Below are positions 1-64,000 of a stretch of DNA of 64,000 bases, one piece after another; position 1 is the first letter of the stretch; each line of letters starts with the position of its first letter. The stretch is from an uncultured bacterium (GTDB lineage: Bacteria; Fidelibacterota; Marinisomatia; Marinisomatales; UBA1611): positions 480,001 through 544,000 of the forward strand of contig CALSPG010000005.1 in NCBI GenBank assembly GCA_943788175.1, read 5' to 3'. A program made the position numbers and the translations under genes. The notes under the pieces are model-generated. The model saw only the letters and a program-made list of their open reading frames with translations. It was not told where the DNA came from and made no database searches.

Positions 1-201
1 ATTCAGCTTTATGACGCTGAGGGATTGTCTTCCGCTTTTATGAAAGCATTTAACGTCGGACTTATTCCACGCTTTATGATGCTTGATTATGATGGTAAAA
101 TTATCACGGCGCATGCTCCTAGGCCATCTTCAGATGAAGTTAGAGGGTTTATTGATAAACATTTAAATAGTCCGAGAGTAATGAAATTTTCAGCAAAATA
201 A
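1..201 (+). CDS. TlpA-like thioredoxin-fold protein, C-terminal fragment (5' end outside window)
   Basis: Frame 1 is open from base 1 to TAA at 199-201: ...AFNVGLIPRFMMLDYDGKIITAHAPRPSS..., matching the IPRF...DxDGKI...APRPS tail of TlpA/redoxin proteins. The CxxC motif is not in the window. Confidence 0.65.
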   Translation: MQLYDAEGLSSAFMKAFNVGLIPRFMMLDYDGKIITAHAPRPSSDEVRGFIDKHLNSPRVMKFSAK

Positions 202-215
202 AAAAGGAGCTAAAA

Positions 216-953
216 ATGATTAAACAGACCAGTATTATTTCAATATTTTTTATTTTATCAATTGTTTTTGCAAAGGATGCTTCAGCATTAACAGCTCCAG
301 TAATTGAGGTGACCTGGGTTGGGACCTCAACATTAGATACCTTAACTGAGGATGTCCCCTCCTGGTCTGAGGTATTAGTTGCTGTTAGAGTTAATGGAGG
401 TGTCGATAATGGTGAAGGCACAATCGAACCTGGAGGTGTCATACTTAATTGGCAAGTAAATAGCCAGACTGCAAATGTTTTTAGCAGGGCAATGCCAGTT
501 CTTTACAACTTACTCTATCAAGATTATCGTTATATGAAAAGAATGGACCCATATGGAAGCGGTACAAAAATGTATTGGTGGGTTACTGCGCAAAATGTTG
601 ATGGAGAAATTGCATCTACGGAAGTCGATTCATTTTTATTAGGCACACTCGCTTTAGACCATGAACCATTACCATCGGTTTTTAAAATTTTAGATAATTA
701 TCCAAACCCGTTTAATCCAAAAACAAATATTAATTTTTCAGTTAAATACGCTGCTGAGGTTGATTTGTCTGTATACACATTAGGCGGGAAGCTAGTTCGC
801 CAGTTTTATCTAGGGCCGTTATCACCGGGTATTCAAAGTATAGTCTGGGAGGGAAAAGATAATTTTGGTAATGATGTTCCTTCTGGCGTTTATATATATC
901 GTCTTAAATCAGAGTCTCATTCTGAAGCTAGAAAAATGACTCTCCTAAAATAA
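216..953 (+). CDS. Small secreted protein with T9SS type-A-like / FlgD-Ig CTD
   Basis: Signal peptide; C-terminus NYPNPFNP...WEGKDNFGNDVPSGVYIYRL...RKMTLLK; AAGGAG RBS just upstream. Confidence 0.8.
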   Translation: MIKQTSIISIFFILSIVFAKDASALTAPVIEVTWVGTSTLDTLTEDVPSWSEVLVAVRVNGGVDNGEGTIEPGGVILNWQVNSQTANVFSRAMPVLYNLLYQDYRYMKRMDPYGSGTKMYWWVTAQNVDGEIASTEVDSFLLGTLALDHEPLPSVFKILDNYPNPFNPKTNINFSVKYAAEVDLSVYTLGGKLVRQFYLGPLSPGIQSIVWEGKDNFGNDVPSGVYIYRLKSESHSEARKMTLLK

Positions 954-966
954 GATACTTTATTTT

Positions 967-3411
967 ATGGAGATTAGAAAAATTGCACTTTTTGCTATTA
1001 TCATTTCAAAGATGATTGCTGAGCCGATTTCAGTATCGGGCACTGTATATAATGACAATGGTGAACCCTTAGTTGGTGCGAATGTTTTCATTGAGGGCAC
1101 CACGCTTGGAGTCGCGACAGATGCTTCGGGCAAGTACCGAATTCAAAAAGTGCCTAAAGATCGAGAGTATAAACTCTCAGCGATGTATATAGGGCATAGA
1201 AAAAAAACGAAGCCCTTCACTACTAGTCAAGGCATAAATGTTATTGTTGATTTTCAACTTGTTTTATCACTGGTTGATCTAGATGAAGTTGTTGTTGCGG
1301 CTAGTTTCAGCAAGCGAAAGAAGAAAGCCCAGTCTTCACCAATTACAATTATTTCTCAAGATGACCTTAGGAGGCTTCCCGTTCGAAGCATTGATGAAGT
1401 GTTGTCTGGTAAAGTCCCTGGCGGTTATGCAAATCTTCCATCTCGTCCAGGTCAAAATAATTCTGCATTTACAATTAGAGGTGGGACGAGTGGTTCGGGA
1501 AGGCCCTTGGGTGATGTGAAGATATACATAGATGGGATTGAGTTATTAGGCTTTGATATGCAGTCTTCTCCTGGAATATCAGATTTTATTGACCCAAATG
1601 ATATTGAGAAAATAGAAGTCGTTAGAGGGCCGATGGGCTCAACATTGCATGGGTCTAATGCTCAAAGTGGAATCATTCAGATTTTCACTAAGAAAGGGGC
1701 CGATAGAAAAAAAACAAGGGTGAAGGTAAAGTTCGCTAATAAGGCAACGGAAGCTCCAATCATCGATGAGATCTCAAGCGGTCAAGAAGCGTCTTTAAGT
1801 ATGAGTGGGGGAAGCTCTTCAAATGTCAGCTACAATATTGGTTATAATAATTCCATCGATGAAGAAGTTATGCCGGGGAATGGAAAAGATATCAAACAGA
1901 CAAAAATCCATGGCTCTATTAATGCTCGCATAGGTTCTGCAGTTATTGATGCAAAAACGTATCATAGTTGGGGAAAACAAGGTTTTATAAGCAATCTTTA
2001 TCATCTTTTAGAATATAAAGCAGATCGATCATGGGTTAACGCACCTGCTCATTGGGATGATGCATTAGGTATAGATTCTACGCTTGGAGGGACTAGTTAC
2101 TATAAGCCTGGTTTTAGTTTAAATATTACGCATAGCTTGACATCAGACTTGTATCAAAGCTTAGTTATTGGAAACGATTCAAAACGCTTTTTATACAAAA
2201 AGTCTTTTCCGAGTACAGACCTAGCTTATCTAACTCAAAATTGGAATAGGTATACATTAAATTATTTTTTGCATTTTAAAAATAATATTTCAAACGATAT
2301 AAATATTGATTTGACTGCTGGTACTCAAAGGACACTCAGTAACCACACTAGAATTTCAGGTGATTTAGAGGAGGACAAAGACCAGTATTATTATGAGGAT
2401 TTTGAAGATGTATCTTTAGTGGAGCAGAGTAATAAAAACTCAGGGTATTATACAGAGCTTGTGCTTGATTATAAGGATAAACTTTTTATTACCCTTGGCG
2501 AACGAGTGGAGCAGAATGAGTTTTTTGGTAAAGATTATGGAACGCACTACAGTCCTAGAATTGGATTTTCTTATATTTATAACATTGGTGGAGTTATCAT
2601 TAAATCCAGAGGGGCATGGGGGCTTGGTGGCATCAATCCGCCGAAAGCAATGCAGGCGCTACCTAGTGAATCAGACTATAGCATCAATTTAGGAAATCCT
2701 GACCTTAGGCCTGAAAGACAATCGGGTTATGAAATGGGTGGCGATTTATATTTCGGGGATAATGTTTTTGTTGAGGTCACCTACTTTGATCAGTTATTTC
2801 TTGATGGTGTTGCCAATGATCGAAGTATCGATGATCTTTACACCGCTAAAGAAGAATATCGTTATATAAACCTCGGGCAAATCATTAATAAAGGTTGGGA
2901 ATTTGCTGCTAAAACAAGGATTGGGCCCCTGGATATAAATGCAAACTTTTCGATCATAGACAGTCGCTGGGGAAAAGACAGTATTAGGCAAAATGATTCG
3001 CAGTACGAAGGTTACTTTGATGAAGGGGTACGTAGGAATGATGTCCCTCAATCTACAGGAAACATATCATTCGCCTATAGTATTCCTGGATACTTTGGAA
3101 AATCAAAAAAGGGCGGATCATTTGTTGTCGATGTTAATTACATAGGCAAGAAAAAAGGGCGAGATTGGTTATTGTATTACGATGGTTTTTACAATCCTGA
3201 TATACCAACAATCTCTTATTACAGCAAAGACTTAATTAAAGTGTATGATCCGTTTACATCGTTGAGACTAAGGTTAAACTATTGGCTTACAAATAAAGTG
3301 TCTACCTTTATTGATATTCGAAACCTTACAAATCATTCTGATATTTCAAGATCCATCACCGAGCCAGCCTTGGGAAGGCAAATGATTGTAGGTATTGATT
3401 TTGAGTTTTGA
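967..3411 (+). CDS. TonB-dependent receptor (SusC-like plug)
   Basis: N-terminal carboxypeptidase-regulatory-like domain (VSGTVY...GEPLVGANV), plug motif DPNDIEKIEVVRGPMGSTLHGSNAQSGIIQIFTKKG, GNPDLRPE motif, terminal Phe. Confidence 0.9.
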   Translation: MEIRKIALFAIIISKMIAEPISVSGTVYNDNGEPLVGANVFIEGTTLGVATDASGKYRIQKVPKDREYKLSAMYIGHRKKTKPFTTSQGINVIVDFQLVLSLVDLDEVVVAASFSKRKKKAQSSPITIISQDDLRRLPVRSIDEVLSGKVPGGYANLPSRPGQNNSAFTIRGGTSGSGRPLGDVKIYIDGIELLGFDMQSSPGISDFIDPNDIEKIEVVRGPMGSTLHGSNAQSGIIQIFTKKGADRKKTRVKVKFANKATEAPIIDEISSGQEASLSMSGGSSSNVSYNIGYNNSIDEEVMPGNGKDIKQTKIHGSINARIGSAVIDAKTYHSWGKQGFISNLYHLLEYKADRSWVNAPAHWDDALGIDSTLGGTSYYKPGFSLNITHSLTSDLYQSLVIGNDSKRFLYKKSFPSTDLAYLTQNWNRYTLNYFLHFKNNISNDINIDLTAGTQRTLSNHTRISGDLEEDKDQYYYEDFEDVSLVEQSNKNSGYYTELVLDYKDKLFITLGERVEQNEFFGKDYGTHYSPRIGFSYIYNIGGVIIKSRGAWGLGGINPPKAMQALPSESDYSINLGNPDLRPERQSGYEMGGDLYFGDNVFVEVTYFDQLFLDGVANDRSIDDLYTAKEEYRYINLGQIINKGWEFAAKTRIGPLDINANFSIIDSRWGKDSIRQNDSQYEGYFDEGVRRNDVPQSTGNISFAYSIPGYFGKSKKGGSFVVDVNYIGKKKGRDWLLYYDGFYNPDIPTISYYSKDLIKVYDPFTSLRLRLNYWLTNKVSTFIDIRNLTNHSDISRSITEPALGRQMIVGIDFEF

Positions 3412-3575
3412 TATTAAACAAAATGTCTAAATTTAAAAAAGTAAAGTAAAATGATAGTAATTTTTAATATTTTATGAAATAATGTCAAATAGTTGATTAT
3501 TTAAGTATCTTAATTATAAGAGAGTACTGATTTGAAAATTATTTTCATTTAATTTGAATTAAATCTTGGATGTAA

Positions 3576-3587
3576 TTGTACATACAA
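3576..3587. promoter_or_regulatory. Palindrome TTGTA-CA-TACAA, candidate GntR/HutC-type operator
   Basis: 5-bp inverted arms between a possible -35 (TTGGAT 3566-3571) and -10 (TATATT 3590-3595) upstream of the 3697 operon. The AT-rich context makes a chance match possible. Confidence 0.35.
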
Positions 3588-3696
3588 ATTATATTATTTT
3601 GTTGAAAATTTCAGTTTAATTACAAAAGTAATATTCACGTGATTATTTTTTTGTTTTTATAATTTTCAATTTTAATACAATAAAAGGAGAACAAAT

Positions 3697-6600
3697 ATGA
3701 GAAGAATGTTAACGCTTTTTCTTTCAGTTTTTATGGTATCAGCAATGATGGCTGATGAATATGAAGCTGGAGTTGATTTTAGAATTGACAATAAGTTAAT
3801 GTTTCATGGTGATGCTAATTTTTCAGATTTTTCTGTTCTGGGTGCACAAAGTGTAATGGCTGGAATGGATTTTGATGCTGACGGCAAAGCTGAAATTCTA
3901 TTTACGATGGATGAAACACTGCCTCCAGGTGGTCCAGATCCAGGTAATGTCGGAGTCTTTTTATATGAGTCAGATGGTGCTGGTGGATATACACATGTCT
4001 GGCATTTCGTATCTCCAGATCCTGGAAATAGTTTACCCGCAATGACACATGGTGACATTGATGGAGATGGTAAACATGAGATTTATTTTGGTGTTCCCCC
4101 TGCTTCTTCAAATGATGCTACTTGGGGTACATATATTTTTGAACAAGGTGCCGATGGAACATTTCCAGCGACAGCTACGCTTCTTCATCGTTATGGATTT
4201 GAAACTGCTCAAAACTTTCGTCCAGCTGGTTATGCTTTAGGTGACATTGATGGAGATGGTAAAGTTGAGCTAGTAACAACAGACCGTGGTGAAAAGCGTA
4301 TGTCTATTGATGCCCTAACTGGTTCTGACCTTGATAACCTTGCTTCTTTAACCAATGAATATTTGGATACTGAAAATCTTTTAGGTGGTGGTGTTTATGA
4401 TGTAGACATTGCTGATACAGATAGAGATGGTAAGCATGAAGTATGGGTTAATACATGGGATAATTTTAGTATGGCTATTTTTGAAGCAACAGGTCCAAAT
4501 ACTTATGTGCTTGCTGCTGACATAAATGGCATTTTTTCTGCAGATAATGATCCAGGTTCTTTCAATCGCACCGGGTTTGCTTTTAGTGATGTTGATAATG
4601 ATAACGATCATGATGCCTGGTTTCCAATGACCAATGGTAAACTTTATTACTTCGACAATCCTTCTCTAGATAGTATTGCACCAAATGTAATTGCTAATGG
4701 AGGCGTTGATGGTGGCACTGCAGGTTGGAGTTTTTATCCTGATAATCACGGTATAACAGTTGCTACTAATGGTGATACTCTACTTTTTAGTATAGATACT
4801 ACTACTTACACAAATGTGACTGGAGGCGATTCTGTTGTTTATGATACAACGCACATCTCTTTTGCAGCCTCTGTTGGAGATTCTGCTTTAATGATTCCTC
4901 ATATTGGAGATGCTACTGAGAATAATGCGTTCTTTCTTTATACAGGAGACAATGCTTTATCTGAAGGTTTGCAGTTTTATGCATCTGCTCATGTTATAGT
5001 TGGGAGCCCAACTACTACAGCAGCATCAGGTACCGCGACACTTTTTGCGAAGTATTTTGGTCCTAATTATGCATTCATTAGCTCGGATACTAAAACACTT
5101 CCAGTGACATCAACTGCTGCTTCTCTAAATTCTTGGACACCTTTAGAGATTTTTGGTAGGGTTCCTGCTGGAGCAACGATAGTTCAGGTAGGTGTATCGT
5201 ATACTGGTGGTGCTGATGTTAGCAGTATCTTTGTAGATGAACTAAAAATGAGTCCTGTGGTTGGTAACGGTGTTGCTGATATTACAGCTGCGGACTTTAC
5301 TGAAGTTTTAGCATTCGGTGGAGCTTCAAGTAGAGGTGCTGGAATGGGTGATATAGATGGTGACAGTAAGCCAGATATCATTGTTGGAACTGGAACTGGT
5401 GAAACAGTATTATGGATAGAATACGTTGGATCTAATCCTAAGGATGCAATGTCTTACGAGACTACAACTATACTTTCAAGTAAAGGTGGTCCATTAGATA
5501 GATACTATCCTCTTTCAATTCCAAACTCTGATTTAGATGGAGATGGAAACCATGAAGTTGTTATTTCAAACCTTTATGCGACAGAAGCTTCTCAAGCACA
5601 ACTCTTAGTTGTTGAGCATGCTCCTTTTTCATGGAGTAATGATGGTGGCAATGAAACCTTAAATGCGGGAACTGGTTGGACAGTTGCCGGTTATGGAACT
5701 GCTGCTATGGGTGATTCTGCAACAGCTGCTGGTGAAGTCAGTTCGTACAATAATACAAGAGCTGTAAAAGGTGGTATGGATATGGACCAAGACGGCAAGC
5801 ATGAAGTAGTTACTACAAGTTATGCTGGAAGAGTCTCAGTTTATGAATTTGATAGTGCAAACAATGCCTTTGACGTTGTATGGCAGTCTCCGATACCAGA
5901 TTCGTTACGATACGGATTCAGTACAAGAAGTGTGAATGTTGGCGATCTTGATGGTGATGGTAAACATGAAATTGTATTTCCTGTTAGTGAAGCTGACGCT
6001 GTTGGTTTCCATATTTATGAATGGGATGGTGTAGTTGGTAGTGATAACTATGGAACAACATTTTCTTCTATAAATGGCTTGTATAACGGTACAGACGACA
6101 ACAATAAAAATCTTCGTCATGAACGATTTGAAATTGATGATATCGATGGTGATGGTCAGCAGGAATTGATTTCAGTAGTAAGAGATGGCTCTAAGGGTAT
6201 GATAGTCTCCTCTATTGCTGCAGGAGATGACATCGTTCACAATTCAGGCGGTAGCTTTGAAACATGGTCTGTTGAGTTGCATACTGATTACAATGATTTC
6301 GGTGGCGGATCTCCTTACCATGCACTTCCAGTAGATTTGAATGGTGATGGACAAAGAGAAATCTTAGGACATCAATGGAATAATTTTAATTTCCATACTA
6401 TTGCAGTAACTGGAGCTGATACTTATGATACGACATCAATGGGTAGTTTCTATCAAGCTGCTAGTAACGACCAGCACTCGTTGAATGGTGGAAGTAAAGC
6501 AGATGTTGATGGCGATGGAAATGAAGAAGCGTATTTCGCAACATATGGCGCAGGTTTTGGTTATGCAGCTAATTCAGGGGAATTATATGTTGTTGACTAT

Positions 6601-7443
6601 GATGCAACTGATGACGTAACTATGATTGGACCAGGTCAAGTCAAAAGAGTTGGCTTTGGTGGTGGTAACATAATTGGTGGTATTGGTAATGGATACGATG
6701 GTGGAGACAACCATCATATTTTTACTAGTGGTACTAGCAGTAGAAGACCGCAAGTTATTGCTCATGAGTATATTGGACCTGATCCTTCATCAGCTTCAAG
6801 TTATCTTCAAAAAGCTGTCTACTATGGTGAGCTCGATGTAGCGGAAAGAACGACTACAACAGATTCAACTGGTACAGCAGTTACTACCTACAAAAGAAAA
6901 TGGGGATTTCCTCAAAAGATCCAGACAAACTGGGGCTATGATCTTCTAGATTTTGATGGTGATGGTAAAAAAGAGATACTCATGTCTTTCCAAAGTAATC
7001 CTGATTCTTTAACACACAAAGATATTACTTGGGATGCTACTGGTGACTCAAATATCGTTGTAGAAACAAGAGTTGTTAACCCTAAAAACTGGGAGTTTGT
7101 ACTTCTAGAAAACGGTTCAGAACAGCTGGCTACAGATGATCCAATTACCTTTATTTCTCCTGAAGAATATCGTTTAGAACAGAACTATCCAAATCCGTTC
7201 AACCCTAATACGACTATTCAATACACGTTACCTATTAATCGTAAAGTATCTATTAAGATCTATAACGTTAATGGCCAGCTGGTAAATACACTGGTTAACA
7301 ACAAATTAGTTTCTGCAGGTACTCACAAGGTGATGTGGAATGGGAAAAATACAAATGGTCTTCAAGTCTCAACTGGAATGTATTTTTACAGTCTAGAGTG
7401 GGCAGGCATGAAGAAGGTCAAAAGCATGACCTTGCTTAAGTAA
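3697..7443 (+). CDS. Large secreted FG-GAP/VCBS-repeat protein with CBM-like insert and T9SS type-A-like CTD
   Basis: Many DxDGDGKxE repeats; central NVIANGG...W...IFVDELKM segment; C-terminal LEQNYPNPFNP...KSMTLLK; AAGGAGA RBS. Confidence 0.85.
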   Translation: MRRMLTLFLSVFMVSAMMADEYEAGVDFRIDNKLMFHGDANFSDFSVLGAQSVMAGMDFDADGKAEILFTMDETLPPGGPDPGNVGVFLYESDGAGGYTHVWHFVSPDPGNSLPAMTHGDIDGDGKHEIYFGVPPASSNDATWGTYIFEQGADGTFPATATLLHRYGFETAQNFRPAGYALGDIDGDGKVELVTTDRGEKRMSIDALTGSDLDNLASLTNEYLDTENLLGGGVYDVDIADTDRDGKHEVWVNTWDNFSMAIFEATGPNTYVLAADINGIFSADNDPGSFNRTGFAFSDVDNDNDHDAWFPMTNGKLYYFDNPSLDSIAPNVIANGGVDGGTAGWSFYPDNHGITVATNGDTLLFSIDTTTYTNVTGGDSVVYDTTHISFAASVGDSALMIPHIGDATENNAFFLYTGDNALSEGLQFYASAHVIVGSPTTTAASGTATLFAKYFGPNYAFISSDTKTLPVTSTAASLNSWTPLEIFGRVPAGATIVQVGVSYTGGADVSSIFVDELKMSPVVGNGVADITAADFTEVLAFGGASSRGAGMGDIDGDSKPDIIVGTGTGETVLWIEYVGSNPKDAMSYETTTILSSKGGPLDRYYPLSIPNSDLDGDGNHEVVISNLYATEASQAQLLVVEHAPFSWSNDGGNETLNAGTGWTVAGYGTAAMGDSATAAGEVSSYNNTRAVKGGMDMDQDGKHEVVTTSYAGRVSVYEFDSANNAFDVVWQSPIPDSLRYGFSTRSVNVGDLDGDGKHEIVFPVSEADAVGFHIYEWDGVVGSDNYGTTFSSINGLYNGTDDNNKNLRHERFEIDDIDGDGQQELISVVRDGSKGMIVSSIAAGDDIVHNSGGSFETWSVELHTDYNDFGGGSPYHALPVDLNGDGQREILGHQWNNFNFHTIAVTGADTYDTTSMGSFYQAASNDQHSLNGGSKADVDGDGNEEAYFATYGAGFGYAANSGELYVVDYDATDDVTMIGPGQVKRVGFGGGNIIGGIGNGYDGGDNHHIFTSGTSSRRPQVIAHEYIGPDPSSASSYLQKAVYYGELDVAERTTTTDSTGTAVTTYKRKWGFPQKIQTNWGYDLLDFDGDGKKEILMSFQSNPDSLTHKDITWDATGDSNIVVETRVVNPKNWEFVLLENGSEQLATDDPITFISPEEYRLEQNYPNPFNPNTTIQYTLPINRKVSIKIYNVNGQLVNTLVNNKLVSAGTHKVMWNGKNTNGLQVSTGMYFYSLEWAGMKKVKSMTLLK

Positions 7444-7468
7444 TAAGCTCCGTTTAATTACTTTACTC

Positions 7469-7505
7469 AAACAAGGGAGAACTACTACGTTCTCCCTTGT
7501 TTTTT
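7469..7505 (+). terminator. Intrinsic terminator-like hairpin
   Basis: AAACAAGGGAGAAC-tactac-GTTCTCCCTTGTTT (14-bp perfect stem) running into a T tract. Confidence 0.75.
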
Positions 7506-7516
7506 AGTTTTTAAAA

Positions 7517-10171
7517 ATGAAAAAATTTATATTCCTCACACTCCTCTCAGGTTTCTTATTTAGTTCAAATGGTAAGCTAACTGGCACAATAACTCAAAAG
7601 TCTGATAATGCTCCTGCTGTAGGCGTCAATATAATGATTGCCGATACATATTTGGGTGCAGCTTCTGCACAGGATGGAAGATTTGTAATTTTAAACATCC
7701 CTCCAGGAACGTATTCTGTTAGGGTGGATGCTATCGGGTTTGCTCCAGTTGTTCTTCAAAATGTCAGGATTACGACATCTCAAACCACAGAAATCAATAT
7801 TAAACTCGATGAATCAGTTGTGGAAGGTCAAGAGGTCACTGTTGTTGCGGAAAGACCTTTAATTCAGAAAGACTTAACTGCTTCTCAACGGGTTACAACG
7901 GCTAAGGAAATTGCAGATATGCCGGTTGAATCTTTCCTTGGCGTTCTATCAACACATGCAGGTGTAAATAAAAGTGCTGATGGTGCTTTGCATGTCAGAG
8001 GTGGTAGAAGCAATGAAGTTGGGTATTATATCGGCGGTGTTTCTATGTCAAACCCGTTTTTCACAAACTCATTAGCAGTCGGTTTAAGTAATAAAGCTCT
8101 GGAAGAAATGAAGCTCGTTAGTGGCGCTTTCAATGCAGAATATGGGAACGCGATGAGTGGAGTTGTGAACGTAAAAGTAAAAGATGGTGGCAAAAAATAT
8201 CAAGGTAGTCTTTCTTATTATGCCGGTGATTATAATTCAAATGCAGAAGATATTTTTCCTAATATTTCCGATCAGTCTTTTACGGCAAATACCACCTTAG
8301 ATGCATTTGTGTCTGGACCGGTGATTCCAGGTTTAGGTGATAAATTAACGTTTAATATTTCTGTAAGGAGAAACCAAAGTGAAGGTTATCTTAATGGTAT
8401 AAGAGAACATTCTCCTGGTGATTTTGCTTATTTCCCGCCCAGTGGGAATTGGTATATCCAAATGACCGGTGATAGTAATTATGTTCCAATGAACCCTAGC
8501 GAGAGCAATAACTTTCTTTCAAAATTTACGTGGAGACTCTCACCGAGGATTAAAATATCTACTCAATCGATTATGTCTCAGTCTCAAAGTAAGAGCTATT
8601 CACATGCTTATAAATACAACCCTGAAGGCATAGCCACTGGCTACACACAAAATAATAACCATTCATTGCAAATCAATCATTCACTTTCTCCAAAAAGTTT
8701 CTATGAAGGCAATGTCTTCTTTAGTGATACTGATTATAAGAATTATTTATATGCAGATACATTAGATCAGCGGTACGTAAATACAGACTATATTAATACT
8801 GAGCCAACATCTGCTACTTTTTTATTTGGTGGTACGCAGATGGGGCATACATATAGAAACTCAAAATCTGTTGGCGGTAAGTTCGACTTCACGAGCCAAA
8901 TAAGCTCTAACCATGAAATAAAAACTGGGTTTAGTTTTAGAAATGATAATTTAGTTGAAAGAAACCTTACTGTGCTATTTGATCAAAATTTTGATGAACC
9001 AACTGTATTATCTGAGAATAAATCTCCTTATCACATTTTCTATGATAAAGATGCTGTTCAGTATTCAGCTTATATCCAAGATAAAATGGAATATAGCTCT
9101 ATGATAATGAACGCTGGTATTCGTTATGATGCCTTTGTTCCTAATGATTCAACTATTGCTAATTTGCTTTATCCCGAGGCAGACCAAAAAGAAGCGAAAA
9201 CAAAGACAATGGTCTCTCCCCGGGTTGGTGTCTCTTTACCTATAACGGAGAAAGGTATTTTCCACTTTTCTTATGGGCATTTTTATCAAATGCCAACTTT
9301 AAGGAATCTATATAGAGAAAGTTATTTTGGTGCAGGACTGGCACCAACGGTTGGAAATCCTGACCTCAAACCAGAAAAAACAGTTTTGTATGAATTTGGC
9401 TTTCAACAACAGTTCGGTAATCTAATTGGAATGGACTTTAATGTGTTTTATAAAGATATTCGCGAGCTTTTAGCTTTACAGAGTATTCGATATAATAGTC
9501 CGAACTATGGCCCTTCTAATTATTCAATATATTTAAACAAAGATTATGGAAGCGCAAGGGGCTTGACGCTATCTATTACTAAAAGGTATGACCCGGTGTC
9601 AAGAACGAGCTTATGGGTAGATTATACCTACCAGAAATCTGAAGGAAACTCTGTTAACTCTGGGTCTTTTTACTTTAGTGCGCTTAGTGGTACAGAGGAA
9701 GAGAAGCTTATTGTACCTTTATCATGGGATCAGTCTCATTTACTTAATACAACTTTGATTGTTGGAGACCCATCAAAAACGACACTTGGTATCATTGGAA
9801 AAATCTCAACTGGTTGGCCTTACACGCCATCCATTCCAAATGCAAACTTCATTCCTAAGCCAAATAGTGGCAGGAAACCTATTCAAAGAAATGTTGATGC
9901 AAAGTTAGAAACGAGAGTGTCAGTTAAAGGATATAGGGTTGCATTATTTGTCAGGGTATATAATTTATTTGATCTTCGTAATGAACGATATGTATTTGAT
10001 GATACTGGAACAGCAAAGTACACATATGAATATCGTAGTAATCAAGAGTCTGAGCAATTGATTGAAAATTATGGAATGCCTGGTCTTCATACATGGGAAG
10101 ATTATGTCACGAGGCCAAATTATTATTCTGCTCCTAGGTCTTTTAAAGTAGGATTAAGTCTGGATTTATAA
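7517..10171 (+). CDS. TonB-dependent receptor
   Basis: GKLTGTI N-terminal domain, HVRGGRSNEV and SGAFNAEYGNAMSGVVN plug motifs, SPRVG, GNPDLKPEKT, C-terminal beta-strand. Confidence 0.92.
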   Translation: MKKFIFLTLLSGFLFSSNGKLTGTITQKSDNAPAVGVNIMIADTYLGAASAQDGRFVILNIPPGTYSVRVDAIGFAPVVLQNVRITTSQTTEINIKLDESVVEGQEVTVVAERPLIQKDLTASQRVTTAKEIADMPVESFLGVLSTHAGVNKSADGALHVRGGRSNEVGYYIGGVSMSNPFFTNSLAVGLSNKALEEMKLVSGAFNAEYGNAMSGVVNVKVKDGGKKYQGSLSYYAGDYNSNAEDIFPNISDQSFTANTTLDAFVSGPVIPGLGDKLTFNISVRRNQSEGYLNGIREHSPGDFAYFPPSGNWYIQMTGDSNYVPMNPSESNNFLSKFTWRLSPRIKISTQSIMSQSQSKSYSHAYKYNPEGIATGYTQNNNHSLQINHSLSPKSFYEGNVFFSDTDYKNYLYADTLDQRYVNTDYINTEPTSATFLFGGTQMGHTYRNSKSVGGKFDFTSQISSNHEIKTGFSFRNDNLVERNLTVLFDQNFDEPTVLSENKSPYHIFYDKDAVQYSAYIQDKMEYSSMIMNAGIRYDAFVPNDSTIANLLYPEADQKEAKTKTMVSPRVGVSLPITEKGIFHFSYGHFYQMPTLRNLYRESYFGAGLAPTVGNPDLKPEKTVLYEFGFQQQFGNLIGMDFNVFYKDIRELLALQSIRYNSPNYGPSNYSIYLNKDYGSARGLTLSITKRYDPVSRTSLWVDYTYQKSEGNSVNSGSFYFSALSGTEEEKLIVPLSWDQSHLLNTTLIVGDPSKTTLGIIGKISTGWPYTPSIPNANFIPKPNSGRKPIQRNVDAKLETRVSVKGYRVALFVRVYNLFDLRNERYVFDDTGTAKYTYEYRSNQESEQLIENYGMPGLHTWEDYVTRPNYYSAPRSFKVGLSLDL

Positions 10172-10177
10172 AATAGT

Positions 10178-13100
10178 ATGATGAGAATAATAATATTAAT
10201 TACTTTTTGTGTCGGATCTTTATTTTCAAATCTATATGGTCAATGGCCTTTTGGAAAAGATATTGATTGGTATATTGATGGACCAAAGAAAAATTGGACA
10301 AAGCGTGATCATGATCGCTACTATAGATGGAGAGATAGGCTTTCAGCGTCTAGGAAAGCTGAAACAACTGATGAGCAAATTTTGCCAAGGCAAAAAGCGA
10401 TTTTAAACGGCAATAAAATAACGACCGAAATATGGAATTACGGCTCGATTAGTAGTCCAGGTAATAGAGTCACAGACATTGTCTGGGAGACACTAGGCTA
10501 TGGATATGAGTTTGGACCATTTATTTGTGCAAAAGTTCCTTTATTATCTGATGGTCATCAAGATGCTTTTTATGAAGTATCAAATGGTGACACTTCATGG
10601 TATGCTAGAATGATTAGTGATGGATTAACTTCTTTAGGGGGAGAAGTCTCTCCTGATGGTTTAGAGTTTTATGGTTGGGAACCATTGGCTTTTAATGATG
10701 ACTTAACAGTCCCTTACGGCGACCCAACTAGTGAGAATATTCCAACTAGTAATGATTTAGATAGAGATGGTGATGGAAAACCAGATAGTTGGCCGTTTGG
10801 TTGGTATAATCCTAATTTGAAAGATTACGTTTGGCCTGGTGCTCTTAGGCAAGGTGCTTCAAATTCTGATCTGGAGTCCTTCTTTGTGGTGGATGATAGA
10901 ACAAATAAAGAATTTGACTACTATCCTTTTACTAGCGATTCTACGAAACGCGGTTTGGGGATTGAAATAGAATCAAGGTATTACCAATGGGCGAATCCGT
11001 TAGCTGAAGATATAATTTTTCTAATTTATAAAGTGACGAATAAAAGTGATAAAGACCTTGAAGAGGTTACCTTTGGAATGTGGGGTGATCCCCACGTTGG
11101 CGGTCCTTCTAATTGGCAAGATGATTTATCTTATTTTGATCGTGACCTTAATATGGTTTACTGTTGGGATGCAGATGGAATTTCTGATGTATCAGGAAAA
11201 GAGCCTGGTTACTTTGGATATAAGTTTTTAGAGAGTCCTGGTCAGCCCTATGATGGTATTGATAATGACAATGATGGTTTACTCGATGAGAGACAGGACA
11301 ATGGTATAGATGAAGATGGTGATTGGAATGTTGAAAAGCACGATGTCGGTATTGATGGTATCCCAAATACAGGAGATGAAGGTGAAGATGATGGCGTTCC
11401 AACTCCTGGAGATCAATTTGATTTAAGAAAGCCGGGAGAACCAAATATAGATTGGACAGATTTAGATGAGTCTGACATGGTAGGTTTAACTGGATTTGCC
11501 TCACCGCCATTCACGAGTCAAAATAGAATATCAAATGATCAATTTATTTTTGAAAATTATTTAACGCCTGGTGTCTTTGATTCAGCCAATTCTGTTCAAG
11601 CTGGAGACTATATATTTATTTACAGCTCAGGTCCCATAAGCTTGCCTAAAAATGAGTCTAGAAGATTCAGTATTGCGTTAATAGTTGGCCAAGATTATGA
11701 TGATTTGACATTGAATGCGACTACTGCGCAAGATATTTACGAAAAAAACTATCAATTTGCTAAGCCACCGGAAAAACCAAATGTTACCGCGGTCCCTGGT
11801 GATCAAAAGGTAACGTTGTATTGGGATGATGTTGCAGAATCTAGCTTTGATCCGATTACAGAAACCTATGACTTTGAGGGTTATGTAATTTATCGTTCAA
11901 CAGATCCTTCTTTCTTAGATCAGCAAACAATCACGGATGCAAATGGTTCTAAATTTTTGTTTGAACCTTTAAAGACAGTGGATGGAGCATCTGCTAAATT
12001 TGATTTAGTAAATGATTATACTGGTCTTAGTCAAATACCTTATTCTGGAAGAGGTGTTAGTTATAATTTAGGAAACAATACGGGTTTGCGTCATGTATTC
12101 GTAGATTCAAATAATGTTGTCAATGGGCAAAAATATTACTACGCTGTTGTTTCTTATGATCATGGAGATGCTGCATTAGAAGTTGCACCTGTAGAATGTT
12201 CAAAAACAATTACAGTAAACCCTGAAACAGGGGAAATTTTATTAGACGTCAACACGATAGCAGTAGTTCCAAGAACAATGACAGCAGGTTATGTCGCTTC
12301 ATCAATAACAAATAATGCACCAAGTCAAGTTCAAGGTAATGGTACCGGATTAATTAATCTAGAAATCATTGATCCTTCTTCGATACAAGATCAAAATAAT
12401 TTTCAGATTGTTTTTAATGAAGACGATGGGCTTAGTTATAGTGTCTTAGATGAAAAAGAAGTATCAGACACATTGACAGCGCGATTGGGTAATTATCATA
12501 AATTATCTTACAAAAACATTGATAGTTTGAGTTTCAAACTTATCGGTTCTAATGGCGCATTGCTTAGCAGTGGTGTTGATTATGATTTATTGGATAAGGA
12601 TGGTCAAATTTTAATTTATGCGGATGGCGCAATAGCCGAATCTGAAGAAATAACCGCAACGTTTATTTATTATCCTATTGTGAATAGTAAAAAGTTAAGC
12701 TTAGAGGAAGGGAATCCAATTTTTGATGGTATGACTTTGTCTGTTCAAAATCAGGGTTTGGCTTTAGAAGAACAAAAAATAGGTTGGAATGCTAGTACTT
12801 TAACTAACTGGGAGCCAACTGTCAAACCATTCAACAATCTAGGTGCTAATAAATATCCAGCTGACTACGAGCTTCGTTGGTTTAGTGATACCGTTAGTAG
12901 TAATTATCGTCCTGGATATGAATATGTCAAAGCAAATTTTGAAATATGGGAAACAACAAGAGGTTTCGAGCAAAAACAATTACCTTTTGTCCTAATTGAA
13001 AGTGCTCCCTTTGATAGCCTTTGGAATCCTGGTGAGCGTATTATAATTCTTCAGGACTCTACAATGAATTCATTTTCTTGGGAGCTAACATTTGACACGA

Positions 13101-13546
13101 CAGATGCTCCAGTTTCACCTTCTTCAGGAGACATTTTTTCTATATTTACAACAAGGTCCTTTTCTGATGATAAATTTACATTCACTACTTCATCTGCAAA
13201 GGAAGATAAGGTGGTTGAAAAGGATAATATGGATGATATTTATGTAGTGCCTAATCCTTATGTTGTTTCGAGTAATATTGAACCTCTAGATCTTCAAAAC
13301 CCATTAGATAGAGGACCACGAAGAGTTTATTTCGCAAATATCCCAGCAAATTGTACAATCGATATTTATACAATGTCTGGTGAAATAGTAAAGTCTTTAA
13401 AACATGACAGTGCAATTGAAGATGGTATAAAATATTGGGATCTCACAACTTCAGATAATTTTCCTGTTTCATTTGGTATGTATATATATCATGTTAAGAG
13501 TGAAGATGGAAACGAATCGACAGGAAGGTTTGCAATCATTAAATAA
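10178..13546 (+). CDS. Giant secreted protein with FN3-like module and atypical CTD (VVPNPY...GRFAIIK)
   Basis: Signal peptide; DGIDNDNDGLLDE-type acidic repeats; VTLYWDDVAESS...DFEGYVIYRS module; CTD IYVVPNPY...FANIP...IYTMSG...YWDL...GMYIYHV; stop overlaps the next start (TAATG). Confidence 0.8.
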   Translation: MMRIIILITFCVGSLFSNLYGQWPFGKDIDWYIDGPKKNWTKRDHDRYYRWRDRLSASRKAETTDEQILPRQKAILNGNKITTEIWNYGSISSPGNRVTDIVWETLGYGYEFGPFICAKVPLLSDGHQDAFYEVSNGDTSWYARMISDGLTSLGGEVSPDGLEFYGWEPLAFNDDLTVPYGDPTSENIPTSNDLDRDGDGKPDSWPFGWYNPNLKDYVWPGALRQGASNSDLESFFVVDDRTNKEFDYYPFTSDSTKRGLGIEIESRYYQWANPLAEDIIFLIYKVTNKSDKDLEEVTFGMWGDPHVGGPSNWQDDLSYFDRDLNMVYCWDADGISDVSGKEPGYFGYKFLESPGQPYDGIDNDNDGLLDERQDNGIDEDGDWNVEKHDVGIDGIPNTGDEGEDDGVPTPGDQFDLRKPGEPNIDWTDLDESDMVGLTGFASPPFTSQNRISNDQFIFENYLTPGVFDSANSVQAGDYIFIYSSGPISLPKNESRRFSIALIVGQDYDDLTLNATTAQDIYEKNYQFAKPPEKPNVTAVPGDQKVTLYWDDVAESSFDPITETYDFEGYVIYRSTDPSFLDQQTITDANGSKFLFEPLKTVDGASAKFDLVNDYTGLSQIPYSGRGVSYNLGNNTGLRHVFVDSNNVVNGQKYYYAVVSYDHGDAALEVAPVECSKTITVNPETGEILLDVNTIAVVPRTMTAGYVASSITNNAPSQVQGNGTGLINLEIIDPSSIQDQNNFQIVFNEDDGLSYSVLDEKEVSDTLTARLGNYHKLSYKNIDSLSFKLIGSNGALLSSGVDYDLLDKDGQILIYADGAIAESEEITATFIYYPIVNSKKLSLEEGNPIFDGMTLSVQNQGLALEEQKIGWNASTLTNWEPTVKPFNNLGANKYPADYELRWFSDTVSSNYRPGYEYVKANFEIWETTRGFEQKQLPFVLIESAPFDSLWNPGERIIILQDSTMNSFSWELTFDTTDAPVSPSSGDIFSIFTTRSFSDDKFTFTTSSAKEDKVVEKDNMDDIYVVPNPYVVSSNIEPLDLQNPLDRGPRRVYFANIPANCTIDIYTMSGEIVKSLKHDSAIEDGIKYWDLTTSDNFPVSFGMYIYHVKSEDGNESTGRFAIIK

Positions 13547-14580
13547 TGCAATTTTATAAAAATATAGTATCCTTTCTAATAATTGCTTCTACTTTTAGTC
13601 TAGCTCAGCTAGAGAATAGCCAAGATATTTCTAAGGTCGGAACAACCGCTGCTCAATTTTTAAAAATCAGTGCAGGTTCTAGGGGTCTAGCAATGGGGAA
13701 TGCGAATGTTGCCATCGCAAATGATTTATCTAGCGGATTTTGGAATCCTGCTGGTTTAGCCCACTTAAAAGGCATTCAAGTATACTTTGAAAATAATGGC
13801 TGGTTAGCTGGCACCGATTATAATTTTGGCTCATTTGGTTTTGAATGGCCAAGAGTAGGCGTTTTTTCATTATCACTTACTATGCTGACGACACCAGATG
13901 ATTTAGTTAGGACTGTCGAAAACCCATCTGGTACGGGTGAAAAATTCAACTCACAAGATATGTCAATAGGCCTGAGTATTGGTAAAAAATTGACAGATGA
14001 CCTTTCATTAGGCGCGACAATTAAAAATATTAGACAGCGGATATGGCATTCTACTGGCCAAACAGTTGGTGTTGACATTGGCGTCCAGTATAATACACCT
14101 ATTAAAAACTTAATCCTTGGGGCGAGTATTGCAAACTTTGGCAATGATATCTCATTAACAGGTAGAGATATGAATTTAAGTGTTGACCCTGATCCGACAA
14201 ATCAAGGCAATATTGAATTCGTAAATGCACAGTATGAGACCGATGCTTTCCCATTACCGCTACTATTTAGAGTCGGACTAGGTGGCTACCTTGTTAAAAA
14301 AGAAAATTTAGATGTGCTCTTAGCTTTTGATGCTGTTCATCCAAATGATAATTATGAATATATAAACATTGGGTTTGAGACAAATATAAATAATATGTTT
14401 TCTATTCGTGCTGGTTATCCTAGCATTGGGAAAAAAGATGCAATCGAAGGCGCCTCCTTTGGTTTTGGTCTTAAATATCCAATCCTGAACTCTACGAATA
14501 ATTTTACAATTGATTATACATCAGCAGATTTTGGCCCTTTAGGGATAGTTCAAAGAGTATCCATTAGTTTTAATTACTAA
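13546..14580 (+). CDS. PorV/PorQ-family (UPF0164-like) outer-membrane beta-barrel
   Basis: SKVGTTAAQFLKISAGSRGLAMG...FWNPAGLA signature, LPLLFRVG motif, aromatic C-terminal strand. Confidence 0.88.
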   Translation: MQFYKNIVSFLIIASTFSLAQLENSQDISKVGTTAAQFLKISAGSRGLAMGNANVAIANDLSSGFWNPAGLAHLKGIQVYFENNGWLAGTDYNFGSFGFEWPRVGVFSLSLTMLTTPDDLVRTVENPSGTGEKFNSQDMSIGLSIGKKLTDDLSLGATIKNIRQRIWHSTGQTVGVDIGVQYNTPIKNLILGASIANFGNDISLTGRDMNLSVDPDPTNQGNIEFVNAQYETDAFPLPLLFRVGLGGYLVKKENLDVLLAFDAVHPNDNYEYINIGFETNINNMFSIRAGYPSIGKKDAIEGASFGFGLKYPILNSTNNFTIDYTSADFGPLGIVQRVSISFNY

Positions 14581-14609
14581 TACATATAGCACTTATCAAC
14601 TTCTCTATA

Positions 14610-15890
14610 ATGAATAGAGCGTTTTTTTTAGTTTCTTTTGTATTATTGCCTTCACTGATTTTTTCTCAGCTTGATGATGTTGGAGTCACGCTCCAAGTTG
14701 ACCCTCCTTTTTCATCTCGTGATAGTCTAGACTATTTTATTATAGAAGGCGAATCTCCATTATTTGAAAGAGATATCGAAGGCGCAGCACTTAATATTTA
14801 TGGTGATGAAATTGAAGAAGTCATTTTTAAAATATTTCAAGATGGCGAGGACTCCCTCCAAATTTTTGGTAGGATATTTAATCAACCGAGTGATGAAAAC
14901 ACAATTGGAACATTTTTAAAAGAAATAAAAGATTCACCAATTTATTTTTCATATAAAATATTAGCAAAAAGTAGAATACAATTAAAGTCGATTATCATTT
15001 TCCCCATAGATATAGAACTACCGGGATTAGCAAAAGGGCTAGGAGCTATATCTGGAACAGTTCCAAAACCTGCAATAATTAGCAGAGAAGAATGGGGCGC
15101 AGAGGACTCGAAATCATCTTACAGCTATCATCCTTATTTTGACAAACTCACTCTTCACCACGCAGCTTGCTGCAGTGCAGATGATATAGAAGAAGGAAAA
15201 GATCAGGTTTATTGGATTCAAGACTTTCATCAAAATGGAAGAGGGTGGAATGATATTGGGTACCATTTTCTTGTAGATAGAGGAGGCAACATATACCAAG
15301 GTCGTCCTGAGACTGTTATCGGTGCTCATGTGGGGGGAGCAAATACGGGTAATATTGGTGTCTGTCTACTGGGTTGTTACCATCCTCCAGAGGTATCTTG
15401 TTTGCAAGAGATAACGAATGAAAGTAGAGAAGCGATAGTAAAACTTTTTTCTTGGATCTCAGACACATATGGACAAGATCCGTCTTTGTTATTAGGTCAC
15501 CGTGATTATTTTGGTACAACGGCTTGTCCAGGTGATAATGTATCGATAGATCTTCCGAGGTTTAGAGCTGAAATATTTGATTTCACACAATCCTACTTTG
15601 AGATACCGCCTATTTCAATCTTTAAATCACCTTACCCAAATCCATTTTTTAATTCGATTTCTTTTAATTTCGATTTAATAGACCAAATGGATTTCAGAAT
15701 GAATATTTATGATATTCTAGGAAGAAAAGTTAATATGATTGAACGGAATAATGCAGCTTCTGGAAGATTGACTCTTTTTTGGGATGGTAAAGATTTTGAT
15801 GGCAAAAAATTAGGTTCAGGTATCTATATTGCAAAACTGGCTTCTTTTAATGATGTTGAGCCTTTAAAAGTTGTTTTATTAAAAAAATAG
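14610..15890 (+). CDS. Secreted N-acetylmuramoyl-L-alanine amidase (Amidase_2/PGRP-like) with T9SS-like CTD
   Basis: IISREEWGA, LHH, GWNDIGYHFLV, GAHVGGAN, GHRD...TACPG Zn ligands; C-terminal PYPNPF...WDGKD...GSGIY. Confidence 0.88.
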   Translation: MNRAFFLVSFVLLPSLIFSQLDDVGVTLQVDPPFSSRDSLDYFIIEGESPLFERDIEGAALNIYGDEIEEVIFKIFQDGEDSLQIFGRIFNQPSDENTIGTFLKEIKDSPIYFSYKILAKSRIQLKSIIIFPIDIELPGLAKGLGAISGTVPKPAIISREEWGAEDSKSSYSYHPYFDKLTLHHAACCSADDIEEGKDQVYWIQDFHQNGRGWNDIGYHFLVDRGGNIYQGRPETVIGAHVGGANTGNIGVCLLGCYHPPEVSCLQEITNESREAIVKLFSWISDTYGQDPSLLLGHRDYFGTTACPGDNVSIDLPRFRAEIFDFTQSYFEIPPISIFKSPYPNPFFNSISFNFDLIDQMDFRMNIYDILGRKVNMIERNNAASGRLTLFWDGKDFDGKKLGSGIYIAKLASFNDVEPLKVVLLKK

Positions 15891-15908
15891 AACAACCTCA
15901 TTATAGAA

Positions 15909-16583
15909 TCAATGTGAATGGCCTAAAAAATTATAGGTCAGATAAATAAACCCGACACCAAGAATTAAGCAACCGCTTAGAACCTCTTGGTTTATATTTA
16001 TTTTAAGATTGTTGAATTTTTCAATAATTATATTTTTAGCGAAATTGAAAGTTAATACAACTAGAAATAGTACAAGTGCTATTCCTAGAACGTATATCAA
16101 TATAAAGCCAATAATAGAATATATAGAGGGAGTCATTCCTGTCATCATTACAACAGCAAGAGAAGATGCGCACGGTAAAATACCTGTTAGCAAACCAACT
16201 GTGATGGGATTTTCTATTTTTGAATCGCCAAAATCCCCATGATTATGACCACAATCATTTGAATGAACATGTCTCATTTTATATATGGCTTTTCCAAGAA
16301 TATAAGAACCAAAGCTGATAATTATTACAGGCGCAATCCAATGAGAAAATTCATGCAAAAAAGAACTGGCGACCTCTGCTAAAATTATATTAAATATTAT
16401 AGCAATAATACTTAGTACTAAAAAATGAGATACTAATAAACTGAGGGTAAGTAGTATGATTTTTTGAAAATCTAGTTTTCCTCCAACAGTATATGCCAAT
16501 AAAAAAGTTTTGCCATGGCCAGGTTCTAAAGCATGTAAGCAACCTAATAAAAAAATAGAGGTGAAAGTAAGCGAGTCAGCCAT
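15909..16583 (-). CDS. RcnA/NicO-like nickel/cobalt transporter
   Basis: LHALEPGHGK motif, His-rich loop HVHSNDCGHNH, GILPC motif, multiple TM helices. Confidence 0.8.
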   Translation of the reverse strand: MADSLTFTSIFLLGCLHALEPGHGKTFLLAYTVGGKLDFQKIILLTLSLLVSHFLVLSIIAIIFNIILAEVASSFLHEFSHWIAPVIIISFGSYILGKAIYKMRHVHSNDCGHNHGDFGDSKIENPITVGLLTGILPCASSLAVVMMTGMTPSIYSIIGFILIYVLGIALVLFLVVLTFNFAKNIIIEKFNNLKININQEVLSGCLILGVGFIYLTYNFLGHSH

Positions 16584-16587
16584 AGAA

Positions 16588-17838
16588 CTAATATTTTAAA
16601 ATATCGTCGGCTGTTACTCCGCGTTTTAGATTTTTATATAGGCCGCTATTTCCCCACAATCTATTGAGCCCACTTTCTTTAATTTTTATCTTATCAGGAT
16701 ACATATTATAAATGGAAAATAAGGTCAAAACGCCAACGTCAATGCTTCTATACCGATTTCGGTCCGTTATCCAGATCTCAATTCCACTACATTTTTTATT
16801 TTTAAATTTGGGGTTCTCAGACTTTCCTTTTATTGTTTGAGGTGTAAATGTTTTTGGAACGAATACAACGCCAGGAAGCTTAAAGTTGTTTAAAACCTGT
16901 GATAGCTTTTTTCCATCAATCCAAGGAGCGCCTATCCATTTAAAAGGATTTGGCGTTCCTCGACCTTCACTAACATTTGTAGCTTCGAATAGGCACATCC
17001 CCGGATATATTATGGCAGTTTTAAGATCTGGAATATTCGGAGAAGGTGGTATCCACGGTAAGTCTGTTTGGTCAAACCAAGCGTTTGGTTGCCATCCTTC
17101 CATTTTAATTATTTCAAGTTCTGGCAATGAGGCTATCCACTTATTTTTCAATATTTCAATCGCAAGTTCACCCACAGTACCTCCATATCGAGTAGGAATT
17201 GGGTAATGTCCAACAAATGATTTGTATGCAAGATCAAGGATAGGACCTTCAATTATATCTCCGCGAATTGGATTCGGTCTATCAAGAACTAATATAGGAA
17301 TTCCTAGTTCTGCACCAGTTTCCATCACAAGTCCTAATGTTGAAATATAAGTATAAAAACGCGCTCCGATATCTTGGATATCATAGATGATAAGGTTAAC
17401 GCCTTCAAGCATTTCAGCGCTTGGTTTTCGTGTTCCACCATATAAACTAATGACTTTAGGCAGTTTTTCAATATCAGTATAATTTATTTTTTCACCAGCT
17501 TCAGACTCTCCAAAAAGGCCATGCTCTGGAGAAAAAATAACTTTTAATTCTACATCATCAATTTCCATTAGTCGTTTATAGTTAGGAATGGAGTTTTTAT
17601 CAACTCCACTATGGTTAGTTACTAACGCAATTTTTCTTGATTGTATGAAATGTAGTTTTTTTTTAAGGAGCACATCAATACCATTTAGAACAGTTATTTT
17701 TGCACTAATTGGTTTCCTTTTATTTTGAAAATACATTGATTGTGCTTGATGGATTCCTATACTTTTTTTATTCTGTTGGCAACTGATTGGTGATAATATG
17801 AAACACAAATAAAAAAATATTTTCAGATATAGATTCAT
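16588..17838 (-). CDS. namZ: Exo-beta-N-acetylmuramidase NamZ (DUF1343), lipoprotein
   Basis: LVTNHSG, FSPEHG, YDIQDIGARFYTYI, LDRPNP, PSPNIP, SEGRGT motifs; lipobox-like SPISC. Confidence 0.88.
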   Translation of the reverse strand: MNLYLKIFFYLCFILSPISCQQNKKSIGIHQAQSMYFQNKRKPISAKITVLNGIDVLLKKKLHFIQSRKIALVTNHSGVDKNSIPNYKRLMEIDDVELKVIFSPEHGLFGESEAGEKINYTDIEKLPKVISLYGGTRKPSAEMLEGVNLIIYDIQDIGARFYTYISTLGLVMETGAELGIPILVLDRPNPIRGDIIEGPILDLAYKSFVGHYPIPTRYGGTVGELAIEILKNKWIASLPELEIIKMEGWQPNAWFDQTDLPWIPPSPNIPDLKTAIIYPGMCLFEATNVSEGRGTPNPFKWIGAPWIDGKKLSQVLNNFKLPGVVFVPKTFTPQTIKGKSENPKFKNKKCSGIEIWITDRNRYRSIDVGVLTLFSIYNMYPDKIKIKESGLNRLWGNSGLYKNLKRGVTADDILKY

Positions 17839-20270
17839 TTTAGCAGTGTTATTTTTCTTGTTGAAATCTCATTTGATTGACTGATTGAAATAAAATAATT
17901 TCCTGACGGAGCAATAAAACCATTCTGCTGAGTGCCATTCCATGTCCATTTTTCATTAACTGATACTGGTTTAATAGAAGTTTTATATACTTCTTGGCCT
18001 AAGATGTTTTTAATGCTTAAATCAACAGTAGTATTTGATGATAATACAGAAAATGAAATAGTAATTGAGCTGTTTGATGGGTTTGGATAAATATTTTTTA
18101 TATTTACGGTTTTAGGTTGTATACTTTTCGAATCCTCTATTTTTAGTTGCGATTCATAAGATGTTATTATTTTTGACATGAGTTCATTTCTTTTTTCTTC
18201 AGGATAGATTGTTTCAAACCCAACAGATAAATAAACGAGTCCCCCTGTAAGATTACTTAACCCAAAAGAGCCAATATATTGAATACCCATTCCGCCAGAG
18301 CTATTTTGATCTACGCCGGAAAATGCAGCACAGAATGAGGCGCCACCAAGTGGTTTTATGCCATCAGGCCAATCAACATTATAGGTGCCATGGCCTCCAT
18401 CATCATAATTAATAACATTTATTCCATCAAAGATCGAGCCACTATAGCCATAGCCACTATAGACACCTTCGTGCCCACCGGCAGCATCTGATATGTAATC
18501 AGCTTTTAAATAGTTTTGATAAAAATCTCTATCCGTAGTGCTTCCCTGATCTTCAAGATCATAACCAATTTCTGATCCTGAAATAAATAGAAATCGGCCT
18601 GATTCTAAATAGGTAGTAATTAAATTTTGTTCAGAATAAGAAAATACGCTAGTTGAAGTGCCTTCTTCTCCAAGCATCCAATCAACAAATTGATAGTCTT
18701 GCAGATCAATCTGTTGGCTAACGACTGCTTCATTTGACGCAGCGTCAAATGCTTGGCCATGATTATTAAATGCGCTGCCATGTTGGCGGATGTAATCAAA
18801 TGTATTATTCGTTCCACTAATTCTATCAAATCCATTAACGATAAGAACGTTTACTTCATTATTTGAAGGAACTATACCAAGCATTTCTGTCGGCTCGCTA
18901 TTCCCAAGAGAGTTTTTTGCAACAACACTAAGAAAATAACTTTCACCTTCATTTAAATTGTTAATGATGATAGGTTTTTCAGAGTAAACCCCAACGGTGT
19001 CTAGTCCTCCGACTACTTCTAGAAATCCTCTTAAAACTATAAACTCCGACGAATTATCGGAACTTTCGAAATCAATTTTGATTGATCCTTGACCTATATT
19101 TTTCATGAAGAGGTTAGACGGCTTTATCGGTGGTGCACTTTCACCAAACTTATTATATAGTAAATCCCAAAGTTCTGGACGACCATCATCATAGCCTAAA
19201 GCCCAAATTCCAACTCCCTTTAAGTTGTTAAATAGTGCGAAATCGTATTTTAATGAAAGAGAGAGGCTATCATCATACCATCCTTGATTCCAGCCATTGT
19301 TATTATAATTATACCATGGGGTTTGAGAACTAGAATGCCATAACTTCCCATAAGATTGGGCTAATCCTTCAATTTCTGAGTAGAATTTTGCACTGCCTGT
19401 TCCACTTGTATTTGCTCCAGCAGCATTTGAAGATGATGCCCATTCAAATCCATAATAGGGGACTCCAAGAATTAGCTTATCCGCCTGAAAATTTGTTTTA
19501 TTTAAATAATCTAGCACTGACCATGTAAGTGTGTATCCAGGACCAGACAATGGGGAGTTCGGTCCAGTAGTTGAACTGCCGCTGTAATGATAATTATAAC
19601 CCATAATAAATAACCCATCACTAATAGAAGCTAAGGCATTGTAGTCCCAGGCATTACTCCAGTCAATTGGGGGCATTGCTAAGGTTACTTGAGAACCTGG
19701 GATTGCAGAATGGAAAGTTTCAGTAAGGTCTGTAATAAAAGTCACCATATTACTCCGCTGCGATGAGGGAAAAGACTCAAAGTCAATATTTACACCATCA
19801 GCGTTTCCTGCCTGTACCTGGGCAAGTAAGTTATCAATTAGGTTTTGGCGATTTTCAGCACTACTCAGCAGTGTAGTAATACTAGCGCTACTGAAAAGGG
19901 TAGCACATAATACAACTTTCGTTCCATGAGCATGTGCTTCATTAATTAAACTAGCTACGGGCCAACCATGCAAGTTACTAATTCCGCCTGTTGGTGTTAT
20001 TTCAGCGCTGAAATAGGCAAGTGTAGATATTAAATTGAAATTATAGTTCGTCCATGCTGTCCCCATCCAATAAGGATGATATCCAAAAACTTCTTTCGAA
20101 GGTACTCTGGACCTTGGTGATATTGAACTGATAACGACAGTGGTATCTGTATTTTTTGGCACAATATAATTGGCGTTATAATATTCTAACTGTTGCTGGT
20201 GTATACTTTGATGGTTTTGAGATAATAGGAAGGAGAGGGCTGTCAAATAAAAAAATAATATTCTATACAT
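17835..20270 (-). CDS. Secreted GH18 glycoside hydrolase with FN3-like domain and T9SS-like CTD
   Basis: Catalytic DGVNIDFE motif, FIMGYNY, LGVPYYG, GVGIWALGYD; C-terminal IYPNPSN...WNG...SGNYF...RKITLLK. Confidence 0.88.
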   Translation of the reverse strand: MYRILFFYLTALSFLLSQNHQSIHQQQLEYYNANYIVPKNTDTTVVISSISPRSRVPSKEVFGYHPYWMGTAWTNYNFNLISTLAYFSAEITPTGGISNLHGWPVASLINEAHAHGTKVVLCATLFSSASITTLLSSAENRQNLIDNLLAQVQAGNADGVNIDFESFPSSQRSNMVTFITDLTETFHSAIPGSQVTLAMPPIDWSNAWDYNALASISDGLFIMGYNYHYSGSSTTGPNSPLSGPGYTLTWSVLDYLNKTNFQADKLILGVPYYGFEWASSSNAAGANTSGTGSAKFYSEIEGLAQSYGKLWHSSSQTPWYNYNNNGWNQGWYDDSLSLSLKYDFALFNNLKGVGIWALGYDDGRPELWDLLYNKFGESAPPIKPSNLFMKNIGQGSIKIDFESSDNSSEFIVLRGFLEVVGGLDTVGVYSEKPIIINNLNEGESYFLSVVAKNSLGNSEPTEMLGIVPSNNEVNVLIVNGFDRISGTNNTFDYIRQHGSAFNNHGQAFDAASNEAVVSQQIDLQDYQFVDWMLGEEGTSTSVFSYSEQNLITTYLESGRFLFISGSEIGYDLEDQGSTTDRDFYQNYLKADYISDAAGGHEGVYSGYGYSGSIFDGINVINYDDGGHGTYNVDWPDGIKPLGGASFCAAFSGVDQNSSGGMGIQYIGSFGLSNLTGGLVYLSVGFETIYPEEKRNELMSKIITSYESQLKIEDSKSIQPKTVNIKNIYPNPSNSSITISFSVLSSNTTVDLSIKNILGQEVYKTSIKPVSVNEKWTWNGTQQNGFIAPSGNYFISISQSNEISTRKITLLK

Positions 20271-21519
20271 CGCAACCCCTAAATAACTCTTCTATAGTTT
20301 CTCTTTTTCTTATTAGTGACACTTCTTCCTCATCAACTAAAACTTCAGATGACCGAGGTCGTGTGTTAAAGTTATGTGACATTGAATATCCATATGCACC
20401 ACTATCCATGATTGCGCATAGTTCCCCTTCTTTCATCTCGGGCATTTTATAACCCTCAGATATTCGGTCAGTATTCTCACAGATTCTTCCAGTAATGTCA
20501 TATATGATAGTATCATTTTCATCAATGTGTCCAATTTTTTGGACTCTGTGAAACGCGCCGTAGAGAGCAGGCCTCATTAAGGTTTCCATTCCAGCATCAA
20601 GCCCTACAAATTCTTTGTATGAAGATTTGATGCCAGTCACTCTTGTAAGGATAAAACCAGTATCTGCTACGAGTATTCGTCCTGGTTCAATGCATAATGT
20701 CGGCCAGCTTGAATTATCTTCACCATAGAAATCTTTAAAGGTTCTTTTTGTATTTTGGAATAACTGTTCTAAATCCAATGGTTCTTCTTCATCTCGGTAG
20801 GGTATACCAAACCCACTTCCGATACTTATTTTTTCTAATTTTTGTCCTAGATTATCTTCGATTTCTCTAGCAGATTTTAATATTTGTTTGGTTATATCAC
20901 TGAAGGTCTTTGCGTCTAGTGTTGAAGAACCAGCATGACATTGAAGCCCAAATTTTTTGACACCTGATGATTTTGCGACATTATATGCTTCAACTATAGT
21001 TTCTTTCGGAATACCAAACTTTGAATTTTTACCGCCAGTAATAATACCTTTAAACTGCCCGTGCCCTTTGCCTGGATTTAATCTAAAGCTTATGTAATCG
21101 GGAATGCCGATAGTCCTGAGCCTTTTAAAAGAGTTCAAATCATCTAAATTGATTTCAGCGCCTGAATCATATGCAATCTGTAGATCTTCCAATGACTCGT
21201 AATTACCAGTGTAAACGCAATCAGACATATTTAGCCCCGCTTTACTTGCTGCAAATAATTCGCCGGGACTAGAACAATCACATCCTAAATCATTAAACTC
21301 ATTTTTGAGTGTTCTTATAATTTGAATATTACTATTTGCTTTTACGGCATAATAAATTTGATGTTTAGTGAAACTCTGACTTATTGCACTGGAGAGCCTA
21401 CTAATATTTTCTTCTAATCTTCTTTTTGAGTAAACATACGTTGGCGTTCCGTGCTGTTCAGCGATGTTTTCTAAAAATTTTGTTTGTGATAGAAGGTTAG
21501 ATAATGGATGATTAATCAT
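20263..21519 (-). CDS. lysA: Diaminopimelate decarboxylase
   Basis: GTPTYVY, YAVKAN (PLP lysine), SKFGI, IEPGR, RPALYGA, GRICENTD, GAYGYSMSHNFN. Confidence 0.92.
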   Translation of the reverse strand: MINHPLSNLLSQTKFLENIAEQHGTPTYVYSKRRLEENISRLSSAISQSFTKHQIYYAVKANSNIQIIRTLKNEFNDLGCDCSSPGELFAASKAGLNMSDCVYTGNYESLEDLQIAYDSGAEINLDDLNSFKRLRTIGIPDYISFRLNPGKGHGQFKGIITGGKNSKFGIPKETIVEAYNVAKSSGVKKFGLQCHAGSSTLDAKTFSDITKQILKSAREIEDNLGQKLEKISIGSGFGIPYRDEEEPLDLEQLFQNTKRTFKDFYGEDNSSWPTLCIEPGRILVADTGFILTRVTGIKSSYKEFVGLDAGMETLMRPALYGAFHRVQKIGHIDENDTIIYDITGRICENTDRISEGYKMPEMKEGELCAIMDSGAYGYSMSHNFNTRPRSSEVLVDEEEVSLIRKRETIEELFRGCDV

Positions 21520-21840
21520 TTTTGTGTGTTTATATCCTTGCTCTTATTTTACTCAAATTATTTTGGAGAGATAAACAATAAATACAATAGTTATTCTTTT
21601 TTTTATTGTCATAAATTTTCTTAAATATGAAAAGTTTAATAGTGTATGATATTTAAAGTATTTTTTCAGATTTCATTATTGTTCATGGTATTTTAATTTA
21701 TAATATGTATCAAATGAAAGTATCAAGAATGACTAAAACTATATATAATTTTCATATTAATTTTGTTTTTATGATTATGGTTACTTCAATTTTATCAATT
21801 TCACAAAACAAAGTCTGTTTGAGACAGTCATTATATTTAA

Positions 21841-23334
21841 ATGTCTAAATATGTATTAGCCATAGATGCTGGAACAACTAGCCAAAGAGCTATCTTATTC
21901 AATAAAAAGGGGAAAATCCTGAATATTGCTCAAGAAAAGCTTAAACAATTTTATCCTAACCCTGGATGGGTCGAACATGACCCTATTGAGATATGGGAAA
22001 TCCAAAAACTCACGATTGACAGTGTACTGCAAAAATCAGGTATAGACATCTCTGAATTAGCTGTTATAGGAATCACAAACCAGAGAGAAACGACAGTGGT
22101 TTGGGATAGAGGAACAGGTAAAGCACTACACAAGGCTATTGTATGGCAAGATCGTAGGACATCGGAATATTGTGACAAATTAAAAGCAGATGGCCATGTA
22201 GAAATAGTTCAAGATAAAACCGGTCTTTTAATAGATTCTTATTTTTCTGCCACAAAAATTCGTTGGATTTTAGATCATGTTGATGGAGCTCAAAAAAGCG
22301 CTGAAAATGGAAAGTTAGCTTTTGGTACGGTAGATTCTTGGTTACTGTGGAAATTGACAAAAGGGGAAGTCCATGCTACTGACGTTACCAATGCTAGCAG
22401 AACAATGCTATTTAATATTCATGAATTAGATTGGGATAATGATTTACTTAATCTTTTTAATATTCCAAAATCTATGTTACCTGATGTCAGGCAAAGTAGT
22501 GATTATTATGGAAATACAGACCCGGATATTTTTAGTAAAGCAATTCCGATAGGAGCAATAGCGGGCGATCAACATTCTGCTCTTTTTGGTCAAATGTGCG
22601 TTAATCCTGGAATGGTCAAAAATACTTATGGAACAGGTTGTTTTTTAATGATGAATACTGGATCGCAAGCTATTAAATCAAAAAATAAACTCCTCACGAC
22701 AATTGCATGGAAAATCAATAATGAGGTGAGCTATGCTTTAGAGGGGAGTATCTTCATAGGTGGAGCTTTAGTACAATGGCTACGTGATAATGTTGATTTC
22801 ATAGAATCAGCTGAAGAAATTGAAACTTTAGCAAAATCTGTTGAAAATAATGGAGGAGTCTATTTTGTCCCTGGTTTTGTGGGCCTTGGTGCTCCTCATT
22901 GGGATCAGTTCGGTACTGGATTAATCATTGGATTAACGCGTGGCACAAAAAAAGGGCATATTGCTAGGGCTGCACTAGAGGCACTTGCTTTACAAAGTCT
23001 GGACGTTATTGAAACCATGTCTTTGGATTCTAATATTAAAATAAAAGAACTTAGAGTTGATGGTGGCGCGTCAGCGAATGATCTACTCATTCAAATACAA
23101 TCTGATATAGCTGGGTTAAAAATTGTAAGACCGAAGATTATTGAAACAACAGCACAAGGAGTAGCTTTTCTTGCGGGTTTAAGCGCAGGATATTGGAAAA
23201 ATATTGAAGAGATACAATCGCTCTGGGAAGTAGATAAGAAATTTATTCCTTCAAAAATAGACCTGCATTCGATTAAGAAAAATTGGCAAAAAGCGGTGCA
23301 GAGGGCAAAAAACTGGGTGGAAAAAGAAAATTAA
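21841..23334 (+). CDS. glpK: Glycerol kinase
   Basis: DAGTTS, GITNQRETT, YFSATK, GDQ, KNTYGTGCF, GLGAPHWD, VDGGAS motifs. Confidence 0.97.
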   Translation: MSKYVLAIDAGTTSQRAILFNKKGKILNIAQEKLKQFYPNPGWVEHDPIEIWEIQKLTIDSVLQKSGIDISELAVIGITNQRETTVVWDRGTGKALHKAIVWQDRRTSEYCDKLKADGHVEIVQDKTGLLIDSYFSATKIRWILDHVDGAQKSAENGKLAFGTVDSWLLWKLTKGEVHATDVTNASRTMLFNIHELDWDNDLLNLFNIPKSMLPDVRQSSDYYGNTDPDIFSKAIPIGAIAGDQHSALFGQMCVNPGMVKNTYGTGCFLMMNTGSQAIKSKNKLLTTIAWKINNEVSYALEGSIFIGGALVQWLRDNVDFIESAEEIETLAKSVENNGGVYFVPGFVGLGAPHWDQFGTGLIIGLTRGTKKGHIARAALEALALQSLDVIETMSLDSNIKIKELRVDGGASANDLLIQIQSDIAGLKIVRPKIIETTAQGVAFLAGLSAGYWKNIEEIQSLWEVDKKFIPSKIDLHSIKKNWQKAVQRAKNWVEKEN

Positions 23335-23442
23335 AATATTTAATTTAAAATTCTGTTAGACTTTGCCTTAATTCGATTTTTTCTCAACTCTTCTTTAATT
23401 TCACTAATATGTTTTTCACTTAATGGGTAGTATTATAAGAAT

Positions 23443-24258
23443 ATGAATAAAAATAGTATTGAGCTAACACGAATAGTTTTACTACTTATAACAATTGTAT
23501 CTTCTCCTGGTATGGGGCAAGAAAAAAACAGTTCACCGTACTCATTTTCAAACAATCTTGATTTGAAAATTGCGGGGCTTAGCGCCAGCTTGCTATTAGG
23601 TTCTGTGCTAATGGATTATGCTCCAATGAGCTTGGATAATATATCAAATTTAAATTCTAAGAATATTCCAAAATATGATTCGAAGGCAATAGATAATTGG
23701 AGTTTAAAAAGCATAGCAATGAGTGATGTTTTACTTTTTTCTAGTCTCGCGATACCAGGTGTATTGATGGCAAATAAAAAAATCCGGAATGATTATCAAA
23801 ACTTTTCTTTAATATGGGCAGAAAGCCTTTTTTTAACTGTAGGTATTACAAATTTCACTAAGGTATTAGTTGGTCGGCCTAGGCCTTATCTTTACGGCGA
23901 TAAGGCTCCTCGTGATTACAGGTTAAAGAAAGACAATAAAAAAAGCTTCTTTTCAGGCCACACTTCCATAGCTGCTGTTTCTTGGTTTTTAATGGCAAGT
24001 ATGTATGATGACTATAACCCAAATAGTAAAATTTCACCATATCTATGGACCTCAGCCTTTTTGATTCCTGCTTGTACAGCATATTATCGTTATGATGCTG
24101 GAAAGCATTTCCCTTCAGATTTGGTCACAGGTTATATTGTTGGTGGTGCTATTGGAATGCTTGTTCCAAAATGGCATAGAGAAAATAGCAATGTGAATGT
24201 TTCATTATCATTGCAATCAGCTGGCAAAATTAAAACTCGCCTATCCTATAAGTTTTAA
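23443..24258 (+). CDS. PAP2-family phosphatase
   Basis: C1 KVLVGRPRP, C2 SFFSGH, C3 RYDAGKHFPSD. Confidence 0.88.
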   Translation: MNKNSIELTRIVLLLITIVSSPGMGQEKNSSPYSFSNNLDLKIAGLSASLLLGSVLMDYAPMSLDNISNLNSKNIPKYDSKAIDNWSLKSIAMSDVLLFSSLAIPGVLMANKKIRNDYQNFSLIWAESLFLTVGITNFTKVLVGRPRPYLYGDKAPRDYRLKKDNKKSFFSGHTSIAAVSWFLMASMYDDYNPNSKISPYLWTSAFLIPACTAYYRYDAGKHFPSDLVTGYIVGGAIGMLVPKWHRENSNVNVSLSLQSAGKIKTRLSYKF

Positions 24259-24288
24259 TTAATATACTGATATATAAAAATAAGAATT

Positions 24289-24516
24289 ATGAAAATATCT
24301 ATAGAATATTGTAACGTTTGAAACTACCTGCCTAAAGCCTCCAGTTTGGAGGAATATTTAAAAGGGAAGTATGAAGTTGAAATAGAGCTTATATCAAGTG
24401 GTGGTGGCGTGTTTGAAGTATGTCTTGAAGATAAGCTTATTTTTTCAAAAAAATCCCTGGGTCGATTCCCTGAGCATAGTGAAATCGACGATCTAATCAA
24501 TCATAGCTTAGTTTAA
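24289..24516 (+). CDS. SelW/SelT/SelH (Rdx-family) selenoprotein, CxxU
   Basis: Manual translation MKISIEYCNV[TGA=U]NYLPKASSLEEYLKGKYEVEIELISSGGGVFEVCLEDKLIFSKKSLGRFPEHSEIDDLINHSLV (75 aa). TGA at 24319-24321 sits in the CxxC position. Absent from the ORF track. Confidence 0.9.
24338..24352 (+). promoter_or_regulatory. Bacterial SECIS-like hairpin
   Basis: CCTCCA-GTT-TGGAGG stem-loop starting 16 nt after the in-frame UGA, with G as the first loop base. Confidence 0.65.
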
Positions 24517-24529
24517 GCCATATCAACTC

Positions 24530-24579
24530 TTGACTTGTAACGCTTTTCTTTTATAAACTACTTACGAGCAACTTACGAG
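24530..24579 (+). promoter_or_regulatory. Sigma70-like promoter with direct repeat ACTTACGAG-N2-ACTTACGAG (candidate LexA operator)
   Basis: TTGACT 24530-24535, TATAAACT 24552-24559, then perfect 9-mers at 24560-24568 and 24571-24579. Confidence 0.55.
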
Positions 24580-24587
24580 TAAATAAT

Positions 24588-24743
24588 ATGTTTAGATTAA
24601 AAAGTAAAAAACAAAGAAAAAGTTCACTCATAGTCCTAAGGGCGATCAATCGCATCAATAGGTATGAGATGAATGAAAACCATTTATATCGCGCTTATGA
24701 TTCATTAGGGCGGAAACAAGGCAGCCATTCTTTAACGTCATGA
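24588..24743 (+). CDS. Small basic ORF (51 aa) coupled to lexA
   Basis: MFRLKSKKQRKSSLIVLRAINRINRYEMNENHLYRAYDSLGRKQGSHSLTS; its TGA overlaps the lexA ATG (ATGA 24740-24743). No family recognised. Confidence 0.4.
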   Translation: MFRLKSKKQRKSSLIVLRAINRINRYEMNENHLYRAYDSLGRKQGSHSLTS

Positions 24744-25354
24744 AACCGCTGTCCCTAAAGCAGAAAAAGTTTTTGAACTTCATAAAGAATTTTACTCTCA
24801 TGCAAGGTGAAGCGCCAGCGTATGATGAGATAATGTCTGGGCTTGGTTTTAAATCTTTAGGGACAGTGGATTGGTATGTTAAAACGCTTGAGAAAGAAGG
24901 TCATTTATATCGTACGAAAGGCTCTAACGGCAAACGGGCATTAACATTAACGCAAGAGCACGCCACGCATCCCGAGGCTTGTTTGCCGTTATTGGGTCTG
25001 ATTGCCGCAGGAGAGCCTATTGAGGCATTAGAAACGCCAAATAGTGTTACAGTTCCACTTTCTTTGGTTCATCCTGATAATTTTGTCTTACAGGTTCGAG
25101 GACAATCAATGATAGATGAACAAATTCAAGATGGTGATTATATTGTAGTTAAAAAAACAGCTACAGCTAGATCAGGGCAAATTGTGGTTGCTCTCATTAA
25201 TGATGAAGCAACGTTAAAGTGTTATGTCCCCAAATCAAATCATATAGAGTTACACCCTCGCAATCCTAGTTTTCCAGTTATTACTATTAAAGAGACAGAT
25301 AGATTTAATATAAACGGCGTGCTTTTATATTCTTTTCGAGAATATCCTAGTTAA
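24740..25354 (+). CDS. lexA: SOS repressor LexA
   Basis: N-terminal winged HTH, IAAGEP Ala-Gly cleavage site, GQSM catalytic Ser, ATLK catalytic Lys. Confidence 0.92.
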   Translation: MKPLSLKQKKFLNFIKNFTLMQGEAPAYDEIMSGLGFKSLGTVDWYVKTLEKEGHLYRTKGSNGKRALTLTQEHATHPEACLPLLGLIAAGEPIEALETPNSVTVPLSLVHPDNFVLQVRGQSMIDEQIQDGDYIVVKKTATARSGQIVVALINDEATLKCYVPKSNHIELHPRNPSFPVITIKETDRFNINGVLLYSFREYPS

Positions 25355-25366
25355 TACACGTCATGA

Positions 25367-26530
25367 ATGTTATCTGAAGTATTTTATCTCAATTTAGATT
25401 CGATAGAGTTACAAGCGGAAAGGACAGTTGATCCAACTTTAAAAACGCGCCCTATTGCTATCATATCTTCTGCCGATAGTAGTGGTACGATTATATCTCT
25501 TTCAAACGAAGCAAAGGAAGAAGGCTTGTACGAAGGGATGAAAGTTTCTATTGCAAAAAAGAAAAAACAAATGGTTCAATTTTTACCATACAATCGTGCC
25601 TTGTATCAGCGTGTAAATAAATATACCTATGATACACTTTCTAAGTTTACACCTATTGTAGAACCAAGTGGGATGAATGGTTTTTATATGGATATGAAAG
25701 GTATGGTTCGATCTCAAGATAGTATAAAAGACTTTGGTTTGTCTGTTATTAAAAAAATAGAAAGCCGTATTAGTCTATTTTCAGTAATAGGAATTAGTGC
25801 GAATAAACTTGTTAGTAGAATAATTACTAATGTTGTTCATGAGAGTATCCACGAAGTTCATTTTGGATTAGAAAATCAATTTCTTGCTCCTTTAAGCTTT
25901 AATGTCCTGCCAACGGCTAGGCTCAAACCTGTACGTAAGATACTACACTTTCTATTCATAGATAAAATTTTCCAACTACAAATCTTGACTAAATGTGCTG
26001 AAGATTTTCGAACATTGTTTGGCGTAAACGCTGTTCAGTTAGCAAACGAAGCAGTTGGTAGAGATACATCATTAGTCAGGCCGCCTATATTCAAGGATCA
26101 TTTGCTAGAACAATTAGTTTTGCCTAAAAATACAAACAATCAATATGTTCTTTTATCTGCTGTGCAAGATTTATCGGAAAAAGTAGCATTTCAATTGAGG
26201 AAGCGTGGACAAATAGCAAAAAGAATTAGGCTGGAGGTTCACTATGTTGATGGCTATAGTTCTAGTACAATTGGAAGTGCTAATTACCCGGATGATATTT
26301 CGATCAGTAAAGAGTGCAAAAAGTTGTTTGCGAAGGCAAATAATAGGCGTGTTTCAATAAGGAGTATTTTATTAGACCTGAGCCAATTCAAGCCCTATAC
26401 TGAACAGAAGAATTTATTTTTTGACTCTGAGTCACGTGATATGGAAATATCTAGAGCCGTTGAAAAAATACGTCGTAAATATGGTATAACAATTATAAAA
26501 AAAGCGAACGTATTACATGCATTGGGCTAG
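25367..26530 (+). CDS. ImuB-like, probably catalytically inactive Y-family polymerase
   Basis: DinB-like layout with degenerate acidic motifs (YLNLDSIE; VEPSGMNGFYMD); GISANKLVSR; clamp-binding-like QKNLF; IRRKYG tail. Confidence 0.8.
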   Translation: MLSEVFYLNLDSIELQAERTVDPTLKTRPIAIISSADSSGTIISLSNEAKEEGLYEGMKVSIAKKKKQMVQFLPYNRALYQRVNKYTYDTLSKFTPIVEPSGMNGFYMDMKGMVRSQDSIKDFGLSVIKKIESRISLFSVIGISANKLVSRIITNVVHESIHEVHFGLENQFLAPLSFNVLPTARLKPVRKILHFLFIDKIFQLQILTKCAEDFRTLFGVNAVQLANEAVGRDTSLVRPPIFKDHLLEQLVLPKNTNNQYVLLSAVQDLSEKVAFQLRKRGQIAKRIRLEVHYVDGYSSSTIGSANYPDDISISKECKKLFAKANNRRVSIRSILLDLSQFKPYTEQKNLFFDSESRDMEISRAVEKIRRKYGITIIKKANVLHALG

Positions 26531-26570
26531 ATTATAATATTTGTCATGTAATCCATGGCATTATTTTTTT

Positions 26571-29552
26571 ATGTTTATCAATTTAAATATTCATTCAGTG
26601 TATTCAAAAATGCAGAGTACGCTTACACTTAAAGACATAATCACGCTCAGTAAATCGCAACAGAGTATTGCTTTGACGGATGTTAATACGGTCAGAGGTT
26701 TTATAAATTTTGTTCAATTTTCTCAATCAAATAAAGTTGCACCGATTGCTGGTGTTAACCTCATAACAAGTATGGACGAGGTTGTTATCCTTGTTGAGAA
26801 TGATATCGGATATGAAAACATGTGCCGGGCAATAACTAATTACTACGTAAACCCCATTTGTTCAGTTGTTGATATAATAAAAGAAAATTCAAAAGGAATA
26901 TTTGTTCTAGCTTACCAATCATCCTTGATTGAACGCTTAAAAAATATAATACCGGAGGATCGTCTTTTTATTGAACTGAGGCCAGGTGTCGAAGAGTCAT
27001 TTGCGAGAAAGTTATCTAAAAAACACAAACTTGAAATAATTGCAACGGGCGATGTTTATTATGAAACACCTCTAGATCATCTTTCGCATAAAACATTAAG
27101 AGCGATTGATCTTAACAGTACTTTAAATCGTTTGAATGGCTGCGATTATAAAAGTAAGGAGCATTGGTTTAGGAAAGAAACGGACATGTTTGATCTTTTT
27201 CCAAATAGCCTGGAGGCAATAAATAATAGTTATTATCTAGCAAAAAGATGTAAAAATAAATGGTCATTTATTAATACTATTTTCCCAGGACTATCATTGA
27301 AAGATACTTTTCAAGCAAATAAAAAATTGAAAGAATATGCTTATCAAGGAGCGGCAATACGTTATGAAAAGATAACAAATGATTTGATTAATCGCATTGA
27401 GTCTGAATTAAGATTAATTACTCAAAAGGGCTTTGCTCCTTATTTTTTGATTGTGAATGATATTGTTTCTCAAACTAAATCAACTATTGGAAGAGGTTCT
27501 GCCGCAGCCTCGGTTGTTAGTTACTGTTTATTTATTACACAGGTAGATCCTATGAAGTATAACTTGTCATTTGATCGTTTTATTCATCCAGAAAGAATTG
27601 ATATGCCAGATATCGACATAGATTTCCCCTGGGATGAGCGAGATAGGATTATTGACTATGTTTTTAAGAAATATGGAAATGAACGTACTGCAATGGTTTC
27701 GAATCAGGTTTTTTTAAAACCAAGGTCTACAATTCGCGAGGTTGGGAAAGTTCATGGTCTTTCAAATGAGCAAATTAAAAGTGTTACAAAACGAATAAAG
27801 TCATTCAGTTCTAATAAAAAAATAATAAAAAAAGTTAAGAATAATGCTGTCTTGGATATTGATGATAACATGAAGAATGTTCTGCAAATTAGTGAGAGCC
27901 TATTAGGTGTGTTCAGACATTCTTCTGTCCATCCAGGAGGTGTTGTGATTGTTCCGGATGAAATATGTAAGTATGTCCCTGTTTTGAAAGCGCCAAAGGG
28001 AATACAAATTGTAGAGTGGGAAAAAGATCAAATCGAAGATTCAGGCTTACTTAAAATTGATCTTCTTGGTAATCGTAGTTTAGCAGTTGTACGAGATACA
28101 ATAAAACGAATTAATCTCCAATCGAGTACAGATAAAATCCCCTATATTAATTATCATAAGATACAGCCTCTAGAAGATTCCAAAACGAGAGAGATTATGA
28201 GAGCGGGTAAAACAATGGGCGTTTTTTATATTGAAAGCCCTGCCGTTAGGCAGTTAATGGCGAAGGCTAAAGTTGTCGATTTTGAACATATTGTTATTTT
28301 CTCATCAATCATTCGCCCCGCAGCTAATCGTTTCACGAATTTAATGTTAGATAGAATACATGGACAAAAGTGGAGTTTAGTTCATCCGGATTTAATTTGT
28401 TTAAATGAGACATATGGTATTATGGTTTATGAAGAACAAGTATCTATGGTCGTTATGATAATGACTGGATTGGGTTATGCAGAAGCAAATAAGTTAAGAA
28501 AAGTAATCTCTCGTAACTCTGATGAGCATAAAATAAATAATTGGAAAAACACATTTTTTAAAAACGCATTCAAACGAGGTTACAAACCTGATACAATTGA
28601 TCAAACCTGGCAAATGATATCTTCTTTTAAAGGTTTTTCATTTTGCAAACCTCATTCCGCTTCTTATGCAATGCTTGCTTTTACCTGTGCATATCTTAAA
28701 ACGCATTTTACTGCAGAGTTCATTTCCTCAGTAATATCAAATCAGGGTGGTTATTATTCTTCATATGCCTACATGAGTGAGGCAAAACGTTTTGGGGTAG
28801 CGATACACACACCAGATATCAATGACAGTAAATACGAATGGATAGGAGAGAATAATCAGATTTTAATGGGTTTCATGAGTATCAAGCGCTTAAAAAAAAA
28901 TACAGTGAAAGTAATATTAGAAAATAGAAAGTCTGGAAACTTTTTATCTTTAGAGGACTTTTTATTTAGAGTGAAAATTGATTTATCCGATGCAATGGCG
29001 TTAACAAATGCGCAATGTTTTAAAAAATTATGTCACGATAAAAGTCATAGGCAAATTGCATATATAGTTGCTGAGTTTCATCTTAACGGTAAAGATAACA
29101 ACGAGCCTTTGAACCGTGCTCCTATTATAGAAGTACTCACAAAATATGAAATATATAGGCTGGAAATTGGTTCCTTCGGTTATCCTGTCAGTCTCCATCC
29201 CTTAGAACCATATCGTTCTTTTGTGAGTAAGCGGATTGGTCTTGCTAAAGATATACCAAAAAAGTTAGGTCAATATATCTATCTCTTAGGAGTTTACGTT
29301 ACGCGTAAAGAAACACAAACGAATCAAAATGAACCAATGCAGTTTTTAACCTTAGAAGACGAAACAGATACGTATGAGTGTATTTTGTTTCCGAAAGTGT
29401 TTGCTGAGTTTGGTGATATTATGAATTGGGAAACATTATTTATTATTTATGGAAAAGTGGAGGCCTCTTTTGGAGTATACAATATTAATGTTGATAAAAT
29501 GGTTAGTTTAAGAGAATGGGTAAAAAAGACTAAGTCAGTTAGTTTTGCATGA
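26571..29552 (+). CDS. dnaE2: Error-prone DNA polymerase III alpha subunit (DnaE2/ImuC-like)
   Basis: PHP-like N-terminus (IHSVYS, ALTD), GRGSAAASVVSY, MPDIDIDF, HPGG, KIDLLGNR, FCKPHSASY, C-terminal OB fold; follows lexA and imuB. Start taken at ATG 26571 rather than TTG 26541. Confidence 0.88.
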   Translation: MFINLNIHSVYSKMQSTLTLKDIITLSKSQQSIALTDVNTVRGFINFVQFSQSNKVAPIAGVNLITSMDEVVILVENDIGYENMCRAITNYYVNPICSVVDIIKENSKGIFVLAYQSSLIERLKNIIPEDRLFIELRPGVEESFARKLSKKHKLEIIATGDVYYETPLDHLSHKTLRAIDLNSTLNRLNGCDYKSKEHWFRKETDMFDLFPNSLEAINNSYYLAKRCKNKWSFINTIFPGLSLKDTFQANKKLKEYAYQGAAIRYEKITNDLINRIESELRLITQKGFAPYFLIVNDIVSQTKSTIGRGSAAASVVSYCLFITQVDPMKYNLSFDRFIHPERIDMPDIDIDFPWDERDRIIDYVFKKYGNERTAMVSNQVFLKPRSTIREVGKVHGLSNEQIKSVTKRIKSFSSNKKIIKKVKNNAVLDIDDNMKNVLQISESLLGVFRHSSVHPGGVVIVPDEICKYVPVLKAPKGIQIVEWEKDQIEDSGLLKIDLLGNRSLAVVRDTIKRINLQSSTDKIPYINYHKIQPLEDSKTREIMRAGKTMGVFYIESPAVRQLMAKAKVVDFEHIVIFSSIIRPAANRFTNLMLDRIHGQKWSLVHPDLICLNETYGIMVYEEQVSMVVMIMTGLGYAEANKLRKVISRNSDEHKINNWKNTFFKNAFKRGYKPDTIDQTWQMISSFKGFSFCKPHSASYAMLAFTCAYLKTHFTAEFISSVISNQGGYYSSYAYMSEAKRFGVAIHTPDINDSKYEWIGENNQILMGFMSIKRLKKNTVKVILENRKSGNFLSLEDFLFRVKIDLSDAMALTNAQCFKKLCHDKSHRQIAYIVAEFHLNGKDNNEPLNRAPIIEVLTKYEIYRLEIGSFGYPVSLHPLEPYRSFVSKRIGLAKDIPKKLGQYIYLLGVYVTRKETQTNQNEPMQFLTLEDETDTYECILFPKVFAEFGDIMNWETLFIIYGKVEASFGVYNINVDKMVSLREWVKKTKSVSFA

Positions 29553-29940
29553 GAGAGCAGTTATCAATCCTAACCTCTTCTAAAAGGTCATCATAACCGA
29601 GACATCGCCCTTTAATAGATATCTTGTCTGCTAGCTTTAATTTAGGGTCAATAGTTTGAGCAGGATTAAAAGAGCAAACGGTATTGCCATCGAGAATAAT
29701 CATATTAGAACTTATTTCTTTAATTGTTCCATTTATTAATAAGACTTTATCTAGAAAACTTGTATTAGCACTTGACACATCAAGCTGATACTTTTGAAAA
29801 AGTTCGGTGGATTGAATTGTGTACTCAAAAGAAGCTTTAACAAAATTTTTATGCGGCTTATTGAAGCTGAAGTAGACAATAGCAAAAATTACTACGGCAG
29901 AGAAAAAAGTAAATCCGATTAATATTTTTTTATTGTTCAT
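29539..29940 (-). CDS. Membrane-anchored OB-fold protein (tRNA_anti-like)
   Basis: N-terminal TM, ELFQKY...AN..FLDKVLLING, ISIKGRCLGYD...VRIDNC; ATG at 29940. Confidence 0.7.
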   Translation of the reverse strand: MNNKKILIGFTFFSAVVIFAIVYFSFNKPHKNFVKASFEYTIQSTELFQKYQLDVSSANTSFLDKVLLINGTIKEISSNMIILDGNTVCSFNPAQTIDPKLKLADKISIKGRCLGYDDLLEEVRIDNCSLMQN

Positions 29941-30018
29941 TATTGACAATTATAGTCATTGTCATGTTTATTGCTTACGTTTATATGCGGACAAATTAAA
30001 TAAATAAGTAGCAAACAT

Positions 30019-30366
30019 ATGAAAATAATAATTTATTTATTCCTTCTAATCGTAATGAGCTGTGAAACTAATATTGAATCCGATTATATAATATATGATT
30101 GTGCAGAAATGGAATTATTGTATGAAGAATCAGTTGCTCCAATATTAGCCAGTCAATGTACAGCCTGTCATTCAGCTTCTAATCAAAGTGGGAACCTTGC
30201 CTTGGATAGTTTTGATGCTGCAGTGGGTGGAATTATGAGTGGTAATGTAATTAGTAGAATAAATATGGAAGTATCAAACCCTCTTTTTATGCCGCTCGGA
30301 TCGGAAAAACTATCGCGACAGAGCATTGATGCTATACAAAATTTTGCAGAACAATTATGCCAGTAA
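30019..30366 (+). CDS. Monoheme c-type cytochrome lipoprotein
   Basis: Lipobox IVMSC, YEESVAPILASQCTACH (CxxCH), distal MP motif. Confidence 0.8.
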   Translation: MKIIIYLFLLIVMSCETNIESDYIIYDCAEMELLYEESVAPILASQCTACHSASNQSGNLALDSFDAAVGGIMSGNVISRINMEVSNPLFMPLGSEKLSRQSIDAIQNFAEQLCQ

Positions 30367-30377
30367 AAAGAATTAAT

Positions 30378-30914
30378 ATGAATAAGGTTTTTTTTATAAG
30401 CCTTCTGTTATCATCCCTATTTGCAAAGGATTTATATCTAACACGTTCTGGTAATATAGATTTTTTTTCTTCAACTCCTATTGAAGATATAAAAGCAATC
30501 AACAACCAGATTTCATGTGTGTTGGATAGAAACAATGGTCAATTTGCATTTCAAGTTCCGATAAAAGCTTTCACCTTTAAAAATGCTTTGATGCAGGAGC
30601 ACTTTAATGAGAGCTATCTTGAATCAGACGTGTACCCGAAAGCGGTATTTAAAGGCAAAGTATTAAGCTGGAACAATATTGAACTGTCAAAAGATTCATT
30701 AGAAGTTTTTATTGAAGGTGACTTAACAATGCATGGCCAAACGAATAAGATAAAGCAGTCTGGTGCAATGTGGCTGTCTTCTGACTTGATTAGAGGGGAA
30801 TGTGTTTTTAATGTTAATTTAGTAGATTACAATATAAAAGTGCCTAAGATTGTCAGAGAAAACATTGCTGAAATAATTAAAGTAAACGTAAGTGTAGAAC
30901 TAAAAAAGAAATGA
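30378..30914 (+). CDS. YceI-family protein
   Basis: FFSSTPIEDIKAIN, FKNALMQEHFNESYLESDVYPKAVFKG, GDLTMHG, DYNIKVP; the start at MNKV gives a signal peptide. Confidence 0.88.
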   Translation: MNKVFFISLLLSSLFAKDLYLTRSGNIDFFSSTPIEDIKAINNQISCVLDRNNGQFAFQVPIKAFTFKNALMQEHFNESYLESDVYPKAVFKGKVLSWNNIELSKDSLEVFIEGDLTMHGQTNKIKQSGAMWLSSDLIRGECVFNVNLVDYNIKVPKIVRENIAEIIKVNVSVELKKK

Positions 30915-31792
30915 AGTGTATATTTTTAATTTTTTTTATTTGTCTTTCATACAGCCAAGATGACCTTTTAGATATTCTGAACGATGTAGAGGTAAATGTC
31001 GAATATGTGCAATCAGCTTTTAAAGGGACGAGGGTTGCTAATGCGCAATCATTAGAAATCCCTGCGCCAAAAGTTCTGCAATTTATGATACAACATCGTT
31101 TTGGATCGATCGAAAATGGGTTCTATGACCTTTTTGGTACTGATTATGCAGCAATACGTTATGATTTTAGTTATGGATTTAATGATGTTCTTGCTTTAGG
31201 AGCAGGGAGAAGTAGTTTTGATAAAGTATATGATATGTTTCTTAAAACAAAATTAATAAGGCAATCTAAGGGCGTTAAAAATTTCCCTATTTCGGTTATT
31301 TTATTTAATGATATCGGAATTAAGACGAACCGTAAATCTGAACAAACACCCGCACTGAAAGAAAATTTTTCGAATCGTTTGCTCTACATAAATCAATTAA
31401 TCATTGGCAGAAAATTTAATCGCAATCTTTCGTTACAGGTTTTACCAACTGTCATACATAGAAACCTTGTTTTAACACCTAATGAGAAACATCAACTAGC
31501 TTCATTTGGATTTGCGGGCAGGTATAAGATCACGAACCAGTTTTCAATCAATGCAGATTATTTCATTCCATTAGAGGATCGAGATAGTAATTATAAAAAT
31601 AGCTTTGCTGTAGGTTTTGACTATGAAACTGGAGGGCATGTTTTTCAAGTAATGCTCTCCAATGCGCAAGGCCCATATGAATATACTTTTATAGAAAAGG
31701 CTAATGGCGATCCTTCATCAGGAAAACTGTATTTAGGCTTTAATATATCTAGAGCCTTTTCTTTTAAGGGGAATGACTCAGAAACCTGGTAG
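30911..31792 (+). CDS. DUF5777-family outer-membrane beta-barrel
   Basis: AFKGTRVAN, IQHRFG, ETGGHVFQ, LGFNISRAF. Confidence 0.8.
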   Translation: MKCIFLIFFICLSYSQDDLLDILNDVEVNVEYVQSAFKGTRVANAQSLEIPAPKVLQFMIQHRFGSIENGFYDLFGTDYAAIRYDFSYGFNDVLALGAGRSSFDKVYDMFLKTKLIRQSKGVKNFPISVILFNDIGIKTNRKSEQTPALKENFSNRLLYINQLIIGRKFNRNLSLQVLPTVIHRNLVLTPNEKHQLASFGFAGRYKITNQFSINADYFIPLEDRDSNYKNSFAVGFDYETGGHVFQVMLSNAQGPYEYTFIEKANGDPSSGKLYLGFNISRAFSFKGNDSETW

Positions 31793-31793
31793 T

Positions 31794-32198
31794 CTATAAA
31801 ATGAAAGATTTATCTAATCTTAACTTTTTAGATGTTCTATTGTAACCTAATATTCTTCCTTTAATTATAACAGTTTTACCTATAATTTTTTTGAAAAGAG
31901 TAGTATCTGCGTTTTCCATTTTACAGAATGTTGTTTTATCAATAATCAAGGTATCATTTTTAAAGGTATCTACTTGGCCAGAAAATGCAACAAACTGAAA
32001 ACGATAGTTTTCATTTGCAATATTAGGGTCCATTGCATATTCCCATTGAAGTGCACCTTTACTAAAAGTTTTTATTGGAATTTCATTCTCCCAATCAGGC
32101 CATATCTTCTCTTCAAATAATATAACCCAGAGAGCTAAAAATATAATTGGAATTAAGGGTTTTACCATTTTCCAAGTGTATTTGTATTGATCTATCAT
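31794..32198 (-). CDS. Membrane-anchored OB-fold-like hypothetical protein
   Basis: N-terminal TM; VIIKGRILGY...LRLDKS resembles ISIKGRCLGY...VRIDNC of the 29539-29940 protein. Confidence 0.6.
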   Translation of the reverse strand: MIDQYKYTWKMVKPLIPIIFLALWVILFEEKIWPDWENEIPIKTFSKGALQWEYAMDPNIANENYRFQFVAFSGQVDTFKNDTLIIDKTTFCKMENADTTLFKKIIGKTVIIKGRILGYNRTSKKLRLDKSFIL

Positions 32199-32256
32199 AT
32201 CAAATACACTCTCTTTTGGTCCATCGACTATTATAAAACGATTTTACAACAGTCAT

Positions 32257-32979
32257 TTATTTTGATGTTTTTGATAAAACATAATTAGTTAAATAATAAA
32301 AAAAGTAAAAATGAATTAGAGCTAAAATTGTTGCTACAATTAAATACCATGGCCATGGACCAAAAAAATCTAATATTGTTCCAACAGGGGGTTTCCCACA
32401 AATCCAAAAATAATTAGCGTTTAATAACAAGTTGATGGGAATTGTAATTGCAAAAAAAATAATGAGACTGAAAAAAGAAACATAAATACTCTTTTTATTC
32501 GGCCTCATATCGTAAACAAATGTAGCGTAAATAATTGCGATTATCATTAACTGATGACTAAGCCAATATCTTATAAAATGATAATGTGGGAAGCCTTGGG
32601 TAATATCTGGGGTTATAACGGCATGTATAACGGTTAGTCCCCAAAAAAAAACTATTTCATAAGCCAGTGGACTTCTATATACTAAAACAAAAAAAACCAA
32701 AATGTTAGCAGCCCGGCACAAATGGAAGGGCAGATGGAGTTTTATGCTGAATGTTCCGCCAGCAATTTCTAATAAAACCCAACTTAAATATGAAAACAAA
32801 ACCAAACTGCCTATAATAATTCCAACAGAGTGCTGCTGTTCTTCATTCAATCTAGTTTTAGCAAACAAAGGTATTGCGATACATAGTATTATGAAAACAA
32901 CGATAGAGACGAAATGATCTACTCCCATGAACTCAAAGGGAATCGTTTCATCGTACATATAATTAGAAATTAGAGTCAA
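32257..32979 (-). CDS. TIGR02206/YwaF-family integral membrane protein
   Basis: HLPFHLC, ITPD, FPHYHF, ANYFWI..KP...ILDFFGPWPWY. Confidence 0.82.
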   Translation of the reverse strand: MTLISNYMYDETIPFEFMGVDHFVSIVVFIILCIAIPLFAKTRLNEEQQHSVGIIIGSLVLFSYLSWVLLEIAGGTFSIKLHLPFHLCRAANILVFFVLVYRSPLAYEIVFFWGLTVIHAVITPDITQGFPHYHFIRYWLSHQLMIIAIIYATFVYDMRPNKKSIYVSFFSLIIFFAITIPINLLLNANYFWICGKPPVGTILDFFGPWPWYLIVATILALIHFYFFYYLTNYVLSKTSK

Positions 32980-33000
32980 TCCACTTTCCTTCTCTATTTT

Positions 33001-33807
33001 TCATTTATGTATTTTTTGGCATTTGCTACACACATGAGTTCCTCTACCAGCTACTTTAATTTTTTCAATAGTATTTGAGCACTTTATGCAAGGCGCGCCT
33101 TGTTTTCCAAATATTTTTAGTTCGTTAGAATAGTTTCCTGACTGCCCGTTTAAGAACGTAAAACTTATAAAGGTCGTTCCAAGCTGTTCAATAGATTCGC
33201 TTAATATTTCACGTATATTTTTGTGAAGAATTATAATTTTCTTTTTTGGGATATAACATGAAATTGAATTTGGGTGAATGTTACTAGCCCAAAGACTTTC
33301 GTCAACATATATGTTCCCCAGTCCCGAAAGGAATGATTGATCTAATAAAAGAGCTTTGATATTCCTTTTCCTACTTTTAAAGTTGGTTAATAACCACTCA
33401 CTAGTAAAATCATCTTCAAGAGGCTCGGGACCATGTTTTTCATTTATTAACATAAGATCATCGTATTTATAGATTCTCCCAAACTTTCTTGTATCTTCAA
33501 AAATTAATTTTTCACCACTTTCAAGCTCCATTATTGCGCTAGTATGCTTTGGTATATCAGTCCCTTCTAAAACATAAAGTTTCCCAGTCATTCTAAGATG
33601 CACTGCAATCAAAAATTTCTCAAAGTTAATGATGATAAACTTTGCTCTTCGAGTGACATCTAAAATCTTATTTCTACCTTTAATATCTTGATGATGAAAG
33701 TTATCTAATACTTTATCCCAAATTGGATTTATAGATAGTACATATTTACCAATCACATAGGGTTTAATATGATTTGCTACTGTTTGTACTTCTGGGAGCT
33801 CAGGCAT
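33001..33807 (-). CDS. mutM: Formamidopyrimidine-DNA glycosylase
   Basis: MPELPEV, HLRMTG, DTRKFG, LLDQS..SGLGNIYVDE, C-terminal CxxC...GRGT..CxxCQ zinc finger. Confidence 0.96.
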   Translation of the reverse strand: MPELPEVQTVANHIKPYVIGKYVLSINPIWDKVLDNFHHQDIKGRNKILDVTRRAKFIIINFEKFLIAVHLRMTGKLYVLEGTDIPKHTSAIMELESGEKLIFEDTRKFGRIYKYDDLMLINEKHGPEPLEDDFTSEWLLTNFKSRKRNIKALLLDQSFLSGLGNIYVDESLWASNIHPNSISCYIPKKKIIILHKNIREILSESIEQLGTTFISFTFLNGQSGNYSNELKIFGKQGAPCIKCSNTIEKIKVAGRGTHVCSKCQKIHK

Positions 33808-35029
33808 GGTTTTTAGAATTGAATATTACTTTTTTAAAATTTGAGTAATTGCTTATAATAACAGCTCCTATAAACGCTACAAAATAATGAGCACTTGCAA
33901 AATTCATACCTGCGTAGGGGGTTAAGTTCTCAGTAATCCACCCTGCTATTAACACACTAATTAACATCATCACTCTAGTGTAAACGCCAAAAATAGTTTG
34001 TACTCTGCCCATTATATTGTTTGGTATTATTTCCATAAAAAGAGTTCTTACAATTATTCTTGCTGAATTATTATATAGTCCCATCAAAAGATAAGCAATC
34101 CCAGCAATATAAATTGTTGGCGCAAATGGTGATATGAAACAGCACAACCCAGCTATGCTATAACACGCAATCAAAGATTTTCTCCGTCCAAATTTTTTAG
34201 TAAGTATTGCGACTGCAACTGTTGATATCAATGCTCCGAAACCATACATGCCATCCATTAGGCCATAACCCCAGCTGCCTTTATTAAAAATTTCTTTTGA
34301 TATAGTAATCGTTAGGACACTAAGTGCTCCCCAAATTGCTATGTCAGACATAATGGTTGTAAGACCAAGAAAAAGAACCCCCGCCTTGTCTTTTAAAAAT
34401 AAAAAGCCTTTCGATATTGCATTCAATATATTTTCAGAATTTTCTCTAGGGTTATTATTTTTAAACGGCGCGAGAGAAATAAAGATAGCAGAAATAAAAT
34501 AGGCCATAGCATTAAAATACAATGCAGCTATGGGGCCATAAATATGAACTATAAACCCGCCTGCGCTGGCACCAATTAATGAACCTACTTGATAGCTAGC
34601 GGATAATAATGCATTTGCCGGGAAATAATCTTTTTCATCTACCAACTCTTGGACAAATGCCTGAGCCGTTGGCCAAAAGAGTGAGTTGCCTAAACCCATT
34701 AACATCATAACAGGGTAAAGTACCAATAAATTAAAACCGTCGACTTTAAAGTTATAAATGAAAACTGCAAGGACTAATACTCTAAAAATATCTAGAATCA
34801 CTAAGAGCCATTTTCGATTAACTTTATCAATTATAACGCCAGCAAATAAGGCAAGAATTAAGCCAGGCGTTGTTGCAGCAGCCATGATTTTCCCAAGTGC
34901 AAATTCGGATCCGGTTTCTTCAAGTACAAGCCAGCTAAATGCAATTAAATTAAAACCAAATCCAATTAATGATATGATATTTCCAAGAAAAAATAATAAA
35001 AAAGTTTTATTTCTTAAAATATCCAGCAT
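33800..35029 (-). CDS. MFS transporter (H+ antiporter / macrolide-efflux-like)
   Basis: Multi-TM pattern, GVIIDKVNRK motif A, IPNNIMGRV. Confidence 0.85.
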   Translation of the reverse strand: MLDILRNKTFLLFFLGNIISLIGFGFNLIAFSWLVLEETGSEFALGKIMAAATTPGLILALFAGVIIDKVNRKWLLVILDIFRVLVLAVFIYNFKVDGFNLLVLYPVMMLMGLGNSLFWPTAQAFVQELVDEKDYFPANALLSASYQVGSLIGASAGGFIVHIYGPIAALYFNAMAYFISAIFISLAPFKNNNPRENSENILNAISKGFLFLKDKAGVLFLGLTTIMSDIAIWGALSVLTITISKEIFNKGSWGYGLMDGMYGFGALISTVAVAILTKKFGRRKSLIACYSIAGLCCFISPFAPTIYIAGIAYLLMGLYNNSARIIVRTLFMEIIPNNIMGRVQTIFGVYTRVMMLISVLIAGWITENLTPYAGMNFASAHYFVAFIGAVIISNYSNFKKVIFNSKNHA

Positions 35030-35149
35030 AAATAATCATAGGGTTTTATAATTTGATTTTTCCTCATTAAAGAGAGTCAATTGCAATTTAAATATGCATT
35101 AAATTAAAAACTTAAAACTTTAATTTTATAAATAATTAGGAATATTCTC

Positions 35150-36021
35150 GTGAATTCTAAGAGTGCCCTTTTAATGAATTGTTTTGTTACTTGTGTAGTC
35201 TCCAGCTTTATTTTTCCTTGCTATGAAGTTCAAAATAATTTTGTTCGATACAGTAGTAGCATTGGTCAGATAGCAAAAGATGGTGGACTTTTTGGGGTTT
35301 TATTACTCTGCGCTGGGTTATACATGTTTTACAACAGTCTTAAAAATTTAAAATTGAAGAGGCTGATTGAAAACGTTCCTACATCTAAAATGAGATCTGT
35401 TGCTATGGGTTTAGTTGAATTAAAAGGGAAGATAGAAGTTTCTGATAAAGTATTAGAAGACCCTTTTGATAAAAAAAAATGTGTTTTTTGGCGCGTGCAT
35501 ATTGAAGAGCGAGTAAAAAGAGGTAAGCATGGGAGATGGATTACAAGGCACAAAGCAAAGGGTCAAGTGCCTTTTTTTATTAGCGATGAGTCTGGCTCAG
35601 TATTAGTACAATTAGAAGGCGCAAATATGGATGAGGTGAAGGCGTGACAGTCAATATGAAACAGCTTTATTGTTTTCAGATAAATTGCCATTAAACGTTC
35701 GAAATTATTGTAATAAAAATAGAATTAGGTTTAGAGGGCTTTTTGGAGGGAAAAGAAGGATGCGCTGTAGAGTGACTTACTTAGAGCCTAATGACAATAT
35801 CTACGTTCTAGGTCATGCTAGGCCTTTACTACAAAAAGAAATAAAAAATTCAAAAAGCGCTACGGCTGCTATTGAATTGGTTAACAACAGCGTTTTCATT
35901 GTGAGTGACAAATCCGAAAAAGATCTAATTGAGGATAGAGGGCGGGCAATCTTGGGTTGTACCCTTAGGTATCATTTTTTCTGGATTAGGTCTAGGTTTA
36001 TTTTTGGATGTGTTCGGTTAG
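35150..36021 (+). CDS. GIDE-domain membrane protein (two +1 frameshifts in this sequence)
   Basis: IENVPTSKMRSVAMGLVELKG, VPFFISDESG, LEPNDNIYVLG. Removing one G at 35641-35642 and one at 35940-35942 gives one ORF ending in a TM helix and TAG at 36019-36021. Confidence 0.65.
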
Positions 36022-36034
36022 GGTTAAGTTTATT

Positions 36035-36404
36035 ATGTTCAAGAAAAGTTTTTATTTTTTAGTTTTTTTTCTTTTGAGTTGGATGCGAAGAGGAAAATAA
36101 TTTAACAGGTAGAACAAGCCATTAAATATTTAAACTGATGAAGCTGTTCTTTTTTTAGATGTTAGGACTCAGAATGAGTTTAACTATGATGGCAGTATAA
36201 AAAATGCGCTTCTTATTCCAGTAAATCAATTAGAAAAAAAACTAACAATGCTAGAGTATTACAAAGATAAAAAAATTATTGTTTATTGTAAGACAGGAAG
36301 AAGATCAAAGCTAGCTAACCGCATTTTTGAAAAAAAATAATTTTCAAGCTGTCACTATTCAAGGAGGGTTTTTGGCATGGGAAAAACATTCTAGATTAAA
36401 TTGA
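36035..36404 (+). pseudogene. Rhodanese-like domain protein (several frameshifts in this sequence)
   Basis: Fragments FLDVRTQNEF..GSIKNALLIPV..KKIIVYCKTGRRS and, in another frame, IQGGFLAWEK. Not on the ORF track. Confidence 0.7.
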
Positions 36405-36499
36405 AGATTGTCCGTATTTACCTGAAGCAAGTTTTTTGAAGAGAGGCTTACTTAATCAAAGTCGTAGATAATCCCCTAGTATCATCTGGGTTTATATTT

Positions 36500-37334
36500 A
36501 TGGTTTTAAGTGCAGCAAGTTTCTGCATGATGACAGTCTTTGTTAAGATGGCTGGAGAAACTCTGCCTACAATTCAGATTGTTTTTGTAAGGGGTCTTTT
36601 TACATTAGCACTTACCTGGATTTTTATATATCGCAAAAAAATAAAACCTTTCGGGAAACACAAAAAATTACTTGCAGCTAGAGGCCTTGCAGGTACACTT
36701 GCACTTTTTCTAGTTTATGAATCGATTAACCGTTTCCCTCTTTCTGAGGCGACTGTGATTCAATACCTATATCCTTTATTTACCGCAGTTTTTGCTGTTT
36801 TATTACTTTCAGAGCCAATAACTAAAAATATAATTATTGGTTTATGCTCTGGGTTTTTTGGTGTCTACTGCTTATTGGGCTTCCCAATTAGTATCGCAAA
36901 ACTCAATAGATATTATGAGTTTAATTTTAGCAGTAAGCGGAAGCATTTTGACAGGTCTAGCTTATGTTCTAGTTAAAAAAGCTACTAATTTAAATGAACA
37001 TCCCTTAGTGGTAATGTTCTTCTTCCCCCTTTTTACTGTTCCAGTATTCCTTCCTTTTATTTTTTCAAATTGGAATACTCCCTCAATTAAAGAGTGGTCG
37101 TATTTGATTCTGGTGGGTGTTTTTACTCAACTCGGACAATTGTTTTTAACCTATGGATATAAAGAATTGCCAGCTACAAAGGCGGCTCCAATTAGCTATG
37201 TCCAAGTATTATTTGCGACAATTATTGGTATATTTTTTTTTGATGAGATAATAGATATCAATTTTATAATAGGGTCTGTAATAGTACTTTTTTCTATTAA
37301 AATGGTTATTTCGAATGAGTTTAGTAAAAAATGA
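36500..37334 (+). CDS. DMT/EamA-family transporter (frameshift near 36883)
   Basis: Two overlapping ORFs carry the two EamA halves (FVRG...PLSEATVIQYLYPLF; GQLFLTYGYK..PATKAAPISY). Confidence 0.8.
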
Positions 37335-37416
37335 GTCCTCAATGAAAATTGTGGTTAAGAAAAAAATTAATTTGTATAGTTAAACAGAAATTATTGTTAA
37401 CAATTGGAGTAAATGA

Positions 37417-37608
37417 ATGGGTGAACGTAAGATTATTGAACATTTAGATATTTTCGAAGGGGAAAACAACGTGATGATTACCACAACTGTTAGTTGTGGC
37501 TTAGAGCTTGTTGATGCTGTAGATGATTATATCAAAGAGGGATTTACTGTCGTATCAAGTAGCAGTGGTGGCACAAATATTCAGGTTTATTTGGTTAAGC
37601 CTCTTTAA
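37417..37608 (+). CDS. Small hypothetical protein
   Basis: 63-aa ORF with GGAG RBS upstream, co-oriented with its neighbours. Confidence 0.6.
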   Translation: MGERKIIEHLDIFEGENNVMITTTVSCGLELVDAVDDYIKEGFTVVSSSSGGTNIQVYLVKPL

Positions 37609-37626
37609 AAACGGCTTCGCATTTAA

Positions 37627-39360
37627 ATGAATACATCCCGATTTTATCTGTTTCTAGTATTTTATGCTTTGGCGTTTGCTCAAGATGATCAGGTTATTAA
37701 ATATGAAGACCTCTTTGATAGAAACGGGTTGATGTATGCTCCAGACCAAGATACTAGTTTTACTGGTAATGTAAAGGCTATTTGGGCTAGTGGGATTAAT
37801 AAATTAGAATATAATTATGTCGATGGTAAGCCTGATGCAAAATGGAACAATTGGTATGAGACCGGTCAGCCTGAAAAGGAAATTGAATATCAATTAGGAA
37901 TTAAGAATGGCGTTCATAAGCAGTGGTATTCCAATGGCCAGCTAGAGTTTGAGAGAACTTATAAAGAAGGTATCCATGATGGGAAATGGACAGAGTGGTA
38001 TCAGAATGGCCAACTAATGGTCGAAGGTAACTTTTTAAATGGTAAGCCCGATGGTCTTTGGGTTTACTGGTATCCAAACGGGCAAAAAAGAGAGGAAGGG
38101 AATCCTGTAAGTAGCGATAGCTCTGGCCTAGCTTTTTTAAATGATGGAATTTGGAATTATTGGCATCCCAATGGGCAACTTAAAGAAACTGGGAACTATA
38201 TCAACGGCGAAAAAGATGGTCAATGGGTTGAATGGCATAGCAACGGGCAAACAAAGTTAAAAGAATCCTATAAAAACAATAAAAAAAATGGTAAATGGCT
38301 TTTATGGTATGATAATGGTCAAATTGAGGTTGAGGGTGATTACATAGATGGTGAAAAATCTGGTAAGTGGACAAATTGGTATCCTTGGGGGTGGCGCTCT
38401 TATGAGCTAAATAAAAAAGAAAGTGAATCTGCATTTATACTTTGGTTCGATGATCAACAAAAATCGAGCGAAGGTTTTTTTAAAAATAATCGAGAAGATA
38501 ATACTTGGGTTTGGTGGAGTCGAGAAGGGATGCTTGATAGTTCGGGAGTATTTGATAAAGGCCAAAGGTCTGGGAAATGGACATTCAGAGATTCTGAGGC
38601 GAACAAACAATTAGAAGGTAGATACGAGAATGGTTTGCTATCAAACCTGATTGCTGTATCGGCACTGAATGACTTTGATCCAAAAAAAGATCAATATGAC
38701 GTTATTGATAGAGAATGGACAGAGTGGTATTCGAATGGTGAAAAAAGAGTACAGGTTATTTACGAGTCGGGCGGTGAAGGTAAACTAGGTAAAGGCAGTG
38801 GCACTTGGAATCTTTGGTTTGAGAATGGCAATGAAAAATTATCTCAGTCATATGTAAATGGAAAAGAAGAAGGGACTTGGAGTGAGTGGTTCGAATCAGG
38901 AGCAAATAAAAAAGAATATAACTGGTCAAGCGGAAGCCTAAACGGCAAGTATACGGAATGGTATGAAAGCGGGCAAGAGAAAATAGAAGGCGAGTATTTG
39001 GAAGGGGCTAAGGTTGGTTCTTGGACAGAGTATTTTGTTAATGGTGAAAAAAAATCAGTTGAATCATATGAAGAGGGTCTTCCTAGTGGGGAATGGACTG
39101 AGTGGTATGCTAATAGCAATTCAAAGCAAGAAGCAAATTGGGAAAGTGGAGTGCTAACAGGTAAATGGACGGAGTGGTATTCCGATGGACAAAAAAGTAT
39201 TGAAGGTGAAGTTGAAGAAGGTCTGGCTATTGGTAAATGGATAGAGTGGTATGCTGATGGAACGAAAAGTTTTGAAGGCACTCCAAAGAGGTCTGTAGAA
39301 AAGGAAAGATGGACAAAGTGGAATGAAAAAATCCAAAATTCTATTGATTCAAAAAAGTAA
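37627..39360 (+). CDS. Secreted MORN-variant repeat protein (YwqK-like)
   Basis: Signal peptide and many G.W.EWY.NGQ...EG.Y..G repeats. Confidence 0.85.
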   Translation: MNTSRFYLFLVFYALAFAQDDQVIKYEDLFDRNGLMYAPDQDTSFTGNVKAIWASGINKLEYNYVDGKPDAKWNNWYETGQPEKEIEYQLGIKNGVHKQWYSNGQLEFERTYKEGIHDGKWTEWYQNGQLMVEGNFLNGKPDGLWVYWYPNGQKREEGNPVSSDSSGLAFLNDGIWNYWHPNGQLKETGNYINGEKDGQWVEWHSNGQTKLKESYKNNKKNGKWLLWYDNGQIEVEGDYIDGEKSGKWTNWYPWGWRSYELNKKESESAFILWFDDQQKSSEGFFKNNREDNTWVWWSREGMLDSSGVFDKGQRSGKWTFRDSEANKQLEGRYENGLLSNLIAVSALNDFDPKKDQYDVIDREWTEWYSNGEKRVQVIYESGGEGKLGKGSGTWNLWFENGNEKLSQSYVNGKEEGTWSEWFESGANKKEYNWSSGSLNGKYTEWYESGQEKIEGEYLEGAKVGSWTEYFVNGEKKSVESYEEGLPSGEWTEWYANSNSKQEANWESGVLTGKWTEWYSDGQKSIEGEVEEGLAIGKWIEWYADGTKSFEGTPKRSVEKERWTKWNEKIQNSIDSKK

Positions 39361-39451
39361 TTTTTGTTTTAAAGTGGTTTAAATTATTATTAACTATGTG
39401 GTATACTTGTAAATGCTTGCATAAATTCCTCGCCTTAGAAAAGGAAATAAA

Positions 39452-40738
39452 TTGAAGATAAACGTAAAAAATATAAATGATTATACAAAAGAAGTAGAGC
39501 TTGACGTTCCATGGACTACAATAGAGCCGGACTTTGAATCTACTATTAAAAAATTTAGTAAAAAGGTAAAGCTTCCTGGCTTTAGGCCTGGGAAAATTCC
39601 TCGTGATAGGCTAATGCAACAATTTCAGCCAAATATTGAGGCTCAGTTCATGGATGATAATATTCATAAATATTATTTATTGGCCCTGCAGGAAGAAAAA
39701 ATCGTGCCAGTAAATCAAGCAGAAATAAGGGATGTTCAATTCCAGTTAGGTGAGCATTTTTCATTTACTGCAAAATTCGAGGTTGAACCAGATTTTAAGT
39801 TGCCCAAATTCAAAAATAATATGTTTAAAGTTCAGAAAAATAAATTTATTCCTGATGAGCAAGATATCACTGATGGCATTAATCAACTTCGAAGGTCTCA
39901 TGCTCGCATTGAAACAGTAGAAGATGGTGCTCAAGAGAAAGATTTTATTTTGTGCGATCTTCAAAAATTAGATGAGTCTGGTGTCGCAATTATTGGTAAA
40001 AAATTTGAAAAGCAAATGTTAAAAGTTGGAGATGGCTCTTTTACTGATGACCAAACAAGCAAATTAATTGGTCTCAAGCCCGGTGAGTTATCAAAGCTAG
40101 ATCTACCAGATAATGAAGACAAAACAATCAAAAACCCATATGAATTAACTGTCGTTAAAGTAGAAAGAGAAGTATTGCCAGAGCTTAACGATGATTTTGT
40201 CAAGATGGTAAATCCTGAATTGAAATCGGTAGATGAATTAAATAATGACGTACTTGAAAAAATTAATGAGAATTTTGCTGAAAGATCTCGTCAAAGTTTT
40301 GAGAAAGAAATTTCAGATGCTTTGATAGATAAAATAGGATTTGAAACGCCTCCTAGTATGGTAAACAACTATCTAAATAATATTCTGGAAGATGTAAAAA
40401 AACAAAATAATGGTGAAAAGATTGATGAACAGAAAGTTCTTGAAACATACAGGCCTTCTGCTGAAAGAAATTTAAAGTGGTACTTAATCCGTAAAAAACT
40501 GATAGACCAAGAGCAGTTAAGTTTCAGTAGATCGGATATAGATGCTGAGGTAGAAAGCTTAATCTCTCGTACTCCGCAATCTGAAAAGGAAATTCGAAGG
40601 TTTTATAAAAAACCTAGTAATAGACAGCGAATTGAAGATGATCTAACTGAAAAAAAGATATTAGAGTATCTAACTCAATTTGCAAAAATTAAAGAAGTTG
40701 AAGTAAATACAAAGGACATTCGTGGAGAAGGCCAATGA
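39452..40738 (+). CDS. tig: Trigger factor
   Basis: PGFRPGKIP ribosome-binding motif, typical length, position upstream of clpP; TTG start after AAGGA. Confidence 0.92.
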
Positions 40739-41343
40739 GCATAGATAAAAATAGTATTAATCAGTTAGTACCTATCGTAGTAGAACAAACTGGTCGATCT
40801 GAAAGAGCATTTGATATTTATTCAAGACTGCTTAAAGAAAGAATTATATTCCTTGGTACCCCTATAGATGACACGATGTCTTCTCTTGTAATTGCGCAGC
40901 TTCTTTTTCTAGAATCAGAAGATTCTGAAAAAGATATCTATCTTTATATTAATTCACCCGGTGGAATTATAACCTCTGGTTTTGGGATTTATGATACTAT
41001 GCAATACATTAAGCCTGATGTGGCTACAATTTGTATGGGGCAAGCTGCTAGTATGGGCGCTTTCCTCCTTGCTGGTGGTGCTAAGGGGAAAAGATCGGCT
41101 CTCCCAAATAGTAGAATTATGATTCACCAGCCAATGGGTGGTGCGCAAGGACAAGCTGTTGATATCAGGATTCAGGCAGATGAAATTCTTAGAATGAAAA
41201 CTCAGCTTAATAAAATATTATCTAAAAATACAGGACAATCATTAAAAAAGATTGAGGAAGATACAGATAGAGATAATTTTATGTCAGCTAACGAAGCAAA
41301 AAAATACGGTTTAATTGATTTGGTATTATCTGCTAGAAAATAA
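40735..41343 (+). CDS. clpP: ATP-dependent Clp protease proteolytic subunit
   Basis: [40 protein letters not shown]. Confidence 0.97.
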
Positions 41344-42511
41344 ATGACTAATAGACCAACAAAGAATAGCAATCTAGAACTGAACCTCTCTGAAGAAGAG
41401 AAGCCTAAAGAAAGTTTCAAGGTTACTTTACAAAAACCTTCAAAAATAAAAGAGTTTTTAGACTCTTACGTTGTTGGTCAAGATTATGCTAAGAAGACAA
41501 TCTCCGTAGCCGTATATAACCATTACAAACGTATAATTAATCAGTCTTATGAATCTGGCGTTGAATTAGATAAAAGCAATATTTTGCTCATAGGTCCAAC
41601 AGGTACCGGTAAAACTTTGATAGCTCAAACGTTAGCCCGTTTCCTCTCTGTGCCATTTGCGATAGCTGATGCAACTACCTTTACAGAAGCTGGATATGTA
41701 GGAGAAGATGTTGAAAACATTTTGGTTAGGTTGCTCCAGGTGTCTAACTACAATGTTAGTGCTGCCGAGAAGGGAATTGTTTATATTGATGAGATTGATA
41801 AAGTTGGCAGAAAATCTGCAAGTACTTCGATTACTCGTGATGTTAGCGGAGAAGGGCGTTCAACAAGCCCTACTCAAAATAATTGAGGGTTCTATAAGCA
41901 ACATTCCGCCAAAGGGAGGACGCAAGCATCCCGAGCAAAGTTTAATATCAATAGATACTTCAAATATTTTATTTATTTGTGGAGGTTCTTTTTCTGGGCT
42001 TGAAGACATTATCCAAAAGCGTACTGGAAAAGGAGAGCTGGGTTTTAATTCTATCAAAAATGAAAATATTAAAGACGGTTCGAATGTTTCTGATATGTAT
42101 AATATATTTAAATCTGTGAGGCAGCGAGACCTTGTTGAATTTGGAATTATTCCTGAGCTTATTGGTCGGTTACCAGTGGTTTCAACTATGAGTAATTTAT
42201 CTGATTCCGAAATGTTGAAAATTTTGACAAAACCTAAAAATGCTCTGATAAATCAGTATAAAAAACTATTTCAGATGGAGGATGTAGAATTAATCTTTGA
42301 GAAGTCTGCACTAAAAAAAATTGTTGAGTTAGCACAAAAACGTAATTCAGGCGCAAGATCTTTAAGGGCTGTCCTCGAGGAGAGTTTGATGGATCTGATG
42401 TACGAAGTCCCTGACATGAATAAACCTGAAAAAATTATTATCAGCGAAGATTTTGTATCGGGAATTCTAGGTTCGTCAGGCCTAAAAGAGATCCAGAAGA
42501 AGTCGGCTTAA
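41344..42511 (+). CDS. clpX: Clp protease ATP-binding subunit ClpX (+1 frameshift at 41854-41856; no N-terminal Zn finger)
   Basis: [59 protein letters not shown]. Removing one G restores the frame. Confidence 0.93.
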
Positions 42512-42649
42512 TATTTTTAATATTATAGCTGATTTTTTCTACCTTATTAAATATATTCTATACTCTTTTTTAAGATAATAATTTTTAACAATCGTAAATA
42601 GATTATCTTTTAATTAAACGACGATTGTTGTTTATATTTTTAGTATAAA

Positions 42650-44851
42650 ATGTTGAATAATAAAAATCTATCTAAATTTCTAGTATCTTTGATTGTCGTT
42701 ATAATTTTTCAGAATTGTGAAGAGCCAAAAAACGATGAAGATTCCGACTTAGAAACTTACAGAAACACATTACAGAGTCAGTCTGTTGGGGATGGCAGTA
42801 CGGGCTCTATTGACGATTATTTTTATAACTTTGATAACTCGTATGATGCGAAGTATTTAAAATACTCTAAATCTAAATTTAGTACTTCCTATGATAAATT
42901 TTTATCGTCCTATCCATACCCTCCTGATTATATGACGATGAAAAATTTCCCAGACTATTTACTCGATATCTCTCCTGATTCAGGGCAATTTTTAATTCGT
43001 AATCCTATTGATACTTTAGTAATTGCGTCAGACACGATTACTTCGGATATTGGTAAAATAGTTCAAGACTCAATTTCCTTAGTATCTTCTCAATTTAAAA
43101 ATTTGGAGTCTGTTGAATGGGATTTAGAGGCAGAGCCATCGCTTCAGAGATACAGGTTAAGAAACTCAGGTTGGGTTCAAGAGGATACAATGTTGTACTA
43201 TGCAGATACTTTTGACGTTAAGTCTTATTGGGCAGTTGTTGATACACCTTTGATCGATATGGGCTTTATGTTTGTTGATACTTCAGAGTGGCAGGACACA
43301 AGCTACTCATTTATAAAAGATGATTTAATCGTCTTCACCAATAATTTCGAGTTTACAAGGACCCAAATGCATGTTGATTCTTTAATATTTAGGATTAATA
43401 CTGACTGTAATGATAATAACCAGTGGGATCAGGCTGAGCTTGGAGTTGCTGACTATAATAATGACGGGGATATGAAGGACATATTTTTCGAAAATAACGA
43501 TAATTTTGATTACAATGGTGACGGCAATTTGGATGATATTATCTATGAATTTATTGACAGAGGAAATGATATCTTAGACCCAGCTGAAACCTATTATGAC
43601 GTTAACGAAAATGGGGTTTATGATATTGGAGAACCCTATGAAGACAGGAACTGTAACAATGGGTGGGATGCCGCAGAACTAATTGATAAAGGAAATGGTC
43701 AGTATGATGATATTGAAGAATATACTTCCAAAGATTCTGATGACGATGGCAATGCGGAAAAGTATTTATATAAAATTGGCTCTGTTCCCAATAATATTTT
43801 GGTAGATTGGACAGATTCAGATAATCCGGAGTTACTTCTCAATATAAGTATTGGTGATAGTGTTACAAATAGGTGGGGAAACGTTTATCAAAACATTATA
43901 GAAACTGTTTCATTTGTTGACACGAAAAGAAAAGAAGTCGGGGATATTGACTCTCTGGTGACTCTTTATACAAATGATGTAGTTGGCTACATTGATGATA
44001 GTTCTCAGCAGCCTGGAGATTTCTATGTAACAAAAACCGAGTTGCTTTCTAATCGTATAGGGGATGATGGATTAAGAGTCGATTATGATTATCAAATTTT
44101 TTCAAAAGACCAGCATATAAATCAGCATTTATATAAGAGTTATTTTTTGCCACTAGGGTTTTATTGGAGTGAATCTCAAGTCAATCAAGGTTTCTGGCAC
44201 AAAACACAATTAGAAAAAGATATTTATTTATATTCCTACAATGGTCTATTTCGAGATGGTGAGCATGTAGATACCGCCTATTATGACACGACTGAAATAG
44301 CTGTGTACCTAATGCAGAAGTCATTTGAGGTTGAGAAAGCTGAAATAACAGTTCCAGCAGCAAAAATCAAAGCAATATATAACAATGGATCATATAGATG
44401 CCTTAGGGATGAATCAATAGCTGATTTTGAAGAAGATTGCCCTCAAGTAGATACGACATTTGTTGATTGTTTTAAAATTACAACTACAACGAATATGACT
44501 ATGATGGGTTCTGGTGTTGAATATGGTCAAAAAGTTTACACCTGGCTTGCAAAAGACCATGGTATAGTAAAAAGCGATCTCTACATTCGTTGGACAGAAA
44601 GTCCATATGCTGACTCATTTTCTTCCGGTGAGGTGGATGAGAATGGACAAACATGGTCGGGGTATTCAAGAATTGAGTTAGCTGAAATTAATGTAAATAA
44701 ATCTGGCAACGTTTTTAGACAAATATATAATCCCGCTCAAGTAGTCAAAAAAGAAAATTTTAAAGACCTGCCTGATTTTAATTATGACGCATTTAAAATA
44801 AGTAATCAGAGCGGTTTCCATACGATTGATATGCGTGAGTTTGTTGAATGA
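42650..44851 (+). CDS. Acidic lipoprotein with Ca-binding-like DxNxNGxxD repeats
   Basis: Lipobox-like IFQNC; repeats DYNNDGD, DYNGDGN, DVNENGVYDIGEPYED; stop overlaps the TBDR start (ATGA). Confidence 0.7.
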   Translation: MLNNKNLSKFLVSLIVVIIFQNCEEPKNDEDSDLETYRNTLQSQSVGDGSTGSIDDYFYNFDNSYDAKYLKYSKSKFSTSYDKFLSSYPYPPDYMTMKNFPDYLLDISPDSGQFLIRNPIDTLVIASDTITSDIGKIVQDSISLVSSQFKNLESVEWDLEAEPSLQRYRLRNSGWVQEDTMLYYADTFDVKSYWAVVDTPLIDMGFMFVDTSEWQDTSYSFIKDDLIVFTNNFEFTRTQMHVDSLIFRINTDCNDNNQWDQAELGVADYNNDGDMKDIFFENNDNFDYNGDGNLDDIIYEFIDRGNDILDPAETYYDVNENGVYDIGEPYEDRNCNNGWDAAELIDKGNGQYDDIEEYTSKDSDDDGNAEKYLYKIGSVPNNILVDWTDSDNPELLLNISIGDSVTNRWGNVYQNIIETVSFVDTKRKEVGDIDSLVTLYTNDVVGYIDDSSQQPGDFYVTKTELLSNRIGDDGLRVDYDYQIFSKDQHINQHLYKSYFLPLGFYWSESQVNQGFWHKTQLEKDIYLYSYNGLFRDGEHVDTAYYDTTEIAVYLMQKSFEVEKAEITVPAAKIKAIYNNGSYRCLRDESIADFEEDCPQVDTTFVDCFKITTTTNMTMMGSGVEYGQKVYTWLAKDHGIVKSDLYIRWTESPYADSFSSGEVDENGQTWSGYSRIELAEINVNKSGNVFRQIYNPAQVVKKENFKDLPDFNYDAFKISNQSGFHTIDMREFVE

Positions 44852-47800
44852 TTATTAGACTTATATTATTAGCTTTTATCTATTTTTCTGGTTTTGTTAT
44901 TGCTGGGACAGACGGAACTATTCGAGGTAAAGTTTCTGATGAGGACTCGATGGAGTTGCCGGGGGCGACTATTTATCTTCCTGGTTTGGGCGTTGGTGCA
45001 GCCGCTGATGTAAATGGTAATTTTATTATTCTAAATATACCAGTTGGTAAGTACGATGTCGTCGTTCAAATGGTGGGTTATCAAAAGAAAACATATAAAG
45101 AAGTTCATGTTGTGATGGATCAAACGGTTTGGCTAAATCCAACTTTGCCAGTCGCGGCCGTTGAGGGTGACGAGGTAGAAGTTTTAGGCACGAGGCCTTT
45201 GGTGGAGAGAGGCAGTACCTCGAAAAAAATCACGGTGGATAAAGAAGCCATTCAGTCTTTGCCTATTCGAGATATGTCTGAGCTATATTCTCTTCAATCG
45301 GGTGTTGTAAAAGTTGAGAGTAAAACTAGGGGCATTCCTAACCAGGAGGAAAGAGGCCTTGAAGAAGTTCACGTTCGAGGTGGTAGGTCTGGAGAAATCG
45401 CTTACATGATTGATGGTATGTATATAAGAAATCCAATTTTTGGTGGTATTGGTTCTGGCACAAGGTTGAACCTATTTGCAATTAATGAATTTGATTGGCA
45501 ACCAGGCGGTTTCAATGCAGAATATGGTGATGCAATGTCTGCGGTTTCAAATTGGCACACCTCATCTGGTGGCGAAAACATTGAATACCATTTTGAATAC
45601 GAGACTAGTTTGGTTGGTGCTTTTTTGAATGAGCTTCGTGGTAAAACAAAAGATACTGAAAACTTTGATAAGCTAAGGGGTTTGAATGATTACAATTTTG
45701 GTATTGGTGGTCCAGTATTGGGGATCCCGAAATTAAGGTTTTGGTTCAGTGGCCAACATACAACAGAAGAAAACTATAGTGTGTATGAATTTGATGACCG
45801 TGTTTATTTAGGTGAAGACCAAGATCTACTACTGGATACCTTAGCATTAAACAAAGCTAATTTAGTAAATCCTTGGGATAATATATCAGGTTTTAGAGGG
45901 TTTGGTTTTGATAAGACTACGGATATTTTTACAAAATTAAGTTATAAATACTCTGGTAAATTAAGATTTCACCTAAGTTATTGGAGAGTTGCAAACCATT
46001 TGCAAGCTTTTAATGCTAGATATCTTTATTGGGATGAGGGTAGAAATGAATTGTTTCGTGATACGTATAGGGTGAATTTTGAAATAAATCACTCTCTGAC
46101 CCCAAAAACTTTTTATACAGTTCGTTTTGCTCGTTTCATTCAAGATCAGTTTCAGGGGGTTCGCTGGAGAGACAATGACAACGATGGTTTCCCGAATTGG
46201 TTTGAATGGCGGCATGCAGCTGGGAACAAAGATATTTCAGATCCAGAAAATTCTAATGTGGTCCCTTACAGAATTGGCGAGGATGGAGATACGGTTAGAT
46301 ACACTAATAGAGATGATATAAGCGGTTGGCATGTAGGTGCAACTCCAGGCATGTGGAATTGGGAGTCTGCAGAAAAATTCGACGATTCTAATGGTAATGG
46401 CGTCTGGGATGTGGGTGAGAGCTTTACGGATTGGGATAACGATGGCTCTTGGGATGGCCCAGAACTAGTTAAAGAGCTAGAATATAGAGACGATAGTTAT
46501 TGGCTTGAGCCTGAGATGTATGAAGATTATGAGCCATTTTTAGATTATAATAGTATTAGATTGCAATTTGAAAATATTCCAGGGAACTCCAGAGCGCCTG
46601 TTAATACGCCTTGGGATCCTGAAAACATTTATTATTACATGCCAACGCCACAAGGTGATGTTTGGGAAGAAGGAAGAGCTTTTGGTGGGCACGATAATTT
46701 TTATGCAGATTCCAGAGCTGTCACTGATGAGGTCCGAATCGATCTTACTTCTCAAATATCTGATAAATGGAAAGCGCGTTGGGGGTTCGACTATAAATAT
46801 CATAGACTGAATTTTTATGAAATTATTAGTCCTTGGCTTGGTCAAGCAGCTTCTAGGCAAACTTTTGCAGAGTATTGGCAAGATACTGGACCAGATGGAT
46901 TATTACCTATTGATAGCGGCTACGTTAACCCAGATATAGGTGAAAACAATGGTAAGTGGGATGAGGGAGAAGACTATTCTGACTCAAATGAAAATGGTAG
47001 ATGGGATAACTACAGAGAACCAGAAGAGTTTTCAGCTTACATGCAAAATACTTTTGAGGTTCCATGGATGGTTATTAATTATGGTATACGCATAGATGCC
47101 GTAAACTATAATACTCAAATATGGGCCGATACTTCAGGAAAGTATACTCCGGGTACGCCATGGTATTTTTCTGATTTGAATGATAATGATGTATGGGACA
47201 GTAATGAAGAAGTAAGTACCTTGGCAGGGTTGCCAAGACAAAAAGTGATACTTAAAAGTGCAGATTGGTTCTATAAGATAAGTCCGCGAATAGGTTTCAG
47301 TCATGTTATCACAGATAAGTCGACATTTACTTTTAATTATGGTCTTTATTATCAAACTCCAAAATATCAGAATATCTATTTAAATACGAATAGGATGGAA
47401 GACCCTGAAGAACTGTTTGAAGAAGGTAATGGTGAGGTTGGTAACGCAACGATGAATGCACAAAGAACCCAGTCTTACTCAGCTGGTTTTAACGTGCAAG
47501 TTGGGCAAAATTGGTCTTATTCTCTAATGACTTGGGTGAAAAACATGGATCAGTTAACTAAAAATACGTTCCAGCGTTCTGGTGTTTATTCTTATAATAT
47601 TAGTGAAAATGGAGATTATGGTAGTGCAAAGGGTATAGATTTAACATTGAAGTTTAGAGGTCGTGCATTTGGATCGCAGTTGCAGTATACGTATTCGATA
47701 GCAAAGAATAACAGTGAATACCCTTGGGCAAATGTTAGTGGTCAATATGTAGATGCTCCGAGTCAAGAGTCATTGCAGTTTTACGATAGGCCTCATGATC

Positions 47801-48225
47801 TAACATTCTGGTTTTATACTGGGTTGCCATTCGGTATCAATGCAGCTGTAACTGCCTTTTACCAAAGTGGGGGTCCTTATACTCCTTATATATTCGCAGG
47901 AAAAGACCCGAAACCTGATGAGAGGAATATAAACACTAATAGAGGGCCTGCTTTTAAAAATGCAAATTTAAATTTTAGTAAATATGTTTCCATTATGAAT
48001 CATAGGGTAAGTCTTGGTTTGAGTGTCTATAATTTTTTAGATATAAGAAACGAAGTAGATGTCTGGCCACTGACTGGCAAAGCTGATGACCCCGGCGCCT
48101 ACTATACAGATAGGGTTGGGTTGGCTGATTCAGAGCACTATTTATCCAGCGCATATTATGATCGTCCTTGGCGCTCTTCTCAGCCTAGAGAAGTTAATTT
48201 CAATGTGAGGTTTGATTTTGATTGA
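44848..48225 (+). CDS. TonB-dependent receptor with large acidic loop insertions
   Basis: GTIRGKV N-terminal domain, HVRGGRSGE, GGFNAEYGDAMS, SPRIGFSH; same subfamily motifs as 7517-10171. Confidence 0.9.
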   Translation: MIIRLILLAFIYFSGFVIAGTDGTIRGKVSDEDSMELPGATIYLPGLGVGAAADVNGNFIILNIPVGKYDVVVQMVGYQKKTYKEVHVVMDQTVWLNPTLPVAAVEGDEVEVLGTRPLVERGSTSKKITVDKEAIQSLPIRDMSELYSLQSGVVKVESKTRGIPNQEERGLEEVHVRGGRSGEIAYMIDGMYIRNPIFGGIGSGTRLNLFAINEFDWQPGGFNAEYGDAMSAVSNWHTSSGGENIEYHFEYETSLVGAFLNELRGKTKDTENFDKLRGLNDYNFGIGGPVLGIPKLRFWFSGQHTTEENYSVYEFDDRVYLGEDQDLLLDTLALNKANLVNPWDNISGFRGFGFDKTTDIFTKLSYKYSGKLRFHLSYWRVANHLQAFNARYLYWDEGRNELFRDTYRVNFEINHSLTPKTFYTVRFARFIQDQFQGVRWRDNDNDGFPNWFEWRHAAGNKDISDPENSNVVPYRIGEDGDTVRYTNRDDISGWHVGATPGMWNWESAEKFDDSNGNGVWDVGESFTDWDNDGSWDGPELVKELEYRDDSYWLEPEMYEDYEPFLDYNSIRLQFENIPGNSRAPVNTPWDPENIYYYMPTPQGDVWEEGRAFGGHDNFYADSRAVTDEVRIDLTSQISDKWKARWGFDYKYHRLNFYEIISPWLGQAASRQTFAEYWQDTGPDGLLPIDSGYVNPDIGENNGKWDEGEDYSDSNENGRWDNYREPEEFSAYMQNTFEVPWMVINYGIRIDAVNYNTQIWADTSGKYTPGTPWYFSDLNDNDVWDSNEEVSTLAGLPRQKVILKSADWFYKISPRIGFSHVITDKSTFTFNYGLYYQTPKYQNIYLNTNRMEDPEELFEEGNGEVGNATMNAQRTQSYSAGFNVQVGQNWSYSLMTWVKNMDQLTKNTFQRSGVYSYNISENGDYGSAKGIDLTLKFRGRAFGSQLQYTYSIAKNNSEYPWANVSGQYVDAPSQESLQFYDRPHDLTFWFYTGLPFGINAAVTAFYQSGGPYTPYIFAGKDPKPDERNINTNRGPAFKNANLNFSKYVSIMNHRVSLGLSVYNFLDIRNEVDVWPLTGKADDPGAYYTDRVGLADSEHYLSSAYYDRPWRSSQPREVNFNVRFDFD

Positions 48226-51200
48226 TGTTTTCAAGAAAAATATGTTTTTAATTACTCTTTTTATTTTCGCATCTTTGGTTGTCGCCGGGTCTGAAAAATA
48301 TGAGCGTGATCAAGTGGTGGACCCATATCGAAATAGTGCTGCTGCGCGTATAGGAGATCACCCTTTTCCGACAAATCCAATGAATGACAGGGCTATTGGT
48401 TATTTATTGCAAGGAAAAGTCAATAATGGAATATCAAATTATGGCAATCTAATTAATTGGGACGAGCAACCTGCTGGTTTATGGGGAGATTATTCATATT
48501 TGCCCTCTGTCGCTTTCTTAGCAGGCCTTCCAGGGCATAAAAAGACATCTGCGTTTCAATGGTCTCAGCTCGAGTCAGTCGTTGATTCCGAAGGCAATGT
48601 GATTTATAGTATTTGGGAATCCCAAGGTGCCTACGAATCGTGGTACGCAAATGGAGATACTAATTATGTAGGTATCCTTTTTAATGCAGAAGATGATTTC
48701 GGTAAGTGGGATCCGGATAGTATATCAAAAAAATCATCCATAGATGATCTAACGGATGCCTACCAGTGGGTTGAGGATACAAGATAATAGTAGCATAATT
48801 ATAAGCACTCTTGGTGAAAATGATCCAAACAGTTCTTCCGCTAGAATCGGATTCATTCATCCTTGGGCTTTAAGGCCTAAACTGAAAAGTCGTGAAGACC
48901 AATTTGATTTATATGACTATGGCAGTGACCAAGAAGAGTGGACTAAAGATGATAACTTGTTTTACTATGGTGCTACAGCTTCAGAATCATGGTTTACCAG
49001 GAACGACCCTTCATTCAATACTGATTGGCACGCCAGTACAATGTCTAGGACAAATACGCACAACCTAGACGTGACCGCCGGTGATTTATTTGGTGATACC
49101 TATGTGACAGATAGTGAGGACACATATCCTCTTTTAGCTCATAGTGATTATTCAAGTACTTGGCCAACGAGATTCAACACGTAACAGCGACCAATGAGTC
49201 CTTCTGGCCTGGGTCTTGGAGTCAAGATTACAATACGTTTTTACCGGGCTGTGATAACTCAAGAAAAGATCCCGATTGCTGGGAGGAAGTCCCGGGTCGT
49301 TTTGTGTCAGATATGGATGTGTATATGGAATTTGACGATAGGTGGGCGCATCGTGGGAATGTAGTTAATACAAATAATGAGTACGAAACAACCGGTTACC
49401 CCATGGGTCTAAAGGTTATGGCGACTGCTCATTCTTATGGCGTCTCTTATGCCGAAGATATTATGTTTGTTACTGTCAAGGTTCGAAATGAAAGTGGTGA
49501 TTGGTGCGCTAAGGATGAATATGGCGTCCCTGTACTGGATAGTGAGGGAAATCAAATTTGTGGGGAGGGTATGATTATGCCCGATGGAACCAAGTTGAAT
49601 CGTGGAAAAGGTTTTGATTACAAGGATATGTCGTTGGGTTTTTATATGGATGCAGATGTATTGATGGGCGATAAAGGAGGTTATAATTCTGGACTCCATA
49701 CTAATGATGACGATTTTATGAAATATTATTATGAGTTTTTTGAATTAAATGATGAAAGATTATCGGTTAGTCTTGCAATGATTGGTGATTATGATGGGTT
49801 GTCTGGTCTTCCTGGTTATGCTATGGATCCTGATAGTCCTAGCCCTGGTAATAGTTACGGCGTTGTTGCTACTCAAATGTTAGATTCTCCTCGAGCTACT
49901 ACAGAAATAGATTTAGATCAGGATGGGACTACGGATATTTTTCCAGGCGAGCCTTTAAAAATGACTGATTGGCACTGGTTTGATTGGTATAGTAGACCGG
50001 GTGTTACGCAGGCAGAAGGTAATTCGAGTGGTTGTAATGCTGGGTCTCCTGGATGTCCTCAAGCTAGAAATAAAGAAGAAATTCTTTATAAAATAATGAC
50101 AGGCGACACTACAAATTTAATGCCGGATGAGCATGAATGGTATTTTCATACGCCTAATCCAGGTACAGATCTAGGTTCAGAGCTTAATCCTCATTTTGAT
50201 TCATTAGAGGGTCTGAAAGAAGAACCTGCTTTTTTAAGAGAGCCTGATGGTTTGGATTGTGTGTTGATTCTAAGTTGTGGTCCTTTTGATTTACCTGTCG
50301 GAAGAGAAGTTCCATTTTCTTTTTGCATCATCTTTGGTCAAAACGAAGAAGACTTAATTAATAACGCTAAATTTGCTCAAGTTATGTACAACTCTCGTTA
50401 TCAGGGTTTTACACCGCCAACGAGACCAACGGTTCATGCTGTTACAGAGCAGGGGAAAGTAAAGCTATATTGGAATGACCATGCAGAATCATCTACTGAT
50501 GTAGTTACTGGATATGCTGACTTTGAAGGTTATAAAATTTATAAAAGTATTGATGGCGGAGAATCTTGGGGAAAGCCAAGCGATATGATTTACGATGCAG
50601 ATGGTATTTTTGTTGGATGGCAACCTTATTCTCAATATGATTTATCTGCTGAAGAAGATTCTCTTCACTGTACTTACTCAAATAGTTTCGATTGTGATGA
50701 AAAAAATTCTCGTGGGCACGCAATAAAAGGGCAAGACCCCTATTCTCCTTGGTTTAACCTTGGTTCTGATACTGGTTTCGACTTAATCCGTTTAGACGAG
50801 CCTTATGTCGTTGATGGAGATAGTTTTCAATACGTTTTTGAGGACGATGATGTTGTGGACGGTCTTGAGTACACTTACTCAATAGTAGCATATGACATGG
50901 GCGTCGAGCCTCCTTATAAGACAGTTTATGAACCTATAGGGAATGGTCAATTCAATGCAGTTGTTGATACGAACTATTCAAACCCCGATCAGTGGGCAAG
51001 TCCTGAGGGCTACACATATATTGAAAATTCTAGGGGAACTACAATTTTAGATAGAAATTTTGTTCAAGTCTACCCTGGTGTTCAGCCTCAGGCAAGCTTA
51101 AAGAACGTTGGCGTGGTTCCTAATCCTTATATAGTCAGGTCTGGTCACAACGAAACCACTTTTAATAGAAAAATTAAGTTTAACAATCTCCCTTCACAAT

Positions 51201-51388
51201 GTATGATTAGTATTTATACAGTAACAGGTGAGTTAGTATCTGAATTTGAGCATCAAAGCATAACTAATGGTTATGCATGGTGGGATATGCGAACGGTAAA
51301 TAATCAAGAAGTTGCTCCGGGTTTGTATGTTTTTCACATCAAGGGTGCAGGTGAAGAGAAGGTTGGAAAATTTGCGGTGATACGATGA
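48212..51388 (+). CDS. Giant secreted protein with FN3-like module and atypical CTD (VVPNPY...GKFAVIR); two frameshifts (about 48780 and 49180)
   Basis: Three overlapping ORFs (48212-48787, 48756-49184, 49160-51388) together are colinear with the 10178-13546 protein (NYG; DIMFVTVKVRNES; SCGPFDL; DFEGYKIYKS). Confidence 0.75.
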
Positions 51389-52403
51389 GTAAGTTTTTTG
51401 CACTTTTCTTTGTTACTGTCTCTCTTTCTGTTGGCCAGTTTCGTGATATTCCAGAGGTCGTGACAAAGGTAGCGACATCAACGGCTAATTGGTTAAAATT
51501 AGAAACATCTGCTCGTGCAATTGGCATGGGTGGATCGCATGTTGCTTCTGGAAGAGGTATCGCTGGTATTCCTTACAATCCTGCTAGTGCAGCATTTATT
51601 GAACGTAGCGAAGCTTATTTTTCAAGTGTGAACTACATCGCTGGTATTCAGCATGGTGTACTTAGTTATGGTAAGAAGGTTGGACCTTCTGATTTTGTTG
51701 GTCTTCATTTATTTTACTTAGATAGTGGCCCGATGGCTGTAACGAACGAATATTATCCCGATGGTACTGGAGAGGATTTTAGAGTTGTTTCTACTGCTTT
51801 TAGAACAACGTATGCTCGCAAGATGACAGATCGATTAAAAGTAGGTGGTTCATTAAACTATATTCGAGATGTGATTTATGAAGCTGATATGCAAGCTCTG
51901 GCGTTTGATATTGGTTCTAATTTTGACACCGGTATCTACGGAGTTATGCTTGGAATGAGCATTGCAAATTTTGGTCCTGAAGTACAATACAATGGTGAGA
52001 GTTTACATATTACTGTTCCAGATACTATTGATGTTGATGAGCGCGTGAGTAAGATAACAACGAAGTTTCCACTGCCACTAGTATTTAGGCTTGGCATTGA
52101 AAATGAAGTTGTTGGCTCCGAATAGTGTCTTTGTAAAACATCCTCAGCATAGCTTGAAGATTAGCATCGATGGCATCAAGCCAAATGATTATACTGTTTA
52201 CGGGACGATGGGCATGGAGTATAGTTGGCAAAATCTTGCTTTCGCTCGTTTGGGTAGTCACTTAGGTCATGATACGGCGGGGTTAAGTGCAGGGGCTGGG
52301 TTAAGGCTAAGGCTTGGTAAGATGGTAGCCGTTGTAGATTATGCTTTTGTGGATTATGACTTATTAAAAACAACACATCAAGTCTCTATGGGGATTGAGT
52401 TTT
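51350..52403 (+). repeat. Direct repeat copy 1 (about 1.05 kb; cargo tail plus PorV-family gene)
   Basis: Near-identical to 55738-56790; by eye, 5 synonymous substitutions and one extra C (52118-52119). Confidence 0.95.
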
Positions 52404-52405
52404 GA
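51385..52405 (+). CDS. PorV/PorQ-family beta-barrel, copy 1 (+1 frameshift at 52118-52119)
   Basis: TKVATSTANWLKLETSARAIGMG...YNPAS; gives the same protein as 55773-56792 once the extra C is removed. Confidence 0.88.
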
Positions 52406-55400
52406 TAAAGGTCCTTTCTTTTGTAGTTTTATATTCTTTTTTAGTTCTCAGCTTTACAGTCAGCAATGTGTCTCAAATGCGGGCATAGATAAAACTGTAT
52501 GCGGTGGCAAGAAAGTAGGAAGTAATTACAGAGTTTATTTAGATGGTTCTGATTCTTATATTTTGAATGGATCTATTAATTATGAATGGTCATCTCTGGA
52601 TGATGGTATCTCTTTTTCAAGCAGTCAATCAAGAAGAGCAGAACCCTATTTTAATTATCCTCAGGACCTCGATCAGGATAAGGAGTTTAGAATAGAATTA
52701 AGAGTTTATGAAGACGATGAGGCATGTGAAAGCGTCGACACGGTACTTGTTGTTTGCAAGGCAAATATGTGTCCTATTCCTGATGTGGGAGAAGATTTTA
52801 AAGTCAGTAGCGGTTGCGATTTAACAGTTTCACTTGATGCGTCTGGCTCTGTTGACCCGGATGATTCTAATATTAATTATTCTTGGTCTTCTTTAAATGG
52901 CCTTGATGCAAACTTGCAAAATAGTAATTCTTCTGTAGCTACTTTTAACTTTCCGATGATATCCTCCGAAGCAAGTTTACAGTTTTGCTGTTGCTTTGGA
53001 TGATGGTGAAAATTTTGTATCTGACACGTTAGCGGTTACTTATTTAAAAAATTCCTCGCCGGTAGCTGATGCGGGTGCAGATTTTACTACATGTGATTAC
53101 CAATTTAAGTTGACATCAAAAAAATCATATGATAAAGATTGGAATTCTCTTTCTTATTCATGGTCACTAATTAATGGTGACTTAGTAATGGAAGGTGAAT
53201 CAATGCCGGAAATTTTGGTTACATCTCCTTTGGACTTAGAACAAAATACAGACTTTCATTTTGAGCTTGCAATCACTGAAACTATTGCAGGTGAACAGTA
53301 TTGCACTGATAAGGATACTGTGGTCGTTACGATTAGAAAAAATATTTGCCCAATTGCTGATGCTGGTGGAAATATTCGAGTTCCTAAATTTGATAACAAT
53401 CCGGTTGTTTTGAGTGCTGTTAATTCATTAGATCCTGATGGAGAAGGTCTTATTTTTTCGTGGACGGGTGACAATGGAGAGGTCATTAACGATGTTGAGG
53501 TTATTGTCAATGATCCAAATCCAGACTCTTTATATTCAAAATATAATTATAAGCTAAGTGTCACAGATAGTGAAGGTTCATTTTCAATCGATAGTGTTTC
53601 AGTTATTTTTGGCAATTTTTCTAAACCTAATGCGCCAAAGATTTTTGCAGTTGCTGACCACAAGAGAGTTCTTGTCTCGTGGGATGCTAGTGCTGAAACT
53701 TCTATTGACTCATTAACTGGATATGCTGACTTTGAGGGCTACAAGTTATATCGTTCAATTGATGGTGGTGTAACTTGGGGAGGGAATGAGGATAAGTTAT
53801 ATGATTTTGATGGCAATTTTATCGGTTGGATTCCCTATGCCCAATTTGATTTAGATTATGAACAAGATATAAACCACTGTATTTATACCAGTGCAGATTG
53901 TGATAGTGATGAGCCAAAAAGGAATGTTTCAATATCTGGTTTAGATCCCTTTGCACCTAGGTATAGCCTGGGTGTTAATTCTGGTATTCAATATGCGTAT
54001 GTTGATTCGAATGTTGTTGACGGTATTGAGTACACGTATACCATTTGTGCTTATGATATTGGATTAGAGCCTTTTGAAATGGCTTATATATTAAATGACT
54101 CAACTCAAACTTATGATTCCGATACGGTTTGGGCTGGAACAAATCCGGATAAATTTATGGGTCCAGAAATGCTTAATTACTATAATATTAATGGTGGTTT
54201 CATTCGGTCTACTCCAAATCCAAACCGTGGCTATCCATATCTTGAAACTGATAAGGGTTCTTCTCCGCTCGACAATAATTTTATTACTGTAGTCCCCGGT
54301 TACACACCAAGTAATATTTCTTTTCCAGATGAGAGTGATATCGAGGCAATTTTCTTATCTGATTCTAATAATATAGGTACAGGTGAAAGAGGATATTTTA
54401 TAGTAGATAGAGGTGAAATATCAGCAGGGAAAATTTTAAAATATGAAATAAAAGCTAACCAAGGTATGGATGCTATTGATGGCATTGCTACTGAGGACCC
54501 AATGCTTTATGTTTTTGAAGTTCTAAATGATGGTTCTCCAAAATATTCTAATTCATACGATCCCCAGACTTTAACTTTCTTTGAAAATGATTCGCTTGAA
54601 AGATTGCCAGGGTCAATTCTTGAATCTTCAAATCTTGTTGTTCCTGAATTTCAATTAATCCAACCTTTAGATCGATGGAGCGATATGATGGATGGTATCC
54701 GCTTTAGATTTGATAATGCGCTTCCATTAAGCCCTTCTGCTCCTCCGATCCTAGAACCTTCAAAATATTTGCTTTACAATGCTGACGAGTCTGAATTTGA
54801 CTCTTTACAATTTGCTCAGTGGATTTATGTTGATAATATTGAAATTGAGTTATCATATACAAATTTAGCTAGCTATATGCGCAGGTTGAATTTTGATTAC
54901 GAAATAGAGTTTTTTTCAGAGGCAATAGGTGATTCAGTGTTCGTTGGGTATGGTATGATGGGTCTTCCTTTTAGAATTACAAATTTATATACAGGTAAAA
55001 AAGTTGGGGTTACTTGTTTTGATTTGGGTACAAATAATAATCCGTCTGAGGGCTCTGAAAACGGTGTTGGAGATTTAAGTTGGACTAAAGGTGAAGAAAT
55101 TGCCTTCATTGGTGACACTGTATCCATTGCTGGGCAAGAGCTTTCAAAATATAATTTCAATTTAAAAATTAATTATCGAATCAGGACTGGGGAGCAGTTT
55201 AGTAAGGCATGGTCTCCAGCTATAGAATATTCAGAAAATGATACTGTGTTTTTTAATCAAATGTTTTGGATTACATCTGCAATATCAAAAAACATTGAAC
55301 CCTCGACTCCATACATTGATGAGAATAACGATGGAGTTAATGATAATTCATGGAAACCAATTTATCCTTGGAAAAATGGTGACAAACTTATTTACGGTCC

Positions 55401-55776
55401 TTCAAAGTTTTTTGAAGACGGAGATAATTGGGTTTCAGATATGAGTGTACTCGGAAAAGTATCAACTGTCGCTGATACCACATTAGATACAATTAAAGTC
55501 GTACCAAACCCATATATCGTAAGGTCTCGATTTAATGAGACTGCGATATCTAGAAAATTAAGATTCACAAACTTACCTCAAGAATGCAGAATTAGAATTT
55601 ATACGGTCACTGGAGAATTAATAAGGGTCTTGGACCATGTAAATCAGTTTGATGGTAATGAGTGGTGGGATTTAAGAACTGCAAATAACCAAGAAGTTGC
55701 TCCAGGATTGTACATTTATCATGTTGAGAGTACAAATGGTGAAGAGAAGGTTGGAAAATTTGCGGTGATACGATGA
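52395..55776 (+). CDS. Giant secreted protein: PKD/Ig-like repeats, FN3-like module, atypical CTD (frameshift at about 52983-52986)
   Basis: P.ADAG.D...LDASGS.DPD...YSW repeats; VLVSWDASAETS...DFEGYKLYRS; IKVVPNPY...GKFAVIR. Removing one T joins 52395-53003 to 52996-55776. Confidence 0.78.
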
Positions 55777-56790
55777 GTAAGTTTTTTGCACTTTTCTTTG
55801 TTACTGTCTCTCTTTCTGTTGGCCAGTTTCGTGATATTCCAGAGGTCGTGACAAAGGTAGCGACATCAACGGCTAATTGGTTAAAATTAGAAACATCTGC
55901 TCGTGCAATTGGCATGGGTGGATCGCATGTTGCTTCTGGAAGAGGTATCGCTGGTATTCCTTACAATCCTGCTAGTGCAGCATTTATTGAACGTAGCGAA
56001 GCTTATTTTTCAAGTGTGAACTACATCGCTGGTATTCAGCATGGTGTACTTAGTTATGGTAAGAAGGTTGGACCTTCTGATTTTGTTGGTCTTCATTTAT
56101 TTTACTTAGATAGTGGCCCGATGGCTGTAACGAACGAATATTATCCCGATGGTACTGGAGAGGATTTTAGAGTTGTTTCCACTGCTTTTAGAACAACGTA
56201 TGCTCGCAAGATGACAGATCGATTAAAAGTAGGTGGTTCATTAAACTATATTCGAGATGTGATTTATGAAGCTGATATGCAAGCTCTGGCGTTTGATATT
56301 GGTTCTAATTTTGACACCGGTATCTACGGAGTTATGCTTGGAATGAGCATTGCAAATTTTGGTCCTGAAGTACAATACAATGGTGAGAGTTTACATATTA
56401 CTGTTCCAGATACTATTGATGTTGATGAGCGCGTGAGTAAGATAACAACGAAGTTTCCACTGCCACTAGTATTTAGGCTTGGCATTGAAAATGAAGTTGT
56501 TGGCTCGAATAGTGTCTTTGTAAAACATCCTCAGCATAGCTTGAAGATTAGCATCGATGGCATCAAGCCAAATGATTATACTGTTTATGGTACAATGGGC
56601 ATGGAGTATAGTTGGCAAAATCTTGCTTTCGCTCGTTTGGGTAGTCATTTAGGTCATGATACGGCGGGGTTAAGTGCAGGGGCTGGGTTAAGGCTAAGGC
56701 TTGGTAAGATGGTAGCCGTTGTAGATTATGCTTTTGTGGATTATGACTTATTAAAAACAACACATCAAGTCTCTATGGGGATTGAGTTTT
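55738..56790 (+). repeat. Direct repeat copy 2
   Basis: Near-identical to 51350-52403. Confidence 0.95.
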
Positions 56791-56792
56791 AA
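55773..56792 (+). CDS. PorV/PorQ-family beta-barrel, copy 2 (intact)
   Basis: WLKLETSARAIGMG, YNPAS, FPLPLVFRLG, VDYAF, terminal Phe; ATGA overlap with the upstream gene. Confidence 0.9.
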   Translation: MSKFFALFFVTVSLSVGQFRDIPEVVTKVATSTANWLKLETSARAIGMGGSHVASGRGIAGIPYNPASAAFIERSEAYFSSVNYIAGIQHGVLSYGKKVGPSDFVGLHLFYLDSGPMAVTNEYYPDGTGEDFRVVSTAFRTTYARKMTDRLKVGGSLNYIRDVIYEADMQALAFDIGSNFDTGIYGVMLGMSIANFGPEVQYNGESLHITVPDTIDVDERVSKITTKFPLPLVFRLGIENEVVGSNSVFVKHPQHSLKISIDGIKPNDYTVYGTMGMEYSWQNLAFARLGSHLGHDTAGLSAGAGLRLRLGKMVAVVDYAFVDYDLLKTTHQVSMGIEF

Positions 56793-56885
56793 TTTTCTGA
56801 TGACTTGCTTTTCTCATCTTCAATAGAGTATTTTTTTATATAGAGCACAGATTTTTTTTATTTACAACGTTCAAAGAGGTATAAT

Positions 56886-59180
56886 ATGAAAATAAAGTTA
56901 TTCATTATCGTTTCTTTGGTTGCTTTCTTAGTAGCCGATGACTCTAAAACTGAAAAAACCACAACTGCTCCGCTTCAAGTTGAAGATAGTATCCCCGTGG
57001 CTGAAGCTAAAGAGAGGAGTTCTGCTCATACTAACTCTAGGGAATCAAGCTTCGCTTCCTTTAAAATTGATAGTTCTAAAAATGGTTATGGTGGATTTTT
57101 AGAGACAACTAGTCCATTAGCCTACTCTTATGATGCTAATAATGATGGAGATAATGCAGGGTGGGTAGCTGTATATAGGCAATTTGGAACGATGGATGAA
57201 ACGGCAGGATTTCTAGGGGTTGCCCAGTCTGGACCTGATGGTGAAGAATGGACTGTGGATAGTAGAATTAATACAACTTATCCCGAAAATCAAACGTATA
57301 CGCTTGCAAATCCTGGTCTTCCGACCCCAGATGGTGCACCTGGTGCTAGATACCCGAGTGCTGTTGTCTCCTCTTTTCAAAATAAACCAATGGCAGTATG
57401 GAATGAATATACGTTAGCGACTTATGGCGGAGGCGAGAGTGGTGGCGTTCCTATGTTTGCATATGATGTTTTCCCTACGGGTGAACTTTCAAATTTTTCG
57501 CCTATTCAACACCTAAATAAAGGGTGTGTAAATTTAAATTTAGCTGGGGGTGAAGTTTGTGATCCACCTGACCTATGGCAAGCCAATGTTCAACTAATTG
57601 ATAATGATAATTCTAACGGCGGTCCTAGGTTGTTAGCAATGTATACTAGCTGGGCTGGTGATACTTATCCTAAATACATGATTAAGAGTACTAATGTAGC
57701 AAATGGCTATGTAATTGCAGATGATCCAAATTATATCCAACAAGACTCTCTAGATCAAGACGATCAAGGTAATTGTGTTTGGTATGAATGTGGGGGCTAT
57801 ACTGGTACGCCAGATTTCCATGTAAATAGAGATGGCATTGGTTATTTAGGTATGAGTTCTTTCTCTGCTGATAGTGATACAGAGCCGCCTTTTTCACATA
57901 CTATTTTCTTTAAACAGACAGAAGATTATGGCGCTACTTGGACATCAGAAGGTGGTCTCAAGAACTCTGGATATTATTATTTATCAGATGATAAATTATA
58001 TGAACTCCATGACTCATTGCTGACTTTATGGTCTACGAACCCAGACGATTATCCAGGTAAGCCGTGGTACCCTTGGGCTACTAACTCTGAAGGTGAAGTT
58101 GTTGGTGATACTATTCAGTTTTTTGAGGATACTACTAGCCTAGGTGAACAAATCAATTACTTTAACACTGCTGAGTATTTTGTACATTACGAATATGATA
58201 TCATGACAGATCAAGATGGTGGTTTGCATTTTACAGCAATGTCTTGGCCATATCTATGTGAAGACATAGAAGGTGGTTGTGCTGATTACATATTTGACGG
58301 AGATTTAGAGGTTTCCGGTTCTGATTCAATATCTTTAGATAATCGTTTTGTTGGAGCGGGGATGTATCATTATTATAATCCTAACCCGGTGGATAGTCCA
58401 AACGCTTGGACAGCAACTTTTATAGAAGATTATTCTGAAGCATTTAGCGCTGACTGGCCGGCTACTGGACCAATGACTTTATATTCAGATCCTGAGTTTT
58501 TCTTTACTCCGAATGTTAGACCAAGCTATGAAGAAGGCAGTCAGGTTTTATGGTATGCGTCTGTAAATATGTCTAGCACCTCTTGGGATGCTGATTCGGC
58601 TCTTCAAACGCCAAATGATTTAGATATCTTTATGTCCAAATCAGTTGATAATGGTAGGACATGGACAGAAGCAGAAAATGTTACAAATACCTTAGGTACG
58701 GAAGGTTTCCCACAGGTTGAATATGGACATCATCTTGCAAATATTGGTTCTGATTATGAAATTGGTATTTTTTATCAAATGCCAAATTTTAATTTTGAAA
58801 CATATCCGCCTGCAACTGGCTATTATGACTATATGAACTATGTTTATGTAGGTAAATATGAAAATGACTTAGAGTCATTAAGCACTATAGGTGGCAAGGA
58901 TAAAAAAATCATTCCTAGTTCTTTTGTTTTAAAACAAAACTACCCCAATCCTTTCAATCCAGTCACGAAAATAAGCTTTGGGATAGATGTAAGTTCGAAT
59001 GTTAAGCTATCCTTGTATGATGTTCGCGGAGGTTTTGTTGAGACTTTAATAAATAAAAAGACTCAAGCGGGTAATCATGATTTTATGCTTGATGCTTCTC
59101 ATCTGGCTAGTGGCGTATACTTTTATACGATGACGGTAAATGAGGTCAGTCAAACTAAAAAACTAGTTCTTATGAAATAA
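56886..59180 (+). CDS. Secreted protein with BNR/Asp-box motifs and T9SS type-A-like CTD
   Basis: TEDYGATW and SVDNGRTW Asp-boxes; LKQNYPNPFNP...SGVYFY...KKLVLMK. Confidence 0.8.
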   Translation: MKIKLFIIVSLVAFLVADDSKTEKTTTAPLQVEDSIPVAEAKERSSAHTNSRESSFASFKIDSSKNGYGGFLETTSPLAYSYDANNDGDNAGWVAVYRQFGTMDETAGFLGVAQSGPDGEEWTVDSRINTTYPENQTYTLANPGLPTPDGAPGARYPSAVVSSFQNKPMAVWNEYTLATYGGGESGGVPMFAYDVFPTGELSNFSPIQHLNKGCVNLNLAGGEVCDPPDLWQANVQLIDNDNSNGGPRLLAMYTSWAGDTYPKYMIKSTNVANGYVIADDPNYIQQDSLDQDDQGNCVWYECGGYTGTPDFHVNRDGIGYLGMSSFSADSDTEPPFSHTIFFKQTEDYGATWTSEGGLKNSGYYYLSDDKLYELHDSLLTLWSTNPDDYPGKPWYPWATNSEGEVVGDTIQFFEDTTSLGEQINYFNTAEYFVHYEYDIMTDQDGGLHFTAMSWPYLCEDIEGGCADYIFDGDLEVSGSDSISLDNRFVGAGMYHYYNPNPVDSPNAWTATFIEDYSEAFSADWPATGPMTLYSDPEFFFTPNVRPSYEEGSQVLWYASVNMSSTSWDADSALQTPNDLDIFMSKSVDNGRTWTEAENVTNTLGTEGFPQVEYGHHLANIGSDYEIGIFYQMPNFNFETYPPATGYYDYMNYVYVGKYENDLESLSTIGGKDKKIIPSSFVLKQNYPNPFNPVTKISFGIDVSSNVKLSLYDVRGGFVETLINKKTQAGNHDFMLDASHLASGVYFYTMTVNEVSQTKKLVLMK

Positions 59181-59274
59181 GTTTTTTAAAGTTGTCAAAA
59201 TATTTAAAAATTACTTTTTAAGTGTTTTGTGTCTTTGAATCGTATATTTGTTAAGAAATAAAATCTAAAGTAGT

Positions 59275-59308
59275 AAAGTGGGAAAGTCTAATAGCTTTCC
59301 CACTTTTT
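59275..59308 (+). terminator. Intrinsic terminator-like hairpin
   Basis: AAAGTGGGAAAG-tctaatag-CTTTCCCACTTT-TT (12-bp stem). Confidence 0.7.
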
Positions 59309-59333
59309 GATTTAATAAAGTAGGAAAAATAAA

Positions 59334-62234
59334 ATGAAAAAACATATCTCACTAATAATTATTCTATCAGCATCTTTATTTAGCGCTCAAAATAATTTTG
59401 TTGAAAAAAAATCAGATAACAGTTTTAATGCCATGAATAGCAGTAGAACATTTCGAACTGGAGATTATGGCCTCGTTTGTCAAAATGAAAGTGGGTCTTA
59501 TAATACAGATATGGAAAACTATATTTATTCTCCAGTAATCAATGTCCCAGCTGGAGATCAAGTTGGAATTGATTTTCTTGTGAGAGGTTCTCTTCTAGAT
59601 GGTGATGCATTCCCTGAAGTCGATTATTGGGGTATGCAACTTTCTAATGATTCTGGCCAATCCTGGAATTATGTTTCAAATCCTTATGGAGATACTTCGG
59701 CAACTGCAAATAATTATGTCTATTCTGATGCCCCAGAATTTTGGAGCTTATTCTCTACAACTTACAGCGAACCGATTGATATAAGTAACTATGCCGGTTC
59801 AGCAATTCAAATGCGTTACTGGTTTCATTCAGATAGTGATGCTCCGCAAGGCGAGGGCCTATTCCTTGATGACATAACGGTAAGTGTTGATGGAGCGGAT
59901 ATTTATTTTGAAAGTTTTGAAGATAGTACAATGGCTGGCTGGGTTTCTGTTGATCAAACATCTACTCTTCCTGCCTGGCATATTGATACATACGGGGCTT
60001 ATGGTGAATCTGGACGTTCTTGGTGGATGGGAGATCCAAGTATAGGTACAAATGGAGGATATAGTGACCATTGGTATCAAGTTTTAGATACACCACCAAT
60101 TGATTTACCAAATAGTACTTCAACCTTAACTGTTTCGTTCGACCAAAAAAGAGCGATTGAAAATTTGTGTTCTGGAACTAATTGTCCTGAATGTACAGGA
60201 GGAGTTTTGTATGATGGCTGGGATGCTTTAAATGTTCGCATTTCTAGCGACGGTGGTGAGACCTGGTCCGTTTTAGAAGATGCTGTTCCAGCTTATAACT
60301 CATCAGATACGTATTGTTTTGGTTTTGAATTCGGTGAAGGTTGTGCAGTCCCTGGTTGGGGTGGAGTTGAGACTGCAACGCCGACATGGGAAGCAACGGA
60401 TGTTTCTATTCCTCAGTCTTATTATGGTCAAGAAGTCATTGTTCGTTTCGCATTTTCAGCAGACCCTGGTTATAGTACAGCGGATAATGCCGACTTAACT
60501 GGTGTTTGGATTGATAACATCGATGTTGCTGGTGTCTTTACAAATGATGGTGAAGATAGTACAGGTTTTGAATCAAAATCTCTAGTGGCTCTTGGAGGAG
60601 ATCTCTGGCATATCGAAAACATAAGCGTACCTCCTGTCATACCGATGCCAGAAAATGTTGTTGTCACTGCTGTCGATGGATCAGTTGAAGTAACTTGGAA
60701 TTCGCCTTCTGGAGATGAAGAGTATAATAATGAATGGGTCTCTTTTGATGACGGTTCATTTGAAAATGCAATCGTAGTTGGCACAGGAGGGCAAGGGTAT
60801 ATTGGTACAAGCTTTAATATGCCTTATGGTGTTGAATCCGTAACAGTCCATTCCGCTAGGGTTCATGCAAGTGGCTCTGGTACTACAACACTGGGTGGAT
60901 TTGCCATCATAGGTGGTGTCCCATCACCTACACCGCTTTATGAGGTTAATATAACGGTAGCTGATAATAATTTTACGGATGAAATTACACTTGACTGGGC
61001 ATTCCAAAGTTCGTTTGTTGTCGCCTTATTAGTAAAAGGTCCTAGTACTGATGGCGGAACTGATGGTATAGGAATAAGTATCGATGAAAATAGTATTCCT
61101 AGTTCAAATTCTTGGTCTGGTTTAGGTGGGTGGTCACCTTGGTCAGAAGTCGCTTTGTCTAATGATGCAATTAGTGATGGTGAGTTCGGTATACAGGCTA
61201 AGGTTACTTCCGTAGGTGGTTCTACGCCAGTCTTTAATGTCTACAGGGACCCAGGTTTAGATGGAAGTAGTTTTCAGCTCATGTTCAATGGAACTGGTCT
61301 CAGCGAAACTAATTACACAGATAATATTGTTTCAAATGGAGTAGAGTATTGCTACCGAATTGCTTCAGTTTTTGACGAGGCGTTAAGTGAAAAGACCACG
61401 CCGGCCTGCGGCCTTCCTATCTCAAACACGGTTTATGATGTCATTTATGATGATGGTACAAGTGAGGATGTTATGCCTGTTGGTAATGGAAACTATCTTG
61501 CTGCGAAATTTAAGCCAGAAGGCTACCCATCAAAACTCTATGGCGCAAGTTTTTATGTGGCGGGTTCGCAATCAGGCCCTGTTTTAGTTTACGTTTGGCC
61601 TGAGGATCAAGATGGGAAACCGGATATGAACAATCCAATATTACCGGGAATAGCGAGGAACTTAATTCAAGGTTGGAATGAAGTTAATTTTGTAAATGAA
61701 GGTTTTGACTTTCCAATTGATAGTGGTTCAGTATTTGTCGGTTATCAACAGTTGAGTGTCAATTTTAATATTGGCGTTGATTGGAATAATTCATCTAATG
61801 CCTCAAACAGTATGCTTGATTTTGGCATTGGTATCGGTTGGGAACAATTGAGCAACTATTCTTCTAATGGTGTTTGGATGATTCGTGCTCAAATGGATGG
61901 AGAAAATGAAATTGCTTTAAGTAATGATAATGATTTGCTTAATCAGCTTCCGGGTGAATTTGCTTTAAGCCAGAATTACCCTAATCCATTTAACCCTACT
62001 ACAACTATTCAATTTGGGTTGGCAGAGCCTTCTATTACTTCACTTGAGATCTTTAATATTTTAGGGGAAAGCGTCACAAAAGTTGTTGATAAACCTTTAG
62101 ACGCAGGATTTTATAATTTTAGTGTATCTATGAATGGTCTTGCTTCTGGAATGTATTTTTATCGGTTAATTGCTATTAGTAGTGATGGTAAATCATTGTA
62201 TAATGATATGAAGAAGATGATTCTTGTTCGATAG
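59334..62234 (+). CDS. Secreted multidomain protein (InhA/MAM-like jelly-roll modules, FN3) with T9SS type-A-like CTD
   Basis: Two S.D.G.[ST]W...[MV]R[YF].F.[SA]D...G...D[DN]I modules, FN3-like segments, DDG[ST] motifs, LSQNYPNPFNP...KKMILVR. Confidence 0.78.
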   Translation: MKKHISLIIILSASLFSAQNNFVEKKSDNSFNAMNSSRTFRTGDYGLVCQNESGSYNTDMENYIYSPVINVPAGDQVGIDFLVRGSLLDGDAFPEVDYWGMQLSNDSGQSWNYVSNPYGDTSATANNYVYSDAPEFWSLFSTTYSEPIDISNYAGSAIQMRYWFHSDSDAPQGEGLFLDDITVSVDGADIYFESFEDSTMAGWVSVDQTSTLPAWHIDTYGAYGESGRSWWMGDPSIGTNGGYSDHWYQVLDTPPIDLPNSTSTLTVSFDQKRAIENLCSGTNCPECTGGVLYDGWDALNVRISSDGGETWSVLEDAVPAYNSSDTYCFGFEFGEGCAVPGWGGVETATPTWEATDVSIPQSYYGQEVIVRFAFSADPGYSTADNADLTGVWIDNIDVAGVFTNDGEDSTGFESKSLVALGGDLWHIENISVPPVIPMPENVVVTAVDGSVEVTWNSPSGDEEYNNEWVSFDDGSFENAIVVGTGGQGYIGTSFNMPYGVESVTVHSARVHASGSGTTTLGGFAIIGGVPSPTPLYEVNITVADNNFTDEITLDWAFQSSFVVALLVKGPSTDGGTDGIGISIDENSIPSSNSWSGLGGWSPWSEVALSNDAISDGEFGIQAKVTSVGGSTPVFNVYRDPGLDGSSFQLMFNGTGLSETNYTDNIVSNGVEYCYRIASVFDEALSEKTTPACGLPISNTVYDVIYDDGTSEDVMPVGNGNYLAAKFKPEGYPSKLYGASFYVAGSQSGPVLVYVWPEDQDGKPDMNNPILPGIARNLIQGWNEVNFVNEGFDFPIDSGSVFVGYQQLSVNFNIGVDWNNSSNASNSMLDFGIGIGWEQLSNYSSNGVWMIRAQMDGENEIALSNDNDLLNQLPGEFALSQNYPNPFNPTTTIQFGLAEPSITSLEIFNILGESVTKVVDKPLDAGFYNFSVSMNGLASGMYFYRLIAISSDGKSLYNDMKKMILVR

Positions 62235-62240
62235 GAGTGC

Positions 62241-64000
62241 ATGATAAAAGCAGCGACGTCCCTACTTATTTTTGCATTAATTGCGCAACCGGTAATAATG
62301 GTTGCGCAAAGTGCAAGCATTGTGGACGGTAATAATTTAGATCCTGCATTTACAAATAATAGGCAAATCCCTTGTGCAACGCCTGACCCTACTGTAGATC
62401 AAATTATTCAATCTAAGACTGAAGTTGACGATTGGCTTCTTCAAAATAATACTCGGGATAGAGATCAGGTCATTATTTATGTTGTTTGGCACGCAATTCA
62501 TGCAAGCGATAACACCGGAAATATTTCTGAGTCTAGAATTTCTGGCCAGATTGATGCTATGAATGTTGCATATAGTAATAATAGTACAAATATTTCTTTT
62601 ATTTTGGATAGTATTAATAGAGTCGAAAATGATGACTGGTTTTCTGGCTGGTCTTCAGATACTGAAGGACTCGATGGTGAGGGCATGCAGGCTTTATCTT
62701 TTGACCCGGCTCATTATCTAAATATCTATAGTGTTGAGCTTTGGAATTCTGGTTCTGGTGGGTTTGTTACATATGGATATACTTATTCACCTCACACTAA
62801 TAATTACCCAGAAGATCACTACAGGCAAGGGTTTACCATTGACCATAAGGTAGTTTATGGTGGATCTAGTTACAGTTCTTCAACGGCTCCACATGAAGCG
62901 GGGCACTATTTGGGTTTGTATCATACATTTCAAACTGATTGTGTTGCTCCTGATGACGCCGTTGATGACACACCCCGAAATGATAGTGAATATGTTCAAA
63001 CTTGTTCGAACCAAGATACTTGTCCGGATGATCCTGGTAATGACCCAGTAGAAAATTATATGAACTATAGCGATGATTGGTGTCAAACAGTTTTTACTCC
63101 TGGTCAATCAGATAGAATGCATGCTATTATTGATTTATATCATCCTAGCTTATTAGATAATCAAGCATTTTATCCGTTATTAGCAGTGGATGGTTATAGC
63201 TTTCTTCAAGATACTGATGGTGATAGTCGTTTTAACCCCGGGGATACTTCCAGAGTAAAGATTGTTATGGCGAACGAATGGGGCGGAGATGCGGTCAATA
63301 TCGCTCTTACTCTCGAAAGTAATGACCCTAGAATTACTATTTTAGATAATAGTATAAGTTTTGATGGTTCTCCTCTTGGTGATATTACGATACCGCCAGG
63401 TGAGATTTCTTCCACTGTTTTTGATTGGTTTTTAGTAACCGCTGATGCGGGAGCTATTCCAGGCACAATTCCTTGTACGGTTACGATTACAGCTGGAACG
63501 GAAGAATATCCTTATCAAGAAGTTGTGGATTTAAATTTAGATTTAACGTTGTCTCAGTTTGGTTTTCCTCTTTCAGGCATCGTTGTAAAGTCTTCGCCAG
63601 TTGTGGCTGATTTAAACAATGATGGATTAAAAGAAATTTATTTTGGATCTGATAATGAAGCGCTCCACGGCTACAATTCTTTTGGTGAAGAGCTCGACGG
63701 TTTTCCATTTGAGTCAACCGATAGAGTTCGTTCTAGTCCTGCTATTGGTGATGTAGACAATGATGGTGAAATGGAGATTGTTTTTGGTAATAGTTCTGGA
63801 AAACTTTATATCATTGATTCTAATGGTTCTAGGCAATTAGCGTATACTATTTTAGGATTTATTGAAGGTTCTCCAGCTCTAGTAGATATTGATGGTGATC
63901 AAGATTTAGAAATCGCGTTTACAACAACGACTTCATCTGGTGGGCAGCTTTATGTGATTCATCATAATGGTATTACTGTGTCTGGTTTTCCAAAAGAACT
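62241..64000 (+). CDS. Secreted M43 (pappalysin/ulilysin-like) zinc metalloprotease with FG-GAP repeats; 3' end outside window
   Basis: ATG 62241 after GGAG, same frame at the window end; HEAGHYLGLYHTF from 62892, NYMNYSDD Met-turn, then SSPVVADLNNDG and SSPAIGDVDNDG repeats. Not on the ORF track. Confidence 0.88.
   Translation, partial: MIKAATSLLIFALIAQPVIMVAQSASIVDGNNLDPAFTNNRQIPCATPDPTVDQIIQSKTEVDDWLLQNNTRDRDQVIIYVVWHAIHASDNTGNISESRISGQIDAMNVAYSNNSTNISFILDSINRVENDDWFSGWSSDTEGLDGEGMQALSFDPAHYLNIYSVELWNSGSGGFVTYGYTYSPHTNNYPEDHYRQGFTIDHKVVYGGSSYSSSTAPHEAGHYLGLYHTFQTDCVAPDDAVDDTPRNDSEYVQTCSNQDTCPDDPGNDPVENYMNYSDDWCQTVFTPGQSDRMHAIIDLYHPSLLDNQAFYPLLAVDGYSFLQDTDGDSRFNPGDTSRVKIVMANEWGGDAVNIALTLESNDPRITILDNSISFDGSPLGDITIPPGEISSTVFDWFLVTADAGAIPGTIPCTVTITAGTEEYPYQEVVDLNLDLTLSQFGFPLSGIVVKSSPVVADLNNDGLKEIYFGSDNEALHGYNSFGEELDGFPFESTDRVRSSPAIGDVDNDGEMEIVFGNSSGKLYIIDSNGSRQLAYTILGFIEGSPALVDIDGDQDLEIAFTTTTSSGGQLYVIHHNGITVSGFPKE

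Follow-up and report, generated by a model that had tools for sequence, protein, structure and literature searches.

Gene organization of the two loci

The window, i.e. the whole stretch of 64,000 nucleotides that was analysed, belongs to a Marinimicrobia-type genome (92% complete). At two loci, a gene for a TonB-dependent receptor (TBDR) is followed by a gene for a giant secreted protein with an atypical C-terminal domain (CTD) and by a gene for a PorV/PorQ-family barrel (Table 1). Genes are referred to by their first position. The region at 15.9–42.6 kb, within the coordinates of the finding, contains unrelated housekeeping genes.

Table 1. Features of the two loci and their surroundings (positions in the window).
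Feature	Position	Strand	Evidence and remarks
FG-GAP repeat protein, ordinary type-A CTD, accessory gene upstream of module 1	3697..7443	+	FG-GAP_3 109.7, Por_Secre_tail 29.2, TIGR04183 27.5 bits
Module 1 TBDR, 884 aa	7517..10171	+	Pfam: CarboxypepD_reg N-terminal domain, Plug; beta-barrel
Module 1 giant partner, 1122 aa	10178..13546	+	supersandwich, FN3, beta-sandwich domains, PorZ-type CTD
Atypical (PorZ/PorU-like) CTD of module 1 giant	13214..13543	+	alignment, profile and structure matches
Module 1 private barrel, 344 aa	13546..14580	+	NF033709; start overlaps giant stop (TAATG)
Secreted N-acetylmuramoyl-L-alanine amidase, type-A CTD	14610..15890	+	Amidase_2 59.5 bits, TIGR04183 25.7 bits
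NamZ exo-beta-N-acetylmuramidase	16588-17838	-	NamZ_N 243.9 bits
GH18 enzyme, type-A CTD	17835-20270	-	Glyco_hydro_18 122.5 bits, Por_Secre_tail
Lipoprotein-like protein, 733 aa	42650..44851	+	Cys23 then acidic residues; stop overlaps TBDR start
Module 2 TBDR, 1125 aa, large insert	44848..48225	+	CarbopepD_reg_2, Plug; module TBDR subfamily
Module 2 giant partner, atypical CTD at end	48212..51388	+	three frames in window
Module 2 barrel copy 1	51385..52405	+	NF033709 119.7 bits on first piece; ATGA overlap at 51385
Locus 2 second giant: PKD domains, FN3, atypical CTD	52395..55776	+	K319L-like_PKD matches; two frames in window
Module 2 barrel copy 2, intact, 339 aa	55773..56792	+	NF033709 153.1 bits; ATGA overlap at 55773
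Three proteins downstream of locus 2	56886..63998	+	first two with type-A CTDs

Module 1 is surrounded by peptidoglycan-degrading genes. Judged from these neighbours, its substrate is probably peptidoglycan-derived glycans or muropeptides. NamZ also adjoins the related loci L010 and L047, and of the 60 related loci testable for this, only 14 have an amidase directly 3' of the barrel. Relatives of the FG-GAP protein are present in 31/80 related loci and are encoded directly upstream of the TBDR in 21/45 testable ones.

Locus 2 comprises two giant–barrel pairs behind a single TBDR. Gene 48212 is broken into three pieces in the window (48212–48787, 48756–49184 and 49160–51388) and gene 52395 into two (52395–53003 and 52996–55776). 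Contigs of four public runs carry indels at 48780/48783 and 49179/49180, which restore gene 48212 to one frame; for 52395, all four runs lack one base at 52972 and, in addition, two bases at 52413. Since the first three of these sites lie exactly at the frame junctions, the giants are intact in those populations and the frameshifts in both genes are probably assembly errors. Compared with copy 2 (55773), barrel copy 1 has one inserted base that splits the gene; coverage of this break comes from run X1 only. The two barrel copies are 97.5% identical over 1140 nt (2 gaps). The first 300 nt of the shared stretch, which begins inside the last CTD strand, are 100% identical. Contigs of six RNA libraries also contain the locus, but this is weak evidence, as such libraries can contain DNA.

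The putative lipoprotein directly upstream of the locus 2 TBDR could itself act as a lid. It has only a weak, sub-threshold DUF3108-like match and no homology to the 732-aa protein encoded upstream of module 3. Of the three proteins encoded downstream, the first (764 aa) is an unknown protein, the second has an InhA-like MAM domain and the third, a Peptidase_M43 / FG-GAP protein, runs off the window end. From these neighbours, the substrate of locus 2 is probably proteinaceous material.

Linkage of the three genes within the genome and across phyla

A scan of the whole genome returned 38 open reading frames with a C-terminal CTD-like match. Five of these are atypical (≥59.8 bits) and the remaining 33 score ≤34.9 bits. 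A barrel gene directly follows all five atypical-CTD genes and none of the 33 ordinary ones. The first-pass annotation had claimed, from the window, that atypical-CTD proteins always precede a PorV/PorQ-family gene and canonical ones never do; this holds genome-wide, and chance is excluded as the cause of the pairing. In the window itself, the six type-A CTD proteins (216, 3697, 14610, 17835 on the minus strand, 56886 and 59334) match Por_Secre_tail or TIGR04183, and none of their genes is directly followed by a barrel gene.

The five pairs are located in four loci, each headed by a TBDR. The four TBDRs are mutual best matches within the genome (100–468 bits, next TBDR ≤87 bits) and, judged by sequence similarity, are one private subfamily, in agreement with the earlier observation that TBDRs of the same subfamily lie upstream at both window loci. 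The three parts diverge together: modules 1 and 3 are nearest to each other in every part (TBDR 32%, giant 32%, barrel 34%), and module 4 is furthest from the others for TBDR, giant and barrel alike. The module 1 TBDR has no TIGR04056 match and falls outside the SusC family. SusD had been reported as missing from both loci; the SusD models PF07980 and PF14322 have 0 matches in the genome, which is 92% complete.

Eighty related loci were compared, derived from Neomarinimicrobiota, Rhodothermales, Ignavibacteriales, Kryptoniota, Calditrichota and KSB1. This set consists of the top-scoring relatives of a single paralogue group; for more distant members, linkage was measured via the five pairs of the genome itself only. 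A barrel is encoded directly downstream of the giant in 72/74 testable loci (70 within 88 nt, 17 with a 4-nt overlap) and a TBDR directly upstream in 65/66. Of 75 complete 3' ends, 73 encode the atypical CTD. Tandem giant–barrel pairs recur in loci L058 and L061. The recurring trio is real in the window and extends to the whole genome and, by these frequencies (proposed earlier as a check), to other phyla. The giant family was found in 149/151 genomes sampled from the phylum, covering 61/61 genera, and comprises 548 clusters (50% identity) at E ≤ 1e-30. Elsewhere in the phylum, genomes have 1–11 family matches each, which are not equivalent to copy numbers.

The atypical CTD and the private barrels

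The atypical CTDs of the three window giants (10178, 48212 and 52395) are mutually alignable. Scored against TIGR04183, the whole proteins remain under the cut-off of 23 (17.3, 17.0 and 18.8 bits), whereas the isolated 10178 CTD reaches 23.7 bits. The C-terminus of the PorZ model matches the 10178 CTD with 20.1 bits; the PorZ model matches the 48212 CTD with 28.6 bits and the 52395 giant with 28.1 bits. Among 78 family CTDs, 67 match the C-terminus of the PorZ model, 47 PorU and 30 TIGR04183 (E ≤ 0.01). The type B models are matched by one (TIGR04131) and seven (CHU_C). In a profile search of the PDB, E ≤ 0.01 was reached only by PorZ (5m11, E 8.3e-5) and PorU (6za2, E 0.0046). The CTD profile and PorZ 5m11 share the terminal FAVIR motif. 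The predicted structure of the 10178 CTD superimposes on that of PorZ (5m11_A) with Z 12.7 and an rmsd of 2.0 Å (90 residues, 23% identity).

The atypical CTD is a divergent type-A-like Ig domain that most resembles the CTDs of PorZ and PorU. The first-pass annotation had regarded it as a further CTD class. A class equal to types A and B was dropped in view of the TIGR04183 matches and the resemblance to PorZ/PorU; the comparison suggested there separated the CTDs from type B, but set only the whole proteins, not the isolated 10178 domain, below the type-A cut-off. PorZ and PorU, both T9SS proteins, retain their CTD and are docked on PorQ and PorV, respectively, as described in PMC10202324. 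As the module CTDs are nearest to these two, the anchoring principle would be the known PorZ–PorQ / PorU–PorV one, reused for proteins outside the machinery.

The intact window barrels score 180.3 and 153.1 bits on NF033709, the PorV/PorQ family model (curated cut-off 90), which is matched by all 74 barrels of the related loci. The module 1 barrel is below both equivalog cut-offs (PorQ 82.8 of 220, PorV 61.9 of 250). The barrel profile matches PorV 6h3i_F with E 1.4e-28. The closest fold to the AF2 model of the module 1 barrel (pLDDT 92.7) is F. johnsoniae PorV (8gl6_F, E 4.8e-15, TM 0.70). PorP/SprF is matched by only one of the 74 related barrels.

Structure of the giant partner

The 10178 giant has a signal peptide without lipobox and, as read from its N-terminus, is not a lipoprotein. 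It matches no Pfam family. The AF2 model (pLDDT 84.4, pTM 0.76) contains a supersandwich domain (residues ~67–530) with an acidic insert resembling a Ca site. VIA-align matches it to 9ju0 (Z 20.1), 1lf6 (Z 18.7) and 4zle (Z 18.4), confined to the N-terminal non-catalytic domains of these enzymes. The domain resembles the sugar-binding N-terminal domains of GH15, GH94 and GH65 enzymes. The supersandwich fold also occurs in YidC and amine oxidases, and sugar binding is unproven by a shared fold.

Proposed mechanism and alternative explanations

Three co-transcribed and conserved outer-membrane genes, TBDR, giant secreted protein and PorV/PorQ-family barrel, are considered the best explanation as a whole, with confidence somewhat above even. 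The first component is a TonB-dependent transporter; it belongs to a dedicated subfamily and lies outside the SusC family, but its N-terminal domain is SusC-like. The second is predicted to be a secreted, non-lipidated all-beta protein of ~1,100 residues, built of a supersandwich of the galactose-mutarotase type, FN3 and beta-sandwich domains and, at the C-terminus, a PorZ/PorU-type Ig domain. The third, encoded immediately 3' of the giant, is a 14-stranded PorV/PorQ-family barrel.

The genome encodes parts of the T9SS (SprA 455.7 bits, PorV 242 bits, PorU 583.6 bits); sprA and porU were sought as suggested by the first reading. A search for the motor and ring (TIGR03517, PF12081, TIGR03525) gave at best 42.9 bits, below cut-off, with uninformative controls. 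The giant would cross the outer membrane via the translocon SprA, and its CTD would be picked up by the private barrel instead of the general PorV. Uncleaved by PorU, the CTD would stay docked on the extracellular loops of the barrel, like PorZ on PorQ, and the giant would thus be anchored at the surface beside the TBDR. Cognate PorV-like barrels have been proposed to shield the CTD from cleavage (PMC10202324). The anchored giant may capture substrate for import by the TBDR, the role of SusD or other lipoprotein lids in Bacteroidia, with paralogous modules serving different substrates. In this reading, the giant would be held by the barrel and would take the place of SusD on the TBDR. The trio is probably an undescribed SusD-less route of nutrient capture, the SusD lid being known from gut Bacteroides. 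No published description of such a trio was found in the literature.

Alternatively, the giant might be anchored as proposed but act as a surface enzyme (glycan- or peptide-cleaving, of an unrecognised family) or as a general adhesin, and not as a lid touching the TBDR. The supersandwich is mostly found within carbohydrate-active enzymes, many acidic residues are invariant in the family (D240, D316, D331, E421, D428, E431 and D433), identity to records named KSB1 and Calditrichaeota is high (~58–60%) and the giant far exceeds known lids in size. However, the structural alignment covers only non-catalytic enzyme domains, no catalytic family was matched in the giants in Pfam or NCBIfam, and a TBDR of a private subfamily is almost always the neighbour, which points to a shared function. 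This explanation is unlikely.

Less likely still, the giant is ordinary T9SS cargo, carried by the general PorV and relieved of its CTD by PorU, and the barrel is a FadL-type channel that lets through a small product of the locus, hydrophobic or amphipathic. Both PorV and PorU exist in the genome, and the isolated module 1 CTD is barely at the type-A cut-off, so that general handling and cleavage are conceivable; nearly two fifths of the family CTDs match the same model. The barrels have a FadL fold, but the TM to FadL, TodX and TbuX is about 0.5, clearly behind PorV, and the PorV/PorQ family model is matched without exception. It is specifically the CTD-bearing gene that the barrel accompanies, even where two pairs share one TBDR or occur in tandem, and the near-identical stretch of the barrel copies starts within the last CTD strand. 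Furthermore, the likeness of the CTD points to the two that are uncleaved.

That the trio is a machine for outer-membrane biogenesis or a T9SS accessory (an attachment-complex paralogue or a BamG/BamH-like assembly) and not a nutrient system is very improbable: it would fit the near-universal occurrence in the phylum and the weak BamG matches of 33/74 related barrels (best E 6.3e-9; BamG is itself a FadL-like barrel gripping a surface protein by loops, PMC12578637), but the PorV-family scores are far higher, the four loci have different neighbouring hydrolases, the TBDRs have Plug domains and a separate candidate PorZ-like/PorQ-like pair already adjoins sprA.

Comparison with known systems

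In the BamG–BamH pair of the Bacteroidota BAM complex, a 14-stranded FadL-like barrel likewise holds a surface protein by its extracellular loops (PMC12578637). Unlike the giant, BamH is a lipoprotein without CTD, and BamG binds BamA; the private barrels score far better as PorV family and are closest to PorV in fold.

SusC/SusD and the non-SusD lids (BtuG, DUF families, Price et al.) also combine a TBDT having a SusC-like N-terminal domain with the adjacent gene of a surface-exposed partner, and their loci likewise hold secreted hydrolases, with substrate-specific paralogous sets (10.1101/2023.03.17.533168). In contrast, the giant is neither SusD nor a lipoprotein and its TBDR is outside TIGR04056. 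It would reach the surface via the T9SS and be held by a barrel, and it may contact the TBDR. T9SS, PorV and FadL have 0 occurrences in the accessible text of this preprint.

SprB–SprF and Fjoh_3952–Fjoh_3951 of Flavobacterium johnsoniae consist of type B CTD cargo and a cognate PorP/SprF carrier encoded immediately downstream; stoichiometric production has been proposed, and the carrier retains its cargo at the surface (PMC12618676). The module shares the private carrier or anchor barrel immediately 3' of the cargo gene but differs in CTD type and barrel family. According to the same source, all type A CTDs are recognised by PorV. The module would then be an exception to this rule beyond PorZ.

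Most similar are PorZ–PorQ and PorU–PorV of the Porphyromonas gingivalis T9SS attachment complex, where an exported protein is docked by an uncleaved type-A-like CTD on a PorV/PorQ-family barrel (PMC10202324); in the module, CTD retention would be equivalent. The module CTDs are nearest to PorZ/PorU by profile and fold and the barrels belong to the same NCBIfam family. The giant bodies, on the other hand, are unrelated to the PorZ beta-propellers or the PorU C25 peptidase, and the private barrels fail both the PorQ and PorV equivalog cut-offs. Giant and barrel genes are overlapping neighbours, multiplied within a genome and tied to a TBDR, which suggests that the pair serves a cargo and not the secretion machine.

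Gene layout and pairing within the genome

The secreted proteins encoded in the window carry two kinds of C-terminal domain of T9SS cargo (CTD), as the first-pass annotation had claimed. All six proteins with a canonical CTD match the type-A models Por_Secre_tail or TIGR04183, whereas the three with an atypical CTD, as whole proteins, remain below the TIGR04183 cut-off of 23 bits (17.3, 17.0 and 18.8 bits). The latter are giants of about 1,100 residues, named here by their start positions (10178, 48212 and 52395), and their tails align with each other. Each giant is directly followed by a private gene of the PorV/PorQ family (the barrel), and each of the two loci is headed by a TonB-dependent receptor (TBDR).

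Genes of the TBDR/giant/barrel loci (positions in the window)
Feature	Position	Strand	Length (aa)	Remarks
TBDR, locus 1	7517-10171	+	884	Plug 31.3 bits, TonB_dep_Rec barrel 79.4 bits (Pfam)
Giant, locus 1	10178-13546	+	1122	from ORF listing
Barrel, locus 1	13546-14580	+	344	TAATG overlap with giant; NF033709 180.3 bits
TBDR, locus 2	44848-48225	+	1125	Plug 27.5 bits (Pfam)
Giant 1, locus 2	48212-51388	+		three frames in window
Barrel copy 1, locus 2	51385-52405	+		ATGA overlap at 51385; two frames in window
Giant 2, locus 2	52395-55776	+		two frames in window
Barrel copy 2, locus 2	55773-56792	+		ATGA overlap at 55773; NF033709 153.1 bits

An HMM of the three atypical tails was searched against all ORFs of the Fidelibacterota genome (GCA_943788175.1, here G000; 2.27 Mb, 33% G+C, 92% estimated completeness; window at G000:C5:480001-544000). 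The scores are bimodal, with five proteins at 59.8–195.5 bits and the rest at 34.9 bits or less. A PorV-family barrel directly follows all five high scorers but not a single one of the remaining 33 ORFs with a CTD match at the C-terminus, and the pairing claimed for the window thus holds for the genome. The two further giant-barrel pairs are located on contig C7 (stretch L001) and earlier on contig C5 (L002), each with a TBDR directly upstream. In total, G000 contains four TBDR-headed loci with five giant-barrel pairs.

Within the genome, each of the four TBDRs has the other three as its best matches (100–468 bits), and the next of about 22 Plug-domain matches scores at most 87 bits against them; the receptors upstream of both window loci do belong to one subfamily. 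Pairwise BLAST places modules 1 (locus 1) and 3 closest to each other and module 4 most distant for TBDR, giant and barrel alike (modules 3 and 4 being the loci outside the window). The module has thus been duplicated as a unit.

Conservation across phyla

A 90%-identity collection contains 2120 relatives of the 10178 protein at E ≤ 0.001. A 50%-identity representative library yields 3900 matches at the same threshold, 1829 at 1e-10 and 548 at 1e-30, and the best-conserved core of the giant spans approximately residues 355–750. All named relatives are 'hypothetical' or 'predicted secreted', with about 58–60% identity to proteins labelled KSB1 and Calditrichaeota. The closest source-named protein relatives come from Candidatus Marinimicrobia / Neomarinimicrobiota. 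In the ESM Atlas the family carries the label Fidelibacterota, and its clusters are solely 'hypothetical protein'.

At least 546 stretches of GTDB species genomes encode a relative of 10178. The best 80 loci of these, from Neomarinimicrobiota, Rhodothermales, Ignavibacteriales/Melioribacteraceae, Kryptoniota, Calditrichota and KSB1, were scored with HMMs from the G000 barrels, TBDRs and CTDs. They are the top scorers to one paralogue group, and the linkage figures cover this group and its close relatives. Among these best 80, the 3' end of the giant is complete and followed by 900 nt or more in 74 loci; a barrel adjoins the giant stop in 72 of them (exceptions L080 and L085); its start is within 88 nt of the stop in 70 loci and overlaps by 4 nt in 17. 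A TBDR is positioned directly upstream in 65 of the 66 loci that extend 900 nt or more on that side. The exception is again L080, where TBDR and barrel are placed further upstream. The atypical CTD (at least 40 bits) is present on 73 of 75 complete 3' ends; in L021 the gene is split with the CTD on the second piece, and L085 is the other exception. The linkage, which the first-pass annotation had proposed to measure across FCB genomes, is upheld in this sample.

Sampling of the phylum gives a match at E ≤ 1e-20 in 149 of 151 genomes (95 of 96 high-quality ones) and in all 61 genera. Single genomes have 1–11 matches, a figure that does not equal copy number. Identity to 10178 is 46–60% in the Neomarinimicrobiota and Rhodothermales loci. 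Tandem modules (giant, barrel, TBDR, giant, barrel) or a second TBDR downstream are frequent, as in L058 (2-10163), L061 (1-9441), L066, L052 and L071. Two giant-barrel pairs behind one TBDR, as in locus 2, are therefore not unusual.

The receptor and the barrel

Both window TBDRs contain CarboxypepD_reg and Plug domains, and 7517 has a Pfam match to the TonB_dep_Rec barrel as well. By Plug and TonB_dep_Rec barrel, the window TBDRs are TonB-dependent transporters (TBDTs). The SusC/RagA model TIGR04056 (cut-off 368 bits) reaches 41.7 bits on 44848, in the N-terminal domain only, and does not match 7517. SusD models PF07980 and PF14322 have no match in the 92% complete genome, which extends the annotated lack of SusD beyond the window. 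Thus, the loci have neither the TIGR04056 transporter nor the adjoining SusD lipoprotein of a SusC/SusD system.

Barrels 13546 and 55773 pass the curated cut-off of the PorV/PorQ-family model NF033709 (90 bits), and each of the 74 module barrels, window and related loci taken together, matches it (E ≤ 0.001). The same two window barrels miss the equivalog cut-offs for PorV (NF033710, 250 bits; 61.9 and 52.1 bits) and PorQ (NF033711, 220 bits; 82.8 and 78.5 bits). In the PDB, the barrel-family profile finds PorV of F. johnsoniae (6h3i_F, E 1.4e-28). The AF2 model of the module 1 barrel (pLDDT 92.7) has 14 long strands. Its best Foldseek match is PorV 8gl6_F (E 4.8e-15, TM 0.70/0.66), followed by PorV 6h3i_F (TM 0.67), and FadL, TodX and BamG trail at TM ~0.45–0.57 (FadL/TodX ~0.5, BamG ~0.45). 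The barrel is accordingly a 14-stranded FadL-type β-barrel nearest to PorV.

The atypical CTD resembles that of PorZ

The distance of the atypical CTD from type A, claimed in the first-pass annotation, stands for the whole proteins, but the isolated 110-residue CTD of 10178 reaches 23.7 bits with TIGR04183 (cut-off 23). Higher scores than with TIGR04183 are obtained with the C-terminus of the PorZ model for the tails of 48212 (28.6 bits; PorU 21.7 bits) and 52395 (28.1 bits; PorU 18.6 bits). In an alignment of 78 tails of 110 residues (five from G000 and 73 from related loci), 67 match the C-terminus of PorZ, 47 that of PorU, 30 TIGR04183 (E ≤ 0.01) and five PF18962 (Por_Secre_tail). The distance from type B is clear: TIGR04131 matches one of the 78 tails and CHU_C (PF13585) seven, and the PorP/SprF model matches 1/74 module barrels. 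The atypical CTDs thus show neither the models nor the PorP/SprF partner of type B.

Searched against the PDB, the alignment profile finds only PorZ (5m11, 8.3e-5) and PorU (6za2, 0.0046) at E ≤ 0.01; the remaining rows up to E 1 are three unrelated proteins (E 0.2–0.74). The alignment with PorZ extends to a common terminal ...FAVIR. The AF2 tail of 10178 superimposes on the PorZ CTD with a Z of 12.7 and an rmsd of 2.0 Å (90 residues, 23% identity), and its strands within residues 1022–1120 form the seven-stranded Ig-like β-sandwich of such C-terminal domains. The giant bodies are unlike the β-propellers of PorZ and the C25 peptidase of PorU; NF052228 and NF033707 match only the C-terminal ~100 residues.

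According to PMC10202324, PorZ and PorU are T9SS proteins with a retained CTD, docked on PorQ in the former and on PorV in the latter. The review also contains the proposal that cognate PorV-like barrels shield the CTD from cleavage. For the atypical CTD, removal by PorU after export is predicted not to occur. From the gene linkage we predict that the private barrel collects the PorZ-type CTD of the giant at SprA. The CTD would stay on, uncleaved, and the barrel would anchor the giant beside its TBDR, where the giant would capture substrate. We give this reading a slightly better than even chance.

The body of the giant

The N-termini of the giants read as probable signal peptides with no lipobox cysteine at the cleavage region. 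The AF2 model of 10178 (pLDDT 84.4, pTM 0.76) consists of an N-terminal helix, a supersandwich (residues ~67–530), FN3 and β-sandwich domains and the CTD. The supersandwich is interrupted by an acidic stretch with invariant Asp and Gly residues (D362, D364, D366, D389, G391, D393 and G394), which are putative calcium sites. The body belongs to no family in Pfam or NCBIfam. Whole-chain Foldseek with the 1122-residue model returned weak matches only (TM 0.1–0.2), whereas VIA-align by domain was informative. The supersandwich matches the N-terminal non-catalytic domain of dextran dextrinase (Z 20.1, rmsd 2.9, 254 aligned) and the non-catalytic N-terminal domains of GH15 glucoamylase (Z 18.7) and GH94 phosphorylases (Z 17–18.7), and further matches are aldose epimerases, polysaccharide lyases and the YidC periplasmic domain.

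These relatives bear on the alternative that the giant is anchored as proposed but serves as an enzyme or adhesin and not as a partner of the TBDR. The domain-level search matched no catalytic domain in the 10178 body, and the receptor gene accompanies the giant almost throughout the sampled loci. Against capture by the giant we count the protein encoded directly upstream of TBDR 44848, since it may be the lid of that receptor. On balance, the enzyme or adhesin alternative is unlikely. The protein in question (42650-44851, 733 aa, family unassigned) has a stop that overlaps the TBDR start and a lipoprotein-like N-terminus, in which Cys23 is followed by EEPKNDEDSD, resembling the Bacteroidota surface-export signal. 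It could be an additional surface partner, or lid, of TBDR 44848. As a conserved fourth component of the module it was rejected, having no homology to the 732-aa protein upstream of module 3.

T9SS components of the genome

The first-pass annotation had proposed a search of the rest of the genome for sprA, porU and porK-N. SprA (TIGR04189, 455.7 bits) and PorU (G000:C6:20813-24025, 583.6 bits) are present. For GldM/PorM, TIGR03517 and PF12081 have no match in G000, and for GldK/PorK the single TIGR03525 match (42.9 bits) is below the cut-off; the controls for these models were uninformative, so these results are no evidence of absence. The motor and ring of the phylum may be too divergent for the models, or different. 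CTD-like tails are abundant, with 38 ORFs found by the tail HMM and, for the PorU model, about 50 matches at the C-terminus.

The best PorV candidate has 465 residues (L003 9439-10836; NF033709 242 bits, PorV model 183 bits). It directly precedes a 'T9SS-dependent M6-like inactivated metalloprotease' (NF052323, 318 bits, partial; L003 9439-13001, G000:C9:29438-33000), and no porU is located upstream of it, PorU being encoded on contig C6. With a PorV candidate at hand, the giants might be ordinary PorV cargo and the private barrel an unrelated FadL-type channel. The isolated 10178 CTD, which barely reaches the type-A cut-off, counts in this direction and against the anchored giant; the closer fit of the barrel to PorV than to FadL and the pairing with the atypical CTD alone count in the other, and we regard this explanation as improbable.

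Just 3' of sprA, a 701-aa protein with a PorZ/PorU-like tail is followed by tandem PorV/PorQ-family barrels of 323 and 292 aa (L004 6099-10010, G000:C7). The protein and its barrel are a candidate PorZ-PorQ pair, with the same neighbour layout as in the module. That the trio itself is an envelope-biogenesis or T9SS accessory machine is very improbable.

Neighbourhood, substrates and occurrence

Module 1 is preceded by an FG-GAP protein and followed by a secreted N-acetylmuramoyl-L-alanine amidase, both with type-A CTD. Beyond the amidase, the opposite strand encodes a NamZ exo-N-acetylmuramidase and a GH18 enzyme with type-A CTD. An amidase directly follows the barrel in 14 of 60 testable loci (2 Neomarinimicrobiota, 11 Rhodothermales-type, 1 Melioribacteraceae), and FG-GAP relatives are present in 31/80 loci, immediately 5' of the TBDR in 21/45 testable. 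Pfam spot checks uphold the neighbour names. They also place NamZ in L047 and, in a Kryptonium locus, a GH3/β-lactamase fusion with a BadF/BcrA-type ATPase. More distant loci have differing neighbours, e.g. GH94 in L078. Tentatively, and at somewhat less than even odds, the module 1 group would take up material derived from peptidoglycan.

Locus 2 is followed by two proteins with type-A CTD, one with an InhA-like MAM domain, and by a Peptidase_M43 protein running off the window end. The MAM and Peptidase_M43 neighbours hint at proteinaceous substrates. Between the loci, an SOS mutagenesis cassette (24740-29552) encodes a LexA-like repressor, a Y-family polymerase (IMS) and an error-prone DnaE2-type Pol III alpha.

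An 8.9-kb stretch of locus 2 is found in contigs of 20 sequencing runs from 14 marine metagenome studies, including six RNA libraries. RNA-library contigs of run X15 span both giants and barrel copy 2. As a sign of transcription this is weak, because such libraries can contain DNA.

Frame breaks and barrel duplication in locus 2

Giants 48212 and 52395 and barrel 51385, annotated as single ORFs, are in fact broken into several frames in the window. Over 48000-56900, contigs from three DNA runs and one RNA run (three studies) differ from the window by a 1-base deletion at 48780/48783, a 1-base insertion at 49179/49180, a 1-base deletion at 52972 and a 2-base deletion at 52413. These indels are exactly at the frame changes, make up the entire covering depth, or almost all of it, and agree with the frame arithmetic (2 to 0 to 2 in 48212, 0 to 1 in 52395). 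The frame breaks of the giants are thus assembly errors or private to the strain. For the break in barrel copy 1, coverage comes from run X1 only. The clpX gene (41344-42511) also extends over two frames (41344-41886, AAA; 41708-42511, AAA_2 and ClpB_D2-small), which together with the indels suggests single-base indel errors in the assembly at a noticeable rate. For the two giants, a decaying pseudogene cluster was rejected on the compensating indels of independent contigs at every junction and the split clpX.

Barrel copies 1 and 2 share 97.5% identity across 1140 nt, with one additional base in copy 1. The near-identical repeat (51350-52406 and 55738-56793) opens inside the last CTD strand (...GEEKVGKFAVIR codons), with 100% identity over its first 300 nt. 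Outside the repeat, the two giants share only 39–61% protein identity. This pattern argues that a recent duplication or gene conversion moved barrel and CTD tip together.

Significance and comparison with known systems

Marinimicrobia and their FCB relatives break down organic matter in the sea and in sediments, where they are abundant. Most are uncultured and without SusD, and their TBDRs are numerous. The trio family is near-universal in the phylum (149 of 151 sampled genomes), yet its named members are all 'hypothetical'. If the proposed anchoring is true, PorZ-PorQ anchoring extends from the secretion machine to ordinary cargo, and a TBDR with a PorZ-type-CTD protein and private barrel is a genomic marker for uptake loci outside Bacteroidia. 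The secreted amidase, NamZ and GH18 around module 1 would then suggest peptidoglycan uptake, a link to carbon and nitrogen cycling.

A wider generalization is conceivable, although we hold it with less than even confidence. In the FCB phyla outside Bacteroidia (Marinimicrobia/Fidelibacterota, Rhodothermales, Ignavibacteriota, Kryptoniota, Calditrichota and KSB1), the main nutrient capture would combine a TBDT with a T9SS-delivered giant held permanently on a PorQ-like barrel by its uncleaved PorZ-type CTD. Such a system would amount to a third T9SS cargo-sorting route and a SusD-independent counterpart of the utilisome, and the orthologue group of 46–60% identity would be a dedicated peptidoglycan scavenger in abundant ocean bacteria.

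A literature search, thin on subscription journals, found no published description of the trio. Its component principles are known, and their combination appears to be new. In PMC12618676, type A CTDs are all stated to be recognised by PorV; if the anchoring is true, this rule needs amending for type-A-like CTDs. The same paper describes private PorP/SprF carriers encoded just downstream as established for type B cargo. A CTD retained on a barrel is likewise established for PorZ-PorQ and PorU-PorV in PMC10202324, and SusD and other lipoprotein lids on TBDTs are an established principle in a preprint (10.1101/2023.03.17.533168).
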